NCBI GenBank assembly: GCA_019057385.1
Contig: JAHQJS010000004.1
Span: 1,012,727-1,076,726 of the forward strand
Reading direction: 5' to 3'
Length of the DNA stretch: 64,000 nt
Source: Candidatus Borrarchaeum weybense
GTDB taxonomy: Archaea; Asgardarchaeota; Sifarchaeia; Borrarchaeales; Borrarchaeaceae
In this document: positions 1 to 64,000 of the stretch, piece by piece
How the letters are laid out: each line of letters opens with the position of its first letter
How positions within the stretch are numbered: the first letter of the stretch is position 1
The notes under the pieces: model-generated
What the model was told of the DNA's origin: nothing
The model's input: only the letters and a program-made list of their open reading frames with translations
The model's database searches: none
Translations under genes and position numbers: made by a program

Positions 1-1
1 A

Positions 2-982
2 AGTGGAGGGTCGGCTGCCAATTTAATAGGAATTGCAGTAGCTAGACGCGTAAAATTAAAAGATCGAATTGCTAACTCTGTTGTTTATTTTTCAGATCAA
101 ACTCATTCATCCGTTGAAAGAGGTCTAAAAGTTCTTGGATTTTCTGAAGAAAATTGTTGTAAACTCCCCTCAGATGATAATTTTCGTCTTTCGATTGAAA
201 TGCTCTCACAAAAAGTTAAAGAAGATAAGATAAGTGGCAAGATTCCCTTCTGTGTCGTTGCAAATGCAGGAACTACTAATACGGGTTCAGTTGACCCATT
301 AAATGACTTGGCAAGTTTTTGTAAGAATGAAGGTTTATGGTTACATGTAGACGGTGCATTTGGTGCAGCTGGAATTTTAGATTCGAAAGGGGAAAAACTG
401 TTGCAAGGCATAGATCATGCGGATTCTCTTGTTATTGACCCTCATAAATGGTTTTTCCAGCCCTATGAAATCAGTTGTCTACTTGTTCGAAATAGTATGC
501 TACTTAAAGATACGTTTCGCATTTTACCAGAGTACTTGAAAGATACTGATAGATCAAAAGAAGAAATTAATTTTTGTGATTATGGAACTCAATTAACAAG
601 AAGTTTTCGTGCCTTAAAATTGTGGATGTCGCTAAAATGCTTTGGCCTAAATGCCTTTAGACGTGCTGTAACAAAGGGATTCAAAATAGCCGAATATACT
701 GAACATCTTGTTAGAGAAAATCCTTTACTTGAAGTTATAACACCCGCGCAAATGGGGATTCTTACATTTCGATTTATTAGTGATTTACCTGATGAAAGGC
801 TAAACGAGTTAAACAGAAGCATAGTTGACAAAATAATAATCGATGGATATGCTATGGTCGCTACCACTCAATTAAGAGACAGGGTAGTTCTCAGAATGTG
901 TACGATAAACCCTCGGACTACTGAGGATGATATTAGACAAACATTACAAAGAATAACGAAGTTCGGACAAGAATTATTTTAA
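2..982 (+). CDS. PLP-dependent group II decarboxylase (aromatic amino acid/glutamate decarboxylase family), 5' end outside window
   Basis: Frame open from base 2 (SGGSAANL...); motifs AGTTNTGSVD, WLHVDGAFG and DPHKW (PLP lysine). Confidence 0.9.
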   Translation, partial: SGGSAANLIGIAVARRVKLKDRIANSVVYFSDQTHSSVERGLKVLGFSEENCCKLPSDDNFRLSIEMLSQKVKEDKISGKIPFCVVANAGTTNTGSVDPLNDLASFCKNEGLWLHVDGAFGAAGILDSKGEKLLQGIDHADSLVIDPHKWFFQPYEISCLLVRNSMLLKDTFRILPEYLKDTDRSKEEINFCDYGTQLTRSFRALKLWMSLKCFGLNAFRRAVTKGFKIAEYTEHLVRENPLLEVITPAQMGILTFRFISDLPDERLNELNRSIVDKIIIDGYAMVATTQLRDRVVLRMCTINPRTTEDDIRQTLQRITKFGQELF

Positions 983-1031
983 TTTCGTCTCCTTTTACGC
1001 AACTTAAGGTAAAACTCAGTATAAAAAAGAA

Positions 1032-1745
1032 CTATTTAAGAGCGTCAAGGACTTCTTCATAAGTAAAACGGTTTCGATAGAAGGCTTTTCCGATCACTGC
1101 TCCGTAAACACCTGTTCGGGCTAATTCCACCACATCTTTAACCTTGCCAATGCCTCCTGCTGCAACGACAGGTATGTTCACTGAACGGACCATGTTTTCC
1201 GTGTTTTCAATATCAGGTCCAGTAAGCATGCCGTCCCTTTCTACCGCTGTAAAAAGAATTGATCCTGCTCCTTTGTCTTCAATAACTTTAGCTAAGTCAA
1301 AGGCAGTAAATGTTGATACGTCTCTCCATCCCTTGATTGCAACCTTACCTTGCACATGATCTAAAGCAACCATAATGTGTTTCGAACCGATTTTTTCCTT
1401 TAACATTGTAATCATTTCTGGATTTTTCACAGCTGAAGTACCTATGATAACGCGTTCCACCCCAAGTTTGTGCAGTGTCAATGCTTTTTCGATATCGCTG
1501 ATTCCACCTCCAACTTGGAACTCGGCGTCTACTTCTTTCACTATAGCTTTTATGATCTCTATATTATCTCCCAAACCTAATGCGGCATCTAAATCGATTA
1601 TATGGATAGTTGTAGCACCCTGTTCCCACCAATATTTTGCGGCATCGATTGGATCGTTATAATATGTTTCTTCCGTTCCAGGTTTACCTTTAGTCAATCT
1701 AACACATTTCCCTTCTCTGAGATCAACGGCTGGCATTATTTGCAT
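1032..1745 (-). CDS. hisA: ProFAR isomerase HisA
   Basis: MPAVDLREGKCVRL, QVGGGI, DGMLTGPD, AAGGI; adjacent to hisH/hisB. Confidence 0.95.
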   Translation of the reverse strand: MQIMPAVDLREGKCVRLTKGKPGTEETYYNDPIDAAKYWWEQGATTIHIIDLDAALGLGDNIEIIKAIVKEVDAEFQVGGGISDIEKALTLHKLGVERVIIGTSAVKNPEMITMLKEKIGSKHIMVALDHVQGKVAIKGWRDVSTFTAFDLAKVIEDKGAGSILFTAVERDGMLTGPDIENTENMVRSVNIPVVAAGGIGKVKDVVELARTGVYGAVIGKAFYRNRFTYEEVLDALK

Positions 1746-1780
1746 TATTTAACACCTGATTTTCTACATTGAGAAATAGC

Positions 1781-2401
1781 CTATTTTTTAATGAAATCAA
1801 CGAAGTTTTCTAGCATCTTCAAGCCGACTTCACCACTTTTCTCTGGATGAAATTGAGTGGCAAATATTTGCCCATCTGAGATAATTGATGGAAAAGTAAC
1901 ACCGTATTCCGTTTTTGCCATTATTAAGTCTTCTTTTGTAAGATTGCTATAGTAAGAATGGACAAAATAAACAAATGAACCATTTTTAATTTGGGATCTG
2001 CCATTGCATAATGGATTGTCTTTCTTAACGATTTCTAGGTCATTCCAGCCGATTTGTGGAATTTTCACAGTATCTGGTAGTTTGACTACTCTTCCTGGAA
2101 GCAGGTCCATCCCTTGATATAGTCCTCCTTCTTCACTTTCAGTAAAGAGGAGTTGTAACCCTAAACAAATGCCAAGAAGTGTTTTTCCTTCGTTTACTGC
2201 ATCTTTTATTGGTTCTATGAATTCTTTCAGATTGTTAATTGCATCACGAAATGCACCAACGCCTGGGAGGATAACAGCATCCATCGATTTTATCTCACTT
2301 GGTGTTGTTATGATCTGTGGTTCGCTTCCTGCTTTTCTCAGCCCATTAGATATTGAACGGAGATTTCCGGCCCCATAATTAATAATCGCAATCCTAACCA
2401 C
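1781..2401 (-). CDS. hisH: Imidazole glycerol phosphate synthase glutaminase subunit
   Basis: NYGAGNLRS, LPGVGAF, GICLGLQ, YFVHSY, QFHPEKSG. Confidence 0.97.
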   Translation of the reverse strand: MVRIAIINYGAGNLRSISNGLRKAGSEPQIITTPSEIKSMDAVILPGVGAFRDAINNLKEFIEPIKDAVNEGKTLLGICLGLQLLFTESEEGGLYQGMDLLPGRVVKLPDTVKIPQIGWNDLEIVKKDNPLCNGRSQIKNGSFVYFVHSYYSNLTKEDLIMAKTEYGVTFPSIISDGQIFATQFHPEKSGEVGLKMLENFVDFIKK

Positions 2402-2976
2402 TACAAAACACCTTTCGTTGATGGAATTTCAGATTGTATATCATCGAATCGTACAGCATCTTTAAGTGCTAATGCAAGTGCCTTGAATGCGGCTTCTGAG
2501 ATATGATGATTGTCATCTCCTGTAAGCGTAGTAAGGTGCAAATTCATAATGGCATTATAGGTAAACGAAACGAGAAAATGGTATACGTCTTGAGCAGTCA
2601 CATCTTCGACTTTTGTTGACTTAAAATTCAATTCAATGTTGTGCCAAGGTCTTCCGCCTATGTCCACGACTGCACGAACTAAAGCATCATCCATCGGGAC
2701 ATAAGCACTTCCAAAACGTTTAATTCCTTTTTTATCTTTCAGTGCTTTATTAAAAGCTTGACCCAAGCATATACCAACATCCTCGATGATGTGGTGGGCA
2801 AGATCACCTTTAGCCGTAATTTGCATATCAATTAAAGAATGTTTCGAAAGAGCTGTTAATAAATGATTTAAGAAGTGGAATTCAGTATCAATTTCACTTT
2901 TTCCCATTCCGTCTAGTTCAATTTTAACGGAAATGTCAGTTTCTTTCGTCTTTCGAGTTATTTTTCCAACTCGCAT
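2401..2976 (-). CDS. hisB: Imidazoleglycerol-phosphate dehydratase
   Basis: RKTKETDI, HHIIEDVGI, PMDDAL, NHHISEAAFKA, PSTKGVL. Confidence 0.97.
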   Translation of the reverse strand: MRVGKITRKTKETDISVKIELDGMGKSEIDTEFHFLNHLLTALSKHSLIDMQITAKGDLAHHIIEDVGICLGQAFNKALKDKKGIKRFGSAYVPMDDALVRAVVDIGGRPWHNIELNFKSTKVEDVTAQDVYHFLVSFTYNAIMNLHLTTLTGDDNHHISEAAFKALALALKDAVRFDDIQSEIPSTKGVL

Positions 2977-3185
2977 ACATCATTCCCCTTTGTTTGTTAA
3001 TAGTTTTCAACTATCCAAAAACTGAACAGGTAACCTACAAAAACTTTGTTTTTATTTAATAAAGAAACATAAAATTCGAGATTCTATGTGAAGTCTGTTA
3101 GTTTATGAAATTAACTAAAACGAGTATCATTATTAGTTGTGTGAACTTATAATTGTAAAAGTCTATGAACGAATTTTTAATGCTC

Positions 3186-3289
3186 ATTACTGGAGTTGAG
3201 CGAAATAGATCAAGAGAAGATGGACAATCCTTGGCTTGAATTACCGACTGACGCTCCTCTTTATTGCTTGCTGAGGATTTGCCAGTAAT
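3186..3289. other. Candidate structured RNA/leader element upstream of hisB
   Basis: Terminal inverted repeat ATTACTGG (3186-3193)/CCAGTAAT (3282-3289), with internal pairs GAGCG/CGCTC and TCCTC/GAGGA. Confidence 0.25.
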
Positions 3290-3377
3290 CAACGCTTTCA
3301 ATCAAGAAGTCAAAGCAAAGCAACAAGAAGAGTTTATAATTAGGATCGATTGTCTTCCAGAGAGTTTCTAGAATTAA

Positions 3378-4019
3378 TTAAGGAAAAGGTTCAACAAAAA
3401 TAAATCGTGCAACGTCTGGACCGAGAGCTAAGAACATACCTCGTACGTTGATCCGCACAGATCCCTTAATATGGGAACCTTTCTTGACAATTATTTCTGT
3501 CTCGGGCGTCATACCTAACTCTGCCAACCGTCGAAGTAAATTTCTCTTTCCAAACATAAACTTTAGAAGCACTCTTTGCCCTCCTTCCACCATAGATAAT
3601 GGAATAACGTGCTCTATGCGATCAATCGACGGACTTAACAGTCCATCTTCAACAAACTTTTTAATTTCATAATCATCCAAATCATGCGCGTCATGCCAGT
3701 GTTCATGCCATTCCTTAGCACTTTTTAATTGTCCGTACCTCCTCCTTTTACGCCTCCTTTTTGGAAAGAGAAATTTATCGTGGATATATTGCTGTCGATG
3801 AATTTCTATTTGTTCGCTTCCCTTATCCGTAAGATATAGTTTTCCGCCGTTGGCCGTTACATAATTCTGTTCTAATGCGAAATCAACAACCTGCTTCATC
3901 ATAGCAGGTAATACGTTAAGTTCTTCAGCAATTGCCAGATAGTCTTCATCTTTATATGACCCTTTTGAGCCGATCAATTCTAAGAAACATTCCATTAATT
4001 TTTTTATTCTAAGACTCAT
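3378..4019 (-). CDS. Winged-helix, His-rich linker and C-terminal FeoA (SH3-like) domain protein
   Basis: C-terminal RRLAELGMTPETEI...ALGPDVARFIFV is FeoA-like; N-terminal wHTH wing LYLTDKG; WHEHWHDAHD. Confidence 0.75.
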   Translation of the reverse strand: MSLRIKKLMECFLELIGSKGSYKDEDYLAIAEELNVLPAMMKQVVDFALEQNYVTANGGKLYLTDKGSEQIEIHRQQYIHDKFLFPKRRRKRRRYGQLKSAKEWHEHWHDAHDLDDYEIKKFVEDGLLSPSIDRIEHVIPLSMVEGGQRVLLKFMFGKRNLLRRLAELGMTPETEIIVKKGSHIKGSVRINVRGMFLALGPDVARFIFVEPFP

Positions 4020-4348
4020 CCCTTTCCCTCCACACTATCAGAATGTGCCTGACGCATGCGCGTTACTTTACTGATAAATTTTGATCCTTTATTTGTAAGT
4101 AGATATAATTTTGTAGATAACCCTCCAAGCGATTTGTGGCAACCAATGCAACCATCAGAAGTAAGGATTGAGCAGTTAATTGGCTCAAAAGTGACATTAG
4201 CATCACCAAGTAATTTTAAATATTTCTTTTGGATTAAATGCTCGATCATACTCTCAATAACATGCTCGTTAACATTTAGATCTCTTTTGAGTTCTTTTTT
4301 GTTTACAAATTCTTTTTCTTTTATTATTTTTAGTAATTCAATGATCAT
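4016..4348 (-). CDS. FeoC-like winged-helix protein with Cys motif
   Basis: wHTH pattern, CSILTSDGCIGC, LYLLTNKG; directly after feoB. Confidence 0.65.
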   Translation of the reverse strand: MIIELLKIIKEKEFVNKKELKRDLNVNEHVIESMIEHLIQKKYLKLLGDANVTFEPINCSILTSDGCIGCHKSLGGLSTKLYLLTNKGSKFISKVTRMRQAHSDSVEGKG

Positions 4349-4433
4349 AATTCTTGAAACATCCCCAGGTACGTTATAAAAAAGTGATTGTCAAAAATAA
4401 AAAAGGAATTGGAAAGAGGAAAGACGAACACAG

Positions 4434-5810
4434 TTATCCTAACCCCAGCGCTAGACCAATCTGGAATATGGCAGTAGAAAGACCCCATGCCAGCGCTATT
4501 CCATATAGCACAGCGAACGCAGTCCATTTCCAAGAATTCGTTTCTTTTTTAATGACGGGAATAGTTACCAGGCACGGTATATAGAGCAAGGTAAATACCA
4601 TTAAACTGTATGCTGCCAATGGTGTCATAGACATTTGGAGAGTTGCTACAAGTCCTTCTTCACTTCCAGCGCCGTACAAGATTGCAAACGTGGCAATGAC
4701 AACCTCTTTTGCCAAGAATCCAAATATTAGCGCCATAGATGCTCTCCAGTCCGCACCCATTGTAGGCTCTAACACTTCTGCCAAACCGCTACCTATCATA
4801 CCAGCGATACTTTCTTTACCTCCGTACTCTACACCCTCTGGGAAGTACGCTAAAGCCCAGATAAGTATGACTAGAAGCACAATGACTCCTCCAGCCTTTT
4901 TCAAAAAGGTGAATGCACGTTCCCAGGTTGCCATTAGCACCCCCCTGATAGTAGGGGCTCTATATGGCGGCAGTTCCATCACAAATGGAGCAGTTGGTCC
5001 AGGCAATAAGAAGTGCCTGATTGCACGTCCTACGAGTACGACTAATATTAAACTCAGAATCACTAATGACCAGACTACTAGCGTTGCATGTAACGGTACA
5101 AAAAGTGCGGCGCCAAGGAAAACGAAAACTTCCAATCTCGCTGCACATGGGATTAGAGGGTTTACCATGATGGCAATTAGTCTATCTCTTCTCGTCTCAA
5201 GGGTTCGTGTCGCCATGATTGCGGGCACGTTGCATCCAAAGCCAAGCAATAGGCTAATGAAAGTCTTTCCATGAAGCCCCATTGCGTGCATAACTCTATC
5301 CATAACAAATGCTGCTCTTGCTAGGTACCCACTCTGTTCCAGAATAGTCAACACAAGGAAAAGTAATATGATAGGCGGCCAAAATACAAATATTGAACCG
5401 ATACCAGCTATGATTCCATCAACAACAAGTCCAATAAGCCATGGTGGGGCACCACCTGCCTCCATTGCTGCTGTTACAGTTTCACCGAGCACGCCGAAAC
5501 TCTCATCGAATAAATTGATGAAAAGGCCTCCTACATTAAACACGAATACAAACATTAAGTACATAATTCCCAAAAAAATCGGAATTCCTAAAACCCTGTG
5601 TGTCATAATTTTATCGATCTTATCAGAGAGATTCTCGACTTCAACTGATGGCTTTGTTAAGGTCTTGTTGACGATTTGTCCTATACGGCGATATTTCGCA
5701 TCTGCAATTATAGTCTCTAAGCCGTCTTCATATTTTTCTTTCAAATCTTTCAGAATGATTTCTGCTTCATCATATATGTTTCGCCGTTTTTTAGTATATA
5801 CTGCCGTCAC
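4434..5810 (-). CDS. feoB: Ferrous iron transporter FeoB, membrane (gate) part
   Basis: SDKIDKIMTHR, LEQSGYLARAAFVMD, GFGCNVPA, FVMELPPY, LYIPC; GGAGGTGA SD before the GTG start. Confidence 0.93.
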   Translation of the reverse strand: MTAVYTKKRRNIYDEAEIILKDLKEKYEDGLETIIADAKYRRIGQIVNKTLTKPSVEVENLSDKIDKIMTHRVLGIPIFLGIMYLMFVFVFNVGGLFINLFDESFGVLGETVTAAMEAGGAPPWLIGLVVDGIIAGIGSIFVFWPPIILLFLVLTILEQSGYLARAAFVMDRVMHAMGLHGKTFISLLLGFGCNVPAIMATRTLETRRDRLIAIMVNPLIPCAARLEVFVFLGAALFVPLHATLVVWSLVILSLILVVLVGRAIRHFLLPGPTAPFVMELPPYRAPTIRGVLMATWERAFTFLKKAGGVIVLLVILIWALAYFPEGVEYGGKESIAGMIGSGLAEVLEPTMGADWRASMALIFGFLAKEVVIATFAILYGAGSEEGLVATLQMSMTPLAAYSLMVFTLLYIPCLVTIPVIKKETNSWKWTAFAVLYGIALAWGLSTAIFQIGLALGLG

Positions 5811-6499
5811 TCTTCTTCACCTCCAATACCAAAAACGGTCTTAAGTACATCTGGGTCTTCTTCTAGGAGTGCAACTGCAAGCCATCGTATCGAATATTTT
5901 TGCTTCAGCCCTGAATTATGTTTCTCAATAAGGATTTCAAGTTCAGAAATCTTTGATTCCACGTCACGCCCATAATCGATATTCCTGTAATTCATTCTTA
6001 TCTTCCCACTTGCTACATTGGCAATAGTTTCCAATAGTTTTTCCATCCCTTCCTTCTTAGTCGCTACAGTCGGGACCACAGGACAACCTAATTGCTGTGA
6101 TAGCTCCTTAACATCAATTTTGTACCCTGATTTCTTTGCTTGGTCCATTAAGTTTAGCGCAATAACTATCTTAGCACCAAGTTCGATTGTTTGAATGGCA
6201 AGATAGAGATTTCTTTCGAGATTGGTGGCATCAACGATGTCAACCACTACGTCTGGCTTTTCTTCGATGATAAAGTTTCTAGCGATCACTTCTTCGATAG
6301 TATATGCCGAGAGAGAGTATGTACCAGGAAGATCCACGAATTTAATTCTATAGTCACCGTAATTACAGATCCCTTCTTTCTTTTCGACAGTCTTGCCTGG
6401 CCAATTACCTACCTTTTGACGGGCACCTGTGAGATTGTTGAAGACAGTACTCTTCCCTGTGTTTGGATTTCCTTCTAACGCAACTACAATCTCTTTCAA
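5807..6499 (-). CDS. feoB: Ferrous iron transporter FeoB, N-terminal GTPase part (separate gene)
   Basis: GNPNTGKS, GNWPGKTVE, DLPGTYSL, NLMD; ends with a GTGA overlap. Confidence 0.93.
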   Translation of the reverse strand: MKEIVVALEGNPNTGKSTVFNNLTGARQKVGNWPGKTVEKKEGICNYGDYRIKFVDLPGTYSLSAYTIEEVIARNFIIEEKPDVVVDIVDATNLERNLYLAIQTIELGAKIVIALNLMDQAKKSGYKIDVKELSQQLGCPVVPTVATKKEGMEKLLETIANVASGKIRMNYRNIDYGRDVESKISELEILIEKHNSGLKQKYSIRWLAVALLEEDPDVLKTVFGIGGEEE

Positions 6500-6564
6500 A
6501 ACAACTTCCCTCCACTAAACTTCCTTTTTCGTTCAGCAATTGTTAGGATAATTGACTTCATTGG

Positions 6565-6798
6565 TTATATGACCTCCACAAAAACGTTTTTAGCTTCTGC
6601 ATTTCGTAGAGTAAGGTGATATCCCTTCAAAAGGAATTGCACAGGGTCACCTAATGGTGCAACTTTAATCACCTCGATTTTGGTCCCTGGAACGATACCC
6701 ATATCGCGGATTCTACGGCTCACTGGTCCTTTGCCTTTAACTGCCTTGACTATACACTTTTCTCCGGGTTTCAACTTATTCAATGTTTGTTCGGTCAT
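6565..6798 (-). CDS. feoA: FeoA
   Basis: RRIRDMGIVPG, KVAPLGDP, LTLRNAEA. Confidence 0.95.
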   Translation of the reverse strand: MTEQTLNKLKPGEKCIVKAVKGKGPVSRRIRDMGIVPGTKIEVIKVAPLGDPVQFLLKGYHLTLRNAEAKNVFVEVI

Positions 6799-6876
6799 TT
6801 CTCATATTCTCCGTTCTTATTTTCTAAAAGACATAGATTTCAGAGTATTTTACGGTGAACGAATAGTCATTAGGAG

Positions 6877-6951
6877 TTTTAGGTGTACTAACTTTTTATA
6901 TTTTAGGGATACCTAACTTTTTATATTTTAGGGATACCTAACTTTTTTATA
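6877..6951. promoter_or_regulatory. Three tandem 24-25 bp units carrying DtxR-like palindromes (TTAGG-N4-CCTAA) upstream of feoA
   Basis: TTAGGGATACCTAA at 6903-6916 and 6928-6941; degenerate TTAGGTGTACTAA at 6879-6891. Confidence 0.8.
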
Positions 6952-7322
6952 AACTTTTCGCCCATGCCCAGCATTTCTTTAACACCTATCTCAGGAAAAT
7001 TGCACTTGCGGTGGAAGAAAAAAAATACCCTTAAATTGAAGAGAACCATGACTGAGCGCTTAAAAAAACTTATAACGTGTAAAACGATAGTCAATTGGTT
7101 GAAACTTTTCCTCAAAAACCAGAATTTGTGTAACAGAATTAAAACTGATTTCTGTCATCTTAAACAGTAAATTTCGGATTAAAATATGAGTTCAGTCTCT
7201 TTTTGGCATTTTTATGAAAAAATGGTTGGAAACTTTTTCATATAACACAGTAAAGACCATTAGGAGAGTGCTATCCCTATATCACCTAAGAAAGTTATAA
7301 AAAGTTGGCATACAAACTTTTA

Positions 7323-7336
7323 TTAGGTATACCGAA
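7323..7336. promoter_or_regulatory. Degenerate DtxR-like box
   Basis: TTAGG-TATA-CCGAA, one mismatch to the feoA boxes. Confidence 0.45.
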
Positions 7337-7826
7337 AACAGAGACACTTGCACGGCTTACTAGTTTTATCAACTTTATCAAACAAGTAGCAATAGGCCAA
7401 GAGTGTTTAAATATTTTCAAATCTTTTCATGCCAAACAGTTTCATTCAAGTGAAGTTCACTTAAATAAAGACGATGACTAAATGATCGCTTTTTGGTATC
7501 TATGGATTTTCTTTGTTGTCGGAAACGTAGAGCATGCTATTTCAGTCATGCCTTTTTGTTCGCCCTATCGTCTAGTAGCGGATACAAGGATGGAGTAACC
7601 ATGACCGACGATAAAAAAGAAACATATTGGCGTAAAATAATCAAGGTTTCAACAATACCAGCAACGGCTTCCCCGACATCTGTCCAAACGTGGAAAAACA
7701 CTGCAGGGAAAATCCCCGTCAGCACCCAAACTAAGGGGTAACTTTACTTTCCAGAAAAAGAAGTCCGTAAAAGGTTTCTGTGAACTAAAAATGAAGTTTC
7801 CAATAAACTCAGTATGGTAATGTTCC

Positions 7827-8921
7827 TTATCTCTCCAGAATGTCCCTCAAATTGATCAACAAAGTGTTATTCATTTTTCTCGTCCCGACTGCAGTACGAA
7901 AACAATTTTGTAGCAGTGGATGACTACTTAGATCTCTGACTAAGATACCTTTTTTCATTAATTCGTTGACGACTTCTGTCGCCGATAGGTCATCATGTTG
8001 AATTTTAACCAGGAGAAAGTTTGCTTTCGATGGAAAGACTTTAACAGGAAACTGTGATAATTCCTTTCCTAAGTATTCGCGTTCTTTTTTTATTTCTTCA
8101 GCTTTCTTTCGAACATAATTAAAATTTTGAAGTAGTTTAATTGTCATCTGTTGTGCAATGAGATTCACTGAAAATGGACCAATGACTCTTAGAAAATAGG
8201 ATGCTAACATCTCATTGGTGAATAAGAACCCCAGTCGCAAACCTGCAATTCCTGCTGATTTTGAGAATGTACTGAACACGATTAAATTATCAAATTCGCG
8301 AATTAGTGGTAACACCGAGTAATCTGCAAATTCCACATATGCTTCATCCACTATGACGATTTTATCAGTTTGAGTAAGTAGTTCTCTTATTTGTTCTTCA
8401 GAAAATTGATTGCCAGTAGGATTGTTTGGTGAACACATTACGATAAGCTTCGTTTTGTCAGAAGTCTTTTCCAGTATCTCGTTACAGTCGAGATTGAAAT
8501 CCTTTCCTAGGGAAACTGGGATATATCGTCCTCCTGCTAGTTCTGTAGTAATTTTATAAACAGAAAATGTAGGATCAATAGCGATTATTTCATCACCAGG
8601 ATTAATGAATATCCGTGGGAGCAGCTCAATTAACTCGTCAGATCCGTTCCCAATTACAACTTCGCTTACTTTTATATTAAAGAATTCTGCCATTGCTCGA
8701 CGCGCGTTTAAACTCCGTTCAGTAGGATAGGCTCTTATGTCTACTTCTTTCATGGCATCTTCGAATAATGTATCAAGCCATTCTTTTTCAATGAAGTAAT
8801 TTTCACTGGTACTTAGGCGAACTATTTCTGTTGGTTTGCTATCACTTAATAGTTCAAGGGCAGGATCTTCCCATGATTTCAATGACCTTGTTTCTTCTCT
8901 AATGAGATTTTCCCAGTCCAT
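7827..8921 (-). CDS. hisC: Histidinol-phosphate aminotransferase
   Basis: GNGSDELI, SPNNPTG, VDEAY, TFSKSAGIAGLRLG. Confidence 0.95.
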   Translation of the reverse strand: MDWENLIREETRSLKSWEDPALELLSDSKPTEIVRLSTSENYFIEKEWLDTLFEDAMKEVDIRAYPTERSLNARRAMAEFFNIKVSEVVIGNGSDELIELLPRIFINPGDEIIAIDPTFSVYKITTELAGGRYIPVSLGKDFNLDCNEILEKTSDKTKLIVMCSPNNPTGNQFSEEQIRELLTQTDKIVIVDEAYVEFADYSVLPLIREFDNLIVFSTFSKSAGIAGLRLGFLFTNEMLASYFLRVIGPFSVNLIAQQMTIKLLQNFNYVRKKAEEIKKEREYLGKELSQFPVKVFPSKANFLLVKIQHDDLSATEVVNELMKKGILVRDLSSHPLLQNCFRTAVGTRKMNNTLLINLRDILER

Positions 8922-8936
8922 TTAAATTCCCTACTT

Positions 8937-9923
8937 TTATGATTTGAAAGTGTTTAATTTTCTTATCTCTTCAAGAGAAAGAACTTGTCTTGGTGTGTGT
9001 ACAACAAGACCTTGAGCAAGCTTTCTAAGTTTAGGAATTAGTTCAATAAATAAATCTCGAGGAATTACAGTATTGAGTGCAACCCATCCTTCTTCAGCAA
9101 GGGGAGAGATTGTAGGGCGTTTTAATGCAGGTAAAGTGGCAAGGAGGGTGTCTACATTTTCTTCCTTGACGTTCATAAATATATGAAGCCGTTTCCGTGC
9201 ATCAACGACGCCTTGCAATAAGGTAAGCACATCAGACATTTTCTCTCGTTTCCAAGGATCTTTCAGGCTCTCCATATTTGCCAATAAAACAGCCTGAGAG
9301 TCACCTATTTGTTCTATGATTTTCAAATTGTTTGCTCTAATTGTTGTACCAGTTTCTGTGTTATCAATAATCGCATCAGCATCTTCTGGGGGCTTAGATT
9401 CTGTTGCACCAAATGATAGATGAAGGATTACTGATGGATTTTCACCACTTTTACCCCAAGGGGTAATAACCAATGGCTTTTTGTCACCAAACCGTTCCTT
9501 ATATTCTTCATTTTTGAGTATATATTCTGTAACTGTATTAATATATTCTGTACTAATTCTTAATGGATTTCCTTTAACAAAGAATTTTCTTAGAAGATCA
9601 GAAAAACTTTTTACGTCTTCCCATATCTCTGGAACAGCTAATACGATCTTCACATGTCCATATTCTAGTTTTGTTAAAATCTCTACATCTGATTGAGATT
9701 CTTGAATCCAATCTTCACCACTTATCCCAATATCATGTGCGCCTTGTTCAACCAAAGAGGGGATCTCTTGTGGTCTAAGGATTTTTACGCTTAACTCAGG
9801 ATCATTTATGTATGGCCTGTATGTCCTGTCATCGCCTTTAATGGCATAATTTGCCTCTGAAAATAATTTCAGTGTTCGTTCCCCTAGTGATCCTTTGGGA
9901 ATTACTAATTTCAATTGTTGCAT
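8937..9923 (-). CDS. hisG: ATP phosphoribosyltransferase, long form
   Basis: IPKGSL, RPQEIP, GATE, DAIIDNTETGTTIRANNL, C-terminal PTISPL regulatory domain. Confidence 0.95.
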   Translation of the reverse strand: MQQLKLVIPKGSLGERTLKLFSEANYAIKGDDRTYRPYINDPELSVKILRPQEIPSLVEQGAHDIGISGEDWIQESQSDVEILTKLEYGHVKIVLAVPEIWEDVKSFSDLLRKFFVKGNPLRISTEYINTVTEYILKNEEYKERFGDKKPLVITPWGKSGENPSVILHLSFGATESKPPEDADAIIDNTETGTTIRANNLKIIEQIGDSQAVLLANMESLKDPWKREKMSDVLTLLQGVVDARKRLHIFMNVKEENVDTLLATLPALKRPTISPLAEEGWVALNTVIPRDLFIELIPKLRKLAQGLVVHTPRQVLSLEEIRKLNTFKS

Positions 9924-10006
9924 TTTATCAACACCTTTACATAATATGAGTAAAAACTAAACACTCTATGAGTGTGTCTAACGATATAACTTGAGAAAAC
10001 TTATTT

Positions 10007-10107
10007 GCGGGGTCAAAGATCACGTTAATGGAGTGAAAATCAGAAAGAAACTTGGTTAAATAGATGGAAACGATTCCTCCACATCAGCTTCACCTAACAA
10101 TCCCCGC
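10007..10107. other. Candidate structured RNA between hisD and hisG
   Basis: GCGGGG (10007-10012)/CCCCGC (10102-10107) closing stem in AT-rich DNA, inner GTGAA/TTCAC; TATA-like box about 25 nt upstream on the minus strand. Confidence 0.3.
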
Positions 10108-10160
10108 GCAATTGCATTTTTTTTAAGAATATATAACTCTTTCTCAAAAAGCGATAAGTT

Positions 10161-11465
10161 TCAAAGTTGATATTCAAAGCATCTGTAGTGGGCTGGTAGA
10201 TTCTCCATTTCTGACAAAATCTTCGCTATCGGACCATAATCTTCAACTGCAGAACTTGGTGCCTCAACTATTGGAACAAACTTACCGCAATCAAGTACAG
10301 ATAGACCAGTTCTCCATTTTGCGACCTTTCCAGTTGGAAGAATATGATTTGAGCCAGCACCACCATAATCTTCAAATGGTATTGGAGTATTGAGAAGAAT
10401 TGTTCCTGCATTTTTTATCAATTTACTAATAGGTGTTGGGTCACTAGAGAGAATAAGTAAGTGTTCAGGAGCATAATCATTGATAAATTCAACGGCTTGG
10501 CTTATCTTTTTGGTAACGATAATTGCACCATAACGTCCTAGACTTTCTTCTATATATCGCTTCCTGGGTGAATCTTTGATTAACTCTTCCACAAAAACTT
10601 TTACCTGTTCAGCTAAATCTCTACTCGTTGTAAGACAAATCGCTGCAGAATCGTTTCCGTGTTCAGATTGTGCAAAAAGTTCACAAGCAATCGCTTCTAG
10701 ATTTATAGTCTCATCTGTGGCAAATATTATAGCTTCGCTAGGACCTGCTAGCATATCTATTCCAACATCCCCACTTACTATGTATTTTGCTACTGTTGGG
10801 TAAAGTCCTCCTGGCCCTAAAATTTTTGACACGACTGGTACACTTTCAGTTCCATAAGCCATCGCTGCAATCGCTTGCGAGCCTCCCACCGAAAAAACTC
10901 TGACTTTGCATTGTGAAAGATTCTTAATAATTTGAATTGCTGCAAGAGTTCCATTGTCAATCAATCCAGAGAGTGTTGGCGGTGAGCATATAACAATTTC
11001 TTCAACACCTGCAACTATTGCTGGAACGGTTGCCATGAGGACAGTTGATGGGTATCTAGCTTTTCCACCCGGAACATAAATGCCTATTCTGTCTAGAGGA
11101 ATCCATCTATTAGTGATCTTTACCTCATTGCTTAATGACATCTCGAAGTGTCTTGGAAACCGCTCAAAGAATTTTGTGTTATATTCAAAAAGCAGCTTGA
11201 ATAATCTTTCTAACGCGTGTATCTGATTCTCAGGGGTTTTATTATATGCCTTAGTTATGTCAATTTCATTTATTTCAACGTTCTGAATTGTAACTCTGTC
11301 ATATTTTGCAGTTAATTCAATAAGAGCTTTGTCTCCAGATGTTTTTACAGAAGTAATTATTTCGTTAACTGTTTCTATTATTGAGCGTTCGAGTACTCTA
11401 GATCTTTCAGTTAGCTTCTGTCGATCTTCACTAGTTAGTTCGTCTAAATTATAAATTGCAATCAT
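10161..11465 (-). CDS. hisD: Histidinol dehydrogenase
   Basis: GIYVPGG, YPSTVLM, DMLAGPSE, AQSEH, YAPEHL, SNHILPT. Confidence 0.95.
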   Translation of the reverse strand: MIAIYNLDELTSEDRQKLTERSRVLERSIIETVNEIITSVKTSGDKALIELTAKYDRVTIQNVEINEIDITKAYNKTPENQIHALERLFKLLFEYNTKFFERFPRHFEMSLSNEVKITNRWIPLDRIGIYVPGGKARYPSTVLMATVPAIVAGVEEIVICSPPTLSGLIDNGTLAAIQIIKNLSQCKVRVFSVGGSQAIAAMAYGTESVPVVSKILGPGGLYPTVAKYIVSGDVGIDMLAGPSEAIIFATDETINLEAIACELFAQSEHGNDSAAICLTTSRDLAEQVKVFVEELIKDSPRKRYIEESLGRYGAIIVTKKISQAVEFINDYAPEHLLILSSDPTPISKLIKNAGTILLNTPIPFEDYGGAGSNHILPTGKVAKWRTGLSVLDCGKFVPIVEAPSSAVEDYGPIAKILSEMENLPAHYRCFEYQL

Positions 11466-11585
11466 TTTGTCTCTCTCGATCGAACTTAATTGAGGAAGAT
11501 TTTACTAGTAAGTTTAAAAGTTCTTTTAATTTTGCGGAGACTACTATCATAATGTTTATTAAAAAGTTACGTGTGGATTCTTTAG

Positions 11586-11903
11586 GTGATTGATATGGTT
11601 AGTGAAGTTATTCTATCCTTTGTAGGCACAGACTTCATTGAAGGAAATTCCTCAGATAGCCCAATAACATTGCTTATTGATGAGTCAAACAAAAAACTTG
11701 TTCTTCAAGTTTCCCCCCAGTCAGGCTTTGTTGAACGCAGAACAGCTGAAAGACAAGCTAGAGGTATAGCAAAAATCGGCTTTGCTCTAAAAAATGGCAA
11801 CCGTGTAGGACATGGATTTGACTTAGATGTGGCTGCTGAAGGTGGTGGCGTTCCCGAACGACTACATAAAGAAGTCTGGAACAATTATAGTCGAGGTATT
11901 TAA
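11586..11903 (+). CDS. Small protein, putative divergent single gelsolin-like domain
   Basis: Pattern ITLLIDESNKKLVL..SGFVERRTAERQARGI..EGGGVPERL resembles the gelsolin repeat core; recognised by eye only. Confidence 0.45.
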   Translation: MIDMVSEVILSFVGTDFIEGNSSDSPITLLIDESNKKLVLQVSPQSGFVERRTAERQARGIAKIGFALKNGNRVGHGFDLDVAAEGGGVPERLHKEVWNNYSRGI

Positions 11904-12194
11904 CGCCTATCTTTTTAGGTATTGTATAATCCGCGAATAAATTTTTTATACTATTTTCGCAAGACCCCAAGCAGAAGGGGGATGAAATGCGCAAATCTCA
12001 AATATTGAGTTTTATTAGAGCCAAGAATATGATTTCTCAGGTTCTCAGCAAATATGATTTTTTTTCTTTGCTGTTAAATAAATTAGTTTTTACAGGCTAA
12101 TTTTGCTCAACCTAATAAGCCCATAAACTGAAAAGATATGTTTAAAAAGCAATTTTTTTAATACAAAATCAACTGAATAATACGGTGATTTCTT

Positions 12195-12905
12195 TTGAGT
12201 AGTGAATGGACGATTGATGATCGATTTACATTTCAAACAAGAGTTATTTGCCATCATTGTGGTGAGATTTTAAGCTTCAACCAACCTGGGTATAATAAAC
12301 TCGATAAATTTCCTGCAACGTGTCCGAAGTGTGAAGGAAACTGGGGCATCGGGAATAAAGATTATCATTATAGTAAAAACTATTGGGCTTTGCGTGCAGA
12401 GCCTCTAAAAAGAAAGATCAAAGAGAAGACTAAAAAAGCTCGTAAGAAAGCTGTTGAACAAGAATTAGAGGAACTAGAAGATCTGGAAGATCTAGAAGCG
12501 GAACTAGAAGCACTAGGAGAGGAAGAGATAGAAGCAGAATTAGATGAGTTAGTAGAGGAAGAATTAGAAGAAGTTCCAGAAGAAAAACTTTCAGAGGCAG
12601 AAATAGCAGAAATATCGAAAGAGTTTATGCAATTAGATGGAATTGGCAAGAAAAGTGCTGAAAAAATAATTAGCTTGGGTGTAACCTCAATTGAAGAGTT
12701 AGCTACGCTTGAAGTAGATATGGTAGCGGAAACTGCAGATGTCTCCACTAAATCATTGAGAAAATGGATTAAGAATGCACAGAAGTACCTAGAGGAAGAA
12801 GCGGAAGAAGAGAAAGAAGAAGACGATGAAGAAGAAATTGACTTAACTGACCTGGAAGCAGAACTTGAAGCACTAGGAGCCGAAGAAGATTTAGAAGATG
12901 AATAA
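12195..12905 (+). CDS. Zn-ribbon plus helix-hairpin-helix protein with very acidic linkers
   Basis: CHHC...CPKC; LDGIGKKSAEKI HhH; DLEAELEALG occurs twice. Confidence 0.75.
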   Translation: MSSEWTIDDRFTFQTRVICHHCGEILSFNQPGYNKLDKFPATCPKCEGNWGIGNKDYHYSKNYWALRAEPLKRKIKEKTKKARKKAVEQELEELEDLEDLEAELEALGEEEIEAELDELVEEELEEVPEEKLSEAEIAEISKEFMQLDGIGKKSAEKIISLGVTSIEELATLEVDMVAETADVSTKSLRKWIKNAQKYLEEEAEEEKEEDDEEEIDLTDLEAELEALGAEEDLEDE

Positions 12906-12940
12906 GTGTACTTGAATTTAAGCGTGGGTGGTTAGTTTAG

Positions 12941-13324
12941 ATGGTTAAGAAAATTAAAATTTTCACTGAGGCCACAGGAGAAGTAATTGCAGAATTAAGT
13001 GACAAAAACCCGAAAACAGCTGAAGCAATTTGGAATGCACTCCCTTTTGAAGCTAGTGCAAATACCTGGGGTGACGAGATCTATTTTAGTATTCCCGTAG
13101 AAATAGGTGAGGAAAACGCTCAGGAAACAGTTGATATGGGTGATCTTGCTTATTGGCCTCCTGGCAATGCGATGTGTATTTTCTTTGGTCCAACGCCTAT
13201 GAGTCGAGGGAACGAAATAAGACCTGCAAGCGAAGTTAATGTTTTCGGAACTATACCAGTAGATCCAAAGGTTTTCAAAAAGGTTCGTGCGGGTAGTAAA
13301 ATCCGAGTAGAAAAAGCAGAATAA
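12941..13324 (+). CDS. Cyclophilin-like fold protein (TM1367/DUF369 family)
   Basis: PKTAEAIWNALP, WGDEIYF, GDLAYWPPGNAMCIFFGPTP. Confidence 0.9.
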   Translation: MVKKIKIFTEATGEVIAELSDKNPKTAEAIWNALPFEASANTWGDEIYFSIPVEIGEENAQETVDMGDLAYWPPGNAMCIFFGPTPMSRGNEIRPASEVNVFGTIPVDPKVFKKVRAGSKIRVEKAE

Positions 13325-13533
13325 ATCACTCCAGAAACTTTTGATGATGAACCCATATCTTTTCAATGAAATCTTCTCTTTTCAAAAAAGAATTAACCAG
13401 AGTTTATTTTTTTGCACTCATATTTTTTCAATAGAACACAAATCTTTTCAATATCATATTTTTGATACCATATCGGTTCAATATAAAATTTTATTGACTT
13501 ATATTCCAAACTTGCTTCTAAATTTTAATTTTT

Positions 13534-14028
13534 TCATTTGAAGAACGACGTTATTATAGTAACTATTACATACCAATTAAAAATAAATCCAATTATTCCA
13601 AAGACAATTCCGATGCCTAGAGAACCCACAAGCCAATAAATATATCTCCTAACAAAGAGAAATCTTATTATTCTGTAATACAATCGTTCACCGCATACCC
13701 TGTTAAATTCTAAGTAAACGCCATTTCGTACATTATTTAAGGTAGTATTCTCCTTTTCCTTACTCGTATTACAATGTATGACTATATCGCTTAATTTTCC
13801 ATAGTAAAGCAATCGTCCAATCAGAAATATGCTACCACATCCAAAACCTAAGAAAAGTGCCCACCATAAAATACTTAGTATTCCAAAAAATCTCAACTTG
13901 ATTTGAACAAGCCCAAGTTCTACTAGAAGAGTAGGTACTAATACCGCGGCATGAGAGATTGATTGTGATGAATATGTATTAAGAAGTGCTATTCGTGCAT
14001 TTTGTTCTAATTCTTCTATTGTCGCCAT
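13534..14028 (-). CDS. Hypothetical membrane protein (about 3 TM)
   Basis: Hydrophobic segments; GAGGAG SD upstream. Confidence 0.6.
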   Translation of the reverse strand: MATIEELEQNARIALLNTYSSQSISHAAVLVPTLLVELGLVQIKLRFFGILSILWWALFLGFGCGSIFLIGRLLYYGKLSDIVIHCNTSKEKENTTLNNVRNGVYLEFNRVCGERLYYRIIRFLFVRRYIYWLVGSLGIGIVFGIIGFIFNWYVIVTIITSFFK

Positions 14029-14296
14029 TTCTTAACTCCTCTCAGCTTATCATCCATTACTTTATTCTAAAGAATAAAGATATGTCCATTTATACTCAAA
14101 ATGAAAAGTTGGAAAAATAACTTTTTTGATACCGAACTAACTATATTTTTCATCAAGTATTCTCTCAATTTCTTCGTAAAATTGATTAATCCATTCATCT
14201 TTTCTTACGAAGGATGCTCAAACTTATTTTCGCTATCTTCTAACAACCGTCCCCCCAGTTGTGTCCTATTCTATTCACTCTTTTTTATTTCTTCAC

Positions 14297-14554
14297 TTAC
14301 TCATCACGTACCTTTTGGACTTTTACTGCAATGTCATTTTTTCTCCCATAATTATACTCTTCAATCCTATTCCAACGATACCTATCGTTTTTCTTGAGCC
14401 ATCTAAGCCATTCCATCAACGGTTTACTGCCCTTACTTTGATTACAGGCTCGACAAGCACGAACTATCCTTGACCCACCTTTACTTTTTGCTATTACATG
14501 ATCTTCTTGCGTTTCAATTGCACTACCACAATATCTACAGATTCCTCTGCCCAT
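14297..14554 (-). CDS. Stand-alone HNH endonuclease
   Basis: CRYC...DHVIAKSKGG...ACRACNQSKG; GGAGGTGA SD. Confidence 0.9.
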   Translation of the reverse strand: MGRGICRYCGSAIETQEDHVIAKSKGGSRIVRACRACNQSKGSKPLMEWLRWLKKNDRYRWNRIEEYNYGRKNDIAVKVQKVRDE

Positions 14555-14655
14555 TTTGTCACCTCCATATCTTCTTGTTTTATTCTATAAAGTCAATGAA
14601 ATTCTTTGCCATAATCTTGAGACTTGTATTAGTCACTTTTATTTAATTTTATCAA

Positions 14656-14951
14656 CTAATCAATGATTCTTATTTGCTCTCGCCTTTTTCTTTTTCTCAC
14701 TATCACAGTTATATATTGTCCCTTAACATTACGCCTTCTTTTTGTCCAATACTGTTGTATGGGGGCTCCACGACTCTCAAAGATAACATCCTTAATTATG
14801 TGACCTATTGGATCTTTTTCAGGATCACTTACATTCACATGTGGAAAATTGTCTCTAGATGTAAATGTGTTCTTGACCCATCTTTGTGGGGCTTAACTCA
14901 GCCCTTATCAAAGGGGAGTTTTGTTTTTCTATAATCCTTCTTTTTTACCAT
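14656..14951 (-). pseudogene. Degraded small hypothetical gene
   Basis: ATG at 14951 gives MVKKKDYRKTKLPFDKG*VKPHKDGSRTHLHL (TGA at 14898-14900), then a frameshift into HVNVSDPEKDPIGHIIKD. Confidence 0.4.
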
Positions 14952-15210
14952 TTCGTAACACTTGCAAAGGAATTATAATAAAAATGCATCCTGAAATCTA
15001 CGGAAACTTTGTTATCTTGTTCGTATATGTTGGTTCTTCGGTATGAAAGGTAAAGGTAATGTGGATAGTCTAGTCTGATACCTTACACGCTAGTATTTTA
15101 GTACGTTTAACGCTAATTGGTGGCCATCCAAATTGTACGATTAGTTCTGTCCGTGTAGTTTCAGTACAATTTGACCTTTTTTTCTTTGTCATATGTTCAC
15201 CATAATTAAC

Positions 15211-15230
15211 ATGTCAGAATATTTCGACAT
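15211..15230. promoter_or_regulatory. Imperfect palindrome just upstream of the TATA region of the wHTH gene
   Basis: ATGTCAGAATATTTCGACAT; a second inverted repeat AAATTGTAC/GTACAATTT at about 15130-15172. Confidence 0.35.
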
Positions 15231-15272
15231 ATCATTTATATCTAACATCTAATATATAAATATTAGGGAGAT

Positions 15273-16070
15273 GTGGAACAGATGATAAGTCCTTGCGTAA
15301 ACGAAGCGATACAAGCTGAAAAATTCATAGTGGATAAGGAATATACAATAAAAGAGTCACCTGAAACTAAAGATCTTAAAGTAGGACGCCTTCACGAACA
15401 TCGAATTTTAGGAATAATGCTATGGCTCTACACTGTAGATATCTTGAGAGTAACAACAAAGCAAATAGTAAACTATTACACAGATTTTTTCGAAAAATTC
15501 TCTCGCAGTTCAATTAGTACCTACCTAAACTCTCTTAATGCAGAAGGTGTGTTAAGAAAGGATAAAGAGGGACGTAATGTTTATTATTTTTTCGCTGAAT
15601 CTCCTCCTCAGCATATTTCTCCGATTTGGATTATCCGAAACTTCTGTCTCTATCCTGCCTATGCATGTCGCTCTTTTTTCCTTTATCAAAAATTTAAGGA
15701 CTTTGAAAAAAGAAATCTCTCAAAAGAAGCATTTTTCCTTGATAAGGCTATAAAATATCTCGATATGAGACGACTTGAATGTTGCAATCTCTGCTTGTTC
15801 GTAGAACGGGAGGAAGGAGAAGATGCTTTGAAAGAAATCAAAAAAGAATTGGAAAGAGAAACAGATCTATTACCCTCGGAATTGATTCAAGAAATAAGAA
15901 GTTTGGGTGAACTTAGCATATTTGATGGACGAAAATTAAAAGGGCATTGGAAAGAAATTGAATCAGGAATATCACAATTAGTAAAAAAATATAAAAACCA
16001 CATCGCCAAACAGATTGAAATTATCGAATTCAGAGCAGAGAAGGATCAAGAGATCTCGAACTCTCCGTAA
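15273..16070 (+). CDS. Winged-helix transcription regulator with Cys-containing C-terminal domain
   Basis: SRSSISTYLNSLNAEGVLRKDKEGRNVYY; NFCLYPAYAC and CCNLC. Confidence 0.7.
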   Translation: MEQMISPCVNEAIQAEKFIVDKEYTIKESPETKDLKVGRLHEHRILGIMLWLYTVDILRVTTKQIVNYYTDFFEKFSRSSISTYLNSLNAEGVLRKDKEGRNVYYFFAESPPQHISPIWIIRNFCLYPAYACRSFFLYQKFKDFEKRNLSKEAFFLDKAIKYLDMRRLECCNLCLFVEREEGEDALKEIKKELERETDLLPSELIQEIRSLGELSIFDGRKLKGHWKEIESGISQLVKKYKNHIAKQIEIIEFRAEKDQEISNSP

Positions 16071-16337
16071 TTAACTTTTATGTGAAATCTATACTTTTAA
16101 CCTAGAATGTGAGAACATTTATAAGCACTAAGTATTTTAAAAAAACGCTTAGCGATGTAACAAATTTAGTAATTCCAGAAACTGTAGAAGAAGACTTTTC
16201 AGCTCAGCTTATTGATGAGGTTGAAAAATAAATTATGGTTTCATCAAAAGATACATTCTCGTGAGAGGATAATGCTTCTTTTTTACTTTGAGTTCTTCTT
16301 TCTGTTTTTTATTTAATGAATTACTTTATTTAGCTAC

Positions 16338-17774
16338 TTAATCTAGCCAAATTCCTTTGTTATCTAACTTATTCCAATTGTTATCCTTATATTTGTACCA
16401 ATTCCAAGATTTTGTTCTTCTCTCTGTGGTTTGAACAATGTTGAGATCTGCTATAAGCATCATTTCATCCCTGGCTTGAAATATCTTGTATTTTATAGCA
16501 TCTTTTGGTCTTAACCCCTCATGTTTATACCTCTCTATGAGGTAAGGATGTTCACAACCTATTATAGCTGTTCCACCTCCACCTTTTGCAGGACCAAATT
16601 TAAATTTTGCAGTATTCACCTGTAATATGAATGTTGGGCTTCGTGAACCGTCAGGTCGATCAAGAGGTACATCAGCCCATCGTTGAAATGCGTGTTCTTT
16701 ATTTGGGTCACACCGGAGATTAATAATGAAATTTAAATCAAACTTACTTATTTGAGCATTTTCATAGTCAAAGTCAATGCATGTTAAAATGGAGATCTTG
16801 CCGCATTTGGTTTGGAATATAAAAAGTTTATTACCGCAGTTCAACCCTTCTCCATTTTCTTTCTCAAAGATAGAGGGATAACACTTTGCGTAATCGTAAT
16901 CATCTCCATCTATTATTATTTTGCAAAGATTACGATTATAATTATCATAAAAGCTACCACAGACAATTATCATGTCTTTATATAGATCCTTTATTTCCTT
17001 AGCCCATTCACTAGTGAAACTGAGTTCTGGAAAGCAGATAATATCTACCCTTTCATTTTTTGCAATCTCTAATGCTCTCAATACTTTATCTTTTACGTTA
17101 CCTTCTTCTTTTAGTCTGTATGGAAATCTTTCTGTCAAGGAATAGTCTAACTGGACAAGACATACCCTCACTAGATCTTTTTCAGTATCTGAGACTGAGA
17201 TTAGTTCAATCTCGTTCTCCCTTTCTATGGGTTTTATTTTAACTGAAAACGGCTTTGCTCTGATTTTTTTGGTTATTTCTTCGCTTAAAACACCGTCTAA
17301 AGACTCAATATTTGAGGTTCTTAGCAGTTGTAATAGAAACTCTTCGTCCTTTTCAGGAACTTTCATCTGTTTTCTATATTTATCCATCCTTTGGATAAAA
17401 ATCACCAGAGAGTCTAATGCCGTAGTAAATGTTTTAAGATTCCAATCGTCAAAGACGGCTTGTGCATCTCTTAATTCTTTCAAATCTACTTTTTTAAATC
17501 CTAAAGCCCTTGAAAGGGAAGTAAAGCATATTTTTTTGCTTATTAAGAGCTCATAGGCATCTTCTGGCAGTTCATCTTTAATAAAAGTTCGAATAAAATC
17601 TTCTATTTCAATGGAAATCTGCAGAGTGTTTTCTTTTAACTCAGTTAGACTTAGACTATCTAAACTCTTTAGGAACTTGTTGTCTAACTGATCCATTCTG
17701 GAAATTAATCTTGAGGCATTTTTAGCCCATGATTCATATTTATATGCTGTTTTTGCTTCATCGTTCATATCCAT
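16338..17774 (-). CDS. Carbon-nitrogen hydrolase (nitrilase-fold) protein with helical N-terminal region; frame continues upstream through TPRs
   Basis: VRVCLVQL, DIICFPELSF, YAKCYPS (Lys), ILTCIDF (Cys). Confidence 0.8.
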   Translation of the reverse strand: MDMNDEAKTAYKYESWAKNASRLISRMDQLDNKFLKSLDSLSLTELKENTLQISIEIEDFIRTFIKDELPEDAYELLISKKICFTSLSRALGFKKVDLKELRDAQAVFDDWNLKTFTTALDSLVIFIQRMDKYRKQMKVPEKDEEFLLQLLRTSNIESLDGVLSEEITKKIRAKPFSVKIKPIERENEIELISVSDTEKDLVRVCLVQLDYSLTERFPYRLKEEGNVKDKVLRALEIAKNERVDIICFPELSFTSEWAKEIKDLYKDMIIVCGSFYDNYNRNLCKIIIDGDDYDYAKCYPSIFEKENGEGLNCGNKLFIFQTKCGKISILTCIDFDYENAQISKFDLNFIINLRCDPNKEHAFQRWADVPLDRPDGSRSPTFILQVNTAKFKFGPAKGGGGTAIIGCEHPYLIERYKHEGLRPKDAIKYKIFQARDEMMLIADLNIVQTTERRTKSWNWYKYKDNNWNKLDNKGIWLD

Positions 17775-18172
17775 CTTGGCAAACGAATCTCCAGCATTTT
17801 TTAAAATCGTTTTCGCATCATCATAGTTTCGCAGGTTTAAAAATGCGATTCCTTTATTGCCATGTGCCTCAATATAATAAGGATTTAAGTCTAAAGCTTT
17901 GTCAAAGTCTTCTATTGCCTCTTTATACCTTTGAAGTCGTAGTAATGTCGCACCTTTATTATTCCATGAGAGATAATGGCTTGGATTAAGCTCTAGTGAT
18001 TTCTTATAACAATTTTCCGCTTTTTCATATTCTTCAAGCGCTAGAAATGCTACACCTTTGTTATTCCACGCGGCAATATCGTTTTCATTTAATCTTAAAG
18101 CCTCATTAAAATGCTTGACAGCTTGTTCTCATCGCCAGCTCGAACCATCCAGGCGTGATTTGGCTTAGTCAT
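17775..18172 (-). pseudogene. Disrupted 5' end: in-frame TPR repeats without a start codon, preceded by an out-of-frame 25-aa Mrr-like N-terminal fragment
   Basis: 18128-17775 reads AWNNKGVAF/SWNNKGATL/AHGNKGIAF in frame with the nitrilase and is bounded by TGA at 18129-18131; 18172-18095 reads MTKPNHAWMVRAGDENKL...*. Confidence 0.75.
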
Positions 18173-18639
18173 GTAATTCCCACTCTCCCACAAAACAAAC
18201 GGATGAACTCCAGTTTCTTATTAGAGTTATTTTCAAGAACTACTAAATAAATTATACGCCATGCTCATTATTGAATAATAATATGTCTGAGGGAAAATAG
18301 ATATAAAAGCCAAAGGTTGCAAATATCCACAATTTATCAAACACTTGAGTAGGTCTCTAAACTAGCGCGCGCTGAACTGTTCTTTTTTATTTTGAAAAGA
18401 GAGAGGTTCTATGTCTATCAATATTAAATCTATTTTTGGAAGATTATAAAAAGGGGTAGTTACACGAATTTTTCAATAAACAAAGCGCATTAAAGTGGTT
18501 TTATCTGAATTCTTTTAATAACTGATAAAATTAATTCACAATACTTATTCATGCCGCTTCACTACACAGATAAACTTGCTAATTTTACTCAACTTGTTCA
18601 ACAAGCTTGGAATTCGTCGAATAGATTTCCGATGTTTAT

Positions 18640-20247
18640 CTAATTGATGCTATAATCTATTCCTTTTTTCATTTCTTCTGGAATTTCTTTAACACAAAAC
18701 AATTTGATCATTCTTGCAGGACTATTCTTAATAGACCAATCATAAGGAGATGTAAGAAGAAATACATAATCTGATATATCTTGCAACCCACCTGCATAGT
18801 CATTTCCAGCAATAATGGAGAAAATTCTTCCCTTTTTTTCAGTTTTCCAATTCTGCCATTTTTGAATTAAGTTTTTGTCAGAGATTTCGGAAAGACCATC
18901 AGAAATAAAGAGAATATCTGCATATTCGAATTTTTTATCTTGAACTGAGTTTAGTCCCGAGGAAAGAGCCGTATTAAAATCTGTACCGCCACCAAAGGAG
19001 TAATTAAGAAAATCAAGGAATTCTCTAGCCATTCGTTCTTTATCGGTGAGTATTATCTCTGTAGTCTGGTTTTTTGAGGCAAATAAGATGATTTTAACAT
19101 CTCGTTTTTCTTTAAACATTTTTCTAACAACAGCAAGAATTATCGCCTTTGAGATATGTTCTGGTGACCCATGCATTGAACCAGACGTGTCAACAAGTGC
19201 TACAACAGGCCCTCGCTTAAGTATTTTGGGAGGCCCTCCAGTCCAATGCTTTCCACGTAATTGATAGGTAAGCAATCCTTTTTCAAGCCATTTTGCAAAA
19301 AAGACGTATTGTAAATAGTGATTTGATAACTTGATAAGCTCTATTGGTAAGAGTCTCGCAATGTCATTAGAAAGAGTAACACCAAAAAGTTCAGATGTAC
19401 TTCTAGGTGTTATTTCTAAAGTTTTTTCACCTTCTTCAAATTCTATTTTTCCTAATAGATCTATTATTCGTGTTAAATCGGCATTTTTTTCTAGTAACTC
19501 TGCATATTTTTCCAAGTTAGCAAAATAATGATGATATAAATCCATTATTGAAAAGTCCCATCTTCTGCCAGGGAAAAGCAATTGAAGGATTTTTAAGACC
19601 GTTTTATGTCTTCGCATCCATTCTAGAAGTTCTGCAAATTCATCTTTGTTCAATAAAAAATTAAAGAAATCTCCTTTTAGAGTATTATTCCTCAACGCTT
19701 CTGAGGAATCAAGAAATGCTTTAAGTAAATCTTCTTTTTGCTCGCGATCTTTAACATCATAGGAAATTTGTTCTATCGCTTTACCATTTAATTCTGTCAG
19801 AAGATCTTTGAAATCTTCAATTCTCCTATTCCATAATTGATACAAGAAGGTTAGTAGCTTTTGAAATTCTTCAATAATAGAATTAAACTCCACATTTTTT
19901 TCTGCTAATTCATCAGTTTCCTGTTTCTTTAAAAAACTAAAACGATTTAGAATGATAGGTAAAACCCTCTTCAACATTTCAGCAGAGACTACTTCGTTAG
20001 CACAGGTTTCTTTTTTTATCTCTTGCCATTCATTCCAGTTATGAAGTTCGTTAAGGATTAGATCAAAGTAGCCTAATCTTTCTCTAAATTTAGCCAAATC
20101 TTTTATTTCATATTTTGTGCCAGTATATAATTCATAAGCTAGGATTTCTGCAATTTCTTTTCTTTTTTTATATGGCATTATGTGTGGTTTGAAGATGATT
20201 TTTTTGATTTCATCAGTATTTTCAATGAGTTCGATCCATTTCTTCAA
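18640..20247 (-). CDS. vWA-domain protein (ViaA-like)
   Basis: GVTLSNDIARLLPIE, GPVVALVDTSGSM MIDAS, GGTDFNTAL, ISDG. Confidence 0.9.
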   Translation of the reverse strand: MKKWIELIENTDEIKKIIFKPHIMPYKKRKEIAEILAYELYTGTKYEIKDLAKFRERLGYFDLILNELHNWNEWQEIKKETCANEVVSAEMLKRVLPIILNRFSFLKKQETDELAEKNVEFNSIIEEFQKLLTFLYQLWNRRIEDFKDLLTELNGKAIEQISYDVKDREQKEDLLKAFLDSSEALRNNTLKGDFFNFLLNKDEFAELLEWMRRHKTVLKILQLLFPGRRWDFSIMDLYHHYFANLEKYAELLEKNADLTRIIDLLGKIEFEEGEKTLEITPRSTSELFGVTLSNDIARLLPIELIKLSNHYLQYVFFAKWLEKGLLTYQLRGKHWTGGPPKILKRGPVVALVDTSGSMHGSPEHISKAIILAVVRKMFKEKRDVKIILFASKNQTTEIILTDKERMAREFLDFLNYSFGGGTDFNTALSSGLNSVQDKKFEYADILFISDGLSEISDKNLIQKWQNWKTEKKGRIFSIIAGNDYAGGLQDISDYVFLLTSPYDWSIKNSPARMIKLFCVKEIPEEMKKGIDYSIN

Positions 20248-20302
20248 GTGAATTCCTCAAGAATCAAATTTATGAAAAAATGAGATGTTTGAAGGGTTCT
20301 TA

Positions 20303-21730
20303 TCAGTTATCAGCTTTATTATCTACTTCAAGAGCATTTTCAGATTCTTCTAATTTTTGCTCGATGTTAATTAAGTGTTCTTCGATTTCTTTCAATTTCT
20401 TGATTTTTTCATCATATTTACTTACAATTCGCTCTGTATCAATTAACCAGAAATTCGTCTCCAATAATCCTTTTAGAATATCTCGCTCCTTATCAACATC
20501 TCTTATGGATTTCTTGTAACTCTCCTTTAATTCTGTGTATTCCTTGATATATAATCGCAATTCTGATTTTCCAATAACTTTAATGTTTTCTTTTAGTCTA
20601 ATCGAATGCTTCGTCTCAATATGGGTAGCAAACGCAGTTCCACTAGCTCCAGTGCCACAATATGGGCATTCAAATCTGTGTTTTTCTCTTTTTGCATGGT
20701 CTATAATCTCATTTATGTTATTACTCGAAAAATTGCAATTATAACACTCTAAGGGCTCATCTAATTGGGTACTTGATTTTTCACCAATAAATTCAGATAA
20801 GTCTAAAATGCGATGTTCCAACTCATCAAGATTTATTCCCCTTGAGACAACTAATTTCTCAGCGTTTTCTTTTATTGCATTCTTTTGTTCAGGTTGTTCC
20901 CATATCATATGCGGAATTAGCAGTACCAATGTCGTATCAACAAGTTTCCTATCAAGAGCAGCCGCTCCAATTTTTAAGATGTTCACGATTTTCTTCCAGC
21001 GTCTATCTGAAACAACAAAGTTGTTTTTAATGAAATCCTTTCTAAGAACCTTGATTATTTCAATTACTTCTTCCGCAATTTCTATTTTCTTAGCAGATTC
21101 TCGTATCTCTAGAATTTCTTGAAGTGAAAGATTCTTAGAATGCCGAAATTCACCTGCGCCTTTTATGACGACATCGATAAAGTTAGCTTCTTCATGGATT
21201 GGTTCGATCAAATATCTAAACAAGAATCGATCATATAATGCCTCTAAATTCTCATTTTCTTCTGGAAGTTCATTAGATGCTCCAAAAATAGATAATAATG
21301 GCACTTTGACGATTTCTTTACCATTATGATACATTCTTTCATTTATTATAGTTAATAAGCAATTCAAAATAGAGCTATTTGCTTTAAAGATCTCATCTAA
21401 GAATGCAATATGCGCTGTGGGCAAATAGCCATCTATTTTTCTCTGAAAAATATCTTCTTGTAAGGCTTTAATGGACATCGGACCAAATATTTCTTCGGGA
21501 GTAGTAAATCTTGTTAATAGATATTGGAAAAATTGTGCATCTTGAATAACTTCACAGGCTCTTCTTGCCATGAGGCTTTTAGCCGTTCCTGGAGGACCAA
21601 GAAGAAGAACATGTTCACCAGCAAGCATTGCTAAAAGAGAACCTCTAACTGATTCAAAGCGTTCTTTGAAGTTTTGATCAAACTCCTGTATTACCCCTCT
21701 TATTTTTTCTGTTGTTTTAACTGTAGACAA
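20303..21730 (-). CDS. MoxR-family AAA+ ATPase (RavA-like) with two inserted C2H2 zinc fingers
   Basis: GPPGTAKS, LLTRFTTPEEIFGP, FLDEIFKANSSILN, ASNELP, ALYDRF, SDRRW; CYNC..H..H and CPYC..H..H. Confidence 0.92.
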   Translation of the reverse strand: MSTVKTTEKIRGVIQEFDQNFKERFESVRGSLLAMLAGEHVLLLGPPGTAKSLMARRACEVIQDAQFFQYLLTRFTTPEEIFGPMSIKALQEDIFQRKIDGYLPTAHIAFLDEIFKANSSILNCLLTIINERMYHNGKEIVKVPLLSIFGASNELPEENENLEALYDRFLFRYLIEPIHEEANFIDVVIKGAGEFRHSKNLSLQEILEIRESAKKIEIAEEVIEIIKVLRKDFIKNNFVVSDRRWKKIVNILKIGAAALDRKLVDTTLVLLIPHMIWEQPEQKNAIKENAEKLVVSRGINLDELEHRILDLSEFIGEKSSTQLDEPLECYNCNFSSNNINEIIDHAKREKHRFECPYCGTGASGTAFATHIETKHSIRLKENIKVIGKSELRLYIKEYTELKESYKKSIRDVDKERDILKGLLETNFWLIDTERIVSKYDEKIKKLKEIEEHLINIEQKLEESENALEVDNKADN

Positions 21731-21794
21731 TTTCTCACATCCTTTAATCGCAAAAAGTTTTCTTCATTGTCTATGTAAAAAATCAACAATCATT

Positions 21795-21848
21795 TTAAAT
21801 TATCTTTAAGTACCTTAATTATCTTTAATTATCGTTAATTATCTTTAA
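21795..21848. repeat. 10-bp tandem repeat (TTAATTATCT) upstream of the MoxR gene
   Basis: TTAATTATCT-TTAATTATCG-TTAATTATCT-TTAA at 21815-21848 plus a variant copy at about 21795. Confidence 0.6.
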
Positions 21849-22129
21849 AAACCGTGTCATAGTTTTAAAGATATTTTCTATACTTGTTTAAAACCACTAG
21901 AAAAAGTTATTGTACTATTACGTTTGAATATTTACTAATAAGCACCGTATTATTTTCTAAATATACGTAAACGGCTTGTAAAAAATCGAAAACGTATATA
22001 TTGTAATTCTATCTTTAAATTTAAACTTTAATTATCTCCAATTTTGATCATATAAGCTATTTAACGTAATTTTATTGCCTTAATTTCTTTTTCTTCCATT
22101 TCTGAAATAATTTTTCGGTAATTACATTC

Positions 22130-22192
22130 ATTGAAAAAATATGTGTGCAATTGAAGCGATATGTGTTCATTATTGAAAGGATATGTGTGCAT
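22130..22192. repeat. Three imperfect 20-22 bp direct repeats
   Basis: ATTGAA-N3-ATATGTGT(G/T)CA x3. Confidence 0.55.
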
Positions 22193-22209
22193 CATCAAAC
22201 TTTTAGAGA

Positions 22210-23811
22210 TCAATTCTCAATGGATGTGATTATTCCTATCCCTTTTGTTCTCCCTTCACGAAATAGGATTTTTTGACCTTCCATAATGTATTCTGGCTTA
22301 TATTTAAAGCGAAATGTGACATTTGCTCTTTGACCAGTCCTTAACGGAGCTTCAGACATTTCAATTATTTTTGCGGTTTGTCGAACAGTATTAACGTGTA
22401 TTACAGCTTCATAACCCATTCTTATCGTTGTTGGATGATACAGAACGAAAACATTAGCTGAGAATGATCTAACTACTGGGATATCATTTCTCTGCGTCAA
22501 TATCATACCCTTACGCACATCATTATAATCAATGCCATGTAAAGCATATGTTCCACTTTGTCCAGCGTGTAAATGCTTGACGGGTACTCTTTTGTAATGA
22601 ATTGAACGGATCCTTGTTTCTTTGAATGGGTTTCCTCCTGAAAAGGGTCCAAGTTTTACAATGTCATTTGCATGAATTGTTCCTCGATTTATAGTACCGC
22701 TTACAACAGTTCCAACGCCTGAAACGCTGAATACTTCGTCGATATAAAGTAGGAACTCATCATCTTCGTATTCATCCCATTTCAAACGAGCAGGAACCAA
22801 GTTAAAAAAATTACGTAATAAGTCAAATCCTTCTCCAGTTACACAAGAAATCTTGAATATAGGTGCAACACGACCAGATGGAATGTGTTTCGAAGCAACA
22901 ACCATATCATCATAATTTTTAATAATCATAGGGATTTTATCAACGCCGGGTAATTTTAAAACTGATTTTACTTGATCCTGGGTTCTTTTTGTTATTTCTA
23001 GGTTAACTAAGTCGATTTTATTTATTACCACAATCATTGGAATTTTTAGAGCTGCTGAAACCCCAAGATGTTCCTTGGTCATTCGAAGAACGCCTGCATT
23101 AGCACCTATTACAAGGAGACTGTAATCTGGTGCATACCCTGCGAGTCCAAAAATCGTAGTTTTAAGATAACGTTCATGCCCAGCTAAATCAACGAATGAA
23201 ATAATTTTAGAACTATTTTCAACCACTTCGCTCATCGTTAATGGAGAAACTGAAGCAGAAGGTGAAGAATAATTAACAGTTCGCCCCTTCGCGTCAAATC
23301 CTAACACTTGATGCGAAACCGAACTTGTTCTACCACTTTCAATTTCATGTAGATGGCGAAGCACCTTTAATCTGGCAGATCCTCGCCCGTCATCTAAATC
23401 ATTAGAGATCAGACAGCCGATTATTGTACTTTTCCCAGAATCTACATTACCCACAGTATCAATTGTGATGTCAATTGGCAGATCTTCTGCGCCGATGATT
23501 CTCCGTATGAGATATTCTCCAACTTTCCCCTCTTCACCATCTCTTATACGTATTCGAGAAACTTGTGCGTTGATTAATGCTGCAATTTCTGTTAGAGTAT
23601 TTTCTGATTCTTCAAGTTCGGTTTCTGAGATTCCAATAAGCCTACCATCATCTTCTACGCCTATTAAGTAGATTGCCTCGCCGCCACCTTCACCAAGGCG
23701 AAAGTGCATTTGTGTAGCTAGACTATCTAATTTCTGCTGATTTGTTAGAAGATTCGTTAGAGTAAGTTTATATTCGACATTGCCTGTGTCAAGTTCTTTA
23801 GCTCTTTTCAA
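22210..23811 (-). CDS. GTPBP1/GTPBP2-family translational GTPase (archaeal GPBP)
   Basis: GNVEYK, GNVDSGKST, HEIESGRTSS, DLAGHERYLKTT, NKID, FREGRTKGIG. Confidence 0.93.
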   Translation of the reverse strand: MKRAKELDTGNVEYKLTLTNLLTNQQKLDSLATQMHFRLGEGGGEAIYLIGVEDDGRLIGISETELEESENTLTEIAALINAQVSRIRIRDGEEGKVGEYLIRRIIGAEDLPIDITIDTVGNVDSGKSTIIGCLISNDLDDGRGSARLKVLRHLHEIESGRTSSVSHQVLGFDAKGRTVNYSSPSASVSPLTMSEVVENSSKIISFVDLAGHERYLKTTIFGLAGYAPDYSLLVIGANAGVLRMTKEHLGVSAALKIPMIVVINKIDLVNLEITKRTQDQVKSVLKLPGVDKIPMIIKNYDDMVVASKHIPSGRVAPIFKISCVTGEGFDLLRNFFNLVPARLKWDEYEDDEFLLYIDEVFSVSGVGTVVSGTINRGTIHANDIVKLGPFSGGNPFKETRIRSIHYKRVPVKHLHAGQSGTYALHGIDYNDVRKGMILTQRNDIPVVRSFSANVFVLYHPTTIRMGYEAVIHVNTVRQTAKIIEMSEAPLRTGQRANVTFRFKYKPEYIMEGQKILFREGRTKGIGIITSIEN

Positions 23812-24072
23812 AGAGTGATTCCCACCTCTTGACGTTTCTAAATGTCCAAGAGTTTATTTAAGTTCTCATTGCAATTCTCTGGGACTCTTATAGATCTATT
23901 TTTTATTCAGTGAATCTCCCATATCTTTTTTAAGATATATTAGATTATTACTTTTGTGAAGCTGTTGAGGTACTTCACATGATCGATAATTTTGTATGAG
24001 CTAATTATTCTTAAGTTTACCAACTTAATCAAAATAAAAAGCATAAACATGTATGTCTGTATAATATGAGGT

Positions 24073-25479
24073 TTGGCGATGATTGATATATTTCATGATA
24101 TGAGTTCATTAGAATGCTTCTTTGCACCAAAAAGCGTTGCAGTTATTGGTGCATCATCTACAATAGGCAAAATTGGCAATGTAATTTTTCAGAATTTTGC
24201 GATGGGGCAGTTTAAAGGAAAAGCATACCCTGTAAACCCTCGTTTAGATGAAATTATCGGAATAAAATGCTATGCGAGTGTCAAAGATATTCCAGAAGAA
24301 ATAGATTTAGCTGTTATTGCAATTCCTGCTAAATTTGTACCCCAAGTAATGCAAGAATGTGGCGAAAAAGGTGTTAAGTGCGTCATTGTCGTATCCGCAG
24401 GATTTGCTGAGATCGGGGGCGAGGGGATAATTCTTGAACAAGAGATAATACACCTCGCCAAAAAGTTTCACATGAGGCTGCTTGGTCCAAATTGCATTGG
24501 GGTGTTTGATTCCAATACCCATGTTGACACAATCTTTCTCCCGATCGTAAGGATGTCAAGACCAAATTCAGGTCCGATAGCAATTGTGAGTCAGAGCGGA
24601 GCGTTTATGAGTTCATTACTTGACTGGACTGCTGCAGAAGGATTAGGGCTGTCAAAAGCAATCAGTATAGGTAATAAAGCTGATGTTGACGAAAGTGATC
24701 TTGTAGAATATCTTGCAAACGATCCTTTGACTAAGGTTATAACTGCTTATTTAGAGAGCATTGAGAATGGTAATACATTTATTCGCGTTGCAAAGAAGGT
24801 GACGAAACAGAAACCTATAGTTCTTATGAAAGCCGGTAGGACAAAAGGAGGTGCTTCTGCCGCTGCCTCGCATACTGGTGCGTTAGCGGGTACCGATGAA
24901 GTAATTGATGCGGTGATCAGGCAATTAGGAATTCTCCGTGTCGAAAATTCTGAACAGATGCTCGATTTAGCAAATGCATTAGCCTTTCAACCATATGCAA
25001 AGGGTGATAGAATCCTGATTGTCACAAACGGAGGAGGAGCTGGTGTTATGTCTGTAGATAAACTAGAACAACTTGGTTTGAAGGTTCCGCTACTTTCTGA
25101 AGATGTACAACATCAGATGATGCAACATTATCCTCCTTATTGTGTTGCTCGTAATCCTGTTGATCTAACAGGGGATACTGACGCAGAGAGATATCGTATT
25201 GCCTTGGAACTGGGTCTTAAGTCTGACGAAATTGATGCAGCTTTAGTAATTCTCCTGTTTCAAACCCCTTCTCTAGAAATTGAAGCAGTGGAAGTTGTAC
25301 AGAACGCACAAAGATTCAAAAAACCTATTGTTGTTGCTTGCGTTGGGGGAGAACTGGCAGCTGTTTTCTCACGTAAATTGGAAAAATTCGACATACCTGT
25401 ATACCCAATCCCTGAACGTGCAGCTTTTGCAATGTGGGGACTCGTACAATATGGAAAATGGTTAAACCATGTTGACTGA
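24073..25479 (+). CDS. acdA: Acetate/acyl-CoA ligase (ADP-forming) alpha subunit
   Basis: PKSVAVIGAS, GPNCIG, SQSGA, ASHTGALAG phospho-His, TNGGGAGV, NPVDLTGD. Confidence 0.92.
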   Translation: MAMIDIFHDMSSLECFFAPKSVAVIGASSTIGKIGNVIFQNFAMGQFKGKAYPVNPRLDEIIGIKCYASVKDIPEEIDLAVIAIPAKFVPQVMQECGEKGVKCVIVVSAGFAEIGGEGIILEQEIIHLAKKFHMRLLGPNCIGVFDSNTHVDTIFLPIVRMSRPNSGPIAIVSQSGAFMSSLLDWTAAEGLGLSKAISIGNKADVDESDLVEYLANDPLTKVITAYLESIENGNTFIRVAKKVTKQKPIVLMKAGRTKGGASAAASHTGALAGTDEVIDAVIRQLGILRVENSEQMLDLANALAFQPYAKGDRILIVTNGGGAGVMSVDKLEQLGLKVPLLSEDVQHQMMQHYPPYCVARNPVDLTGDTDAERYRIALELGLKSDEIDAALVILLFQTPSLEIEAVEVVQNAQRFKKPIVVACVGGELAAVFSRKLEKFDIPVYPIPERAAFAMWGLVQYGKWLNHVD

Positions 25480-25607
25480 TTTTTTCAAAATTCTCATTTT
25501 CCATAAAAGTTTTTAATTGTAACTTTTAAGATGTACCCGAATGGTTATTTGAGGAAATACATGTGCATTAACTGCCGAACACAACAATTAACAGAGGAAA
25601 ACATACG

Positions 25608-26894
25608 TTGATTCGTCATAAGGAAGAAACCTTACCAAAACGAGAACTAAAAAAACTACAATTTAAAAGGCTAAAAGAAACTGTTTCAAGAGGCTATGAA
25701 GTGCCTTATTATCGCACGAAAATGAAGGAACACGGAATTACTCCTGATGAAATTCGTACGCTGGATGACATTCGCACCCTTCCATTTATGACAAAAGAAG
25801 ACTTTCGAAAAGCATTTCCGTTTGGGCTATTAGGGGTTCCGATAGAAAGGGTTGTTCGTATTCATGCGACGTCTGGTACCACAGGGACGCCTTCCACAGC
25901 GTTTTATACCGCGCAAGATATCGATACATGGACTGAACTCATTGCAAGAAACCTTACATCCATCGGAGTAACTGCTGCGGATAGATTTCAGAATACCGTT
26001 TCACATGGGTTATTTACTGGCGGAATGGGGTATTTACAAGGAGCTCAACGAGTTGGTGCCATGGTGATTCCTTTCGGTGGTGGAATGACGCTTAAACAAC
26101 TTGAGTTTATGAGAGATTTCAAAGTGACATCTTTTCATGCGATCCCAAGCTTTGGCTTGAAAATGGCGGAAACGGCAAAGAAGGAAGGCATTAGCGGTGA
26201 ACTATCCCTTAGAATAGGAATGTTAGGAGCAGAGAATTGGTCTGAAGGCACTCGAAAGAAAATTGAGGAAGGTCTTCAGATTGATGTATATGATAACTAT
26301 GGTCTAACAGAACTTGTTGGTCCTGGCGTATCTTGCGAATGTCCAGAAAAGAATGGAATGCATGTCTGGGAAGATCATTTTCTATTTGAAGTTCTTGATC
26401 CAGAAACAGATGAGTTATTAGGTCCTAATGAAGACGGAGAGATGGTCCTTACTGCGCTTACAAAAGAAGCGTTTCCCTGTATTCGCTTCAGAACGGGTGA
26501 TCTTTGCTCAGTATTAGAAGGAGATATTTGCGGATGTGGTAGAACTCATCAGAGGATTTCACGAATTAAAGGTAGAATTGATGATGGATTCATTATTAGA
26601 GGTGTGAATATCTTTCCAAAACAAATTGAAGAGGTCATTATGCAGTTTCCAGAGATTGGTTACAACTATTATATCAAATTATGGACAAAAGGGGTTATGG
26701 ATGAAATTACTGTATACGCTGAAACAAATAACTTTAATGATACACACGCTAGAATTGCTCTTCAGCGAGATATAACAAGAGCATTGTATGAAACTGTCAG
26801 AATTCGAGTTAATGTTGAACTTGTTGAAGAGGATGGGATACCTAGGCAAGAAGGTAAAGCAAAACGTCTTCTTGATGAAAGAGAAGAAAAATAA
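25608..26894 (+). CDS. paaK: Phenylacetate-CoA ligase family
   Basis: HATSGTTG, YGLTELVGPGV, RFRTGDL, GRIDD..IRGVNIFP, EGKAKR. Confidence 0.9.
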   Translation: MIRHKEETLPKRELKKLQFKRLKETVSRGYEVPYYRTKMKEHGITPDEIRTLDDIRTLPFMTKEDFRKAFPFGLLGVPIERVVRIHATSGTTGTPSTAFYTAQDIDTWTELIARNLTSIGVTAADRFQNTVSHGLFTGGMGYLQGAQRVGAMVIPFGGGMTLKQLEFMRDFKVTSFHAIPSFGLKMAETAKKEGISGELSLRIGMLGAENWSEGTRKKIEEGLQIDVYDNYGLTELVGPGVSCECPEKNGMHVWEDHFLFEVLDPETDELLGPNEDGEMVLTALTKEAFPCIRFRTGDLCSVLEGDICGCGRTHQRISRIKGRIDDGFIIRGVNIFPKQIEEVIMQFPEIGYNYYIKLWTKGVMDEITVYAETNNFNDTHARIALQRDITRALYETVRIRVNVELVEEDGIPRQEGKAKRLLDEREEK

Positions 26895-26931
26895 TTAATA
26901 GATCTGTTTTCTAAAGCACTTTTTTACTTTT

Positions 26932-28494
26932 CTATTTTCTTGAATGTTTTTTGAGTGCTTTTGCTAGATTATTTTTAGCATTACTGTGATTTGGATCAAT
27001 CTTCAGGGCAGTTTCATAACAATCAATCTCTTTAGAATATTCTCCTAATTCTCCATAGGTAACACCCATACTGAACCACGCATCTAGAAACTCAGGGTTG
27101 AGTTCCACGGCTTTGTTGAAGAAATCAATCGCTCTATTATGAGCTCCCAACTTTCTGACGGTATTTCCCATATTATTCCATGCTTTTGCGTATTCTGGAT
27201 TTAGTTCCACAGCTTTTCGGTAGCATTTTATTGCATTATTGTAGTCATTTAAAATTCCGCAAATTATGCCCATGTTAAAATACGTTTTTTCATGCGGATT
27301 GATGTCTGCAGCTTTCTGATATGTTTCAATAGCGTTATTATACTCTCCTAAAATCCCATAAACCAATCCCATGTTAAGATATGCATTTTCATCATGAAGT
27401 TTTATGTTTAAAACTCTTTGATAGCAATCGATAGCCTTATCGAATTCGCCTAACTCTCTATAAATTCCACCCATATTGAACCATACATCTGCATCCGCAG
27501 GGTTAACGTTCACTACTTTTCGATAGGCGTGAATTGCGTTGCTGTATTCATGTAACTCTCCATAAGTCAATCCCAAGTGGTACCATGTGTCCTTATCATC
27601 TTCATTGATGGCTACTACTTTCTGAAAAGCAGTTATCGCGTCTCTATACTCTCCTATCATTTCATAATGAACACCTAAATTGTACCATGCTTCTATATCT
27701 CCAGGATTTGATTCTACTACCTTTTTTGTGCATTCAATGACTTTTTCATGCTTTCCTAGCCTCTGATAACATTCTATAGCCTTTCTATACTTTTTTAATT
27801 TCTCATAAGCTATTGCCATATAGTTTAAAGCCTCTGCGCTGTCAGGGTTGATGTTCAATGCATTCTGGTAGCATACAATAGCCTTAAAAAAATTATTTAA
27901 ATTTTCATAGGCAACGCCCGTTTGAATCCATGCATCAGTGTAAGTTGGTTTTATTTCCACGGCTTTTTGATATACTTCAATTGCTTTATTGTACTCTCCC
28001 ATATCATTGTAAATCCATCCCAAGCTAAACCATATTTTTGTATCATTCGGGTTGATGTTCAAAGCTTTTTGATAGCACTCAATCGCTTTTTTTAAGTGCT
28101 GACTTTCGTGTGCTAACCCAACTTTGTATTTGTCTAGCTTTTCATAAGCTAATCCCATGTTGTATAATGCACCAGTATGCTTTGAGTTGATTTTCAATGC
28201 TTTCTGATAGCAGTCGATTGCCTTCTTATACTCACCTAACTTGAAGTATGCTACCCCCATGTTGATCCATGCCGCAATATGTTTGAACTTGATTCTTACA
28301 ACTCCTTGATAAGATTCGATCGCCTTCTCATATTCTTCCAATGCAAGGTATGCTTTTCCCATACCGACCCATGCTTGAAAGCTTATATTTCTTGGATCGG
28401 ATTTCACAGCCCTTTCATAGTCTTCAATGGCTTTTCTGTATTGTCCTCTGCTATGATAAACTTTGCCTCTTCTTATGTAGTTTTCTGCTTCCAT
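26932..28494 (-). CDS. TPR-repeat protein (about 14 repeats)
   Basis: Recurring W.nmG..y..lgey.kAi.cy.kAl.inP 34-aa units. Confidence 0.95.
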   Translation of the reverse strand: MEAENYIRRGKVYHSRGQYRKAIEDYERAVKSDPRNISFQAWVGMGKAYLALEEYEKAIESYQGVVRIKFKHIAAWINMGVAYFKLGEYKKAIDCYQKALKINSKHTGALYNMGLAYEKLDKYKVGLAHESQHLKKAIECYQKALNINPNDTKIWFSLGWIYNDMGEYNKAIEVYQKAVEIKPTYTDAWIQTGVAYENLNNFFKAIVCYQNALNINPDSAEALNYMAIAYEKLKKYRKAIECYQRLGKHEKVIECTKKVVESNPGDIEAWYNLGVHYEMIGEYRDAITAFQKVVAINEDDKDTWYHLGLTYGELHEYSNAIHAYRKVVNVNPADADVWFNMGGIYRELGEFDKAIDCYQRVLNIKLHDENAYLNMGLVYGILGEYNNAIETYQKAADINPHEKTYFNMGIICGILNDYNNAIKCYRKAVELNPEYAKAWNNMGNTVRKLGAHNRAIDFFNKAVELNPEFLDAWFSMGVTYGELGEYSKEIDCYETALKIDPNHSNAKNNLAKALKKHSRK

Positions 28495-28758
28495 CTCTGT
28501 GACTACTCCCTTGACTTTTGCACGTATTTGTTATAATTAAGTATTTTGGTTAACATTGTCAGAAAATTTCCCAAAGTAAAACTACGGGCACACAACACAA
28601 TAAGGTAAATAATCTTTAAAGGATTGACAAATTGGAAGAATTGAAAGTTAAATTGAACCGTTTAAACGCTTTAAAAGACTGAGTACGAAAAGTCTTTATA
28701 GGTTTAATAAGTGTAATGACCATACAAAAAAATCAGTTAGGTTTTGGTTTGAAGTCTG

Positions 28759-29319
28759 ATGATACATAATATACTTTTGGTTAAAAATGAACGTTGTATA
28801 TTCAACTACAAAACGGGAACGAAGAAGAGTTTAGATGAAGTTATGTTTTCGGGTTTACTTGACACTATGTTTCAATTGGGACGTGTAGTATTAGAAAAAA
28901 GAAAAATCAATAAGATATCATTTCACGATGTTCGAGCAGCTTTTCAACCACTCAGTAGTGAAATCGTCATTGGTATTGTTGAAGATGCTGAAAATGATTT
29001 AAACACAAGCGACGGTACAGATTTACTTTTGAAAGAAATCTCAACAGCTCTCTATCCAATTATCTCGATTCTTGAGCAAAAAAGGATCAATCCAGAAGCA
29101 ATTGAAAAAATTCCTTGGATAGAGCAAGAGATTACAGCAGCTCTTGAGAAAGCAATTTATAAGATTCCTTGCCCGTATTTGAAAAAGAAAAGAATTGGAA
29201 ACCACTGCAATTTCATCAAGGGATCGATTGGGGGAAAATTTGTAAATGATATTTGCAACTTACGTGATGTAAGTAACTGTCAGTATCTTAAAGATGAGTC
29301 ATACTATAATGAAAACTAG
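28759..29319 (+). CDS. Longin-like domain protein with Cys-rich C-terminus
   Basis: MIHNILLV...CIF..DEVMFSGLLDTMFQLG..INKISF matches the Asgard longin pattern; four Cys in the tail. Confidence 0.6.
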   Translation: MIHNILLVKNERCIFNYKTGTKKSLDEVMFSGLLDTMFQLGRVVLEKRKINKISFHDVRAAFQPLSSEIVIGIVEDAENDLNTSDGTDLLLKEISTALYPIISILEQKRINPEAIEKIPWIEQEITAALEKAIYKIPCPYLKKKRIGNHCNFIKGSIGGKFVNDICNLRDVSNCQYLKDESYYNEN

Positions 29320-29385
29320 ACTATTCATTAAAGATTCTTTTTATAATAACAAATAGTAATTTCTTTGTTTTATCATGTCCTTTAG

Positions 29386-30090
29386 ATGGAGTTGACTATG
29401 AAAATTACTGGTGAATTACACAAAGGTGTTTTTTTAAGGCGTTTAAATCGTTTTGTAGCAGAGGTCGAAGTAAATAACGAAAAGCATCTTGCGCATGTTG
29501 CTGACCCTGGGCGTATGAAAGAGCTATTATTACCTAGAACTGAAGTTCTCTTGCGAAAAATTACCTTGAATGAAAAAAGAAAGACTAATTGGGATATGTT
29601 GGGAGTTTATACTCCAACAAGCTTAGTTTCTGTCGACTCTAGGCTCCCAAATGATTTGATAGCTGAAGCACTAAAAGATTCCCGATTAAAAGAATTCTCT
29701 GAATATGAACTCGTTCGAAGAGAATACACATATGACTCCAGTCGGTTTGATTTTTTGTTACAATCAAAAGAAAACCAATGTTTGTTAGAGGTAAAATCTT
29801 GCACCCTAGTTAAAAATGAGCATGCCTTTTTTCCTGATGCCCCAACAATAAGGGGCAGAAGACACCTGCTAGAACTAATTAAAGCGAAACATGAGGGTTA
29901 TCGCGCTTGTGTCATTTTCGTTATTCAACGAGATGATGCATCTGTTTTTTCTCCAAACGATGAAATTGATCCCGATTTTTCAGATACATTACGACTTGCT
30001 GCTTCCGAGAGCGTAGAAGTCTTTGCTTACCGATGTGAAGTTACTGAGACATCAATTAAATTAAAGGAACAGGTTGACATCGTTCTTTAA
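29386..30090 (+). CDS. sfsA: DNA/RNA nuclease SfsA
   Basis: RLNRF, DPGRMKELL, SRFDFLL, LEVKSCTL, FPDAPTIRGRRHL. Confidence 0.95.
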   Translation: MELTMKITGELHKGVFLRRLNRFVAEVEVNNEKHLAHVADPGRMKELLLPRTEVLLRKITLNEKRKTNWDMLGVYTPTSLVSVDSRLPNDLIAEALKDSRLKEFSEYELVRREYTYDSSRFDFLLQSKENQCLLEVKSCTLVKNEHAFFPDAPTIRGRRHLLELIKAKHEGYRACVIFVIQRDDASVFSPNDEIDPDFSDTLRLAASESVEVFAYRCEVTETSIKLKEQVDIVL

Positions 30091-30168
30091 ATTTACCTAT
30101 ATAATTTTAATAATGGACATCTTAGTCCTTATAAAAATGGGACAAATCATCATGGAGTATGAATTATC

Positions 30169-31170
30169 ATGAACTCAAGAGAACGAGTTTTAACAACATT
30201 TCAGTTTGAAGAACCAGACCGAGTTCCCCTCTTTGAAGCCTGGATTGAAGGGGTAATAATGGATGCAATTGGTAATGGCGACCCATATAAAACTCGTGAA
30301 AGACTCGGTCTTGATTGTATGCCAATAGCAGTTGGGCATCCTAAAAGCACTAACGCCTGGAAAACCGGAACTGATGAATGGGGGCGGATTTTCAAAAATC
30401 ATTGGTACTTAGGAGGCGTTGTAAAGAGCTTAGATGACGTAGAAACATACTCGCCACCATTAGAGTACGCAGAAGAATGGTTTCCCTCTGAAATGATGAA
30501 AAAAACTAGAAAGATTTATGGAGACACTCATGCACTGTATTATGCGTTCCATGATGTATGCTTAGTCCTATCCTATATGAGCATGGGAATGGAAGATTTT
30601 TTCGTAGCAGTTCATAGAAATCGTGAATTGGTAGAAGCTTTAATTCAAAGAAGCACCGATTGGACGATTGCAATGATCGAGCAAGCTAACGCTGCTGAAG
30701 TTGATTTCATTATGATAGGTGATGATGTAGCAGATAGTAAAGGTCCAATGATTTCTCTCAAAAATTTTCGAGAAATGGTACTTCCCAAATACAAAGAAAT
30801 TGTTTCAGCATCTGAAATTCCACTTATCTGGCACTCAGATGGACAAATTCAACCATTACTGCCCTTTATTATCGAGGCAGGATTCGCAGGAGTTCATGCA
30901 CTTGAACCTGATGTTGGAGTGAATATGGGTAAGATTAAGGAACAATATGGTGATAAATTAGTCCTAGTTGGAAACTTAGATGTTACAAATATTTTAACTC
31001 AATCTGATCTAGAATTAGTCCGTAAGGATGTTAAACGTTGTATCAAGCAAGGTGCACCTGGAGGAGGCTATTTATTTTCTTCATCAAATAGCTTGTTTAA
31101 TGGCATGTATATCGAATCAATTCTTGAAGCCTATCGTTATGCCAAAGAAATTGGCTACTATTCTGGATAA
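30169..31170 (+). CDS. Uroporphyrinogen decarboxylase-family protein (MtaA/CmuA-like)
   Basis: MNSRERV..EEPDRVP, DEWG, GDDVA, HSDG, GNLD, APGGGY. Confidence 0.85.
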   Translation: MNSRERVLTTFQFEEPDRVPLFEAWIEGVIMDAIGNGDPYKTRERLGLDCMPIAVGHPKSTNAWKTGTDEWGRIFKNHWYLGGVVKSLDDVETYSPPLEYAEEWFPSEMMKKTRKIYGDTHALYYAFHDVCLVLSYMSMGMEDFFVAVHRNRELVEALIQRSTDWTIAMIEQANAAEVDFIMIGDDVADSKGPMISLKNFREMVLPKYKEIVSASEIPLIWHSDGQIQPLLPFIIEAGFAGVHALEPDVGVNMGKIKEQYGDKLVLVGNLDVTNILTQSDLELVRKDVKRCIKQGAPGGGYLFSSSNSLFNGMYIESILEAYRYAKEIGYYSG

Positions 31171-31347
31171 ATAGAATATATCTCACTAAATTCATCCAAA
31201 TATGATAAAAGGCGAGAAAATAGACACGGAAGCATTTGTAATTATAAGAAGAAATTCAACATCCTCTTAAGAAGAAGAGATATTTAGAACACTGGAAAAA
31301 AAAGAAAGAGAGAGTATGACCTCTACTGGATAGAAATAGTGGAATTC

Positions 31348-31923
31348 TCACCAGAAGGGCCCTGGATCGAATATTCCACTCCACCAGAACTGTAGATGTA
31401 CTGTCGCAATCCAGGAGAGGAAACAGAACAACCCGCAGTAGTACGCACCGCCTTTTCCGCCGTATCCGTGTGTAAAGAGGAAGAATCCAAATAGCACAAG
31501 GATATAGAACCACAAGTCAATTTGCAACATTGGTTGTGTTCCACCATATGTCCAAGCGGCCACCGAGCAAATAATTTGTGGCACCATTTCTTGTAGACAG
31601 ACTTGCCCTAAAACTTTACCATCGAAACCAAAGGTATTGACCATGAAACCGACAAGCCATGTAACGGCGTACATGAAGGGAATTGCGGCAAAGATAATGC
31701 TAAAGACACCACCTAATGGATTAGCAATGATGTGCCAAAACCCCTGGAAACTTAATGAATAGCAACCAACTAGACAGGTAGCACCGAGCGCTTTACCCTC
31801 TGCTGGGGTAAATTCATAGCCGAGAAAGATAGCGGCACCGATTGCCCATAATGGAAAGATTAAGCCACTCATTCCAATGGCGACAGCGGGTGCGGGTACT
31901 CCAACAGCACCTGTAAATGGCAT
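31348..31923 (-). CDS. AmiS/UreI-family amide/urea channel-like membrane protein
   Basis: About 6 TM segments; FMYAVTWL...FGFDGKVLGQVC resembles the UreI/AmiS signature. Confidence 0.6.
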   Translation of the reverse strand: MPFTGAVGVPAPAVAIGMSGLIFPLWAIGAAIFLGYEFTPAEGKALGATCLVGCYSLSFQGFWHIIANPLGGVFSIIFAAIPFMYAVTWLVGFMVNTFGFDGKVLGQVCLQEMVPQIICSVAAWTYGGTQPMLQIDLWFYILVLFGFFLFTHGYGGKGGAYYCGLFCFLSWIATVHLQFWWSGIFDPGPFW

Positions 31924-32494
31924 TTTTTAGTTCTCCCATATTCCTTTTTTTGTATAATGTTCGTTGTGTATAAATTTACTTATATATAAGCCTTTTCTAA
32001 TATTTTATGCAAAGAAATATTTATATACAAGATCAACCAATCCTCTTGCAAATATTTGTCCAAGGATTATCAAGATGGACATATTACAATATCATAAGAT
32101 TCGTGATGTGAACTAAACCCCTCAAAAGGCGCCATTGCATTTTGTCAGACTTAATTGCTAAAGATATCAATTTGAATGCAATAGAAAAGATCTTTATGGA
32201 CATTGGCGAAATGGATACGTATAGGTTTGTAATGTCCATTTATTAAATGGAGCACGAATCTTTTGATTACACTCCATAAACAGCTCTTCGTAAACAATGT
32301 CTATAAAGCTCACAAAAAAATCTGTAATCCAAGACTAATGAATACACTTTCTGCAATATTATATTGAATTTGTATTGCGCGCCTACATTTTTCACACGCT
32401 TTTGTAGTTAATGTCCTCAGAATCTCTTTAATTTTCTTTCAAAGAATATTTTATTCAAGAGTGGTGTCTCTCCTGAGCGTTTAAGGTAGACTCG

Positions 32495-33130
32495 TTAAAT
32501 TCCAAGAATAAGAATTATTGCGAATGTTATAAGACCTGCGACCACCATCTTCAATCCTGAGATAATTAAATTATCCTTTGAGATGCGACCGAGAAAAACA
32601 CCTAACATAAAAAGTATGGCGATTATTAGAACCATTGATATTTCCATAGCTAGTCTAACAGCACATATATCAAAAAATGATAGATAAATTGGTATTAATG
32701 AAACCTGGGCTGCAACAAAAGGTGCTAAAGCATCAATAATTGCAACGTAAAATGACGAAAAACGAGATGCTTTTACTATAATGGAATCTTCCAAATCTGT
32801 TAGAAGTGATTGCTCTAATTCTTGAACTTTCTTTTTTCTCTCTGCTGCTTCCGCCATATACGCACCAAATAGTCCCGACATGCCCATGGCTATGCTTGAA
32901 CCGAATCCAACACCAATAATAATACGTGCCTCAAAGACTCCCGCAACATACGCACCAACAAGAATTCCTAAGATTGTCAAGCATCCGTCGAACGCATTCA
33001 TAACAAAAAGTCTTCGAGCGATTTCATCAACCTGGGTTATTTCGCTGTAGCGCTTGAATTTTCTACGTAAGTTGTCTATTTTTCCCATTGAGAACACAGC
33101 TTTAATTCTTCGGCGGTGCTTAGAAAACAA
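32495..33130 (-). CDS. VIT1/CCC1-family Fe/Mn transporter-like protein
   Basis: NAFDGCLTILG, IAMGMSGLFGAYMAEAAE; the real start may be the downstream Met (MGKID). Confidence 0.85.
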   Translation of the reverse strand: MFSKHRRRIKAVFSMGKIDNLRRKFKRYSEITQVDEIARRLFVMNAFDGCLTILGILVGAYVAGVFEARIIIGVGFGSSIAMGMSGLFGAYMAEAAERKKKVQELEQSLLTDLEDSIIVKASRFSSFYVAIIDALAPFVAAQVSLIPIYLSFFDICAVRLAMEISMVLIIAILFMLGVFLGRISKDNLIISGLKMVVAGLITFAIILILGI

Positions 33131-33302
33131 AATTGATGGTAATTAATCTTGTTAACTATGTGAGTTTTTGAAATTAAAAAGATTTTCATTACCTCTCTTA
33201 AAAAATAGGATAATCCTAGCCCGTTGTTCTCCCAACGGACTTTTAAAAACGTATTCAAAAACTATTTAAGATTCATCAAATGATAGGTATGCGGAGATTA
33301 AA

Positions 33303-34328
33303 TTGAGAGCGAGTATCCTTGTAAGCGGAAAGGAAAGTTTAAAGTTTCTTAACGGATTCTTACAAATTATCTCTCCAAAAGACGTAGATGTTAACGTAAT
33401 TGTGGATACCTTTGATTTTTTCAATTTTTATGATATTCGCGTCTACCCACAATTAACAAATGTATTGCTGCTTCTTATGAATCAATTAAATGAAACTAAG
33501 TGGACTGGAAAACATAATGATTCACTGGAAATTAGTACTTTTCTTCAGAAAATTGACGAGGATTTTCCCGCAGTGAAAGAACTTGATGAGATGGGGGATC
33601 TTTTTCTTGCACCAAATATTCTCATTACTCATGGCCTTAAAAAAAATCGTCAATTAAGCACTTGCATAAACGAAATTTCAAAAAACATTACAGAAGCATC
33701 AGTTATGCCTCTTTCAAATGATGAACTTGAATTAGAATTAAACTCTAAAGAATTAAGTGAAGGTGAAGAGCCTAGTAAACAAAAAATTTCCATAGCTTCG
33801 ATGTATGATGCATTTGAATCCGTTACACTTTCACAGGAGGCGCAAACTGCGATCTTAAATTCAGAAGTTATTCTTATTCCAAAGCCTCCAGCTAGGTCCA
33901 TATTAGCGATCTTAAGGATCCAACATTTACAAGAAGCCCTAAAAAATGCTGTAGGGCAGATTATTTTTGTTAGTCCAATTACAGAAACAAAACTTGATTC
34001 AGATAGCCTTCTAGCATTTCAAGGGACGGGATTGGCAGCCTCCGCCATTGGACTTTCAAAAGTCCTACGTGGCTTGGTCGATGTTCATGTGATTGACAAA
34101 ATAGAGGAACCTCTCAAGAATCGGATTACGCGCTATGGCATGAAAGTCGTTTCTTATCCCCTTAACCTTGATACACCTAAGAATCAACTGGAAATTGTCG
34201 AAATGGTCTTAAAGTTGACTTCATTTAGAGATATCGTCGAATCATTAGAATATAAAGCCAAAAAAGAGGTTGACTCACTGAAACAGGGCTTAAAAAAACT
34301 TGTTGGTGGACTTAAACGAAAACGATAA
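33303..34328 (+). CDS. Divergent CofD/YvcK-like protein
   Basis: N-terminal ILVSGKESLKFLNGF, VNVIVDTFD, VMPLSND, AILNSEVILI, IFVSPI match the CofD layout, but the GG and GPSNP motifs are lost. Confidence 0.6.
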   Translation: MRASILVSGKESLKFLNGFLQIISPKDVDVNVIVDTFDFFNFYDIRVYPQLTNVLLLLMNQLNETKWTGKHNDSLEISTFLQKIDEDFPAVKELDEMGDLFLAPNILITHGLKKNRQLSTCINEISKNITEASVMPLSNDELELELNSKELSEGEEPSKQKISIASMYDAFESVTLSQEAQTAILNSEVILIPKPPARSILAILRIQHLQEALKNAVGQIIFVSPITETKLDSDSLLAFQGTGLAASAIGLSKVLRGLVDVHVIDKIEEPLKNRITRYGMKVVSYPLNLDTPKNQLEIVEMVLKLTSFRDIVESLEYKAKKEVDSLKQGLKKLVGGLKRKR

Positions 34329-34355
34329 GATATCGAAAAGTTAGGTCGTGGATAA

Positions 34356-34424
34356 ATGCGCGCGAAATGAAAAAAGAAAAAATAACGAAAAATGCAGCGC
34401 AAACGAAGAAAGAAAAGGAAATAG
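34356..34424 (+). pseudogene. Ribosomal protein eL41 (eS32)-like mini-gene with two in-frame stops
   Basis: ATG CGC GCG AAA TGA AAA AAG AAA AAA TAA CGA AAA ATG CAG CGC AAA CGA AGA AAG AAA AGG AAA TAG = MRAK*KKKK*RKMQRKRRKKRK. Confidence 0.6.
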
Positions 34425-34532
34425 TATTGCACAACAACTATTTCAGTTTATCCTAATTTTTCAGACATTTAGATCAAATTTCATGAATAGAATAATTCTC
34501 TTGTAAAATGAAGAAAATATGTAGATATTAAA

Positions 34533-35690
34533 TTGTGTTGTGAATCTATGCGAGTTGCCATTTTCCGTTCAACGCTTCATAAAGGTTCTGGCCAGGTAGT
34601 TCACATTCTTGAATTGGCTAAGCGCTTAGTAAAACTAGGACTAGAAATTGATGTTTTTACAAGAGGATGTGAAATTGAAGCGGATAGAGAAAAAATAAAA
34701 TTAAACGAGATAAAATTCCGTGGATCGACGATTAAGTTTCTTCGAAATATATTAACACCGTTTTACACTAAAGGGTTATTAAGAGACTATTCCCTCGTCC
34801 ACACTATGTACCATCCTGGGATTTATGTTGGCAATTATCTGAATCTCACAGAGACTATGCCCCACGTTTTTACCTATCATGGATTTGCACCCACGTGGAT
34901 ATGGCGCGATATTGGTCAAAAGTTAAAAATGATTGACCATAAGATCGAGACATTCTTTGCATTGAGAAAAGGAAATGACCATATTATTACTGTCTCTAAC
35001 TATTTGAAAAAAGAACTCTGTTCTGTATACAAAGTGTCCCCAAAAAAGATTACCGTCATTTACAATGGTATTGATCTCACCCGGTTCACACCGGAAAATG
35101 TAAAGTATGCACATCAAATTTTAGAGAGATATAAGGTAGAACTACCTGTTATACTATTTTTAGGACGCTTAGCTCCCTACAAAGGTGTGCAATTTCTACT
35201 TAAGGCCGTTCCCCTGATCCTAAAAGAGATCCCTAATGCAAAGTTCCTTATTGCAGGAGGCGCACGTTTTGACATTCTTAATCTAAAGCAGCTTGTTAAG
35301 AAAGAGCATAGATCTTCTGTAATTTTCACAGGTTTTGTTCCAGATGAAGATGTTCCACTCATGTACGCGGCATGTGATGTGTTTTGCTTCCCAAGTTTAT
35401 GGGAGGGGTTCGGCATACCTCCAGCGGAAGCAATGGCAACAGAAAGACCTGTTGTTGCTTTTAACAACTGTGCAGTTCCAGAAGTAGTAAAACAAAATAA
35501 ATGTGGATTCGTAGTTCCACCTAAAAATCATAATGAGTTAGCTAAGGCCGTCATCACTCTTTTACAAGATGAAAAGTTAAGAAAAAAATTTGGCCATGCT
35601 GGAAGAAAACGAGTTGAACGCCTATTCACATGGGAATTAGCTGCAAAAAGAACATTAAATGTCTATAAAAAAGTCTTAAACGAAAGGTGA
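34533..35690 (+). CDS. GT4-family glycosyltransferase
   Basis: FLGRLAPYKG, FPSLWEGFGIPPAEAMA; probable start at MRVAIF. Confidence 0.92.
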   Translation: MCCESMRVAIFRSTLHKGSGQVVHILELAKRLVKLGLEIDVFTRGCEIEADREKIKLNEIKFRGSTIKFLRNILTPFYTKGLLRDYSLVHTMYHPGIYVGNYLNLTETMPHVFTYHGFAPTWIWRDIGQKLKMIDHKIETFFALRKGNDHIITVSNYLKKELCSVYKVSPKKITVIYNGIDLTRFTPENVKYAHQILERYKVELPVILFLGRLAPYKGVQFLLKAVPLILKEIPNAKFLIAGGARFDILNLKQLVKKEHRSSVIFTGFVPDEDVPLMYAACDVFCFPSLWEGFGIPPAEAMATERPVVAFNNCAVPEVVKQNKCGFVVPPKNHNELAKAVITLLQDEKLRKKFGHAGRKRVERLFTWELAAKRTLNVYKKVLNER

Positions 35691-35697
35691 CCTCCTA

Positions 35698-36366
35698 ATG
35701 AGAGGACTGGCTGCATTTGATATGGATGGAACCCTTTTAGCAAAGCGTACAATTGATGTACTGGCTAATGAATTGGATTTTAAGCAAAAGCTTGTGCAAA
35801 TTGATCAAGCGTCAAAAGGCAAATATGCCTATCAAATCAGTATAGAAGTCGCTCGTTTGCTTGAAAATGTTTCCGCTTCTAGAGTTATTGATATTTTTGA
35901 TCAAATAGAAATTCGCCGAGGAGCCCAGCGTCTAATTAATTTTCTAAAAAAAGAAAAGTTTTTAACAGCAATAATTAGCGATTCTTATACCTTTCTTATT
36001 CAACGTCTAGCTAAAAAACTACAGATCGATGAGATCTGGGGAAACATAGTCGAAATAAATGAAGGTCGTCTGACTGGCAAATTAATTACGCAACCCTGCT
36101 GGAGAAATAATGATCCTAGATGCAAAAGACATTCAGTTTGTAAATTACATGCCTTAGAATCAATAATCAACAAATATAATGTGCCTATGGATAGAATAAT
36201 TGCCTTTGGTGATAGTAGTGGCGATATTTGTATGTTGAAACATGCGAAAGTAGCGATAGGTGTCACTCCAACAAACTTTACTCTTACAGAATATGTGGAT
36301 CTAATAGTCGAAAAAGATTTTGTGGAAAGTTGGAACAGCATAATCAGACTAATTTCAAAAATTTAA
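35698..36366 (+). CDS. HAD-IB phosphatase (SerB-like)
   Basis: FDMDGTL, IISDS, K, FGDSSGD. Confidence 0.88.
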   Translation: MRGLAAFDMDGTLLAKRTIDVLANELDFKQKLVQIDQASKGKYAYQISIEVARLLENVSASRVIDIFDQIEIRRGAQRLINFLKKEKFLTAIISDSYTFLIQRLAKKLQIDEIWGNIVEINEGRLTGKLITQPCWRNNDPRCKRHSVCKLHALESIINKYNVPMDRIIAFGDSSGDICMLKHAKVAIGVTPTNFTLTEYVDLIVEKDFVESWNSIIRLISKI

Positions 36367-36499
36367 AAGGAACACTACGATCTTACGTTTGAGTATTATC
36401 CGATTCTACGTCAGAATAAAGAAGCAGAATCAACTATATTTTCATAAAAAGTCAAAAAGACTATATATATAGAGTTAAAGTATCTCTTTTGAGGGACTG

Positions 36500-37801
36500 A
36501 TGATGACCCCATCAGAAAAGAAAAAGTTAGCAATTATACACTATACGGCGCCACATTTGGAACACGGAGGTGTTGAAAGCGTAATTTCTGAGCATACTGA
36601 ACACCTTTGTGAATATTTGGATGAAATTCATCTAATTTTTGGACGTGGTGGAGGCGGATGGGAGGGTAAAAACGTCATTGAACATCAGATCCCAGAATTA
36701 CATGGATTCCATCCAGATATTGTGCTAATACAGGATATTATCTTTCAAAAAGGCTTGTCAGATGAGAATCTAGTAGGCTTTAACAGAATAAAAGAAAGAA
36801 TTAAAACCCGACTGTGTCAAATTCTTGAGGAAAATGAAATAGACAAGATTATAGTCCACAATATCCCTTCAATGCCCTTCAATTTTCCAGCGCTTGTAGC
36901 TATCAACGAAGTCGCTGAAAAATGTAGCGGCAAAATGATATATTGGATTCACGATTCCATAGTATTTCGGGATATGTATCAGGATCGACTCAACCAATAT
37001 CCATTCACAGAAGTACACCATGCACACAAAAATATTGAATACGTCACAATTACTCACTTTAGAGCCATGCAGTTTGCAGAAACAGAACATGAACAATTTA
37101 GGATAGAAGATATCACAGTAATTCCAAATGGAATCGATCTCGATGATTTTTTAAAGTTAGACAAACACACGTTGGAACTTAAAGAACATCTGGAGATTAA
37201 TCACAATGATTATATTATTTTAGTCCCCGTAAGGGTGACTCCTCGGAAAAATATTGAACTTGCGCTCTATGTTGTTAATGAATTGCGCAATCTGATACGC
37301 ACTGGTAATATTAAATTATTGATATCTGGACCGCCTGATAACCAGGCATACATAGCTGGTAAAAAATATATGCGCTACTTGAAAGACACTTCAACAAAAT
37401 TAGGCGTATCTAAAGATGTCATTTTTTGTCATAACCTCATAAGTAAAGAGAGGGTCAGGAAGGAAGGTCGGATTATCAAATGGGGTATCTCTGACATTTA
37501 TAATCTTGCAGATATAGTCTTTGTTCCCAGCAAAGAGGAAGGCTTTGGTTTGCCAATCATTGAGGCTGGTGCAAGTCGAAAACCATTATTTTGTAGTCGA
37601 ATAGACCCTTTCGAAGAATTAGTAAGGGACAACATTGAAGCATATATGTTTGGTTTAGATGAACCCCCTAAAACAATTGCCTTTCGAATTCATAGATTTC
37701 TTATCTCTAGTGCTGTGGATCTGAATTTCAGAAACGTCTTGCAAAACTTCATGTGGTCAAAAATCGTCAAAAATAAGGTTTTACCTCTGTTATTCAGTTA
37801 A
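36500..37801 (+). CDS. GT4 glycosyltransferase (mannosylglucosylglycerate synthase-like)
   Basis: IIHY...GGVESVI, HNIPSMPFN, PVRVTPRKNIE, PSKEEGFGLPIIEA. Confidence 0.75.
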   Translation: MMTPSEKKKLAIIHYTAPHLEHGGVESVISEHTEHLCEYLDEIHLIFGRGGGGWEGKNVIEHQIPELHGFHPDIVLIQDIIFQKGLSDENLVGFNRIKERIKTRLCQILEENEIDKIIVHNIPSMPFNFPALVAINEVAEKCSGKMIYWIHDSIVFRDMYQDRLNQYPFTEVHHAHKNIEYVTITHFRAMQFAETEHEQFRIEDITVIPNGIDLDDFLKLDKHTLELKEHLEINHNDYIILVPVRVTPRKNIELALYVVNELRNLIRTGNIKLLISGPPDNQAYIAGKKYMRYLKDTSTKLGVSKDVIFCHNLISKERVRKEGRIIKWGISDIYNLADIVFVPSKEEGFGLPIIEAGASRKPLFCSRIDPFEELVRDNIEAYMFGLDEPPKTIAFRIHRFLISSAVDLNFRNVLQNFMWSKIVKNKVLPLLFS

Positions 37802-37854
37802 TTTAGTATCTAACTCTCTGTTATCTTTGAGTTCTTAGTGAACTGATGGAAAAA

Positions 37855-39126
37855 TTAACTAACAAGTGTTTCAGTCACTTTCAATTGAATTTCATCTGCA
37901 AATGCTTCGAGTTCTTTTCCTTCAGCATATGCCTTTTTTAAAAGTTCGACTCGTAATATCATAAACTGCATACAGACTGTAACGAGACAACGACCGATAA
38001 ATCCGTAATTTGTCTTATCTATCTCTGATATGAGTTTTCTAAGCAACGTTCCATGGTTCTGACAAACAATGTCTAAATTCGTCACATTAAGCGCTGTTTC
38101 AAAATAGCCAGGACGTATTGAGACAAGTTTTTCATATTCGTCCTTTCTTTCCTTATTATATTGTACAATTATTTTTTTATAGGGATCAGTATCAATTGGC
38201 TTATGTTCAATCTCTTCTTCTAGGTCACCATAAGTTGGTGGGTTTTTTGGAATCGTTGGTGTTCGTTTATTGATATCTAAAAGTGCAATCATCCGTGTAA
38301 TTCCACCGATCAGTTCGTTGAACATTTTTTCAATTGTACCAACACCCGCATCATCATATCTTAGAGCACTTCGATCTACCTTTGGTGTTACTTTCGCAGC
38401 ACAGCATTTGGCGTTGTGTTCCAAAAGACTTAATACAACAATTGACGTATCAATGGCCCATGTTCTGTAATTGTCGATGGAACTCTCAAGAGAATTGGAT
38501 AATTTGATAAACATATTTGGAGAGATATCGATAGTGTTATCCAATTCTTCTTTTATTTGCTCTTCGTTTTGAATATTAAATAGTTTTTTCGCTAAGTTTT
38601 TTGTAAGTAAATAGTAACCTGAAATAAACCCAGGCACGTTGTAATCGAGATAACATGTAAAATAGACTAGCAAGGAGTTTGTTATTAATCCTGAAAATGC
38701 CGAACGCGGCATATCAACAAAACAAATATCTGCATCGTATTTTTTTATTGATTCAAGCATATGAGGAAACTTACCTTCAGGGATGGTTTCATCGCCATCC
38801 ATGAAACCAACGAAATCACAACCATTTAAATACGCTATAATGGCACCGTTTGACATCGAATGGCCTTTTGTGCAATAACCTGAATATTTGGAATCTAGAG
38901 GTTCTTCTAGTATGCGGAGCGGTAACCGATGTTTTTTTCTCAATTCTTTTATAACTGAAACGGCATTCTGTTTATTTGGATCAAAAATAGTTACATAAAA
39001 TTTTACATCATAACTTGATTCTTTAAATTCTTCGTGAATCTTCAGAATACTTTCTGCCAAATCATTAGGGGTACAATCTTCGTTAATATATGCGGAATAA
39101 CAGACTCCAATCGTTCTACGTTCCAC
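37855..39126 (-). CDS. GT-A fold glycosyltransferase (glucosyl/mannosylglycerate synthase-like)
   Basis: TKG..GFMDGD DxD, GLITNSL, WAIDT; adjacent to gpgS. Confidence 0.6.
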   Translation of the reverse strand: MERRTIGVCYSAYINEDCTPNDLAESILKIHEEFKESSYDVKFYVTIFDPNKQNAVSVIKELRKKHRLPLRILEEPLDSKYSGYCTKGHSMSNGAIIAYLNGCDFVGFMDGDETIPEGKFPHMLESIKKYDADICFVDMPRSAFSGLITNSLLVYFTCYLDYNVPGFISGYYLLTKNLAKKLFNIQNEEQIKEELDNTIDISPNMFIKLSNSLESSIDNYRTWAIDTSIVVLSLLEHNAKCCAAKVTPKVDRSALRYDDAGVGTIEKMFNELIGGITRMIALLDINKRTPTIPKNPPTYGDLEEEIEHKPIDTDPYKKIIVQYNKERKDEYEKLVSIRPGYFETALNVTNLDIVCQNHGTLLRKLISEIDKTNYGFIGRCLVTVCMQFMILRVELLKKAYAEGKELEAFADEIQLKVTETLVS

Positions 39127-39210
39127 CGTTTCAACTCCAAAACGTTTTCAAAACTGTACACATTCATCCATTTATTTGCTGTGACAAAATTAAAGTGGAT
39201 TTTCTTTGTC

Positions 39211-40668
39211 CTAAATCAAGCCTACTGCATGTATACGTGACCAGGTACTTTGAATGCTCCTTCTTCTTAACATTTCACGAATTTGAAAGTACGCATCTGT
39301 TTCTTTTTCAATCATTCGCCAAGGTGGTAGGTAAAGCGTTTTTCCTTCGCTTTCAAGCCACTTTTTTATTAACAGTGCTCGAATAATTTCAGTATATTTG
39401 TTGATCCTTTCTGTTTCCTCCTCTAATGAGAATACAAACTTTTTTTTAATGAATTCTTCGAATTTATTTTGAAGTGTTTCAACTGTATTCGCATCGGCTT
39501 CTAACATTTCTTTTGCTGTAATTTCATATTCTGAAAGTATTGTTTTGAGTAAATCTTCTTGAGAGAAATCTATACCATGCGAATGAAGATGATCTTTCAA
39601 TGTCATGATAATCTGTTCGGACATTTTCCACAAACCAGTTAAGGACTGTCCTATGTGCTGGAAAAGTCCAAGATCGACTTGCGCTAGAGGAATTATACCT
39701 ATCGTTTCACATAATTGTAGCAGAGTTGAGATTTCAATTCCATAATGATATGGAATCCGTAACATTTCAAGAACGTCTCGTGATAGGGCCGCTTCACCAG
39801 AAAGTGGATATCTAAAAGTTTCGATTCCTTCAAATACATTGAAATGATTTGCAATCACTTTCATTAGTGGCTTTGCGAGAAGACGAGTGACACGTCCTCC
39901 GAGTTTTGTTACATCACTTTTATCGCTTAATCGTGTTGTCAATCTATGATAATAGGCTTTTACATATTTAATCGCGGAATCTTCTACGGTTTTTGTATAA
40001 ATGATCGGGTGGCATAAGCCGACAACAAACTCCTTTTTAAAACCCTTTATGTCTGAATCTACGAAGCATACGACGTCACCGATAGTAATCGGGGTTGATA
40101 GCCATATCCCTGCGCCTTTACCTGGAGGGACGCCAAATCTCCCAGCAACGTTAAATGCCCCATATTTTGCTAATACTTTACCCATATTCTCATCAAACTG
40201 ATTTACAACCTTTAAAACAAAATCAAAAAAGCCTTTCTTCGCTTTAATGCGTTCACTCATGTAGGCATTTAACAATTTAATCTGTTCTTTGAATAACCCT
40301 AATTCCTCAGATGCCGTTTCAACAACTTTTTCTAGAACCGTATATGAAGGCTTCCCTTGGCTATCTGTTGAGCCATCAATTACAATTATTTCGTCAAGAT
40401 ATCCAAGATCTACAAGTTTGCTACATTCTGACAAAACTTCACCAAGAACCTTTAATTCTAACTTTCGAGTCTCTCCATTCTCAATGTCTATTTTAGTAGG
40501 AATAATTAAACTAATGCTAAGAGGTCGATTAAGGTTGGCCTCATCTAAAACAAGCGTATTTAACTTTAGAGAGATCGCTTCATCAAGGGATATCTTTTCA
40601 TAATGGCCCAAATCTAAAACTCGTTTTTTCCATTCAAATCTAGTGTCCAACAATTTATTCTCTCCCAA
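39211..40668 (-). CDS. gpgS: Glucosyl-3-phosphoglycerate synthase (GT81)
   Basis: ISLIIPT, DEIIVIDG, GKGAGIW, FVDSDI, VKAYY, GGRVTRLLAKPL, YPLSGE, YGIEI, AQVDLG. Confidence 0.85.
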   Translation of the reverse strand: MGENKLLDTRFEWKKRVLDLGHYEKISLDEAISLKLNTLVLDEANLNRPLSISLIIPTKIDIENGETRKLELKVLGEVLSECSKLVDLGYLDEIIVIDGSTDSQGKPSYTVLEKVVETASEELGLFKEQIKLLNAYMSERIKAKKGFFDFVLKVVNQFDENMGKVLAKYGAFNVAGRFGVPPGKGAGIWLSTPITIGDVVCFVDSDIKGFKKEFVVGLCHPIIYTKTVEDSAIKYVKAYYHRLTTRLSDKSDVTKLGGRVTRLLAKPLMKVIANHFNVFEGIETFRYPLSGEAALSRDVLEMLRIPYHYGIEISTLLQLCETIGIIPLAQVDLGLFQHIGQSLTGLWKMSEQIIMTLKDHLHSHGIDFSQEDLLKTILSEYEITAKEMLEADANTVETLQNKFEEFIKKKFVFSLEEETERINKYTEIIRALLIKKWLESEGKTLYLPPWRMIEKETDAYFQIREMLRRRSIQSTWSRIHAVGLI

Positions 40669-41150
40669 GAATCTACACAGTTCTTAATCTGTTGTATAGA
40701 AGCCAATTTATAGGAGATCGGAAAGAATGGGTATTTGAATTCATCCGATGTTCTGCGCCTTTACCTTGAATTGGATGAGTATCCAACAAAAAGTACTGTA
40801 TGAATTGTTATAGCTAAATACACATGATTGTCGCAGATTCCATCCGTTAATGCAATAACGCTTTATCTTAGGACGTGTTCTTTTTTAAATATTATCAAAG
40901 TTTTTCCCTAGAAAGTAGTCAGCGTAACCAAGTGCGACGAAACATAACACGCATTTTAAAAAAATTGTTGATAGCAGGCAGCCTATGCGACTGTCTGCAT
41001 TTGTTGGAGATATGCCTTGAATTTTAAATTATTCTTGCGATTTCATCGAATTATGTTAGAGACCTTATACAAGAATGACCTTGTGAGAATGCACAAGCGT
41101 GTGGCAAATAATAAAAAAATTATTGAAGCGGGCATCAAAAACCCATTTAT

Positions 41151-41945
41151 TTAAAATTCGTCTTCTTGCGGTGGGCGTCTCAAATTGTAAAGTGCTCCAT
41201 TATATCGCTTCGTTAATTGGTAGCTATCGTAGATTGCATATAAATACCACACAAGCGCAGGCAGAATGAATAGACCTGCACCAAAGATCCATGATAGACC
41301 TGCACCAAAGATCCATGATAGACCTGCACCAAAGATCCATAATCCAATAGTAATAACAAGGAAGACAAGACCACGCCTAATTTTACCTACAAACAAATGT
41401 CCAAGACCTGCAAGGACGATAGTTAAAAGAACAGAGATGCCTTCGTCTTTCCTTGCGAGAGTAAGTTGTGCATCTGTCATCTGAGTCGGATAAGGCTTCG
41501 GAACAGGCGAGTATTTTGGGGACATTGATGTTGTACCAGGGGATGGAGGTACAAAATCTTTTTCGGGAGTAAGAGAAGCACCACATTGCGTGCAGAAAAG
41601 ACTCTCAGGAATATTAGTTTCACCACAATAAGGACATACTTTAATTCTACTCTGCAACATCCCTTTATACTTTGTTTTGGTTTTATCCTTTACAAGTTCT
41701 GAAAGTCGACTTTTAATTTCGCCTAGTTGACCTTCTAACAATGTCAAGTTTTGCTCAAGCATTTCTCTTTCTTGTGGTGGCGGCATAGCTTCTGGCTGAA
41801 CTATTGGACTAGATTTGTAGGGAGCACCAGATCCGTAAAGATAGGGCATTGCCCACCACCTTCTAGGCAGCCATGGAAACCATCTGCAGGACCAAGAGGT
41901 ATTTGGACCGAATCCGACACCTCTACCGCGTCCACCTCGTCCCAG
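41151..41945 (-). CDS. DUF5320-like N-terminus fused to zinc ribbon and TM2-like membrane domain; probable CTG start at 41945 (ORF track starts at 41849)
   Basis: In-frame upstream GRGGRGRG..CRWFPWLPRRWWA; GGAGGG 6 nt before the CTG; CPYC/CTQC; GLGHLFVGK. Confidence 0.7.
   Translation of the reverse strand: MGRGGRGRGVGFGPNTSWSCRWFPWLPRRWWAMPYLYGSGAPYKSSPIVQPEAMPPPQEREMLEQNLTLLEGQLGEIKSRLSELVKDKTKTKYKGMLQSRIKVCPYCGETNIPESLFCTQCGASLTPEKDFVPPSPGTTSMSPKYSPVPKPYPTQMTDAQLTLARKDEGISVLLTIVLAGLGHLFVGKIRRGLVFLVITIGLWIFGAGLSWIFGAGLSWIFGAGLFILPALVWYLYAIYDSYQLTKRYNGALYNLRRPPQEDEF
41270..41340. repeat. 24-bp tandem repeat x3 encoding WIFGAGL(S)
   Basis: ATAGACCTGCACCAAAGATCCAT(G) x3. Confidence 0.9.
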
Positions 41946-41947
41946 CT

Positions 41948-42298
41948 TTATCCCTCCTTTTCAAGTTCTTCTAATCGTTTTCGAACGGTTTCTATTTGAT
42001 CTTCAAGGAACTGTAGTTGTTGTGTGAGCATTTGTTTTTCTTGCTCAGCTGGTAATGTCCCTGGTTGGAAAGGCGTTGTCGCCATCATGCCTAAAGTTGG
42101 TACTCCTGATGTAGGTTGTGCTGATTGGAGGTAGGACAAAAACTGCGGCATTAGTCCGCTCTGCATGATCCATTGTGCGGTTGGAGGCAATCCAGTCGGA
42201 GATCTACCCAACCACCCTGGAGAGAAACCAAATCGCATCCATCCAGGAAGCCCAGTCATCTGATACATCCAACGATATCGATAACCCATTTTCATCAC
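41948..42298 (-). CDS. DUF5320-family protein (copy 2)
   Basis: YRWMYQMTGLPGWMRFG, GRSPTGLPP, C-terminal coiled coil. Confidence 0.85.
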   Translation of the reverse strand: MMKMGYRYRWMYQMTGLPGWMRFGFSPGWLGRSPTGLPPTAQWIMQSGLMPQFLSYLQSAQPTSGVPTLGMMATTPFQPGTLPAEQEKQMLTQQLQFLEDQIETVRKRLEELEKEG

Positions 42299-42429
42299 CT
42301 CACTAATCTGTTAGAGATAGGAAGGCTACAAAGATAGGGCATTGCCCACCACCTTCTAGGCAGCCATGGAAACCATCTGCAGGACCAAGAGGTAGTAGAA
42401 CCTAATCTGACACCTCTACCCCGTCTCAT
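42295..42429 (-). pseudogene. Truncated 44-aa duplicate of the DUF5320-like N-terminus
   Basis: MRRGRGVRLGSTTSWSCRWFPWLPRRWWAMPYLCSLPISNRLVR*; 42330-42394 identical to 41837-41901. Confidence 0.7.
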
Positions 42430-42431
42430 CT

Positions 42432-42797
42432 TTACCCCTCCCTCTCAATTTCTTCTAGTCTCTTGCGAATGCCTTCTATTTGATTTCTAAGGAAATCTAA
42501 TTGTTGTGTAAGCACTTGTTTTTCTTGTACTGCTGGAACTGTCCCTGGTTGGAAAGGTACTTGTGGCATCATACCAGGAGTTGGTACAGTTGTTGGTTGC
42601 CCTGATTGAAGATATGATGTAAATTGGGGTAATAATCCGCTTTGCGTAATCCACTGTGCTGCAGGCGGCAATCCAGTCGGAGATCTACCCAACCACCCTG
42701 GAGAGAAACCAAATCGCATCCATCCAGGAAGCCCAGTCATCTGATACATCCAACGATAGCGTCCTCTACCACCTCTACCACCTTGACCATATGACAT
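42432..42797 (-). CDS. DUF5320-family protein (copy 1)
   Basis: GGRGGRGRYRWMYQMTGLPGWMRFG; 42667-42758 identical to 42186-42277. Confidence 0.85.
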   Translation of the reverse strand: MSYGQGGRGGRGRYRWMYQMTGLPGWMRFGFSPGWLGRSPTGLPPAAQWITQSGLLPQFTSYLQSGQPTTVPTPGMMPQVPFQPGTVPAVQEKQVLTQQLDFLRNQIEGIRKRLEEIEREG

Positions 42798-42837
42798 TTT
42801 TTATTCACCTCATTAGTTTGTTGATTATCATCAATAA

Positions 42838-42851
42838 TGGGATTATGCACA
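42838..42851. promoter_or_regulatory. TGTGC-N4-GCACA-type box (degenerate)
   Basis: TGGGA-TTAT-GCACA upstream of the DUF5320 genes; a half site TGTGCATAA at 43025 lies upstream of the divergent NifX gene. Confidence 0.45.
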
Positions 42852-43145
42852 AAAATATATAAATTTTTCTGTGATGAACTTACTTACTTTTCTGTCAATG
42901 TCTTATTAAATTTCTGTATTTCAATAGAATTTAACTATTTAAAATGTTTGTTGCATTATGAATTATTAAATTCGACTTTTTAGTTAATTACTCAACAAAA
43001 AGATATTTAATTCTACAAGAATTTTGTGCATAATAAACTTTATAAAAATTGGCCTCACAAAACATCATACTATTGTTATAATTAAAAAGAGATCACCTTT
43101 TAATAATATAAATTTAAGACCTGCACAGTGAAATGAGGGTAAAAA

Positions 43146-43505
43146 ATGAGAATAAGTGTTCCAAGTATGGGAAATAAAGGCTTAGAAGATATGGTAGGAC
43201 AGCACTTCGGAAGAGTGCCGACGTACACAATTTGGGATTCAGAAACCGAGAAAGTCGAAATTGTGTCAAACACAAGTGAGCATATGGGTGGAACAGGCCT
43301 CCCGCCTGAACTTATGCACGCACATAAAGTGGACATTATGTTATGCTCTGGATTGGGTCAACGGGCAGTCCAAATGTTCGAGCAAATGGGTATAATGGTT
43401 TACGTTGGTGCAATGGGGACCGTAAAGGACACCATTGAGGCATGGAAACGAGGGGAATTGCAAGAAGTAACTGATGAGACAGCATGTCAGGCACATCGGC
43501 ATTGA
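43146..43505 (+). CDS. NifB/NifX-family (FeMo-cofactor-binding-like) protein
   Basis: MRISVPS, HFGRVPTY, CSGLGQRA, C-terminal CQAHRH. Confidence 0.88.
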   Translation: MRISVPSMGNKGLEDMVGQHFGRVPTYTIWDSETEKVEIVSNTSEHMGGTGLPPELMHAHKVDIMLCSGLGQRAVQMFEQMGIMVYVGAMGTVKDTIEAWKRGELQEVTDETACQAHRH

Positions 43506-43570
43506 ATGATTTATCATGGCATAATTACCTGTCCATCCATTTTTGCAGAGAGCGTGTTTAGGTGGACTAA

Positions 43571-44791
43571 TTGACAAAAGAATCAGATATTGCCAAAATT
43601 CGAAACGCAGCGATAATAGGCACGGGCATAAACGTTTTTCTTTCAATTATAAAATTCTTAGCGGGCTCTATTACGGCAAGTATCTCTCTCATCGCTGATG
43701 GAATTAACTCTTTGTCAGATGTCTTCCCATCTCTTGCAGTGGCCGTCGGGATTAAAATTTCAGAACGCCCACCTACTGAGGACTTCCCGTATGGATTCCA
43801 TAAAATCGAAAATTTCGTCAGTTTATTTATCTCCCTCGCTATTTTTTATGGCGCTTATGAAATGATAACAGCAGCTATTGATCGTTTTGTGGCTATTCAA
43901 GTAATAGAAAATCCAATAGTTGGAATTATTACTGCAATTGTTTCTATCATCACACTGTTCGTAATTTCCACATATAAAATCAAAATCGGTAAACAAACTA
44001 ACTCTCCAAGTTTGCTTGCTGATGGCGAACACAGCCGTGTAGATGTTTTTGCCTCGTTGGCTGTGCTAATTGGAGTTTCGGGGGCATTTTTCGGCATATA
44101 TATTATGGATGCCATCGCTGCAATTATCGCAGCAATTTTTGTAATTAGGGCTGGCTATGAAACATTCAAAGCTTCTACAAAAGTGTTACTTGATGCTTCT
44201 ATTCCTTATGACGCCCGAGAGCAGATAAAAGAAATAGCCCTAGAAACTTCTGGTGTCAAAAAAGTACAGTGGATACGTGCACGAGGTTCTGGCAAGTATT
44301 TTTTCGCTGAATTGAAGATTGAGGTAGATGCACACATTGATGTGGAGAAGGCTCAACTACTAGTTGAGAAACTTAAAGCGAACATAAAAAACCAAGTGGA
44401 GAATATCGATAACGTCCTCATCTTACTAGAACCTAAGAAAAAGGAACTGATACGCATCGCTGTACCAATAGAAGAGGATCAAGGTTTAAAATCTCCAGTT
44501 TTTCCTCGTTTCGGGGAGACCGCGTATTTTGCCATTATTGATATAAGAGATGATGCGTTATCCGATATGACAATTTTAGAAAACCCGTTTAGGAATGAAC
44601 CAAAACGGAAAGGAATATTGATAGCTGAATGGTTAGGCGATCAACAAAAAGTCGATAAGGTATTCATTAAAGAGCCCCTAAAGAAGGGACCAACGTATGC
44701 GTTCGATAGCTATTATGTTCAAGTTACCGAAACTAAACTTGATTCACTGAAGGACATAATAGCGGAGATCAGCAAAAAAAAGGTGCCATAA
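43571..44791 (+). CDS. Cation diffusion facilitator fused to a C-terminal NifB/NifX domain
   Basis: SISLIADGINSLSD, PYGFHKIE, LLADGEHSRVD; RIAVP..RFGETAYF. Confidence 0.9.
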   Translation: MTKESDIAKIRNAAIIGTGINVFLSIIKFLAGSITASISLIADGINSLSDVFPSLAVAVGIKISERPPTEDFPYGFHKIENFVSLFISLAIFYGAYEMITAAIDRFVAIQVIENPIVGIITAIVSIITLFVISTYKIKIGKQTNSPSLLADGEHSRVDVFASLAVLIGVSGAFFGIYIMDAIAAIIAAIFVIRAGYETFKASTKVLLDASIPYDAREQIKEIALETSGVKKVQWIRARGSGKYFFAELKIEVDAHIDVEKAQLLVEKLKANIKNQVENIDNVLILLEPKKKELIRIAVPIEEDQGLKSPVFPRFGETAYFAIIDIRDDALSDMTILENPFRNEPKRKGILIAEWLGDQQKVDKVFIKEPLKKGPTYAFDSYYVQVTETKLDSLKDIIAEISKKKVP

Positions 44792-44801
44792 AAATTCTTT
44801 T

Positions 44802-45383
44802 TTAACTTTGCTCTTGACAGAATTTAACAAACTTCTGCCCATGAAACCACGTTCTGCTCAGTAAATGCTGGTGTTCCTGTTTTATCGGGTTGACTCTAAG
44901 ACTTATTCGTTCGAGATTGGCGAGTTTTTCTAATCCCTTAATCTCAGTTATTTGATTGATGGTGAGATCCAACTCTTTAAGGTTGATCAGCGTCTCCAAT
45001 TCCTTAAGCTCAGAAATTTGGTTGCGTGAGAGATTCAGATATTCGAGATTTGTAAGCGTTTCCAGACCCTTGATCTCACTAATCTTGTTCCGATATAGAC
45101 CTAATCTTCTAAGCTTCGTCAAGTTATCCAGACCTTTAATCTCTTCGATCTGGTTTTTATTGAGGTACAGCTCTTGGAGGCTGGTGAGCGTTTCCAGACC
45201 CGAAATTTCTTTTATCGTATTCTCACAGAGAATAAGACTTTGGAGAGAAGTAAGATCTGCCAAATCTTCGATCTCTTCAATGTCGCTAATTCCCTCGTGA
45301 TAACGAAAGAGCCGGGATCTACCTGTTTCAGCTTCTCTTTCAACAAAATATTGCTTTCCTTTAAAAGTAACTGAGTCGGTCAT
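44802..45383 (-). CDS. Leucine-rich repeat protein (SDS22-like)
   Basis: LxxLxLxxNxIxEIKGLExL repeated about 6 times. Confidence 0.92.
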   Translation of the reverse strand: MTDSVTFKGKQYFVEREAETGRSRLFRYHEGISDIEEIEDLADLTSLQSLILCENTIKEISGLETLTSLQELYLNKNQIEEIKGLDNLTKLRRLGLYRNKISEIKGLETLTNLEYLNLSRNQISELKELETLINLKELDLTINQITEIKGLEKLANLERISLRVNPIKQEHQHLLSRTWFHGQKFVKFCQEQS

Positions 45384-45565
45384 GGATACTCACTTAATAC
45401 ATACTTAACGATCTATATAAATGCTAATTGAAGGAAGAGAATTAATAATAGTTCCTGAACAAAGTGAAACTTAAAATAAGATTGATTTCTTCTTAGATTA
45501 ATGCAGTTCATTATTTTAGTTGACATTTATGATCATATTTCGTTATCAGAGTAAGACTTATAAAT

Positions 45566-45604
45566 TGTGCATAAGCACATAAATACAGGTTTAGGTTTAC
45601 CTAA
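45566..45604. promoter_or_regulatory. Composite operator upstream of the DtxR gene
   Basis: TGTGC-ATAA-GCACA (45566-45579), 11 nt, TTAGG-TTTA-CCTAA (45591-45604). Confidence 0.75.
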
Positions 45605-45752
45605 ATCACCCATAAATTAATCTTGTTATCACATTCGATAGTTTTTACATTCAAGTTATTGAAACCAAGCATGAGTTACTTAAGGATATAATTACCGAGA
45701 TAGGCGAAAGAAAAGCACCCTGAAAAATCCTAGTATTTAAAATCAGATTTAG

Positions 45753-46184
45753 GTGTTTGAACAAAAAATGGAGAAAAATAAGATAAACAAAATCGAAGAA
45801 GAATACCTAAAAACCATTTACCAACTTATACAAAGTAAAGGTCAAGCTAGAGTTTCTGATATTGCTAAGAAACTATCTATTCGACCAGCTAGTGTGACAG
45901 AAATGATTCAAAAGTTATACAAAAAGGGCTTCGTCTCCTATGAACGTTACAATCCCATAACTTTAACGCAAGATGGTGAGGTTTTAGCAAAAACCGTAGT
46001 CAAAAGGCATGAAGTATTGAAAGAATTCCTACAAAGATTTCTTGGGATCGATAAAAAAATTGCGTCAGAAGATGCGTGCAAAATGGAACATGTGGTTCAT
46101 GCTGAAACTATGACTCAGCTAATAAATTTCATGAACTTCATTCGTAAAACCCCAAATTTCATGAAATGGCAGAATTTGGACTAA
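45753..46184 (+). CDS. DtxR/MntR-family metal-dependent repressor
   Basis: EEYLKTIY, ARVSDIA..PASVTEMIQKL, RHEVL..FL, DACKMEH. Confidence 0.95.
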   Translation: MFEQKMEKNKINKIEEEYLKTIYQLIQSKGQARVSDIAKKLSIRPASVTEMIQKLYKKGFVSYERYNPITLTQDGEVLAKTVVKRHEVLKEFLQRFLGIDKKIASEDACKMEHVVHAETMTQLINFMNFIRKTPNFMKWQNLD

Positions 46185-46294
46185 AAGACTTTAAGAATTT
46201 GCTATATAGACATTTCAAAGCAAATCTTGTTTAAGGATTGACCTATTATGATCACCTTAGATTTTAAATCTGTATATTTTTTGGAGGTGAAAAT

Positions 46295-46933
46295 ATGATC
46301 GAACGAATTGTTGTGAGTTCACAAAGTCAAGGGGGATTGGACGACATGGTGTCACCCGTGTTTGGACGATGTCCTATCTATACGATCGTAGATATTGATT
46401 TGGATAAAAAGGAAATCAAAGAAGTTACCACGGAAAATAATCCCGCTATGGGCGCTATGGGAGGCGCAGGCATTCAAGCCGCACAATTAATCGGTAATCT
46501 GGGTGCTAAAGCCGTCATCTCAGGAAATTTTGGCCCTAACGCCTTCATAGCCCTCCAGCAACTGGGAATAAAAATTCATGCTGGTGTTTTCGGCATTTCT
46601 GTAAAAGAAGCTGTAGATCAGTATCTTGCAGGAAGTTTAACACCCGTTACAGGTCCTACCGCTCCAATGCATGCGGGCATGGGCATGGGCATGGGTCGTG
46701 GTATGGGTATGGGACGCGGCATGGGTATGGGTCGTGGTATGGGTATGGGACGCGGCATGGGTATGGGAATGGTTACTCCCCAACCTGGAGCGCCGATGGT
46801 TGCCCCTCCACCTACACAACCTTTAAGTCGAGAAGATGAAATTAAATTACTTAAAGACCACCTAAAAGCTATTGAAGAAGAAGTTAGTCGTCTAAAGTCC
46901 CGTCTTAATGCATTAAAAGAAGAGGATAAGTAA
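46295..46933 (+). CDS. NifB/NifX protein with GRGMGM repeats and DUF5320-like coiled-coil tail
   Basis: FGRCP, GAGIQAAQ, GNFGPNA; (GRGMGM)x4; SREDEIKLLK. Confidence 0.9.
   Translation: MIERIVVSSQSQGGLDDMVSPVFGRCPIYTIVDIDLDKKEIKEVTTENNPAMGAMGGAGIQAAQLIGNLGAKAVISGNFGPNAFIALQQLGIKIHAGVFGISVKEAVDQYLAGSLTPVTGPTAPMHAGMGMGMGRGMGMGRGMGMGRGMGMGRGMGMGMVTPQPGAPMVAPPPTQPLSREDEIKLLKDHLKAIEEEVSRLKSRLNALKEEDK
46676..46769 (+). repeat. 18-bp coding tandem repeat (GRGMGM)
   Basis: GGTCGTGGTATGGGTATG and GGACGCGGCATGGGTATG units alternate. Confidence 0.85.
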
Positions 46934-46982
46934 GACTGACTCTCTTCAGCTTTCTTTTTTTACTTCATTTAAATTTTGGATC

Positions 46983-47984
46983 TTATCCTTCACTCATTAT
47001 TTTTTTCGTGACATCTGATTTGAATTTGCGGAGAATGAACTCGTGGTTCATGTAACTAAGTTTTACTATTTTATTTTCTTCTAAGAGCTTATTTATAACT
47101 TCTTCGGGTTGTAAACCTCTTTCAGAAAAAAACTTGTGTGCATAATCGACCATCATCGGATGAACTGAGGTTATTGCTAGAAATCCGTGAATAGGATCTT
47201 TTGAAACACTATCAAACAAAGCATCTTCATAACCTGTAAGTAATTCCACATGTTTCTTTCCTAAGTGATTTGAGAATATTTCATGAGCCATTAAAATAAT
47301 TTTTTCATCTGCGGGTTCAACCCATGGTTCTGCTGGAGGTCTCGTGGGTATCGCAATATAAGCAATATCTACCTTCATTTCGGAAAGAAATTGAGCAATT
47401 TTGGTGATTTCATCCTCTCGATCATTAATCCCTTTAATGAGCATTGTCTCCGTTATGATCCGTCCCTTATATTTTTTCGAAAAATTTACTATGCCGTCTA
47501 ATATTTCATCGAGTTTTAGCTTTGGATGTGGTCTATTAATCTTTTTCCAGATTTTTTGAGTTATTGCATCAATCTTTATGGATACAGTATCTCCATAGTA
47601 TATGTCGTCTTTAACATCATCTCGATACATTAAAGACGCGTTTGTAATGACTGCCACTTTTGTAGAACGTTCTTTTTTTATTTCAGCGATTTCAAAACCT
47701 AGATTTTTGTCTAATGTTGGTTCTCCGTCAGGAACAAAAGTAATATAGTCTATGGACGCATCAAACTTCTTAGCTTCTATTACAATTCTTACAAGTTCAT
47801 CGGGGTTGTAGTACTCGTTACGTTCGATTTCAAAATGTTGTGTTCTGCCAATCTGACAATAAACGCAAGAATAACTGCAATTTTTATAAAGTACATTATT
47901 AACCCCCAAAGACATGCCTAATCGTCTCGATGGAACAGGTCCAAATACTACTTTTTCCGTCATTGATGCTTCACCTGAATGCAA
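46983..47984 (-). CDS. Radical SAM protein (COG0731-like)
   Basis: FGPVPSRRLGMSLG, CSYSCVYC, DGEPTL; probable start at MTEK. Confidence 0.92.
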   Translation of the reverse strand: MHSGEASMTEKVVFGPVPSRRLGMSLGVNNVLYKNCSYSCVYCQIGRTQHFEIERNEYYNPDELVRIVIEAKKFDASIDYITFVPDGEPTLDKNLGFEIAEIKKERSTKVAVITNASLMYRDDVKDDIYYGDTVSIKIDAITQKIWKKINRPHPKLKLDEILDGIVNFSKKYKGRIITETMLIKGINDREDEITKIAQFLSEMKVDIAYIAIPTRPPAEPWVEPADEKIILMAHEIFSNHLGKKHVELLTGYEDALFDSVSKDPIHGFLAITSVHPMMVDYAHKFFSERGLQPEEVINKLLEENKIVKLSYMNHEFILRKFKSDVTKKIMSEG

Positions 47985-48236
47985 GTGACGCTTGCATTTT
48001 TTTTACTTTTGCGATAATTGTCGTGTTTATCAATATTTCTTTAAATGGCATTGAAAGATTTTGAAAAGCTTTAGTGACACCAGCATTGAAACATTATTTT
48101 GCATAGATATTTCTATAGTTAGAAAAAAGCAAAATCGAATGGCGGAATTCTTCCGTGAAATATTTAAGTAAGCTCCCGAGAAAATATTTAGAGGTCTTTT
48201 TATAATTGATAATAAAAACGAGGAAAGAGATAGAAA

Positions 48237-48923
48237 ATGAGGAAAGAGATAGCGGTTGTGGGAGTTGTTATTTTAGTTTTTGGGCTAGTTTTAGCAGCCG
48301 CAGGAACGAGGACAACGTACCAAAGCGTTGAATATACTGAAAATCTACTTGACACTTCTTACACTCTTCCAGACAATTACTATGTGTATTGGTACACGGA
48401 TCTAGATGCAGGAGATAAGGTATCAGGATCGATAGAAACCACCCAACCAGTGAACTTCTTTATTTTCACTTCGAATCAGTTCAACGAATGGCAGACAACC
48501 TACGCATACTCATTAACTGCACCCTCAGTTGTCACAAGAACTAATTCGCAAAGTATGGCATTCAGCGCAACTATCCAGTCCACAGATACGTATTATTTAG
48601 TTGTGTATAACGATGGACTCACAAGTTGCGAAATAACTTCAATACAAGTTGACAGAGCTTACTATGAAACTGTAGAACGTCGAGATTATACATTAAACAT
48701 GATCGGCGGAATATTGGCTTTAGTTGGGATTATTATAGCAGCAGTTGGCGCTACACGAAAAGAAGTTGAAAAAGAAGCTCCACTACCTACTCCAGTTGAG
48801 CCTGCACCAGTAACACCTAAACCTGAGCCGACAATAGAACCAAAACCGGAGTTTTGTCCTTCCTGTGGTTCGGAAGTTCCAGCTGGTACGGAATTCTGTC
48901 CGCACTGCGGTTCTGCAGTTTAG
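48237..48923 (+). CDS. Membrane-anchored beta-sandwich (GOLD/p24-like) protein with cytoplasmic zinc ribbon
   Basis: Signal/TM, GDKVSGSI..VNFFIF..TYYLVVYN, second TM, Pro-rich linker, CPSC..CPHC. Confidence 0.65.
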   Translation: MRKEIAVVGVVILVFGLVLAAAGTRTTYQSVEYTENLLDTSYTLPDNYYVYWYTDLDAGDKVSGSIETTQPVNFFIFTSNQFNEWQTTYAYSLTAPSVVTRTNSQSMAFSATIQSTDTYYLVVYNDGLTSCEITSIQVDRAYYETVERRDYTLNMIGGILALVGIIIAAVGATRKEVEKEAPLPTPVEPAPVTPKPEPTIEPKPEFCPSCGSEVPAGTEFCPHCGSAV

Positions 48924-48974
48924 CACGGATTCCATACGATTTTTATTTTTTTTAAGATTTGCGTCAGCATCACT

Positions 48975-49481
48975 CTATTTCTTCATAGGTAGAGCGAATG
49001 TCTCTGCAAGGAGTTTTACTTGTTCTTTTGCTTCCCAGAATTGACGCGGAAAATAAATTTCGATTATTCCACGAAGCCTGAAACTAATGTCATTGAATTC
49101 ATCAATGAATGCCTGGGCATCATCCTTCGTTTTTATGTCCTCTATGATTGTTTTCGACTTTTCAATGATGTTCTCAACGGTCGTTTGTTCCACTTCTTCG
49201 ATAAAACGACTAAACGTTGATATAGGGGAAATTATTTTTTGTAATCGAACGACGGTAGTTTTTCCTATCTCTCGAACTTCAACAAATCCAGTTCTTTCTA
49301 AGACTTCTAAGTTCTCACGAACTGTTGCAGTGTCAAGTCCAGTGAATTTTTCTAATATGCTTGCAGCTGCGCATCCACCAAGCCCTATTGTCGTCATCAA
49401 GAGCTTCATGCGTTCTTCTGAAGAAAACGCTTCTACCACATCGCAGCATAATGGCTTTGGCACGAACTTTAACTTTGACAT
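48975..49481 (-). CDS. ArsR-like winged-helix regulator
   Basis: AFSSEERMKLL, TVRENLEVLERTGFV..IGKT; vicinal CC near the N-terminus. Confidence 0.7.
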   Translation of the reverse strand: MSKLKFVPKPLCCDVVEAFSSEERMKLLMTTIGLGGCAAASILEKFTGLDTATVRENLEVLERTGFVEVREIGKTTVVRLQKIISPISTFSRFIEEVEQTTVENIIEKSKTIIEDIKTKDDAQAFIDEFNDISFRLRGIIEIYFPRQFWEAKEQVKLLAETFALPMKK

Positions 49482-49597
49482 ACAATTCCCTCTCTATATA
49501 ATATAGAATCGTTCACATAAAACCTTTAGTCAATAATCTAAATTCACTTAATTCATAAAAATTATGGAAGAGGAAATGTTCTACATCGAATTTTCTG

Positions 49598-50506
49598 CTA
49601 AGAAAATCTTAGACTTTGAAGAAGTCTTTCTGCAATTAGTTTCAATGATACGGCTGCAGGACTCTCTGGCGCATAGGTAACAATTGGTTCTGCTTGGCCA
49701 ATAGAATATGGTACATTCTTATCGAGTGGGATCTCTCCAAGCACCTCAACGTTATTCTTTCTGGCTATTTCGAGTATCTGGACTTTTGACGGTTCATGTA
49801 TATCCGATTTGTTGATAACAAGTCCAATCCCTAGTGGAAAATGTTGTGCAATATATGTGATCCTTTCGAAAGCTTTCATTGCAGAAGGTGTTGGTTCAGT
49901 TACGATGATGACATAATTCGCTCCCGTTATAGCGGCTATCACTGGGCAACCTGTCCCGGGCGCACCGTCAACTAAAAGAATATCTGCATTTACCTTTTGT
50001 GCCTCTTCTCTTCCCCGCTTTTTAATTTCTGTAACAATCTTGCCAGATCCAGTCTCACCGATAGCTATCTGTCCCGTAATTATTGGAAATCCGTCTGTAT
50101 TGTTCTGTGAACTGATAACTTTTCCCCCCCGTACTGCACGTATCTCTATTGCCTCTTCTGGACAAAGTATTGCACATTTTCCACAGCCTTCACAGAGATA
50201 TGGTATGATTATTGGTGGTTCTGCCAAATCTGGTTGCATTATTGCGTTTTCACTGCAAGATACAACGCATTGTCCACAATGGGTACATCTGTCAGCAAGG
50301 ATGAAAGCTTTTTCTGACACCTCAATTTCGTCTTCAACTCTTCCATCGTCCTTTGCGCTCAAGAGCAATGCTAAATTTGGTGCGTCGACGTCAGCGTCCA
50401 ACGCCACAAGGTTTAGATTCTTTTCGCGAAATAAAATGGCTAGTGCTGCAGCAACTGAAGTTTTTCCAACTCCGCCTTTTCCCGAGACTACCACAACTTC
50501 TTTCAT
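49598..50506 (-). CDS. MinD/ParA-like P-loop ATPase with inserted 2x[4Fe-4S] ferredoxin (COG1149)
   Basis: SGKGGVGKT, DADVDAPN, CTHCGQC/CEGCGKC, DGAPGTGC, VTEPT. Confidence 0.93.
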   Translation of the reverse strand: MKEVVVVSGKGGVGKTSVAAALAILFREKNLNLVALDADVDAPNLALLLSAKDDGRVEDEIEVSEKAFILADRCTHCGQCVVSCSENAIMQPDLAEPPIIIPYLCEGCGKCAILCPEEAIEIRAVRGGKVISSQNNTDGFPIITGQIAIGETGSGKIVTEIKKRGREEAQKVNADILLVDGAPGTGCPVIAAITGANYVIIVTEPTPSAMKAFERITYIAQHFPLGIGLVINKSDIHEPSKVQILEIARKNNVEVLGEIPLDKNVPYSIGQAEPIVTYAPESPAAVSLKLIAERLLQSLRFS

Positions 50507-51477
50507 TTTAAAAGCAACTCCTGAGTTTTTTCTGCCAGTTGAATTAATATTTTCCCGCTTGTGGACTCTGGGTTATAATTCACTATGGGAATTCCTTTGA
50601 CATAGCTTTTAATCAGTTCATCATCGTATGGAATCCGTGCTAGCAACTCCACTGATTTTTTCTGGCATGTTGAATCAATTATTTCACTATCCGCAATATC
50701 AGATCGATTTAGTACTACTTTCGAATCAAGCATCATGACGTTCTTGGTCAGTTCGATTATTAGATCCAAATCGTGAGCCCCAAAGGGTGTTGGCTCTGTT
50801 ACAGCTAATACGAGATCAGCCCCTTGCAAAGCACGGATGACGTCGCAATGGGCACCTGGGGCAGTATCGATTACCACAATATCATAGTTTTTTCCATTTT
50901 CTTTGACTTTCTTAAACGCCCTTTCTCTTGCGGCATCTACTGCGATAGCAGATTCTGGTTCTCTCAATTTTAACTCGCCACTGACAATATCGACACCATT
51001 ATTTTGCCCTTCAGATGTATAACCGACAATCTTCTCCTTGTCTACTATTGCATCGGATGGGCACACTAATTGACATACTTCGCAACCTGTGCAAATTTCT
51101 GGGAACAACAGGGGTGGCTTATCGCCTACCTGCAATATAGCGTGAGCCCTACAAAATTCTGCACACTTCCCACAAAATGTGCAGTTTTCCAAAATAAATT
51201 CTGGAAGAAAACGTTTGATTACTTGCTCATTCTTTAATTCGGCACCCAAAAGAATGGCAACATTAGGACTGTCAACATCACAGTCGATGATTAAAACTCT
51301 TTTGCCCATATTTGCTAACTGGGCTGCAAGGTTAATGGCTACGACAGTTTTACCAGTGCCACCTTTGCCGCCAGTGCATGCCAGTATCGGTACGTCAACT
51401 GGTTTCCTATGGAAGATTTCTGATGGAAGAGATGTCATCTTTCTTAAACTCCTGCATTTTAATAATTCTCTTGTCAA
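50503..51477 (-). CDS. MinD/ParA-like P-loop ATPase with inserted ferredoxin (COG1149), paralog
   Basis: GGKGGTGKT, DCDVDSPN, CTFCGKC/CTGCEVC, TEPTPFGAHDL; start probably downstream (MTSL). Confidence 0.93.
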   Translation of the reverse strand: MTRELLKCRSLRKMTSLPSEIFHRKPVDVPILACTGGKGGTGKTVVAINLAAQLANMGKRVLIIDCDVDSPNVAILLGAELKNEQVIKRFLPEFILENCTFCGKCAEFCRAHAILQVGDKPPLLFPEICTGCEVCQLVCPSDAIVDKEKIVGYTSEGQNNGVDIVSGELKLREPESAIAVDAARERAFKKVKENGKNYDIVVIDTAPGAHCDVIRALQGADLVLAVTEPTPFGAHDLDLIIELTKNVMMLDSKVVLNRSDIADSEIIDSTCQKKSVELLARIPYDDELIKSYVKGIPIVNYNPESTSGKILIQLAEKTQELLLK

Positions 51478-51492
51478 ATGTTTAAGAGTTAA

Positions 51493-51876
51493 TTATAAAA
51501 AACCAGCCTTTTTTGGTTTCGTTGGCTCTTCTAAGGACTTATATTTACCAGAAAGATAGCGATCAATTGCTTCTTGCACAGTTAAGTGTAGATCACATTG
51601 TATTATTTCAAACCCTAAGGAATTCAAGGCTGTAAAAGCACTTGGACCGAAATTTTCAGCAATGGCAACACTACACCCTAACTGGGCAAGAAACTGGGTG
51701 GATTGAATTCCAGCCCCACTACGTGCATTCCTCGCATTATTTTCATATAATTCAACGTTGATTACCTTTTTGTTATCATCCACTTCAACAACTGTCCACA
51801 TGAAGCACCGACCGAAGCGATCATCAACAGGTGAATCTAGTCCTTCAGGCAAGCTTGATGCTACGCCGATCTTCAT
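51493..51876 (-). CDS. NifB/NifX-family protein
   Basis: RFGRC, GAGIQS, NFGPSA. Confidence 0.9.
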   Translation of the reverse strand: MKIGVASSLPEGLDSPVDDRFGRCFMWTVVEVDDNKKVINVELYENNARNARSGAGIQSTQFLAQLGCSVAIAENFGPSAFTALNSLGFEIIQCDLHLTVQEAIDRYLSGKYKSLEEPTKPKKAGFL

Positions 51877-51916
51877 AAAATCTCCTATTTTTTTGATGTT
51901 ATTTACAAATTACCAA

Positions 51917-52399
51917 TTACCAATTTTGGCCGCCACCGCCGCGTCCACCGCCACCGCCGCGTCCACCGCCACCGCCGCGTCCACGTCCTGCACCTCTACC
52001 TGCGCCACCGCCGCGTCCACCAATTCCTGACTTAGCTCCCGCTGTTGGCCCTGAAGTGGAAGTTAATGCTCCTGTAAGATATTGATCAATTGCCGCCTTT
52101 ACTGTTGCGCCAAAAACACCTGTATATATCTGTATACCCATTTGTTGGAGAGCCGTAAAGGCATTTGGCCCCACGTTGCCTGTCAAAACTACAGTTGCGC
52201 CCGCGGTGACAACCAGCTGGGCTGCTTGAATACCTGCACCTGAAAAACTTTCTGCAGCCATATTCGGAACAACTTCGACATTCCCTGTATCCGAATCGTA
52301 AATTGTGAAAGCTGCACATCTCCCGAATCTGGGATCTATAATGACTTCTAACCCGCCTGGGGGTTGAGAACTTACTGCAATCTTCATTTTATACACCAT
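51917..52399 (-). CDS. NifB/NifX-family protein with Gly/Arg-rich tail
   Basis: RFGRC, GAGIQAAQ, GNVGPNA; GRGGGG repeats (18-bp units at about 51930-52020). Confidence 0.9.
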   Translation of the reverse strand: MVYKMKIAVSSQPPGGLEVIIDPRFGRCAAFTIYDSDTGNVEVVPNMAAESFSGAGIQAAQLVVTAGATVVLTGNVGPNAFTALQQMGIQIYTGVFGATVKAAIDQYLTGALTSTSGPTAGAKSGIGGRGGGAGRGAGRGRGGGGGRGGGGGRGGGGQNW

Positions 52400-52423
52400 A
52401 TTTCTACTGTTTTTTTAAAAATT

Positions 52424-52462
52424 TTAGGCATCCCTAAAAATTTTTTTGTGTGTCTAAGCACA
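52424..52462. promoter_or_regulatory. Composite operator upstream of the NifX-NifX-MinD-MinD operon
   Basis: TTAGG-CATC-CCTAA (52424-52437), 11 nt, TGTGT-CTAA-GCACA (52449-52462). Confidence 0.75.
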
Positions 52463-52554
52463 ACATTACAGTTTGAATATTTATTTGTCTTTCTACATAC
52501 AAATGTTAATATTAACTTTGATTCAACTTACAAAAAAACTCTATTTAAGTTTTG

Positions 52555-52905
52555 TTATGTTTCGGGTACTATTATAAGTTCTCTTCCTTCGGTTAACACT
52601 TGCGCAACCTTAGAACGGGCGCTTTGGAGCACTCTCCAGATGGTACCCCTTGAAACGCCCATCTGCTTACCTGCTTCCTCTTGCATCATTCCCTGTAGGT
52701 CCACAAGCCTCAAAACTTCCAGTTCTGCATATGTTAGAAAAATAGGCTCTTTTGAACTATGTTCTTCTATGGTGTCTTTAGGGATGGCTGGCACAAAGTT
52801 CTTGATAGGCGGAGTGAAGTTTATTTTTCTGGGTGTCATAGGTCGCCCTGGACCTGTTTTCCTCATTTTTCCTCGTCCGCGTCTCCATCTCGGCATAATA
52901 GTCAC
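52555..52905 (-). CDS. DUF134 (UPF0251) HTH DNA-binding protein
   Basis: GRP..PR, ELEVLRLVDLQGMMQEEAGKQMGVSRGTIWR..SARSKVA. Confidence 0.92.
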   Translation of the reverse strand: MTIMPRWRRGRGKMRKTGPGRPMTPRKINFTPPIKNFVPAIPKDTIEEHSSKEPIFLTYAELEVLRLVDLQGMMQEEAGKQMGVSRGTIWRVLQSARSKVAQVLTEGRELIIVPET

Positions 52906-53275
52906 TTTTATATGCGTTTGTGTTTATCTGTGTAATTATGTTCAATGTCACAAAATATTGTGATTTTGATTCTAATTAATCTTGCTATGTTCCCAAAAAC
53001 CTGCTAGCAAAATAATGAGCCACTTTTGAAAATCTTCTCTTTTTTCTAAAATATATGGCATTTTGGAATTATAGAATTCTACAAACTATCTGAACCAATC
53101 GGGATATTTCATCAAAATTTCATTATAACCATAATTTTTGCTGCAAAGAGATAAAAAAACATTTAGATTATTTGCACCTTAGTCAAACTCAACAATGTAA
53201 TTATATGTGTTGTATCTATGAATCCTTCCGAATTAAACCCATATTGTACTAAGTCGATGGAGAGGGTGTTTCCTT

Positions 53276-53830
53276 ATGGTTATCAAGAGAGTTTTAAAAG
53301 AAGGTCTGCCTGTACTTTTCTTAGTCGCTATAGGGGGTACTCTCACTGGGTTTATTTTAACTAGAATGGAATCGTATCTTCAATCTATTGCTGGCTTGTT
53401 CGTTATACTTCCTGCGCTGTTTGCGCTGCGTGGAAATATAAGCGCATCATTAGGGTCACGTATCGGCTCAGGTTTTGCCACAGGCGCTATAAAATCAGAA
53501 CTTTTTGGAAATAAAGAACTTTTTGAGAATATAAAAGCATCAGTCCTGTTATCTACAGTTCTTTCAGCTGCAGCTGGTGTGATTGCTGTGATTTTCTTAT
53601 TTGTTTATGGAATAAGCGGCATAAATCCTGTCTTGATATTTCTTATTGCGCTTTTTGGAGGGTCAATCAGTGGATTAATTTCTCCGTTATTTACTACTCT
53701 CTTAGCAAGCATAGCATTTAGAAGAGGTCTCGATATTGACAATATCTTAAATCCTGTTATTACCGTAACGGGTGATATTCTTACTATATCGTGTATATTT
53801 CTAGCTATTTTACTTGTTATTGGACTCTAG
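53276..53830 (+). CDS. MgtE/SLC41 magnesium transporter membrane domain, gene 1
   Basis: PALFALRGNI..LGSR, GLDIDN..PVITVTGD. Confidence 0.88.
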   Translation: MVIKRVLKEGLPVLFLVAIGGTLTGFILTRMESYLQSIAGLFVILPALFALRGNISASLGSRIGSGFATGAIKSELFGNKELFENIKASVLLSTVLSAAAGVIAVIFLFVYGISGINPVLIFLIALFGGSISGLISPLFTTLLASIAFRRGLDIDNILNPVITVTGDILTISCIFLAILLVIGL

Positions 53831-54400
53831 GTGAAAGTTATGCAAGTCTATAATGTTCGACGAATTGTTAGGGAAAGCGTTTTCGTCATTTTAATCTGTA
53901 TAGTTCTAGACTTGCAGGCAGGGATCATACTTGATTTAAATCTAAATTCTTTTCTTCAGTGGACTGCTTTACTTCTTTTAATTCCTTCATACCTAGCTAT
54001 GGGTGGAAATATTGGAATTATATTAGGATCAAGGTTATCTTCTGCGCTTTATCTGGGTACAATAGAGCCAAACTTCTCACAGTGGACTAAAACAGCTAAA
54101 GAAAACTTGGCTGCCAGTTTGCTATTAGGACTAAGCGCCTTTATCTTCGTAGGTATGATCACATTTGTTGTTTCAGTATTTCTAAACTTAAGTTTTCCTG
54201 ATATCGGTCGGCTACTTCTACTAACTATAGTTTCGGGTTTTCTTCTGATTGTTTGTTTGTCTTTGTTAACATTTTTCACAGCGATCTTAGCATTTCGTCG
54301 GGGATTGGATCCAGATAACATTATTGCCCCAATAATTGCAACCTCTGGTGATTTAATTGGAGCTGTAATTTTTGTGGCGTTGCTTCCTTTATTATTTTAG
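53831..54400 (+). CDS. MgtE/SLC41 magnesium transporter membrane domain, gene 2
   Basis: MGGNIG..LGSRLSSAL, GLDPDN..PIIATSGD. Confidence 0.88.
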   Translation: MKVMQVYNVRRIVRESVFVILICIVLDLQAGIILDLNLNSFLQWTALLLLIPSYLAMGGNIGIILGSRLSSALYLGTIEPNFSQWTKTAKENLAASLLLGLSAFIFVGMITFVVSVFLNLSFPDIGRLLLLTIVSGFLLIVCLSLLTFFTAILAFRRGLDPDNIIAPIIATSGDLIGAVIFVALLPLLF

Positions 54401-54494
54401 ATTTCTATTCTTAGTTTCAAAATTAAGTATAATATGATTCTCAGGCGCTCCTTCAATCAACCAGAATTAAAAACCTTCTTTAGACAGCATGAAC

Positions 54495-55133
54495 CTACTT
54501 CATGGGAAGTGTATGAACGATTTTCTTTAGACGTTCATGCCCATCTTCAGGTCCACGGATTATCAAAAGGTCTCCTGATAAAATTATAGTATTTGCATTC
54601 GGCCCATATATCCACTTTCTACCTCTCTTGATAGCGATAACTCGTGTCCCGAGAGTAGAATGTAATCTTAAATCTCCTAGTGTTTTTTGATCTACTAGAG
54701 AGTCTGGTTCAACTCTCACCCTAAAAATTTGCTCATCCGCATCAGCTAAGGCGCTTGCAATAACCGGATGGACGTCCAGTTTTCGCAATATTATTTCGAC
54801 GATCTGATCTGCAGCGTTAGAAATGTTTTCAGCGGCAGTTGCTAACTGTAAAATCCCCACAAGCTGTTCCGCATCTTCTTTGTCACGTGCGGCTAGCATG
54901 GCCATCATGGTTATCTGATATTTCAGTTTATCCATTTCCTCTTCGAGTTCATGAACTTCTTCAGCAAGCTCCTTGTTATTAAATAATACAGCAGAGTATG
55001 CTAAGTCCACTATCAGTTCACTTATATCCTTCATCTCTGTCAAAATTTGCTTGATTCCCATTGGCTCGTATTTTACGGGCTCTTTAATATCTTCAAGCTC
55101 TTCAATTATCTCTTCGTTACTTCCTTCAGACAA
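54495..55133 (-). CDS. PhoU plus TrkA-C (RCK_C) domain protein
   Basis: EMKDISELIVDLAYSAV, ENISNAA, VIAIKRG..P. Confidence 0.88.
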   Translation of the reverse strand: MSEGSNEEIIEELEDIKEPVKYEPMGIKQILTEMKDISELIVDLAYSAVLFNNKELAEEVHELEEEMDKLKYQITMMAMLAARDKEDAEQLVGILQLATAAENISNAADQIVEIILRKLDVHPVIASALADADEQIFRVRVEPDSLVDQKTLGDLRLHSTLGTRVIAIKRGRKWIYGPNANTIILSGDLLIIRGPEDGHERLKKIVHTLPMK

Positions 55134-55381
55134 CTAAATCAAATTCCTCCAAATATATGGATAAAAAGCGTTGAAAAAGTGTACCCAAAAGCAAGTAAAA
55201 AAATATACCACTAAAACGAATTTCCTCAAGGCTATATTGAAACATGTTCTATCATGTTCCTTATTGTGCTCAAATGTAGTTAACAGATACTTTTAGTATT
55301 AATTTTTTTTGGTAAATTGGGCTTCACTAATTTAGTATGAATTTTTTAAAAAACAGTTTAAAAACAAAGGGTTTAGGTAGA

Positions 55382-55873
55382 TTAAATCTCTTTTTGTCGT
55401 TCTTTTCTTTCATAATGTTTTTCTGCCTTTTCTCTTATCAGTTGAACATATTCATTTGCAGTTATCAGGTTTGATAAATCAGACTCTAAGTTATTGGCTT
55501 TTATCTTAAGAATCCAACCCTCTTTATACGCCGATTTGTTAACAATTTCTGGAGACGCTTCAAGTTTTTCATTTATTGCGACTATAGCTCCCCCAACAGC
55601 TGGGATTATATCGAGCACTGTTTTTACTGATTCAAGTGATCCAATCTCTTCTCCAGGAATGACCTCATCGCCAACTTGTTTCTCAAGTTCGAGAAACAAA
55701 ATATCGCTCAAAATCGTTTGAAAATAATCAGTTGCACCTATGACAACTATTTCATCATCTTTAGATACCCACAAGTCATCTTTTGAGTAGAATAAATCCT
55801 TAGGAAATTTCAAAATGAATTTTTCGATAGTAACCTTGAATTTATCTTCTTCTTCAACTACATTGAAGATCAT
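55382..55873 (-). CDS. GcvH-like lipoyl carrier protein
   Basis: IGATDY, ESVKT lipoyl-Lys motif, PEIVN..Y..GW; extra N-terminal KFILKFP segment. Confidence 0.9.
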   Translation of the reverse strand: MIFNVVEEEDKFKVTIEKFILKFPKDLFYSKDDLWVSKDDEIVVIGATDYFQTILSDILFLELEKQVGDEVIPGEEIGSLESVKTVLDIIPAVGGAIVAINEKLEASPEIVNKSAYKEGWILKIKANNLESDLSNLITANEYVQLIREKAEKHYERKERQKEI

Positions 55874-55886
55874 AATATTCCCAACC

Positions 55887-56333
55887 TTATTCGTCTTTTG
55901 GCCTTATGTCCAGCAAGATTTCATCCACTTTTTTAGCAGTTAATTCTGCAATTCTGCGAGCTAGTTTCATCCCGTTGTTTCCTAATTCAACTACATCTTC
56001 TGGATTCAACTTGATATCCATTTCTTTCATAACTTTTTTTACATCTATTACAGCTGAAGGTTTATCGCTGTATTTTTCAGTGCCAAGAGAAGAACACCGT
56101 TTTTCACACCCATCTAAGCAAATAGTAGGAAAGAATTTCGCAAAATTTTGTTCTCCTTCATCCCCTGCAAGAAATAACGGTAAGCACATTATTACTGTAC
56201 TTTCAGGTAACTCCTCGACAACAAGACGCGCTGCTATTCGTGTTACAGTCCCCTCTGGGATTGCTTCACCACTACAAGCGATAATCCCGACCTTTGTAGG
56301 CCTCATAGTTTCAAGAAAATCTGGCATAAGCAA
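55887..56333 (-). CDS. DGC-domain putative metal-binding protein
   Basis: IACSG, MCLP, LDGCEKRC. Confidence 0.88.
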   Translation of the reverse strand: MLMPDFLETMRPTKVGIIACSGEAIPEGTVTRIAARLVVEELPESTVIMCLPLFLAGDEGEQNFAKFFPTICLDGCEKRCSSLGTEKYSDKPSAVIDVKKVMKEMDIKLNPEDVVELGNNGMKLARRIAELTAKKVDEILLDIRPKDE

Positions 56334-56342
56334 ACTTCCTTA

Positions 56343-56750
56343 CTAATTACACTCAAGAAGTTTATCTACTTCTTCGGCAACCCTTTCTGCTACTTTTCGT
56401 GCAAGTTTCTTCCCATTTTCGTCTAAGAACGTTACTTGTTTTGTACGGAACTCTTTATTTTCTCTTAGTACGTCCATGACCATAACAGATGCGTCTGAGG
56501 TACGTCCGATAGATCGTTCAACATCTTTGAAAGCGCAAGCTTTCGCACATCCATCAATGGAAATCACAAAATTGTTTTTAGTGAGATCTAGAGCTTCTTT
56601 ATCCGCTATCTGAAGCAAAGGCAGACAAAAAGTTTTAGTTTTGTCAGTTCGTAGTTCATTAACAACGATATATGTTGCTTGCCTCGCTACCGTTCCGAAA
56701 GATTTTCCAATCCCGCTGCAGGGCAAAATAACCGCTTTTTTTAAAATCAT
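56343..56750 (-). CDS. DGC-domain putative metal-binding protein
   Basis: LPCSG, FCLP, IDGCAKAC. Confidence 0.88.
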   Translation of the reverse strand: MILKKAVILPCSGIGKSFGTVARQATYIVVNELRTDKTKTFCLPLLQIADKEALDLTKNNFVISIDGCAKACAFKDVERSIGRTSDASVMVMDVLRENKEFRTKQVTFLDENGKKLARKVAERVAEEVDKLLECN

Positions 56751-56767
56751 TGTCTTTCAATCATCCT

Positions 56768-57154
56768 TTAAGCAGAGAGAATTAATTCCTTAAGTTCTTC
56801 ACGTTTCGGCACACGCCCCATTGAAACAACTTCACCATTGAATACAACTACAGGAGTAAGAAAAATTTCCTGTTCCTTAGCTAATTCAACATAGGGTGCG
56901 AGTTTTTCGTCAATGGTTTTGATATCACGTTGTTCGAACAATTTACGGTAGTCGAGATCAATTCCCATTTTCTCGGCAAATACTTCTGCTTCAACTATTT
57001 TTCCGTATTTTTCTGCTTCTTCAGAGCCAGCGTAAATTCGCTCGATTTCGATGTTCATACCCCGTTCTCTTTTTAACTGTTTTAGCATCCTATGAACTCT
57101 GTGGCAACGAATGCAAGGCGGGTATGGTCCAATTACTTCTACTTTAAGCACCAT
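56768..57154 (-). CDS. Thioredoxin-fold protein
   Basis: PPCIRC, TPVVVFNGE..GRVP. Confidence 0.85.
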   Translation of the reverse strand: MVLKVEVIGPYPPCIRCHRVHRMLKQLKRERGMNIEIERIYAGSEEAEKYGKIVEAEVFAEKMGIDLDYRKLFEQRDIKTIDEKLAPYVELAKEQEIFLTPVVVFNGEVVSMGRVPKREELKELILSA

Positions 57155-57156
57155 GT

Positions 57157-57459
57157 TTATTCTTCTCCTAGTACCTCTAATATAGCTGCTTTGAATTCTT
57201 CTTTATGCGGCACTTCACCTTCGGCTATAATCATATCTCCAACTACAATTGTGGGCGCAAGTTGTACGTCCCATTCTTCAGCTTCGGGAGTCAGACAGCT
57301 GATCCTGCGTATATTTACCTTATCTCCAAAATATTCATCTTTTATCTTCTTTGCTACTTTTGCTGCCCGATGGCAAACTGTGCAAGGCGGTTCAGTTTCG
57401 AAAATAATCACATCAATTGGTCCAGACATTATTTTTCCTCCATCATCGATTAGTCCCAT
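57157..57459 (-). CDS. Thioredoxin/glutaredoxin-like protein
   Basis: PPCTVC, APTIVV..GEVP; probable start at MSGP. Confidence 0.85.
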   Translation of the reverse strand: MGLIDDGGKIMSGPIDVIIFETEPPCTVCHRAAKVAKKIKDEYFGDKVNIRRISCLTPEAEEWDVQLAPTIVVGDMIIAEGEVPHKEEFKAAILEVLGEE

Positions 57460-57719
57460 TCTAGTTCGATATCAATCATTTTCTTCATCGTTTCTCTGCT
57501 AGGTGTTAATCCTATAATAAAATATGTTTCATTGATAACGATTGCTGGCGTAAGTTCGATGTGGTATTCTTCAAATTTTTCCTTTGCTGATGGTCCGATG
57601 TACTTTTCTACTTCTACTTTATCTCCGTATTCTTTTACAATCTCATCCACGAAATTCAAACAAATCTCACATTCTCCACAAACTGGCTCTCCAGAAAAAA
57701 ATTCTATGAGAACGGTCAT
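57450..57719 (-). CDS. Thioredoxin-like protein
   Basis: CGECEIC, TPAIVIN. Confidence 0.82.
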   Translation of the reverse strand: MTVLIEFFSGEPVCGECEICLNFVDEIVKEYGDKVEVEKYIGPSAKEKFEEYHIELTPAIVINETYFIIGLTPSRETMKKMIDIELEWD

Positions 57720-57736
57720 AGTACGCTACCTCCGCT

Positions 57737-58810
57737 TTAAATTGTTGGAGAAATGGTCGCTTTTTCCTCCTCGATATCTTTCATGGATCGCTTGTGAGCA
57801 ATGTAGGCACCTATAACGGCGACTGCCAGAAGTCCAAGAAGAATTATGTCATGATATTCACCGTAAAGATTGCCTCCGACTGCTGTACCGGCTGTAGTGA
57901 ACTCAAGCAATATTGGGAAGAATAGAACTCCAAGTAATATTGAGAAACCATAGACTCCTAGGGCATAGACTAATGTTCGCTTCCATTTGAGGACACGTAC
58001 GACTACCATAAGAGTAGCGATACTAATTGTTGGTGCTGCCAGCAGAAATACTAATGCTGCGCCTGGGCTCATCCCGAGTGCTAAAAATGTGGCCGCCAAT
58101 GGAATTTCAACGGGAGGAATGACAAACAAGGGGATTCCTATAAATGCCGCGAGCAGATAAGCGGTCAAACCTGTTGAGCCCATAGTACTTTCAATCCAGA
58201 CCGGTGGTAAAACTGTTCTTAATAATGCCGCTACGAACACACCTACCACAATGAGCCAGAGTATTTCTTTGATATAGTCCCAGGTGTACGTCATAGCCTT
58301 TTTCATTCTCGAGACAAAAGATACAACGACTTTTGGTTTCATGCGCCGTACTTTCCGTACTTTCTGTGCCTCTTCTTGCTCTTCCTTGCCAAAAACGAGG
58401 TCTACAACGATACCAACTGCTATTGCAATAAGAACTGCACCAATAATTCTTGCAATTCCTAAACCGACATTTAACAATCCCATGGTGAGTAGAACACCTA
58501 CTGGATTTATAGATGGACCTGCGATAAGGAACGTAACAGCGGGACCGATACCTGCACCTCTTCGTCTTATACCTGCAAATAATGGAAGTATCGCACAAGA
58601 ACATACGCCTAATAATGCACCAGCGGCGGTTGCTGTGACATAAGCATACCATCTTCCACTACCCAAGAGTCGTAAGAAGGTGTCCCTCGAAATAAATTCG
58701 CTAAAAATACCCGCCACAATGAACCCTACAGCTATACACCACCAGGCGTGGGAAAAATACTCGATTGCTATGATCCAAGTGCCAGTCAATATTTCTACAA
58801 TAGTTACCAT
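57737..58810 (-). CDS. DUF318/ArsP-family permease
   Basis: GVCSCAILP, TFLIAGPSINP, GAALVFLLAAP. Confidence 0.88.
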   Translation of the reverse strand: MVTIVEILTGTWIIAIEYFSHAWWCIAVGFIVAGIFSEFISRDTFLRLLGSGRWYAYVTATAAGALLGVCSCAILPLFAGIRRRGAGIGPAVTFLIAGPSINPVGVLLTMGLLNVGLGIARIIGAVLIAIAVGIVVDLVFGKEEQEEAQKVRKVRRMKPKVVVSFVSRMKKAMTYTWDYIKEILWLIVVGVFVAALLRTVLPPVWIESTMGSTGLTAYLLAAFIGIPLFVIPPVEIPLAATFLALGMSPGAALVFLLAAPTISIATLMVVVRVLKWKRTLVYALGVYGFSILLGVLFFPILLEFTTAGTAVGGNLYGEYHDIILLGLLAVAVIGAYIAHKRSMKDIEEEKATISPTI

Positions 58811-58837
58811 TATTTTAGATCCTCACATAAGTAATAT

Positions 58838-58863
58838 ATTATATCGTTATATGGCGATATAAT
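58838..58863. promoter_or_regulatory. ArsR/SmtB-like palindromic operator upstream of the permease operon
   Basis: ATTATATCG-N8-CGATATAAT perfect 9-bp arms, 28 nt before the start codon. Confidence 0.6.
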
Positions 58864-58967
58864 CATATTTCAATTATAAGTCTTTTGGTGAAGGATGATC
58901 TCAAGAGCATTTCACAGTTGATAAAAAGCTGATGTGTAATTCATTCTCTCTCTAAATTTTTCCTTGC

Positions 58968-59111
58968 TCATTTAACAAGCAAAAAGGTAAGAGCAATCAA
59001 GAGCAATATGTTTCCGAGGCAAAAAATAGTCTCTAATTGTCCAGTTGGAGATTCACACCACCTGAATAGGCAACCAAAACCCAGAATTATAGCTGCAATA
59101 GCTATACTCAC
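58968..59111 (-). CDS. Small hydrophobic ORF (47 aa), possible relic
   Basis: AGGAG SD plus GTG; MSIAIAAIILGFGCLF...LLLIALTFLLVK*, with ARKNLERE* continuing past the TGA. Confidence 0.35.
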   Translation of the reverse strand: MSIAIAAIILGFGCLFRWCESPTGQLETIFCLGNILLLIALTFLLVK

Positions 59112-59271
59112 GATCTCCTTCTTTTAATTAAGTCTTATACTTTGAAGTTATAAGGTCATTTGTAATTATGAAATCTAGAACACATGTTCCAATAGACACA
59201 CTTTATCTTGTGTAAAAAGGCTTTGGCTTTCATCCCCCCACCTGTAGGAAGAGGACTTCCAGACGATATAG

Positions 59272-60135
59272 TTAAATGGGAATTCCAAGCCAAGCAAAGA
59301 CCCCAATCAATCGTAAGCCTACATAGATATATAGGATTGCAAGTAAAATTTTGAGTTGCTTTGGCTGTATCCTATGAGTCATTGAGGCACCTAATTGGGC
59401 AGTTATAACACTGGTAGATGCGAGGGTTAAAAATGCAATTAAGTTAAACCAGCCGAAGCTATACGGAGGATATGCTGCAGTCTGTTGTAGAGATCCTAAA
59501 ATGCCAAAAGATACGGCACCCACAGAAGAGCCTATCACCATAGTACTTATCGAAATAAGGACTGCCGTATGTATGGGAATCTCAAGTAACGTATTTAGTA
59601 CCGGCATATAAACAAGGCCACCTCCAATGCCCATGAAATGGGCGACACCTCCAGATCCGAGTCCCCCTGCAACATATTTTTCTTTGTTTAACTCTTTTAA
59701 TTCCGCAACCTGTTTTGGTCTAGCCGTCATAAATCGATATGCCCCTATTATACATGCAATTCCGAAGAGTATTTTTAAAAGATAACCTGGGGCGAAGTAT
59801 GCTCCAACACTTCCAATAACAGATCCAATCCCGACAGGGATTGCATAGTATAAGTAATGTTGTTTCGGAAATGAAATTTTTTTGCTATGTTTCCAAGCAC
59901 CACTAAATGCTGTCGGCACTACTACTGCCATATTGGTTCCAAATGCGATTTTTACTGCAATATCAAGAGGCACGCCCATAAGTTCATTAAAACAAAAGAT
60001 CATCACAGGCACCATAATAAAACAGCCACCAACTCCAAAAAAAGCGCTTACAAATCCAACTAAAGCGCCAGCGATAAGTAAAAACGCAATAATTTCCGGT
60101 GTAAAAATTGCTGCCATATTTCTCACCAAATTCAA
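59272..60135 (-). CDS. TauE/SafE sulfite/sulfur-compound exporter
   Basis: FFGVGGCFIMVP, GIGGGLVYMP, AFGTN. Confidence 0.9.
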   Translation of the reverse strand: MNLVRNMAAIFTPEIIAFLLIAGALVGFVSAFFGVGGCFIMVPVMIFCFNELMGVPLDIAVKIAFGTNMAVVVPTAFSGAWKHSKKISFPKQHYLYYAIPVGIGSVIGSVGAYFAPGYLLKILFGIACIIGAYRFMTARPKQVAELKELNKEKYVAGGLGSGGVAHFMGIGGGLVYMPVLNTLLEIPIHTAVLISISTMVIGSSVGAVSFGILGSLQQTAAYPPYSFGWFNLIAFLTLASTSVITAQLGASMTHRIQPKQLKILLAILYIYVGLRLIGVFAWLGIPI

Positions 60136-60260
60136 CTTTTAATCCGATGGGAAGATTTTCAAATAGATTAGTATATCGAAATATATGCATTTAACAGTTA
60201 CAATACTAATATAATTATATGTTTTCGGTTACAGATTGTAATATGTCTAACAATGGCAAA

Positions 60261-60824
60261 TCACTTTCGATGTTGTAACCTTTTTATCATCATTATCATG
60301 GATTTTGCTAGATATCTTGCACTTTTGATAGCGTGAATATCACTCGTGATCTCTCCTTTGCTAAATGCGAACCCTACGACACCTCTGTAGCTTACAGTGA
60401 TTTCATGTTTTAGAAAAAAAGAGTGGATAGCTTGAATTGCAGTTTCGTGTCCAAATCGTCTTCCTACAACAACACACCCGCCTACTTTTCCCTTTAGTTT
60501 TCTTCGCATGCACCACGTTCTATCTATAAATATTTTAGTCTGTGCTGTTACGTTGTTAAAATAGACGGGGGAAGCTATCAGAATCCCATCAGACGCAAGC
60601 AGTTTTGGATAGATTTCTTCCATTTCATCCTTAATAGCACATTTTCCATTTTCTACACATATCCAACAACTATCACACGGATGGATTTTAAATTCTGACA
60701 ATCTAATAAGATCAACATTGGCTCCAAGTTTTTCTGCAGTTTTTAAAAATACATCAACTAAGTATTCTGTATTTCCTTCCTTTCTTGGGCTTCCAGAAAT
60801 TGCTAGAATTTGCAAATATGTCAC
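60261..60824 (-). CDS. Iron-sulfur flavoprotein / multimeric flavodoxin
   Basis: GSPRKEGNT, CDSCWIC....C, ASPVYF, KIFIDR. Confidence 0.92.
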   Translation of the reverse strand: MTYLQILAISGSPRKEGNTEYLVDVFLKTAEKLGANVDLIRLSEFKIHPCDSCWICVENGKCAIKDEMEEIYPKLLASDGILIASPVYFNNVTAQTKIFIDRTWCMRRKLKGKVGGCVVVGRRFGHETAIQAIHSFFLKHEITVSYRGVVGFAFSKGEITSDIHAIKSARYLAKSMIMMIKRLQHRK

Positions 60825-60868
60825 CTAAAGCTTTCTAACATGTTAAGTAGTTGTAAGGCACAATATTG

Positions 60869-61633
60869 TTATTCCCTTTCTAAAGTTCTTTTTTGTGCTG
60901 CTAATGCTGCTACAAAAAGAAAGATAGTAAAACATAGAAGAATCACTACATTTATAGTCCAGTTATGTCCTACGTACCCCTCAAATGCACATCTATTTAA
61001 GTTGTGCGTATAGGTAAGTGGTGAAAGTGCTGCAATTATTTGTCCCCAGACCGGTAACTGTTCAAGAGGGATAAAAACCCCACTGATGAAGATGAGGGGC
61101 AAGCGTACTAAATTTGCTAAAGTCATAATTTCAGATGGCGTATCTGTAGGAAGGGCTGAGAATAGAGTACCAAGTGAAGCAAAACAAAATGCAGACAAAG
61201 GTATGCTGATTATCAAAGCATTTACGCTGATTATACTCGCTCCAAATAAAAGAACTCCGAGAATTATGGGAATTATTACTAAAAATGTGCCAAATAATAA
61301 GCCCGATAAAATATCGCCGATGAGGACCGAATGCAACGAAATCGGCGTAGAAATCAATCGTTCAAAGGTTTTCGTTCGTCGTTCCCATGGCGCTATGACC
61401 GGTGTCACAGAAGAGGATGTAAAGAATATCGTAAGAGAGATCATACCAGGAACAAGAGCTTGTGGCGGGAGGTTTCTTCCTACGGAAAATGCAAGAAATA
61501 GGAAAAATGGGAAAAGAATTCCAAAAATAAGAACCGGGCCTTTTAAATAATATATGCGTACATCCTTTTTAGCTATGGCGTATATCCCTTGCAATTCTCT
61601 TCTAAGATCAACTTTCATAAACTTTGCCTTCAT
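60869..61633 (-). CDS. ABC-2 type transporter permease
   Basis: PWERRTKTFERL..TP, LPLIFISGVFIP, SPLTY. Confidence 0.9.
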   Translation of the reverse strand: MKAKFMKVDLRRELQGIYAIAKKDVRIYYLKGPVLIFGILFPFFLFLAFSVGRNLPPQALVPGMISLTIFFTSSSVTPVIAPWERRTKTFERLISTPISLHSVLIGDILSGLLFGTFLVIIPIILGVLLFGASIISVNALIISIPLSAFCFASLGTLFSALPTDTPSEIMTLANLVRLPLIFISGVFIPLEQLPVWGQIIAALSPLTYTHNLNRCAFEGYVGHNWTINVVILLCFTIFLFVAALAAQKRTLERE

Positions 61634-62568
61634 TTACGATTTGTTTTAGAGGTAAACCTAACAAAAACATCTTCCAATGAAGGTGCGAGCGTGTTTATCG
61701 TAATAAATTGGAGATTATTGCTAGTTGCATATGAATGGAGTTCACGAAGCACTGGGTCTATCTTGGAGGTATATAACCTGAATTTATCGCCAAGCTTTCT
61801 TACTTCGATAACACCCTTAATTGTTTCTAGATCTACTTTCATGTGATTAGAAGACTTGTTAAACGCTACTTCGATAGACTGGGCACTTTGGATTGCTTTC
61901 TTTAAGTGCTCTGGCTTATCTATAGCAATTATTTTTCCATGGTTTATTATAGCTACTCTGTCACACAATTGATTCGCTTCTTCGATGTTATGAGTCGTTA
62001 AAAAAACTGTTGTTCCCTTTTTATTAAACTCTCGAATCAAGTCTCTTATAATACGTGTACTATGAACATCTAGTCCAGATGTTGGCTCGTCAAGAAAAAG
62101 AATTTTAGGGTCGTTTAGCAGCGCCATAGCTAGTATTACACGGCGTTTTAGACCTTTAGACAATGCCTTAAATTTTGTGTGGATCTTCTCGGATAGCTCT
62201 AGTAATTCTAAGAAATTTTGCGCCTTCGATTCTCTTACAGCCTTAGGAACACCGTAGAGTTCTCCCATTAACATCAAATTGTCCCATGTCGAGAGTTCTA
62301 CATATCCATTTGAAATCTCTGGCACGATACCCATAAGTTCCTTAGCAGAAGCTGTTTCTTTTTGAATGTCATATCCGTAGATCCGCGCGGAGCCTTCACT
62401 GGGCTTTGAAATTCCGATCAGCATTTTCACAGTTGTCGTTTTTCCTGCGCCATTTGGTCCAAGAAATCCAAATATTTCTCCTTGTTCAACTTCAAAATTG
62501 ATATGATCCACCGCTAGGAGCTCGCCATAATATTTTGTAAATTGTTCTACTTCAATAGCTATACTCAA
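61630..62568 (-). CDS. ABC transporter ATP-binding protein (DrrA-like)
   Basis: GPNGAGKTT, LSKG, LFLDEPTSGLD, TTH, SLEDVF. Confidence 0.95.
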   Translation of the reverse strand: MSIAIEVEQFTKYYGELLAVDHINFEVEQGEIFGFLGPNGAGKTTTVKMLIGISKPSEGSARIYGYDIQKETASAKELMGIVPEISNGYVELSTWDNLMLMGELYGVPKAVRESKAQNFLELLELSEKIHTKFKALSKGLKRRVILAMALLNDPKILFLDEPTSGLDVHSTRIIRDLIREFNKKGTTVFLTTHNIEEANQLCDRVAIINHGKIIAIDKPEHLKKAIQSAQSIEVAFNKSSNHMKVDLETIKGVIEVRKLGDKFRLYTSKIDPVLRELHSYATSNNLQFITINTLAPSLEDVFVRFTSKTNRK

Positions 62569-62701
62569 AGAAAGATACCCCCAAAAATCTGATTGTTACT
62601 CTGCGATATATAAATCTCATAGAAAGAGGTACGGAATGAACTTTCCAAAGATAAAGTAACATAAAAAAAGAAAGTAACGCTTAGAGTGCTTTAACTTTAT
62701 C

Positions 62702-62739
62702 GGCGGGAAGTCTCCTTCCGTCAGAGTGGGGTAGTTCAC
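62702..62739 (+). mobile_element. Possible relic IS200/IS605-family end
   Basis: GGGAAGTCTCCTTCCGTCAGAGTGGGGTAGTTCAC resembles the GAAGCCCC...GGGGTAGTTCAC end motif; no transposase nearby. Confidence 0.35.
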
Positions 62740-62852
62740 TGAATAATTAATACCTTAAAATTAAGTTGATTTGTAGCCACTTAAGAGTATAGATGAACTT
62801 GATGGATGACAAGGAAGTTAAAGGATAAAATTAAAAAACAAAAGAAATCTTT

Positions 62853-63482
62853 CTAAGGTGAATCGTTCCTAGGTTCTTTTTCTTCTTCTTTTTCTTCTTC
62901 TAAACAGAAATCAAGGCTTCCCTTATAAGCTGATGTAGCAGGGCATCCTAAACAATGCTCCAATTCATATTCTTCACATTCATAGCAGTTAAGATCACAG
63001 GGTGTCACACCATTGTGTTTCAATTTAAAGTTTACAGGGAAATATGGGGGGCTGACTAACCGACCAACACTGAGAACACTAACATTTCGAATACCATGAG
63101 GCGAACGAAGAATGCATGTACGGAGTATAGTTTCAAGTTGATGTTTATCCTCTGCAAATACCGTCGCAATGAGATCAAATTGCCCTAAGACTGTACTCAT
63201 TTGAATTATCCGCGGACATTCCTTGAACCGATTTATTAGTTCCCGGGTGCTTGCAGCACCATCTGTTTGAATCAGAAGATATACAACTTCTATATTAAGT
63301 TCCAAAATGTTGATTAGCACGCCCATTTTTATTATATTATTTTCACAAAGATTGACAAGCCTATTTCTGATTGCTACATGAGATAAATCAAGCTTCCTAC
63401 CTATCTCTGATAAAGTTGTGCGTGCATCCTTTCCAAGCCAGCCTATAATCTGTTGATCTATCCCGTCTATTTTTTGATCCAT
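62853..63482 (-). CDS. Lrp/AsnC regulator with Cys-rich C-terminal extension
   Basis: DARTTLSEIG..LSHVAIRNR, GQFDL, PCDLNCYEC....HCLGCP. Confidence 0.9.
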   Translation of the reverse strand: MDQKIDGIDQQIIGWLGKDARTTLSEIGRKLDLSHVAIRNRLVNLCENNIIKMGVLINILELNIEVVYLLIQTDGAASTRELINRFKECPRIIQMSTVLGQFDLIATVFAEDKHQLETILRTCILRSPHGIRNVSVLSVGRLVSPPYFPVNFKLKHNGVTPCDLNCYECEEYELEHCLGCPATSAYKGSLDFCLEEEKEEEKEPRNDSP

Positions 63483-63607
63483 GAGCCAGAAGCCCCCGTG
63501 TGTTTATTTCAAATTGAAAGTTTCAAAATGGAATGAATGAAGTTGTTGTTATTACACAATGAATCGTTTGCCCTAAAAAAGTTATCTTTTTGAAACTTTA
63601 TATTTTT

Positions 63608-63648
63608 GTAACAAAAAAAGTTGATTGTCGTAACAAAAGAAGTTGATT
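63608..63648. repeat. 19-bp direct repeat, period 22, upstream of the Lrp gene
   Basis: GTAACAAAAAAAGTTGATT / GTAACAAAAGAAGTTGATT. Confidence 0.6.
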
Positions 63649-64000
63649 TAAATCTAAATTAATTTTTTAATTTTTTTGAATGTCATTGTACTGACCTCTG
63701 TGTATTTATCTGCTTTTTAGGATTTAAATTCAACTTTTGTGTGAATGACTATTGCATAGAGAGAAGGATTGGTTGAAAGTAATGTTGAAAAAGACTCTCT
63801 GGCAATGGTCTCGAAGGATCGCCATTCTTTTAATGATGTTGTTTTCTTCCTGTGAATTTCTACTGTGAAATATTTAGTAATTCCTAAATTCAATTTGTAA
63901 CCAAAATCTTAAATATAAGATATTTTTTTTAAGTATAATCGCTTAATTAGTTACAATTTTATAATAGTAACTTCTTCACTTTGTAAGTCACATAATAAAA

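Follow-up and report, generated by a model that had tools for sequence, protein, structure and literature searches.

Genes and promoters at the locus

The window analysed here, a stretch of 64,000 nucleotides from the genome of the Asgard archaeon Candidatus Borrarchaeum weybense, holds a split feo operon, a gene for a DtxR/MntR-family regulator (D1) followed by an IssA-like gene, and an operon of NifX-domain and MinD/ParA-ferredoxin proteins, each preceded by one or more copies of the palindrome TTAGG-N4-CCTAA (Table 1). Perfect copies number four in the window, where shuffling leads one to expect 0.05 and 0/100 shuffles reached four. The palindromes of the original prediction are real, save that the degenerate member of the trio before feoA is the copy at 6879 (three mismatches at N4 spacing, or one mismatch with a spacer one base shorter) and not that at 6928, which like 6903 is perfect. 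All three are units of a 25-bp tandem array, each unit comprising one box and an A/T-rich, TATA-like stretch, and so are not independent of one another; the clustering once described as window-wide owes much to this tandem duplication and to one segmental duplication. One-mismatch sites occur at 7323, 37400 and 63874, with ~2 expected by chance. Two of these probably match by chance and were discounted: 37400 falls inside a glycosyltransferase ORF, and 63874 is ~400 bp away from both an AsnC gene and a multi-wHTH gene. The doubtful 7323 site may be a decayed or distal copy. A search of the 1-kb spacer around it (6800-7830) against Rfam gave no match, and the ORFs 7493-7741 (82 aa), 6964-7170 and 52364-52963 belong to no family and look spurious.

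Table 1. Genes, boxes and duplicated segments of the window, numbered from its first nucleotide.
Feature	Position	Strand	Basis or remark
Split feo operon	3378-6798	-	Pfam; paralogy to D3
wHTH-FeoA protein 'D3b'	3378-4019	-	in split feo operon; paralog of D3
Small wHTH ORF	4016-4348	-	in split feo operon
FeoB membrane half	4434-5810	-	Pfam; 4-nt overlap with G-domain half
FeoB G-domain half	5807-6499	-	Pfam
feoA	6565-6798	-	Pfam
25-bp tandem array, 2.9 units	6877-6947	.	80-130 bp upstream of feoA
Degenerate box	6879-6892		upstream of feoA
Perfect box	6903-6916		upstream of feoA
Perfect box	6928-6941		upstream of feoA
One-mismatch site TTAGGTATACCGAA	7323-7336		~525 bp upstream of feoA, within 1-kb gene-free spacer
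Duplicated promoter cassette	45400-45627	+	copy of DUF134 3' end, intergenic DNA and NifX-operon promoter
Perfect box	45591-45604		upstream of local dtxR (D1)
Duplicate of CDF gene's 3' end	45628-45725		BLASTP; directly after promoter cassette
D1, two-domain DtxR/MntR-family regulator, 143 aa	45753-46184	+	Pfam; sequence matches
NifX-domain protein with DUF5320 tail (IssA-like architecture)	46295-46933	+	downstream of D1
NifX target operon	48975-52399	-	Pfam; NCBIfam
HTH_20 protein	48975-49481	-	last gene of NifX target operon
MinD/ParA-2x[4Fe-4S] (second)	49598-50506	-	Pfam
MinD/ParA-2x[4Fe-4S]	50503-51477	-	Pfam
NifX (second)	51493-51876	-	Pfam
NifX	51917-52399	-	Pfam
Perfect box TTAGGCATCCCTAA	52424-52437		upstream of NifX operon
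Second palindrome TGTGT-CTAA-GCACA	52449-52462	.	25 bp centre to centre, distal of box
DUF134 (PRK04217) DNA-binding protein gene	52555-52905	-	just upstream of NifX box

The NifX box sits in the spacer between the DUF134 gene and NifX, 2 nt upstream of the TATA-like element TTTTTAAAAAAA (52410-52421); from the box to the likely NifX start (ATG 52385-52387) is 36 nt. The second palindrome of this promoter, kept in the congeners G002 and G003, may be where another regulator (DUF134 or HTH_20) binds. To call the genes behind it uncharacterised, as had been done, is not wholly right: in kind, they are related to the Desulfovibrio ORP complex/MrpORP and to IssA, combining PF02579 NifX-type carriers with MinD/ParA ATPases that bear two [4Fe-4S] motifs (Pfam), and their matches to the MrpORP equivalog NF041136 are at the level of domains, 28-75 bits against a cut-off of 450 bits. 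Short contigs from a wetland metatranscriptome, some ~99% alike, lie over parts of the IssA-like, HTH_20, MinD and second NifX genes; they cover neither start sites nor promoters and are no proof of transcription.

D1 stands behind a copied promoter. Its box falls within a roughly 225-bp copy of the junction between the 3' end of the DUF134 gene and the NifX promoter, a cassette that carries TGTGC-ATAA-GCACA (45566-45579), the box and a TATA-like cataaatta. As copies of each other, the two promoters do not amount to two cases of a fixed 25-bp phase between TGTGC-N4-GCACA and the box, and that idea was dropped. The CDF-NifX gene (43571-44791), considered for a time to be truncated by an insertion, is full length by BLASTP, and the segment after the cassette is a duplicate of its 3' end.

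The box across the genome and its relatives

The whole 4.18-Mb genome contains seven perfect boxes where composition alone predicts about 3-5, and congeners carry 3-4 each against 1-8 for a reversed control pattern; with no overall excess, the case rests on position and conservation and not on abundance. Six of the seven are intergenic against an expected 0.55-0.85 (crude gene calls gave five, the spurious ORF 52364-52963 covering one site), and among these is a second feo promoter. At that locus (feoAB2) a perfect box lies 77 bp upstream of a wHTH-FeoA gene (D3), followed by a 661-aa FeoB, and both feo loci of the genome carry the box next to TATA-like elements. Another of the seven lies inside a flavodoxin ORF, and yet another (C7:799482) precedes a PEMT-like methyltransferase gene with no metal link and no ortholog found in the congeners.

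Throughout the genus (5/5 genomes), TTTAGG.A.TCCTAAA is the longest invariant block of the feoAB2 promoter, whose mean column identity is 66%. Both half-sites are likewise kept in the NifX promoters of all three genomes that have the operon (G000, G002 and G003), where the spacers differ (CATC, TTTC and TAAA, + strand) and 2-7 nt separate the box from a TATA-like element whose centre is 24-28 nt ahead of the ATG; G003 also carries a one-mismatch box before its NifX-DUF5320 gene, at a distance of 34 bp. The anticipated conservation in orthologous promoters thus holds for feoAB2 and NifX and fails for dtxR, whose promoter is boxless in G002. The genomes compared are close kin, and conservation therefore weighs less than it seems. 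Further afield, at 26 NifX loci of other Asgard families a box is absent, whichever spacing between 2 and 10 is allowed, so that in the sampled Asgard genomes the NifX link is peculiar to this genus. Perfect boxes are found in other families 13-60 bp ahead of canonical three-domain dtxR genes (G115, G102, G062 and G068), as a tandem pair in G115 and G102, and G010 has a one-mismatch box.

Orthologous promoters, canonical dtxR neighbours and the motif of the haloarchaeal regulator TroR agree in assigning feo and the NifX/MinD-ferredoxin operon to a common predicted regulon of DtxR type, and in this respect the original prediction stands. We consider it rather likely that a DtxR/MntR-family metal sensor uses tTTAGG-N4-CCTAAa as its operator and that this box is the joint switch of the feo and NifX/MinD genes; from sequence comparison, the predicted link of these genes to a DtxR-family repressor is well supported.

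Candidate readers of the box and competing explanations

D1 matches both domain families of DtxR-type regulators (PF01325 wHTH, 67.5 bits, cut-off 26; PF02742, 68.1 bits, cut-off 27) and has a paralog elsewhere in the genome, D2 (C4:877777-878241, 154 aa), with the same two Pfam domains, the same metal ligands and a recognition helix nearly identical to the PASVTEMIQKL of D1, so that D1 should be able to read the same box as D2. The helix P(A/P)SVTEM and the ligand positions H86, C109, E112 and H113 of D1 are common to D1, D2 and the box-associated Asgard DtxRs. These four residues align with His77, Glu99, Glu102 and His103 of Bacillus MntR, and C109 occupies what we take to be the position of Cys102 in the iron site of DtxR. 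Both proteins end after domain 2, lacking the third, SH3-like (FeoA-type) domain of DtxR sensu stricto, and NCBIfam places them nearest to MntR (manganese) models, just under the cut-off of the equivalog NF003025 (138 bits; D1 123.7, D2 131.2). D2 is conserved across the genus, including G003 and G004, in both of which no D1 ortholog was detected; no box with up to two mismatches lies near its gene, and there is thus no sign of D2 self-regulation. The local DtxR, singled out as the regulator, is consequently not the sole candidate and perhaps not the best, and D2 is at least as good a candidate binder.

That D1 should nonetheless be master of the regulon, repressing itself through the box at 45591 and controlling feo and the NifX operon, is possible yet on balance doubtful. 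It is a bona fide DtxR-family protein with the recognition helix of the box-associated Asgard DtxRs, encoded within the NifX/CDF/IssA-like cluster with a perfect box 149 bp upstream. That box, however, belongs to a copied NifX promoter (about 90% identical to that of G003), and in G002, the sole congener with a D1 ortholog (84% identity), the gene starts 30 bp after the CDF gene, with no box of up to two mismatches before dtxR or its operon; the proposed autoregulation through this site is correspondingly weakened. Moreover, G004 (100% complete) keeps its feoAB2 box with no D1 ortholog found, and G003 keeps both the feoAB2 and NifX boxes although its syntenic place has no room for a dtxR. A quite different binder, the divergent three-domain D3 (wHTH, His-rich helices and FeoA/SH3) acting so that each feo operon regulates itself, is a poor prospect. 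Its gene directly follows the conserved feoAB2 box in four genomes, positions H74, R75, E76, H80, H85 and H118 are conserved, and its AlphaFold model (mean pLDDT 81) gives full-length Foldseek matches to IdeR, SloR, ScaR, MtsR and DtxR (E 6e-9 to 1e-6), but the global TM-score is only about 0.33, the Pfam DtxR domain is not detected, the putative recognition helix VPVSDIENVIAIA is without the SVTEM signature of box-associated DtxRs, and D3 may simply act as the FeoA of its operon.

The box could also be an operator whose signal is manganese or another metal in place of iron, or one through which the NifX operon is activated and not repressed. We regard this as unlikely, since it is two feo systems that are targeted, the position of MntR Glu99 is taken by Cys in the ligand set, and box geometry is the same at the feo and NifX promoters, from which the same direction of response is expected; on the other side, D1 and D2 are two-domain proteins that best match Bacillus MntR structures (E 4e-24) and MntR models, CDF and MgtE-type transporters are encoded nearby, a box placed just ahead of TATA might in principle serve activation instead of repression, and Haloferax TroR also activates dpsA (PMC10783522). 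Very improbable is a collection of chance matches or repeat-element pieces with no regulatory role: although boxes are in no excess over composition genome-wide and several copies were produced by duplication, they are enriched in intergenic DNA, their half-sites stay invariant in five genomes while spacers and flanks vary, and the box recurs before dtxR and feoA genes of other families.

A proposed iron switch

Under the preferred reading, that of a DtxR/MntR-family operator shared by the feo and NifX/MinD genes, the palindrome adjoins the TATA box directly and would hence overlap the BRE. A metal-loaded dimer, most likely carrying Fe(II), would bind the 14-16-bp palindrome and deny TBP/TFB access to the promoter. 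When Fe(II) is low the repressor would dissociate, and in its absence both feo importers would come on together with the DUF134-proximal NifX-NifX-MinD/Fer4-MinD/Fer4 operon, joined in this genome by the D1/IssA-like pair through its copied promoter. The likely binder is the genus-wide D2, with D1 predicted to be able to read the same box. Joint switching is probably by iron supply, a known type of switch in a new Asgard instance and not a new kind.

Kinship with known systems

The DtxR/IdeR iron box of Corynebacterium and Mycobacterium is a 19-bp TTAGG-N9-CCTAA, with the same arms as here set N9 apart instead of four nucleotides. DtxR and IdeR (structures for comparison: 1c0w, 1u8r, 7b1y) are metal-activated repressors of iron uptake, as proposed here, and D1 and D2 share their Cys-Glu-His primary metal site; DtxR and IdeR possess an SH3-like third domain and act at sigma-70 promoters, whereas D1 and D2 are without it and would act at archaeal BRE/TATA elements. 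Bacillus subtilis MntR (PDB 1on1, 4hx4), which D1 matches best in sequence (E 2e-23 to 6e-24), has the same two-domain architecture and a very similar recognition helix, but D1 has Cys for Glu99 and Lys for Glu11, and the targets here are feo genes. Haloferax volcanii TroR, a DtxR-family protein that represses iron uptake genes under iron-replete conditions, has the ChIP-seq motif TTTAGGC-NNN-CCTAAA (PMC10783522), the half-sites and 4-nt spacing of the Asgard box, often likewise in more than one copy per promoter. TroR, however, belongs to a haloarchaeon and targets siderophore genes and dpsA, whereas the Asgard operator, predicted from sequence, precedes feo and NifX/MinD genes.

The target genes have their own relatives. 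Orp3 and Orp4 of the Desulfovibrio vulgaris ORP are MinD/ParA ATPases with two [4Fe-4S] motifs, and NifX-type domains (IPR003731/PF02579) are common to ORP/MrpORP and the Asgard target genes (PMC6345978); orp operons are run by sigma-54/OrpR (PMC6345978), whereas the Asgard operon bears a DtxR-type box. The Asgard NifX domain with its DUF5320 tail resembles IssA (SipA) of Pyrococcus furiosus, whose expression is iron-dependent (PMC5524996). When Methanococcus voltae senses Fe(II) limitation, FeoA/FeoB, DtxR and two IssA homologs rise together (PMC8516115), the behaviour predicted for the Asgard regulon; that study was proteomic and left the operator undefined, whereas the Asgard case consists of cis-element evidence.

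Implications for archaeal iron physiology

A box shared with Feo predicts that the NifX/MinD genes are expressed under Fe(II) scarcity, as would suit proteins that handle or mobilise Fe-S material. Clusters of NifX-like, MinD-ferredoxin, DUF134 and DUF5320 genes are widespread in anaerobes. Since a DtxR-family box on BRE/TATA is well known, what is added is a lead on function rather than a new mechanism; few cis-regulatory reconstructions of an Asgard archaeon precede this one. More tentatively, and with the balance somewhat against it, ORP-like and IssA-like genes may belong to a general archaeal iron-starvation response and have been drawn into the DtxR regulon on several independent occasions, with recruitment caught in progress here. 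If so, the copying of a cassette of second palindrome, DtxR box and TATA to a place before the dtxR/IssA-like pair would have given rise to a new autoregulation of D1.

Distribution of the candidate operator

The palindrome TTAGG-N4-CCTAA (the box, perfect unless mismatches are stated), a candidate operator of DtxR-family proteins, occurs four times in the window, at 6903, 6928, 45591 and 52424, where 0.05 copies would be expected and 0 of 100 shuffles attained four. The observation behind the original prediction is confirmed, and its two perfect sites and one degenerate site at feoA stand, but the degenerate copy is that at 6879, not 6928; all three belong to a tandem array with a 25-bp unit (6877-6947). 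Boxes with one mismatch lie at 7323, 37400 and 63874, against a chance expectation of about 2. Because a DUF134 gene, absent from the gene list first drawn up, precedes the NifX operon, the box at 52424 falls in the spacer between the two. Across the 4.18-Mb assembly (37% G+C) there are seven boxes, no excess overall; six are intergenic, where Markov models of intergenic DNA give 0.55-0.85. One protein of this genome has a match at 73% identity that carries the label Promethearchaeota (Asgard). The box within a flavodoxin ORF is probably due to chance.

FeoB of the window is encoded in two pieces (4434-6499), a 230-aa G-domain protein and a 458-aa membrane protein whose genes overlap by 4 nt, and a search of the four congeners using the G-domain found no orthologous counterpart of this split locus. 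The split operon and its 1-kb promoter spacer interrupt a row of histidine-biosynthesis genes (1032-11465), all on the minus strand.

Features of the window (C4:1012727-1076726; gene identities from Pfam) and boxes elsewhere in the genome
Feature	Position	Strand	Remark
His_biosynth, GATase, IGPD genes	1032-2976	-	one flank of split feo operon
split feoB	5807-6499 and 4434-5810	-	
feoA	6565-6798	-	
aminotransferase, HisG, HisD	7827-11465	-	other flank of split feo operon
LRR-protein gene	44802-45383	-	in extra DNA between CDF-NifX gene and dtxR
D1, two-domain DtxR-family gene	45753-46184	+	
NifX, NifX, MinD-Fer4, MinD-Fer4, HTH_20 (NifX operon)	48975-52399 in total	-	
DUF134 gene	52555-52905	-	
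box outside window	77 bp upstream of feoAB2		second feo locus: D3 (231-aa wHTH-FeoA protein) and 661-aa FeoB
box outside window	upstream of PEMT-like methyltransferase gene		
box outside window	within flavodoxin ORF		

Conservation within and beyond the genus

The family comprises a single genus, of which four further genomes (G001-G004) were compared with the source genome (G000). The feoAB2 promoter carries the box in all five, in G002 at a contig edge adjoining the same FAD-enzyme gene, and in an alignment whose mean column identity is 66% no invariant block is longer than TTTAGG.A.TCCTAAA. The NifX operon was found in G000, G002 and G003, with a box at the equivalent place in each and three different spacers; conservation in orthologous promoters is thus seen for feoAB2 and the NifX operon, but not for dtxR, since G002 has no box upstream of that gene or of its operon. 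In the NifX promoters a TATA-like element follows the box by 2-7 nt, centred 24-28 nt upstream of the conserved ATG of MKIAVS, a geometry compatible with an archaeal promoter that is leaderless or has a short leader and whose BRE is covered by the box. Both feo promoters have the same box-then-TATA layout, so all of these promoters should respond in one direction.

Membership of the predicted regulon differs within the genus, because an ABC-transporter ATPase locus has an intact box in the orthologous promoters of G002 (L074, G002:C103) and G004 (L075, G004:C58), whereas one half-site has decayed in G000 (L081, G000:C4:764782-768480), ACAGGTTGACCTAA. In G003, a box with one mismatch lies 34 bp upstream of a NifX-DUF5320 gene. 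In two congeners (L069, G001:C83; L071, G004:C52) the gene for an orthologous 509-aa MtrA-MtrH fusion protein also has a box within its reading frame, most likely a coding coincidence.

In a survey of 121 genomes of the phylum, boxes were found 13-60 bp upstream of canonical three-domain DtxR genes (PF01325 + PF02742 + FeoA/SH3) in G115, G102, G062 and G068, doubled in two of these at a distance of 28-29 bp, while in G010 a box with one mismatch touches the start codon of such a gene and in G112, G088 and G111 perfect or one-mismatch boxes lie at small feoA genes. Each of these loci spans about 3.2 kb, in which roughly 0.004 perfect boxes would be expected, so across Asgard archaea the box is linked both to DtxR-family genes and to feo. 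No such box was found in 26 NifX loci of other Asgard families, and within this sample the apparent recruitment of the NifX operon is restricted to the genus.

Candidate regulators

G000 encodes two DtxR-family paralogs, D1 in the window and D2 elsewhere (C4:877777-878241; L045 4777-5241), the latter being the final gene of a row with a cupin, an enolase-superfamily enzyme, an MtmB-like methyltransferase and a TPP enzyme (L045, G000:C4:873000-883000), a row with no box and no evident metal link. Orthologs of D2 (87-90% identity) are present in G002, G003 and G004; that of D1 was found among congeners only in G002. None was found in G004, a 100% complete genome that retains the feoAB2 box, and in G003, which keeps both the feoAB2 and NifX boxes, the syntenic gap is too short for dtxR. 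The sequence P(A/P)SVTEM of the recognition helix and the residues H86, C109, E112 and H113 are common to D1, D2 and the box-associated DtxRs of Asgard archaea, so that either paralog could read the box.

The closest solved structures to D1 are MntR proteins (E about 1e-24), and both paralogs score slightly below the NCBIfam cut-off for the MntR equivalog. Both have Cys at the MntR Glu99 position, which we take to be the DtxR Cys102 position; this Cys, with feo as a target, favours Fe(II) as the metal that would be sensed.

D3, the wHTH-FeoA protein that stands in for a separate FeoA in feoAB2, ranks third as predicted binder, after D1 and D2. It belongs to a family of 210-231-aa 'FeoA' proteins in Asgard, Bathyarchaeia and Nitrososphaerota (L002 3229-3924, G000:C7; window 3378-4019) with an N-terminal wHTH, then helices rich in His (H74, H80, H85, W115 and H118 are invariant) and a FeoA domain. 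The family folds like three-domain IdeR/DtxR, with no Pfam DtxR domain detected; D3 and D3b, its paralog in the window (3378-4019), resemble full-length IdeR/SloR/DtxR (pLDDT 81; Foldseek E 6e-9), and their putative reading helix differs from that of D1, D2 and the box-associated DtxRs.

A copied promoter before dtxR

Window positions 45400-45627 align with the DUF134 3' end, spacer and NifX promoter, at about 90% identity to the G003 version, and include TGTGC-ATAA-GCACA, the box and a TATA-like element. The intact CDF-NifX gene has its 3' end duplicated directly after this segment (45628-45725), and the copy is nearer to the G002 sequence than is the gene's present end. The distance from the CDF-NifX gene to dtxR is 960 bp in G000 (44792-45752) versus 30 bp, without a box, in G002; the G000 arrangement is therefore an insertion that brought the LRR gene and the copied promoter. 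The box at 45591 is not independent evidence for the motif, and D1 autoregulation is possible but, if so, recent and private to G000. The original proposal that the local DtxR regulates these genes and itself is supported in part only: the shared recognition helix speaks in favour, but the D1 ortholog in G002 only and the copied promoter speak against.

A second palindrome, TGTG(C/T)-N4-GCACA (window 45566-45579, 52449-52462; L005, L006), is found distal of the box at a centre-to-centre distance of 25 bp; G002 and G003 keep it in their NifX promoters, and its strict form occurs only once in the genome. A second regulator, either DUF134 or the HTH_20 protein of the operon, probably binds there. 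The fixed phase of this palindrome with the box in the window was rejected as an independent recurrence, being explained by the promoter duplication.

Known systems and functional meaning

TroR, the DtxR-family repressor of iron uptake in Haloferax volcanii, has the ChIP-seq motif TTTAGGC-NNN-CCTAAA (PMC10783522), like the Asgard box in arms and spacing. FeoA/FeoB, DtxR and two homologs of IssA, a NifX-domain protein, increase jointly in Methanococcus voltae when the cells do not sense Fe(II) (PMC8516115). The Asgard target genes resemble IssA, which joins a NifX domain to a cationic tail and whose expression is iron-dependent (PMC5524996), and also the Desulfovibrio ORP complex, with two [4Fe-4S] motifs in Orp3/Orp4 and a NifX-type domain in MrpORP (PMC6345978), their NCBIfam matches to MrpORP being at domain level only. 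Box position and conservation lend good support to the predicted regulon joining feo with the NifX/MinD operon, as originally proposed; the switch itself would be of a known kind, and for ORP/IssA-like clusters the regulon link is a useful clue to function.

Follow-up and report, generated by a model that had tools for sequence, protein, structure and literature searches.

Protein-bound lipoic acid is a classic cellular target of trivalent arsenic. In the ArsD-ArsA system, As(III) is bound by ArsD, a small cysteine protein of thioredoxin-like fold, which hands it over to the efflux machinery. Helix-3 CxC sites of the ArsR/SmtB family also serve Cd, Pb and Zn sensing in other members, some ArsR-family regulators are sensors of sulfur species, and lipoyl-dependent Ohr/OsmC peroxidases exist. 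In Pseudodesulfovibrio mercurii ND132, an ArsR5-ArsP-ArsE(Thioredoxin_3)-DGC operon is up-regulated by arsenic (bioRxiv 10.1101/2022.10.17.512643), and the same preprint quotes the Pfam view that the four DGC cysteines are a probable zinc site. LbpA, a GcvH-like protein, is a proven participant in sulfur oxidation (Cao et al., 2018, PMC6067878), and the sHdr-LbpA system has its own lipoate assembly, sLpl(AB)-LipS1/S2 (PMC6067878; Tanabe et al., 2023, PMC10332631). Here we describe an operon in a 64,000-nt stretch of Candidatus Borrarchaeum weybense DNA (the window, whose positions are used below unless a contig is named) that brings a GcvH-type lipoyl carrier together with DGC proteins, thioredoxin-like proteins and an ArsP-family permease. 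The literature search found no paper describing a GcvH-DGC module, which agrees with the initial annotation of this DNA, where the arrangement was called apparently undescribed.

Organization of the operon

Seven open frames, all real, lie on the minus strand between 55382 and 58810 with spacings of 2-17 nt or a 10-nt overlap, and they encode one ArsP_1 permease, three Thioredoxin_3 proteins, two DGC proteins and one GcvH-type carrier. Both the frames and the perfect 9-bp-arm palindrome ahead of them were confirmed as initially annotated. Oligo-T tracts are present downstream of the GcvH stop. The operon contains no ArsC, ArsD or ArsA gene, and no ArsR gene adjoins it within the window. Its upstream neighbour is the TauE exporter that had been noted nearby, a TauE/SafE-family protein (59272..60135, minus strand; Pfam PF01925, 135.1 bits) that is possibly a member of the operon's response. 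TauE, at times with FMN_red, is also found close to the module in a small number of other genomes (L055, L093, L117 and L146), and near it in 3 of the 80 loci described below. An NADPH-dependent FMN reductase family protein (60261..60824, minus strand; PF03358, 106.1 bits) is a possible electron source.

The first gene encodes a 357-aa ArsP_1-family permease (57737..58810, minus strand; PF03773, 189.9 bits) with the motif Cys70-Ser-Cys72, and it is present in a single copy in the genome. The permease scores under every curated NCBIfam cut-off; its top match is the SO_0444 Cu/Zn efflux family (170.7 bits, cut-off 300), with which it has the CSC motif in common, followed by SaoE (133.7 bits). 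The three thioredoxin-like proteins all exceed the PF13192 cut-off and carry CxxC, and orthologs share both their CGEC, CTVC and CIRC motifs and their cis-Pro loops, TP(A/V/T)(I/V)V. Trx1 (57450..57719, minus strand; 89 aa, Thioredoxin_3-type, PF13192, 44.2 bits) has the motif CGECEIC, which is also found in orthologs from Helarchaeota and from another genome (G020). Trx2 (57157..57459, minus strand; 100 aa, Thioredoxin_3-type, PF13192, 27.2 bits) has the motif CTVC; its gene overlaps that of Trx1 by 10 nt, and orthologs exist. Trx3 (56768..57154, minus strand; 128 aa, Thioredoxin_3, Pfam 49.4 bits) has an internal insertion and an invariant PPCIRC, and matches the MTH895/ArsE family (TIGR00412) at 37.5 bits, under the cut-off of 62. 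Trx3 is the thioredoxin-like gene that accompanies the unfused DGC-DGC-GcvH block, and it is syntenic within its own genus as well as in Sifarchaeum (G009), in one further Asgard family (f8) and in Helarchaeota.

Both DGC proteins exceed the PF08859 cut-off. DGC_A (56343..56750, minus strand; 135 aa, 52.4 bits) carries PCSGIGK...CLP...DGCxxxC with Cys11/42/68/72, and DGC_B (55887..56333, minus strand; 148 aa, 53.8 bits) carries ACSGE..EG...CLPLF...DGCxxxC with Cys20/50/76/80. In 41 homologs of DGC_A, C11, C42, C68 and C72 are invariant or nearly so, and Gly is invariant too. The AF2 model of DGC_A (pLDDT 95.9) has a flavodoxin-like alpha/beta fold, and a DGC fold search returned generic alpha/beta matches only. 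In the related loci examined, DGC_A always precedes DGC_B.

A separate clade of GcvH carriers

The last gene encodes a 163-aa GcvH lipoyl carrier of the module type (55382..55873, minus strand; PF01597, GCV_H, 106.8 bits). The ESVK lipoyl motif reported initially is indeed kept, and the predicted lipoyl lysine is K84. The protein aligns over its full length with solved GcvH structures (E 1e-25), the alignment to 1onl and 3a8i covering ESVK, and carries an extra strand at its N terminus and an extra helix at its C terminus. Against the NCBIfam subfamily model NF002270 it reaches 125.7 bits and so exceeds the cut-off of 117, and against the TIGR00527 equivalog it falls short (109.2 bits, cut-off 115.85). 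Module-linked GcvHs form a single clade (SH-aLRT 97) that excludes E. coli GcvH, the only experimentally canonical sequence in a tree built without an LbpA reference, and the genome's other paralogs, among them the Lpd-linked and Hdr-linked ones. Every one of the 96 GcvHs in the module clade keeps the lipoyl lysine.

The initial annotation called this GcvH an orphan. That label has to be qualified, since eight GcvH-family genes are present in the genome and none of them is linked to glycine cleavage; being an orphan is not peculiar to this operon. The observation, also made there, that no P, T or L genes lie nearby holds for P and T across the genome, where GcvP (PF02347) and GcvT (PF01571) have no match although the genome is estimated to be 100% complete and control genomes were matched; an Lpd-like gene is present on contig C5, where its neighbour is another of the GcvH paralogs. 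A role of the operon GcvH as a glycine-cleavage H protein was rejected, since the genome is without P or T protein and the clade excludes E. coli GcvH. Other GcvH paralogs are located in Hdr-like gene sets. The genome has the capacity for making lipoyl proteins: a cluster at C4:1146826-1150742, not adjacent to the operon, encodes a radical SAM protein, a 159-aa protein, the LplA catalytic part (LplA-N), the LplA C-terminal part and a second radical SAM protein.

Conservation of the GcvH-DGC module

Named archaeal and bacterial species supplied 80 loci for comparison, from Asgard, Bathyarchaeia, Chloroflexota, Bacillota and other groups. The linkage figures hold for one DGC_A subfamily rather than for all DGC proteins, because the loci were seeded with its motif. 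In 76 of the 80 loci, no more than 1.5 kb separates GcvH from DGC, and 21 have GcvH fused to a DGC domain. A search of 201 Asgard genomes found 55 that bear DGC, and GcvH is adjacent or fused to DGC in at least 33 of these, rising to at least 36 after the loci were fetched; Asgard families f3 and f4 have single DGC genes without GcvH. The synteny Trx3-DGC_A-DGC_B-GcvH is found in three Asgard lineages, down to 42-50% identity, and one Helarchaeota locus (L121) has the identical order ArsR, ArsP, Trx1, Trx2, Trx3, DGC, DGC, GcvH. As for the proposed GcvH, DGC, Trx and DUF318 neighbourhood, the GcvH-DGC part is strongly conserved, but ArsP is near the module in only 7 of 80 loci and Trx3 in 12. 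Judged by these gene neighbourhoods, the core that is conserved comprises GcvH and the DGC pair, the permease and the three thioredoxins are additions of particular lineages, and the operon is one lineage's version of a widespread module. Most architectures include Fe-S partners, namely ferredoxin-like and HdrA-N-like proteins. No CCG or HdrA genes were found in the operon or in 100 related loci. DsrE-like genes occur in a few lineages only; the f8 orthologs, for example, have DsrE/DsrF/DsrH-like genes convergent to them.

A shared operator and metalloid-type partners

The operator-like palindrome ATTATATCG-N8-CGATATAAT (58838..58863, no strand assigned; perfect 9+8+9) directly follows a TATA-like box, TTATAA, and is 27 nt ahead of the ArsP start. 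The full palindrome occurs once in the 4.18-Mb genome, and its core, TATATCG-N8-CGATATA, has four sites at no more than one mismatch. Three of the four are 14-41 bp ahead of the ArsP operon, a second DGC pair and an ArsR-GcvH2 pair, and these three promoters keep their core sites in two further species of the genus. The second DGC pair is directly upstream of the Ni/Fe enzyme genes cdhA and cdhB; beside the ArsR-GcvH2 pair are FMN reductase and DJ-1/PfpI genes, the FMN reductase paralog being convergent to the pair in all three species of the genus. The ArsR of this pair (C7:820518) has the motif EKCQCEI, and its promoter carries the core shared with the ArsP operon. Because the core recurs at the second DGC pair and the ArsR(CxC)-GcvH pair and is conserved in three species, the ArsP operon is probably in an ArsR regulon. 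The C7:820518 ArsR, which is not adjacent to the operon in the window, probably binds the core at all three promoters, including that of its own gene and GcvH2, as its apparently autoregulatory placement suggests. In the same genome, an Acr3-like gene with the motif SSPCTAMV, 186 kb away, adjoins a second ArsR.

In the wider set, ArsR lies within 5 kb in 64 of the 80 loci. An alignment of 61 ArsR proteins, 39 of them encoded no more than 1.5 kb from the module and 22 taken from the first Asgard loci, shows E-x-C-x-C-(D/E) in helix 3 of nearly all. Acr3-like carriers are the most frequent partners, being near the module in 51 of 80 loci. These carriers keep an (R/P)C(I/T)AMV cysteine motif, and their top NCBIfam match is acr3, at 108.9 bits, far under the cut-off of 282.8. 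The wiring of the module to arsenic-type sensors hints that lipoic acid is used in the metalloid response.

Discussion

On balance, we consider it somewhat probable that the GcvH-DGC module, probably controlled by a CxC-type ArsR and usually placed beside an Acr3-like or ArsP-like exporter, is a metalloid-induced lipoyl/cysteine thiol relay coupled to efflux. As(III)- or Sb(III)-type compounds would release the ArsR repressor, and the three CxxC thioredoxin-like proteins would pass reducing equivalents to the DGC_A/DGC_B pair, whose four cysteines may bind Zn, an Fe-S cluster or As, or form disulfides. The DGC pair would in turn hold the lipoyl arm of GcvH (K84) as a dithiol, and the swinging dithiol could capture a trivalent metalloid or reduce a pentavalent or organic form, handing on the product for export through the Cys-Ser-Cys-lined ArsP permease. 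More tentatively, many anaerobic archaea and bacteria may use protein-bound lipoate as the active element of a metalloid-handling system. An ArsR-induced GcvH-type carrier would offer its dihydrolipoyl arm to a heteromeric four-cysteine DGC complex, and the arm would reduce or chelate As/Sb species and hand them to Acr3- or ArsP-type exporters. The DGC complex would be fed by thioredoxin-like proteins here and by ferredoxin-like and HdrA-N-like Fe-S proteins elsewhere.

The initial annotation proposed detoxification of metalloids or reactive sulfur, and the context found here (CxC ArsR, Acr3-like/ArsP carriers, shared operator) is of the metalloid type, leaving reactive sulfur as the weaker reading. 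A sulfur-trafficking or persulfide system with sHdr-LbpA-like logic is unlikely. In such a system, sulfane sulfur or electrons would ride on the lipoyl arm and be relayed by DGC and Trx proteins, and TauE/ArsP would export sulfite or another sulfur compound. TauE is directly upstream of the operon and recurs with FMN_red beside DGC_B in a Freyarchaeota-type locus (L055; also L093), but it is near the module in far fewer loci than the Acr3-like carrier, and the convergent DsrE/DsrF/DsrH-like genes of f8 belong to a gene type seen in few lineages. Sulfur-sensing ArsR-family members exist and BigR is among the weak NCBIfam matches, yet the module ArsR has the helix-3 CxC metal site rather than the two-cysteine arrangement of a sulfur sensor. 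LbpA, as a proven GcvH-like carrier of sulfur oxidation, and the Hdr-like surroundings of other GcvH paralogs in this genome are suggestive, whereas the module is without Hdr-like genes and its GcvH clade is distinct from the Hdr-linked paralogs.

It is quite improbable that the system buffers or exports soft metals (Zn, Cd, Cu, Hg or Pb), with DGC proteins as metal chaperones, the lipoyl dithiol and thioredoxins as accessory ligands or reductants, and ArsP_1 as the exporter. This reading draws on the probable zinc site that Pfam assigns to the four DGC cysteines, on the SO_0444 Cu/Zn efflux family as the permease's top curated match with its shared CSC motif, on the use of ArsR/SmtB helix-3 CxC sites by Cd, Pb and Zn sensors too, and on the second DGC pair directly ahead of cdhA and cdhB. 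However, Acr3-like carriers rather than P-type ATPases or CDF exporters are the usual partners, the ArsP-Trx_3-DGC operon of P. mercurii is arsenic-responsive, and a covalent lipoyl dithiol with Fe-S partners suggests redox chemistry over simple buffering. A general thiol-redox or peroxide defence, in which the lipoyl protein reduces a peroxidase or mends oxidised thiols and the metalloid-type regulation is incidental, is very improbable: it has a precedent in lipoyl-dependent Ohr/OsmC peroxidases and could involve the FMN reductase and DJ-1/PfpI genes adjoining the ArsR-GcvH2 pair, but neither the operon nor the examined Asgard and Bathyarchaeia architectures contain a peroxidase gene, and the regulator type and efflux partners indicate a small thiophilic ligand.

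If the metalloid relay is correct, it would give a first function to the DGC domain family, a role to a distinct GcvH-like clade spanning several archaeal and bacterial phyla, and a third non-classical role to protein-bound lipoate, after sulfur oxidation and peroxide reduction. It could also explain how anaerobes without a recognisable ArsC beside Acr3/ArsP genes cope with As/Sb. Several of the eight GcvH carriers in this genome have Hdr-like or disulfide-reductase genes as partners, so that lipoyl proteins may serve Asgard archaea as dithiol redox carriers of general use. With its three-promoter operator and its ArsR-GcvH pair, the regulon lends itself to direct testing.

Like the P. mercurii ND132 operon, the window operon combines a permease (ArsP_1) with thioredoxin-like (PF13192) and DGC (PF08859) proteins, and its regulon too is apparently headed by a CxC-site ArsR. 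It differs by its lipoyl carrier, by having three thioredoxin-like genes and by pairing DGC_A with DGC_B, and in lacking an adjacent ArsR; the roles of the accessory proteins are putative in both. With sHdr-LbpA the module shares a GcvH-like lipoyl carrier outside glycine cleavage, cysteine-rich and Fe-S partners and, apparently, an ArsR-family regulator, and the genome's cluster of LplA-N, LplA-C and two radical SAM proteins is of the sLpl(AB)-LipS1/S2 type. Its own partners, however, are DGC, thioredoxin-like and metalloid-type carrier proteins instead of Hdr-like subunits, and its GcvH clade is apart from the genome's Hdr-linked paralogs in a tree from which LbpA itself is absent. The glycine cleavage H protein has the same fold and lipoyl-lysine hairpin, whereas the module GcvH belongs to a distinct clade, has the added strand and helix and is frequently fused to DGC. 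The logic would also resemble the ArsD-ArsA hand-off; no ArsD or ArsA homolog is present here, and the candidate carrier would instead be a swinging-arm lipoyl dithiol together with four-cysteine DGC domains.

Organization of the operon and its flanks

Seven open frames are located on the minus strand at 55382-58810, with spacings of 2-17 nt and one 10-nt overlap. Pfam identifies them as an ArsP_1 permease (57737-58810), three Thioredoxin_3 proteins (57450-57719, 57157-57459, and 56768-57154), two DGC-domain proteins (DGC_A, 56343-56750, and DGC_B, 55887-56333), and a GCV_H protein (55382-55873), the same assignments that the initial annotation had made. All three thioredoxin-like proteins contain CxxC, the permease contains a Cys-Ser-Cys motif, and oligo-T tracts are present 3' of the GcvH stop. 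Upstream of the operon lie TauE, as already noticed, and then an FMN reductase, an ABC-2 exporter pair, and an Lrp-type regulator. The interval from TauE to the ArsP promoter contains a 47-codon GTG-started frame on the minus strand (58968-59111) with AAGGAG ahead of it; its predicted peptide is hydrophobic with three cysteines and found no match in any family search, and the 3' part of this region resembles another genome (G020). The downstream flank (53276-55133) holds a split MgtE-type transporter, encoded by two tandem half-size genes, and a regulator-like gene with PhoU plus TrkA_C domains, in a synteny kept within the genus.

A clade of lipoyl carriers linked to DGC genes

The operon GcvH can be aligned from end to end with solved H proteins, and it retains the ESVK hairpin, confirming the lipoyl motif reported from the sequence and placing the lipoyl lysine at K84. 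We built a tree of 117 GcvH domains, 94 of them linked to the GcvH-DGC module and 23 others, including E. coli GcvH as the outgroup and the seven other paralogs of this genome. All module-linked GcvHs form one clade apart from E. coli GcvH, with an SH-aLRT of 97 as the sole branch test (no bootstraps) in a quick search whose references comprise one experimentally canonical sequence and neither LbpA nor GcvH-L. Two further proteins fall inside this clade, namely a paralog on contig C7 whose gene is linked to ArsR and one Chloroflexia GcvH encoded 3 kb from its DGC pair. The operon GcvH groups with those of Sifarchaeum, Helarchaeota, and an Asgard family (f8), and with the C7 paralog. Every one of the 96 clade members keeps the lipoyl lysine, and the clade is further marked by an added N-terminal strand of conserved sequence ((D/E)KF.F.V) and by an added helix at the C terminus.

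The genome (4.18 Mb in 8 contigs; close homologs are named Promethearchaeota) encodes eight GcvH-family proteins, the other seven genes being located at C5:418807, C6:372276, C6:688484, C6:678497, C4:332873, C2:2455, and C7:820950 (contig:position; the operon is on C4). Neither GcvP nor GcvT was found in the whole genome, which rules out a canonical glycine cleavage role for the operon GcvH; therefore, none of the eight can serve glycine cleavage. The orphan status noted for the operon GcvH is thus not peculiar to it. Among the paralogs, one is encoded beside an Lpd-like flavoprotein, one within an HdrA/HdrC/HdrB-like set, one downstream of a CCG protein and close to a NiFe hydrogenase gene, one near an FAD-linked oxidase, and one directly 3' of an ArsR gene. 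In this Asgard lineage, Hdr-like enzymes may generally use lipoyl carriers as dithiol redox partners. Lipoylation is plausible because the contig of the operon also carries, 75 kb from it, a lipoate-assembly cluster (C4:1146826-1150742, locus L053), in the order radical SAM, unassigned 159-aa protein, LplA catalytic domain, LplA C-terminal domain, and radical SAM. The DGC genes of the genome form two pairs only, and ArsP_1 and Thioredoxin_3 are confined to this operon.

Conservation of the GcvH-DGC linkage

The Trx3-DGC_A-DGC_B-GcvH block is syntenic by tblastn, with 42-55% protein identity, in two further species of the genus, where ArsP, Trx1, and Trx2 are also present, in Candidatus Sifarchaeum, and in four genomes of family f8. 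In f8, DsrE/DsrF/DsrH-like genes are convergent to the block (L045:8418-9495 and L043:10826-11191). DGC genes occur in 55 of the 201 Asgard genomes searched, including single DGC genes without GcvH. By comparing DGC and GcvH coordinates and then fetching the loci, we found that GcvH adjoins DGC in at least 36 of these 55 genomes. In most of them, GcvH is fused behind a third DGC domain, the two making up the C-terminal and N-terminal halves of one 280-340-aa protein. The consensus arrangement in Asgard runs from a Cys-rich 129-aa protein through a small ferredoxin-like protein and the DGC::GcvH fusion to DGC_A and then DGC_B; ArsR, an SBF-family carrier, and a 95-aa CxC protein accompany these genes. 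The 95-aa protein was not found in the Borrarchaeum genome. The 129-aa protein resembles the domain preceding the FAD domain of the HdrA-like protein of this genome (hhalign probability 68%, E 5e-5) and shows no detectable relationship to DGC (hhalign probability 3%).

Scanning one genome per species with a motif from the A-type alignment ([IV][LI]PCSG[IV]GK[VAS]) yielded 397 confirmed stretches, and the best 80 were annotated with HMMs built from the Asgard loci. These 80 loci span Promethearchaeota, Frey-, Hel-, and Heimdallarchaeota, Bathyarchaeia, Nitrososphaeria, Chloroflexota, Bacillota (Pelotomaculum and Syntrophomonas), and Deferrimicrobium, among others. Among these best 80 of 397, figures that the seed limits to the DGC_A subfamily, GcvH lies within 1.5 kb of the DGC genes at 76 and is fused to a DGC domain at 21, while ArsR (64/80), an SBF-family Acr3-like carrier (51/80), Trx3 (12/80), and ArsP (7/80) lie within 5 kb. 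Of the four loci that lack a nearby GcvH, three are on contigs that end there, and the fourth (L077) has GcvH about 3 kb from its DGC pair, in one cluster. Of the linkage of GcvH, DGC, thioredoxin, and DUF318 genes whose conservation the initial annotation proposed to test, the GcvH-DGC part is conserved, with ArsP and the thioredoxins being specific to certain lineages. One Helarchaeota contig has a gene order identical to that of the operon, plus a divergent ArsR. Several lineages also have, near the module, a 194-aa protein that combines a TBP-like N-terminal part with a PF04060 Fe-S motif.

The DGC proteins

Forty-one homologs keep C11, G13, G67, C68, and C72, and nearly always C42 (DGC_A numbering). 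AlphaFold predicts DGC_A with confidence as a flavodoxin-like alpha/beta domain (pLDDT 95.9), with the conserved cysteines just after strands 1 and 3. A Foldseek search with this model gave no match at E <= 0.001; weak generic matches include LMW-phosphatase and ArsC-type chains (E 0.02-0.04, TM 0.36-0.52), and the best VIA-align match is the uncharacterised Wolinella protein 3pu6 (Z 8.8), among generic alpha/beta folds. Because the fold searches gave no informative match, with ArsC-type chains only among the weak generic ones, we do not claim DGC as an ArsC-like reductase. A DGC profile search of PDB sequences yielded no significant match; its hits, at Fe-S CxxxC motifs (E 1-2), hint at a cluster site and are suggestive rather than evidence. 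Candidate ligands of the cysteine site are Zn, Fe-S, and As, or the cysteines may form redox disulfides.

The constant pairing of DGC_A with DGC_B and the third, fused copy suggest that a heteromeric DGC complex acts on the lipoyl arm. The DGC::GcvH fusion, as Rosetta-stone-type evidence, suggests a contact between DGC and the lipoyl arm; the domain packing in the fusion model is uncertain because its pTM is 0.57.

A candidate operator shared with two other promoters

The perfect palindrome seen ahead of the operon was recovered as ATTATATCG-N8-CGATATAAT (58838-58863), with a TATA-like box on one side and the ArsP start on the other; it occurs once in the genome. Genome-wide, its core, TATATCG-N8-CGATATA, is found four times when up to one mismatch is allowed, compared with 0-3 in shuffled genomes, and three of these four sites lie 14-41 bp ahead of gene starts. 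These three precede the ArsP operon, a second DGC pair (C4:1078120), and an ArsR gene (EKCQCEI; C7:820518) followed by the GcvH paralog (C7:820950), and the sites are kept at these promoters in two other species, with diverging flanking sequence. The fourth site (C7:457062), past the 3' end of a 448-aa gene, is probably due to chance. The lipoate-assembly cluster is preceded, at a distance of 517 bp, by a TATCG-N8-CGATATA sequence that has two mismatches to the 7+7 core and was not counted. The simplest reading of these sites is that an autoregulated ArsR would also repress both DGC units.

The second DGC A/B-like pair (C4:1078120-1078947, L009:11394-12221), about 1.4 kb past the window end, has extra cysteines and immediately precedes cdhA and cdhB (L009:12639-15533), which encode the alpha and epsilon subunits of CO dehydrogenase/acetyl-CoA synthase. 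A 305-aa multi-wHTH regulator is encoded upstream of the pair, and the putative operator is 14 bp before the start of the pair; pair and operator are common to two other species of the genus. At the ArsR-GcvH locus, a TnpB/Cas12f-like gene (OrfB_IS605 plus TNB domain; C7:821415-822404, L052:5385-6374) lies between these two genes and a convergent FMN reductase, which are adjacent, without the insertion, in two sister species.

A possible link to metalloids and comparison with ars operons

We aligned 39 ArsR proteins encoded within 1.5 kb of the module at the 80 loci with 22 from the first Asgard loci, and almost all contain E-x-C-x-C-(D/E) in the DNA-binding region. Classical ArsR has its As(III) site at this position, and relatives have Cd, Pb, and Zn sites there. 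The best NCBIfam match of the SBF carriers is acr3, far under the cut-off (108.9 vs 282.8 bits), and they retain a (R/P)C(I/T)AMV cysteine motif, in some cases as RCIAMV, the Acr3 signature. A second ArsR (KLCVCEF) adjoins the Acr3-like gene of the Borrarchaeum genome, 186 kb away.

The initial annotation had proposed a dithiol relay for metalloid or reactive-sulfur detoxification. We favour, with moderate confidence, a metalloid-induced thiol relay coupled to efflux as the class of function, and hold its individual steps with less confidence. In such a relay, reducing equivalents would be supplied to DGC_A and DGC_B by CxxC proteins in this lineage and by ferredoxin-like and HdrA-N-like proteins in most others, and the DGC pair would in turn maintain the lipoyl arm in its reduced state. 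A trivalent metalloid would then be chelated by the lipoyl dithiol, or a pentavalent or organic one reduced by it, and the product would leave the cell through the ArsP or Acr3-like carrier. Trafficking of sulfur or persulfide, the reactive-sulfur side of the earlier proposal, seems unlikely to be what these genes perform, and soft-metal buffering with efflux, to which the Cd, Pb, and Zn sites of ArsR relatives would be relevant, is a still more doubtful account. A general thiol or peroxide defence is improbable.

We encountered no account of a GcvH-DGC module in literature searches directed at it. In Pseudodesulfovibrio mercurii, an ArsR-ArsP-Thioredoxin_3-DGC operon is reported to be up-regulated by arsenic (preprint, bioRxiv 10.1101/2022.10.17.512643). 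We file the operon described here as a variant of the ars-type operons with ArsP, Thioredoxin_3, and DGC genes, in which the lipoyl-DGC relay, if shown, would be the categorically new part.
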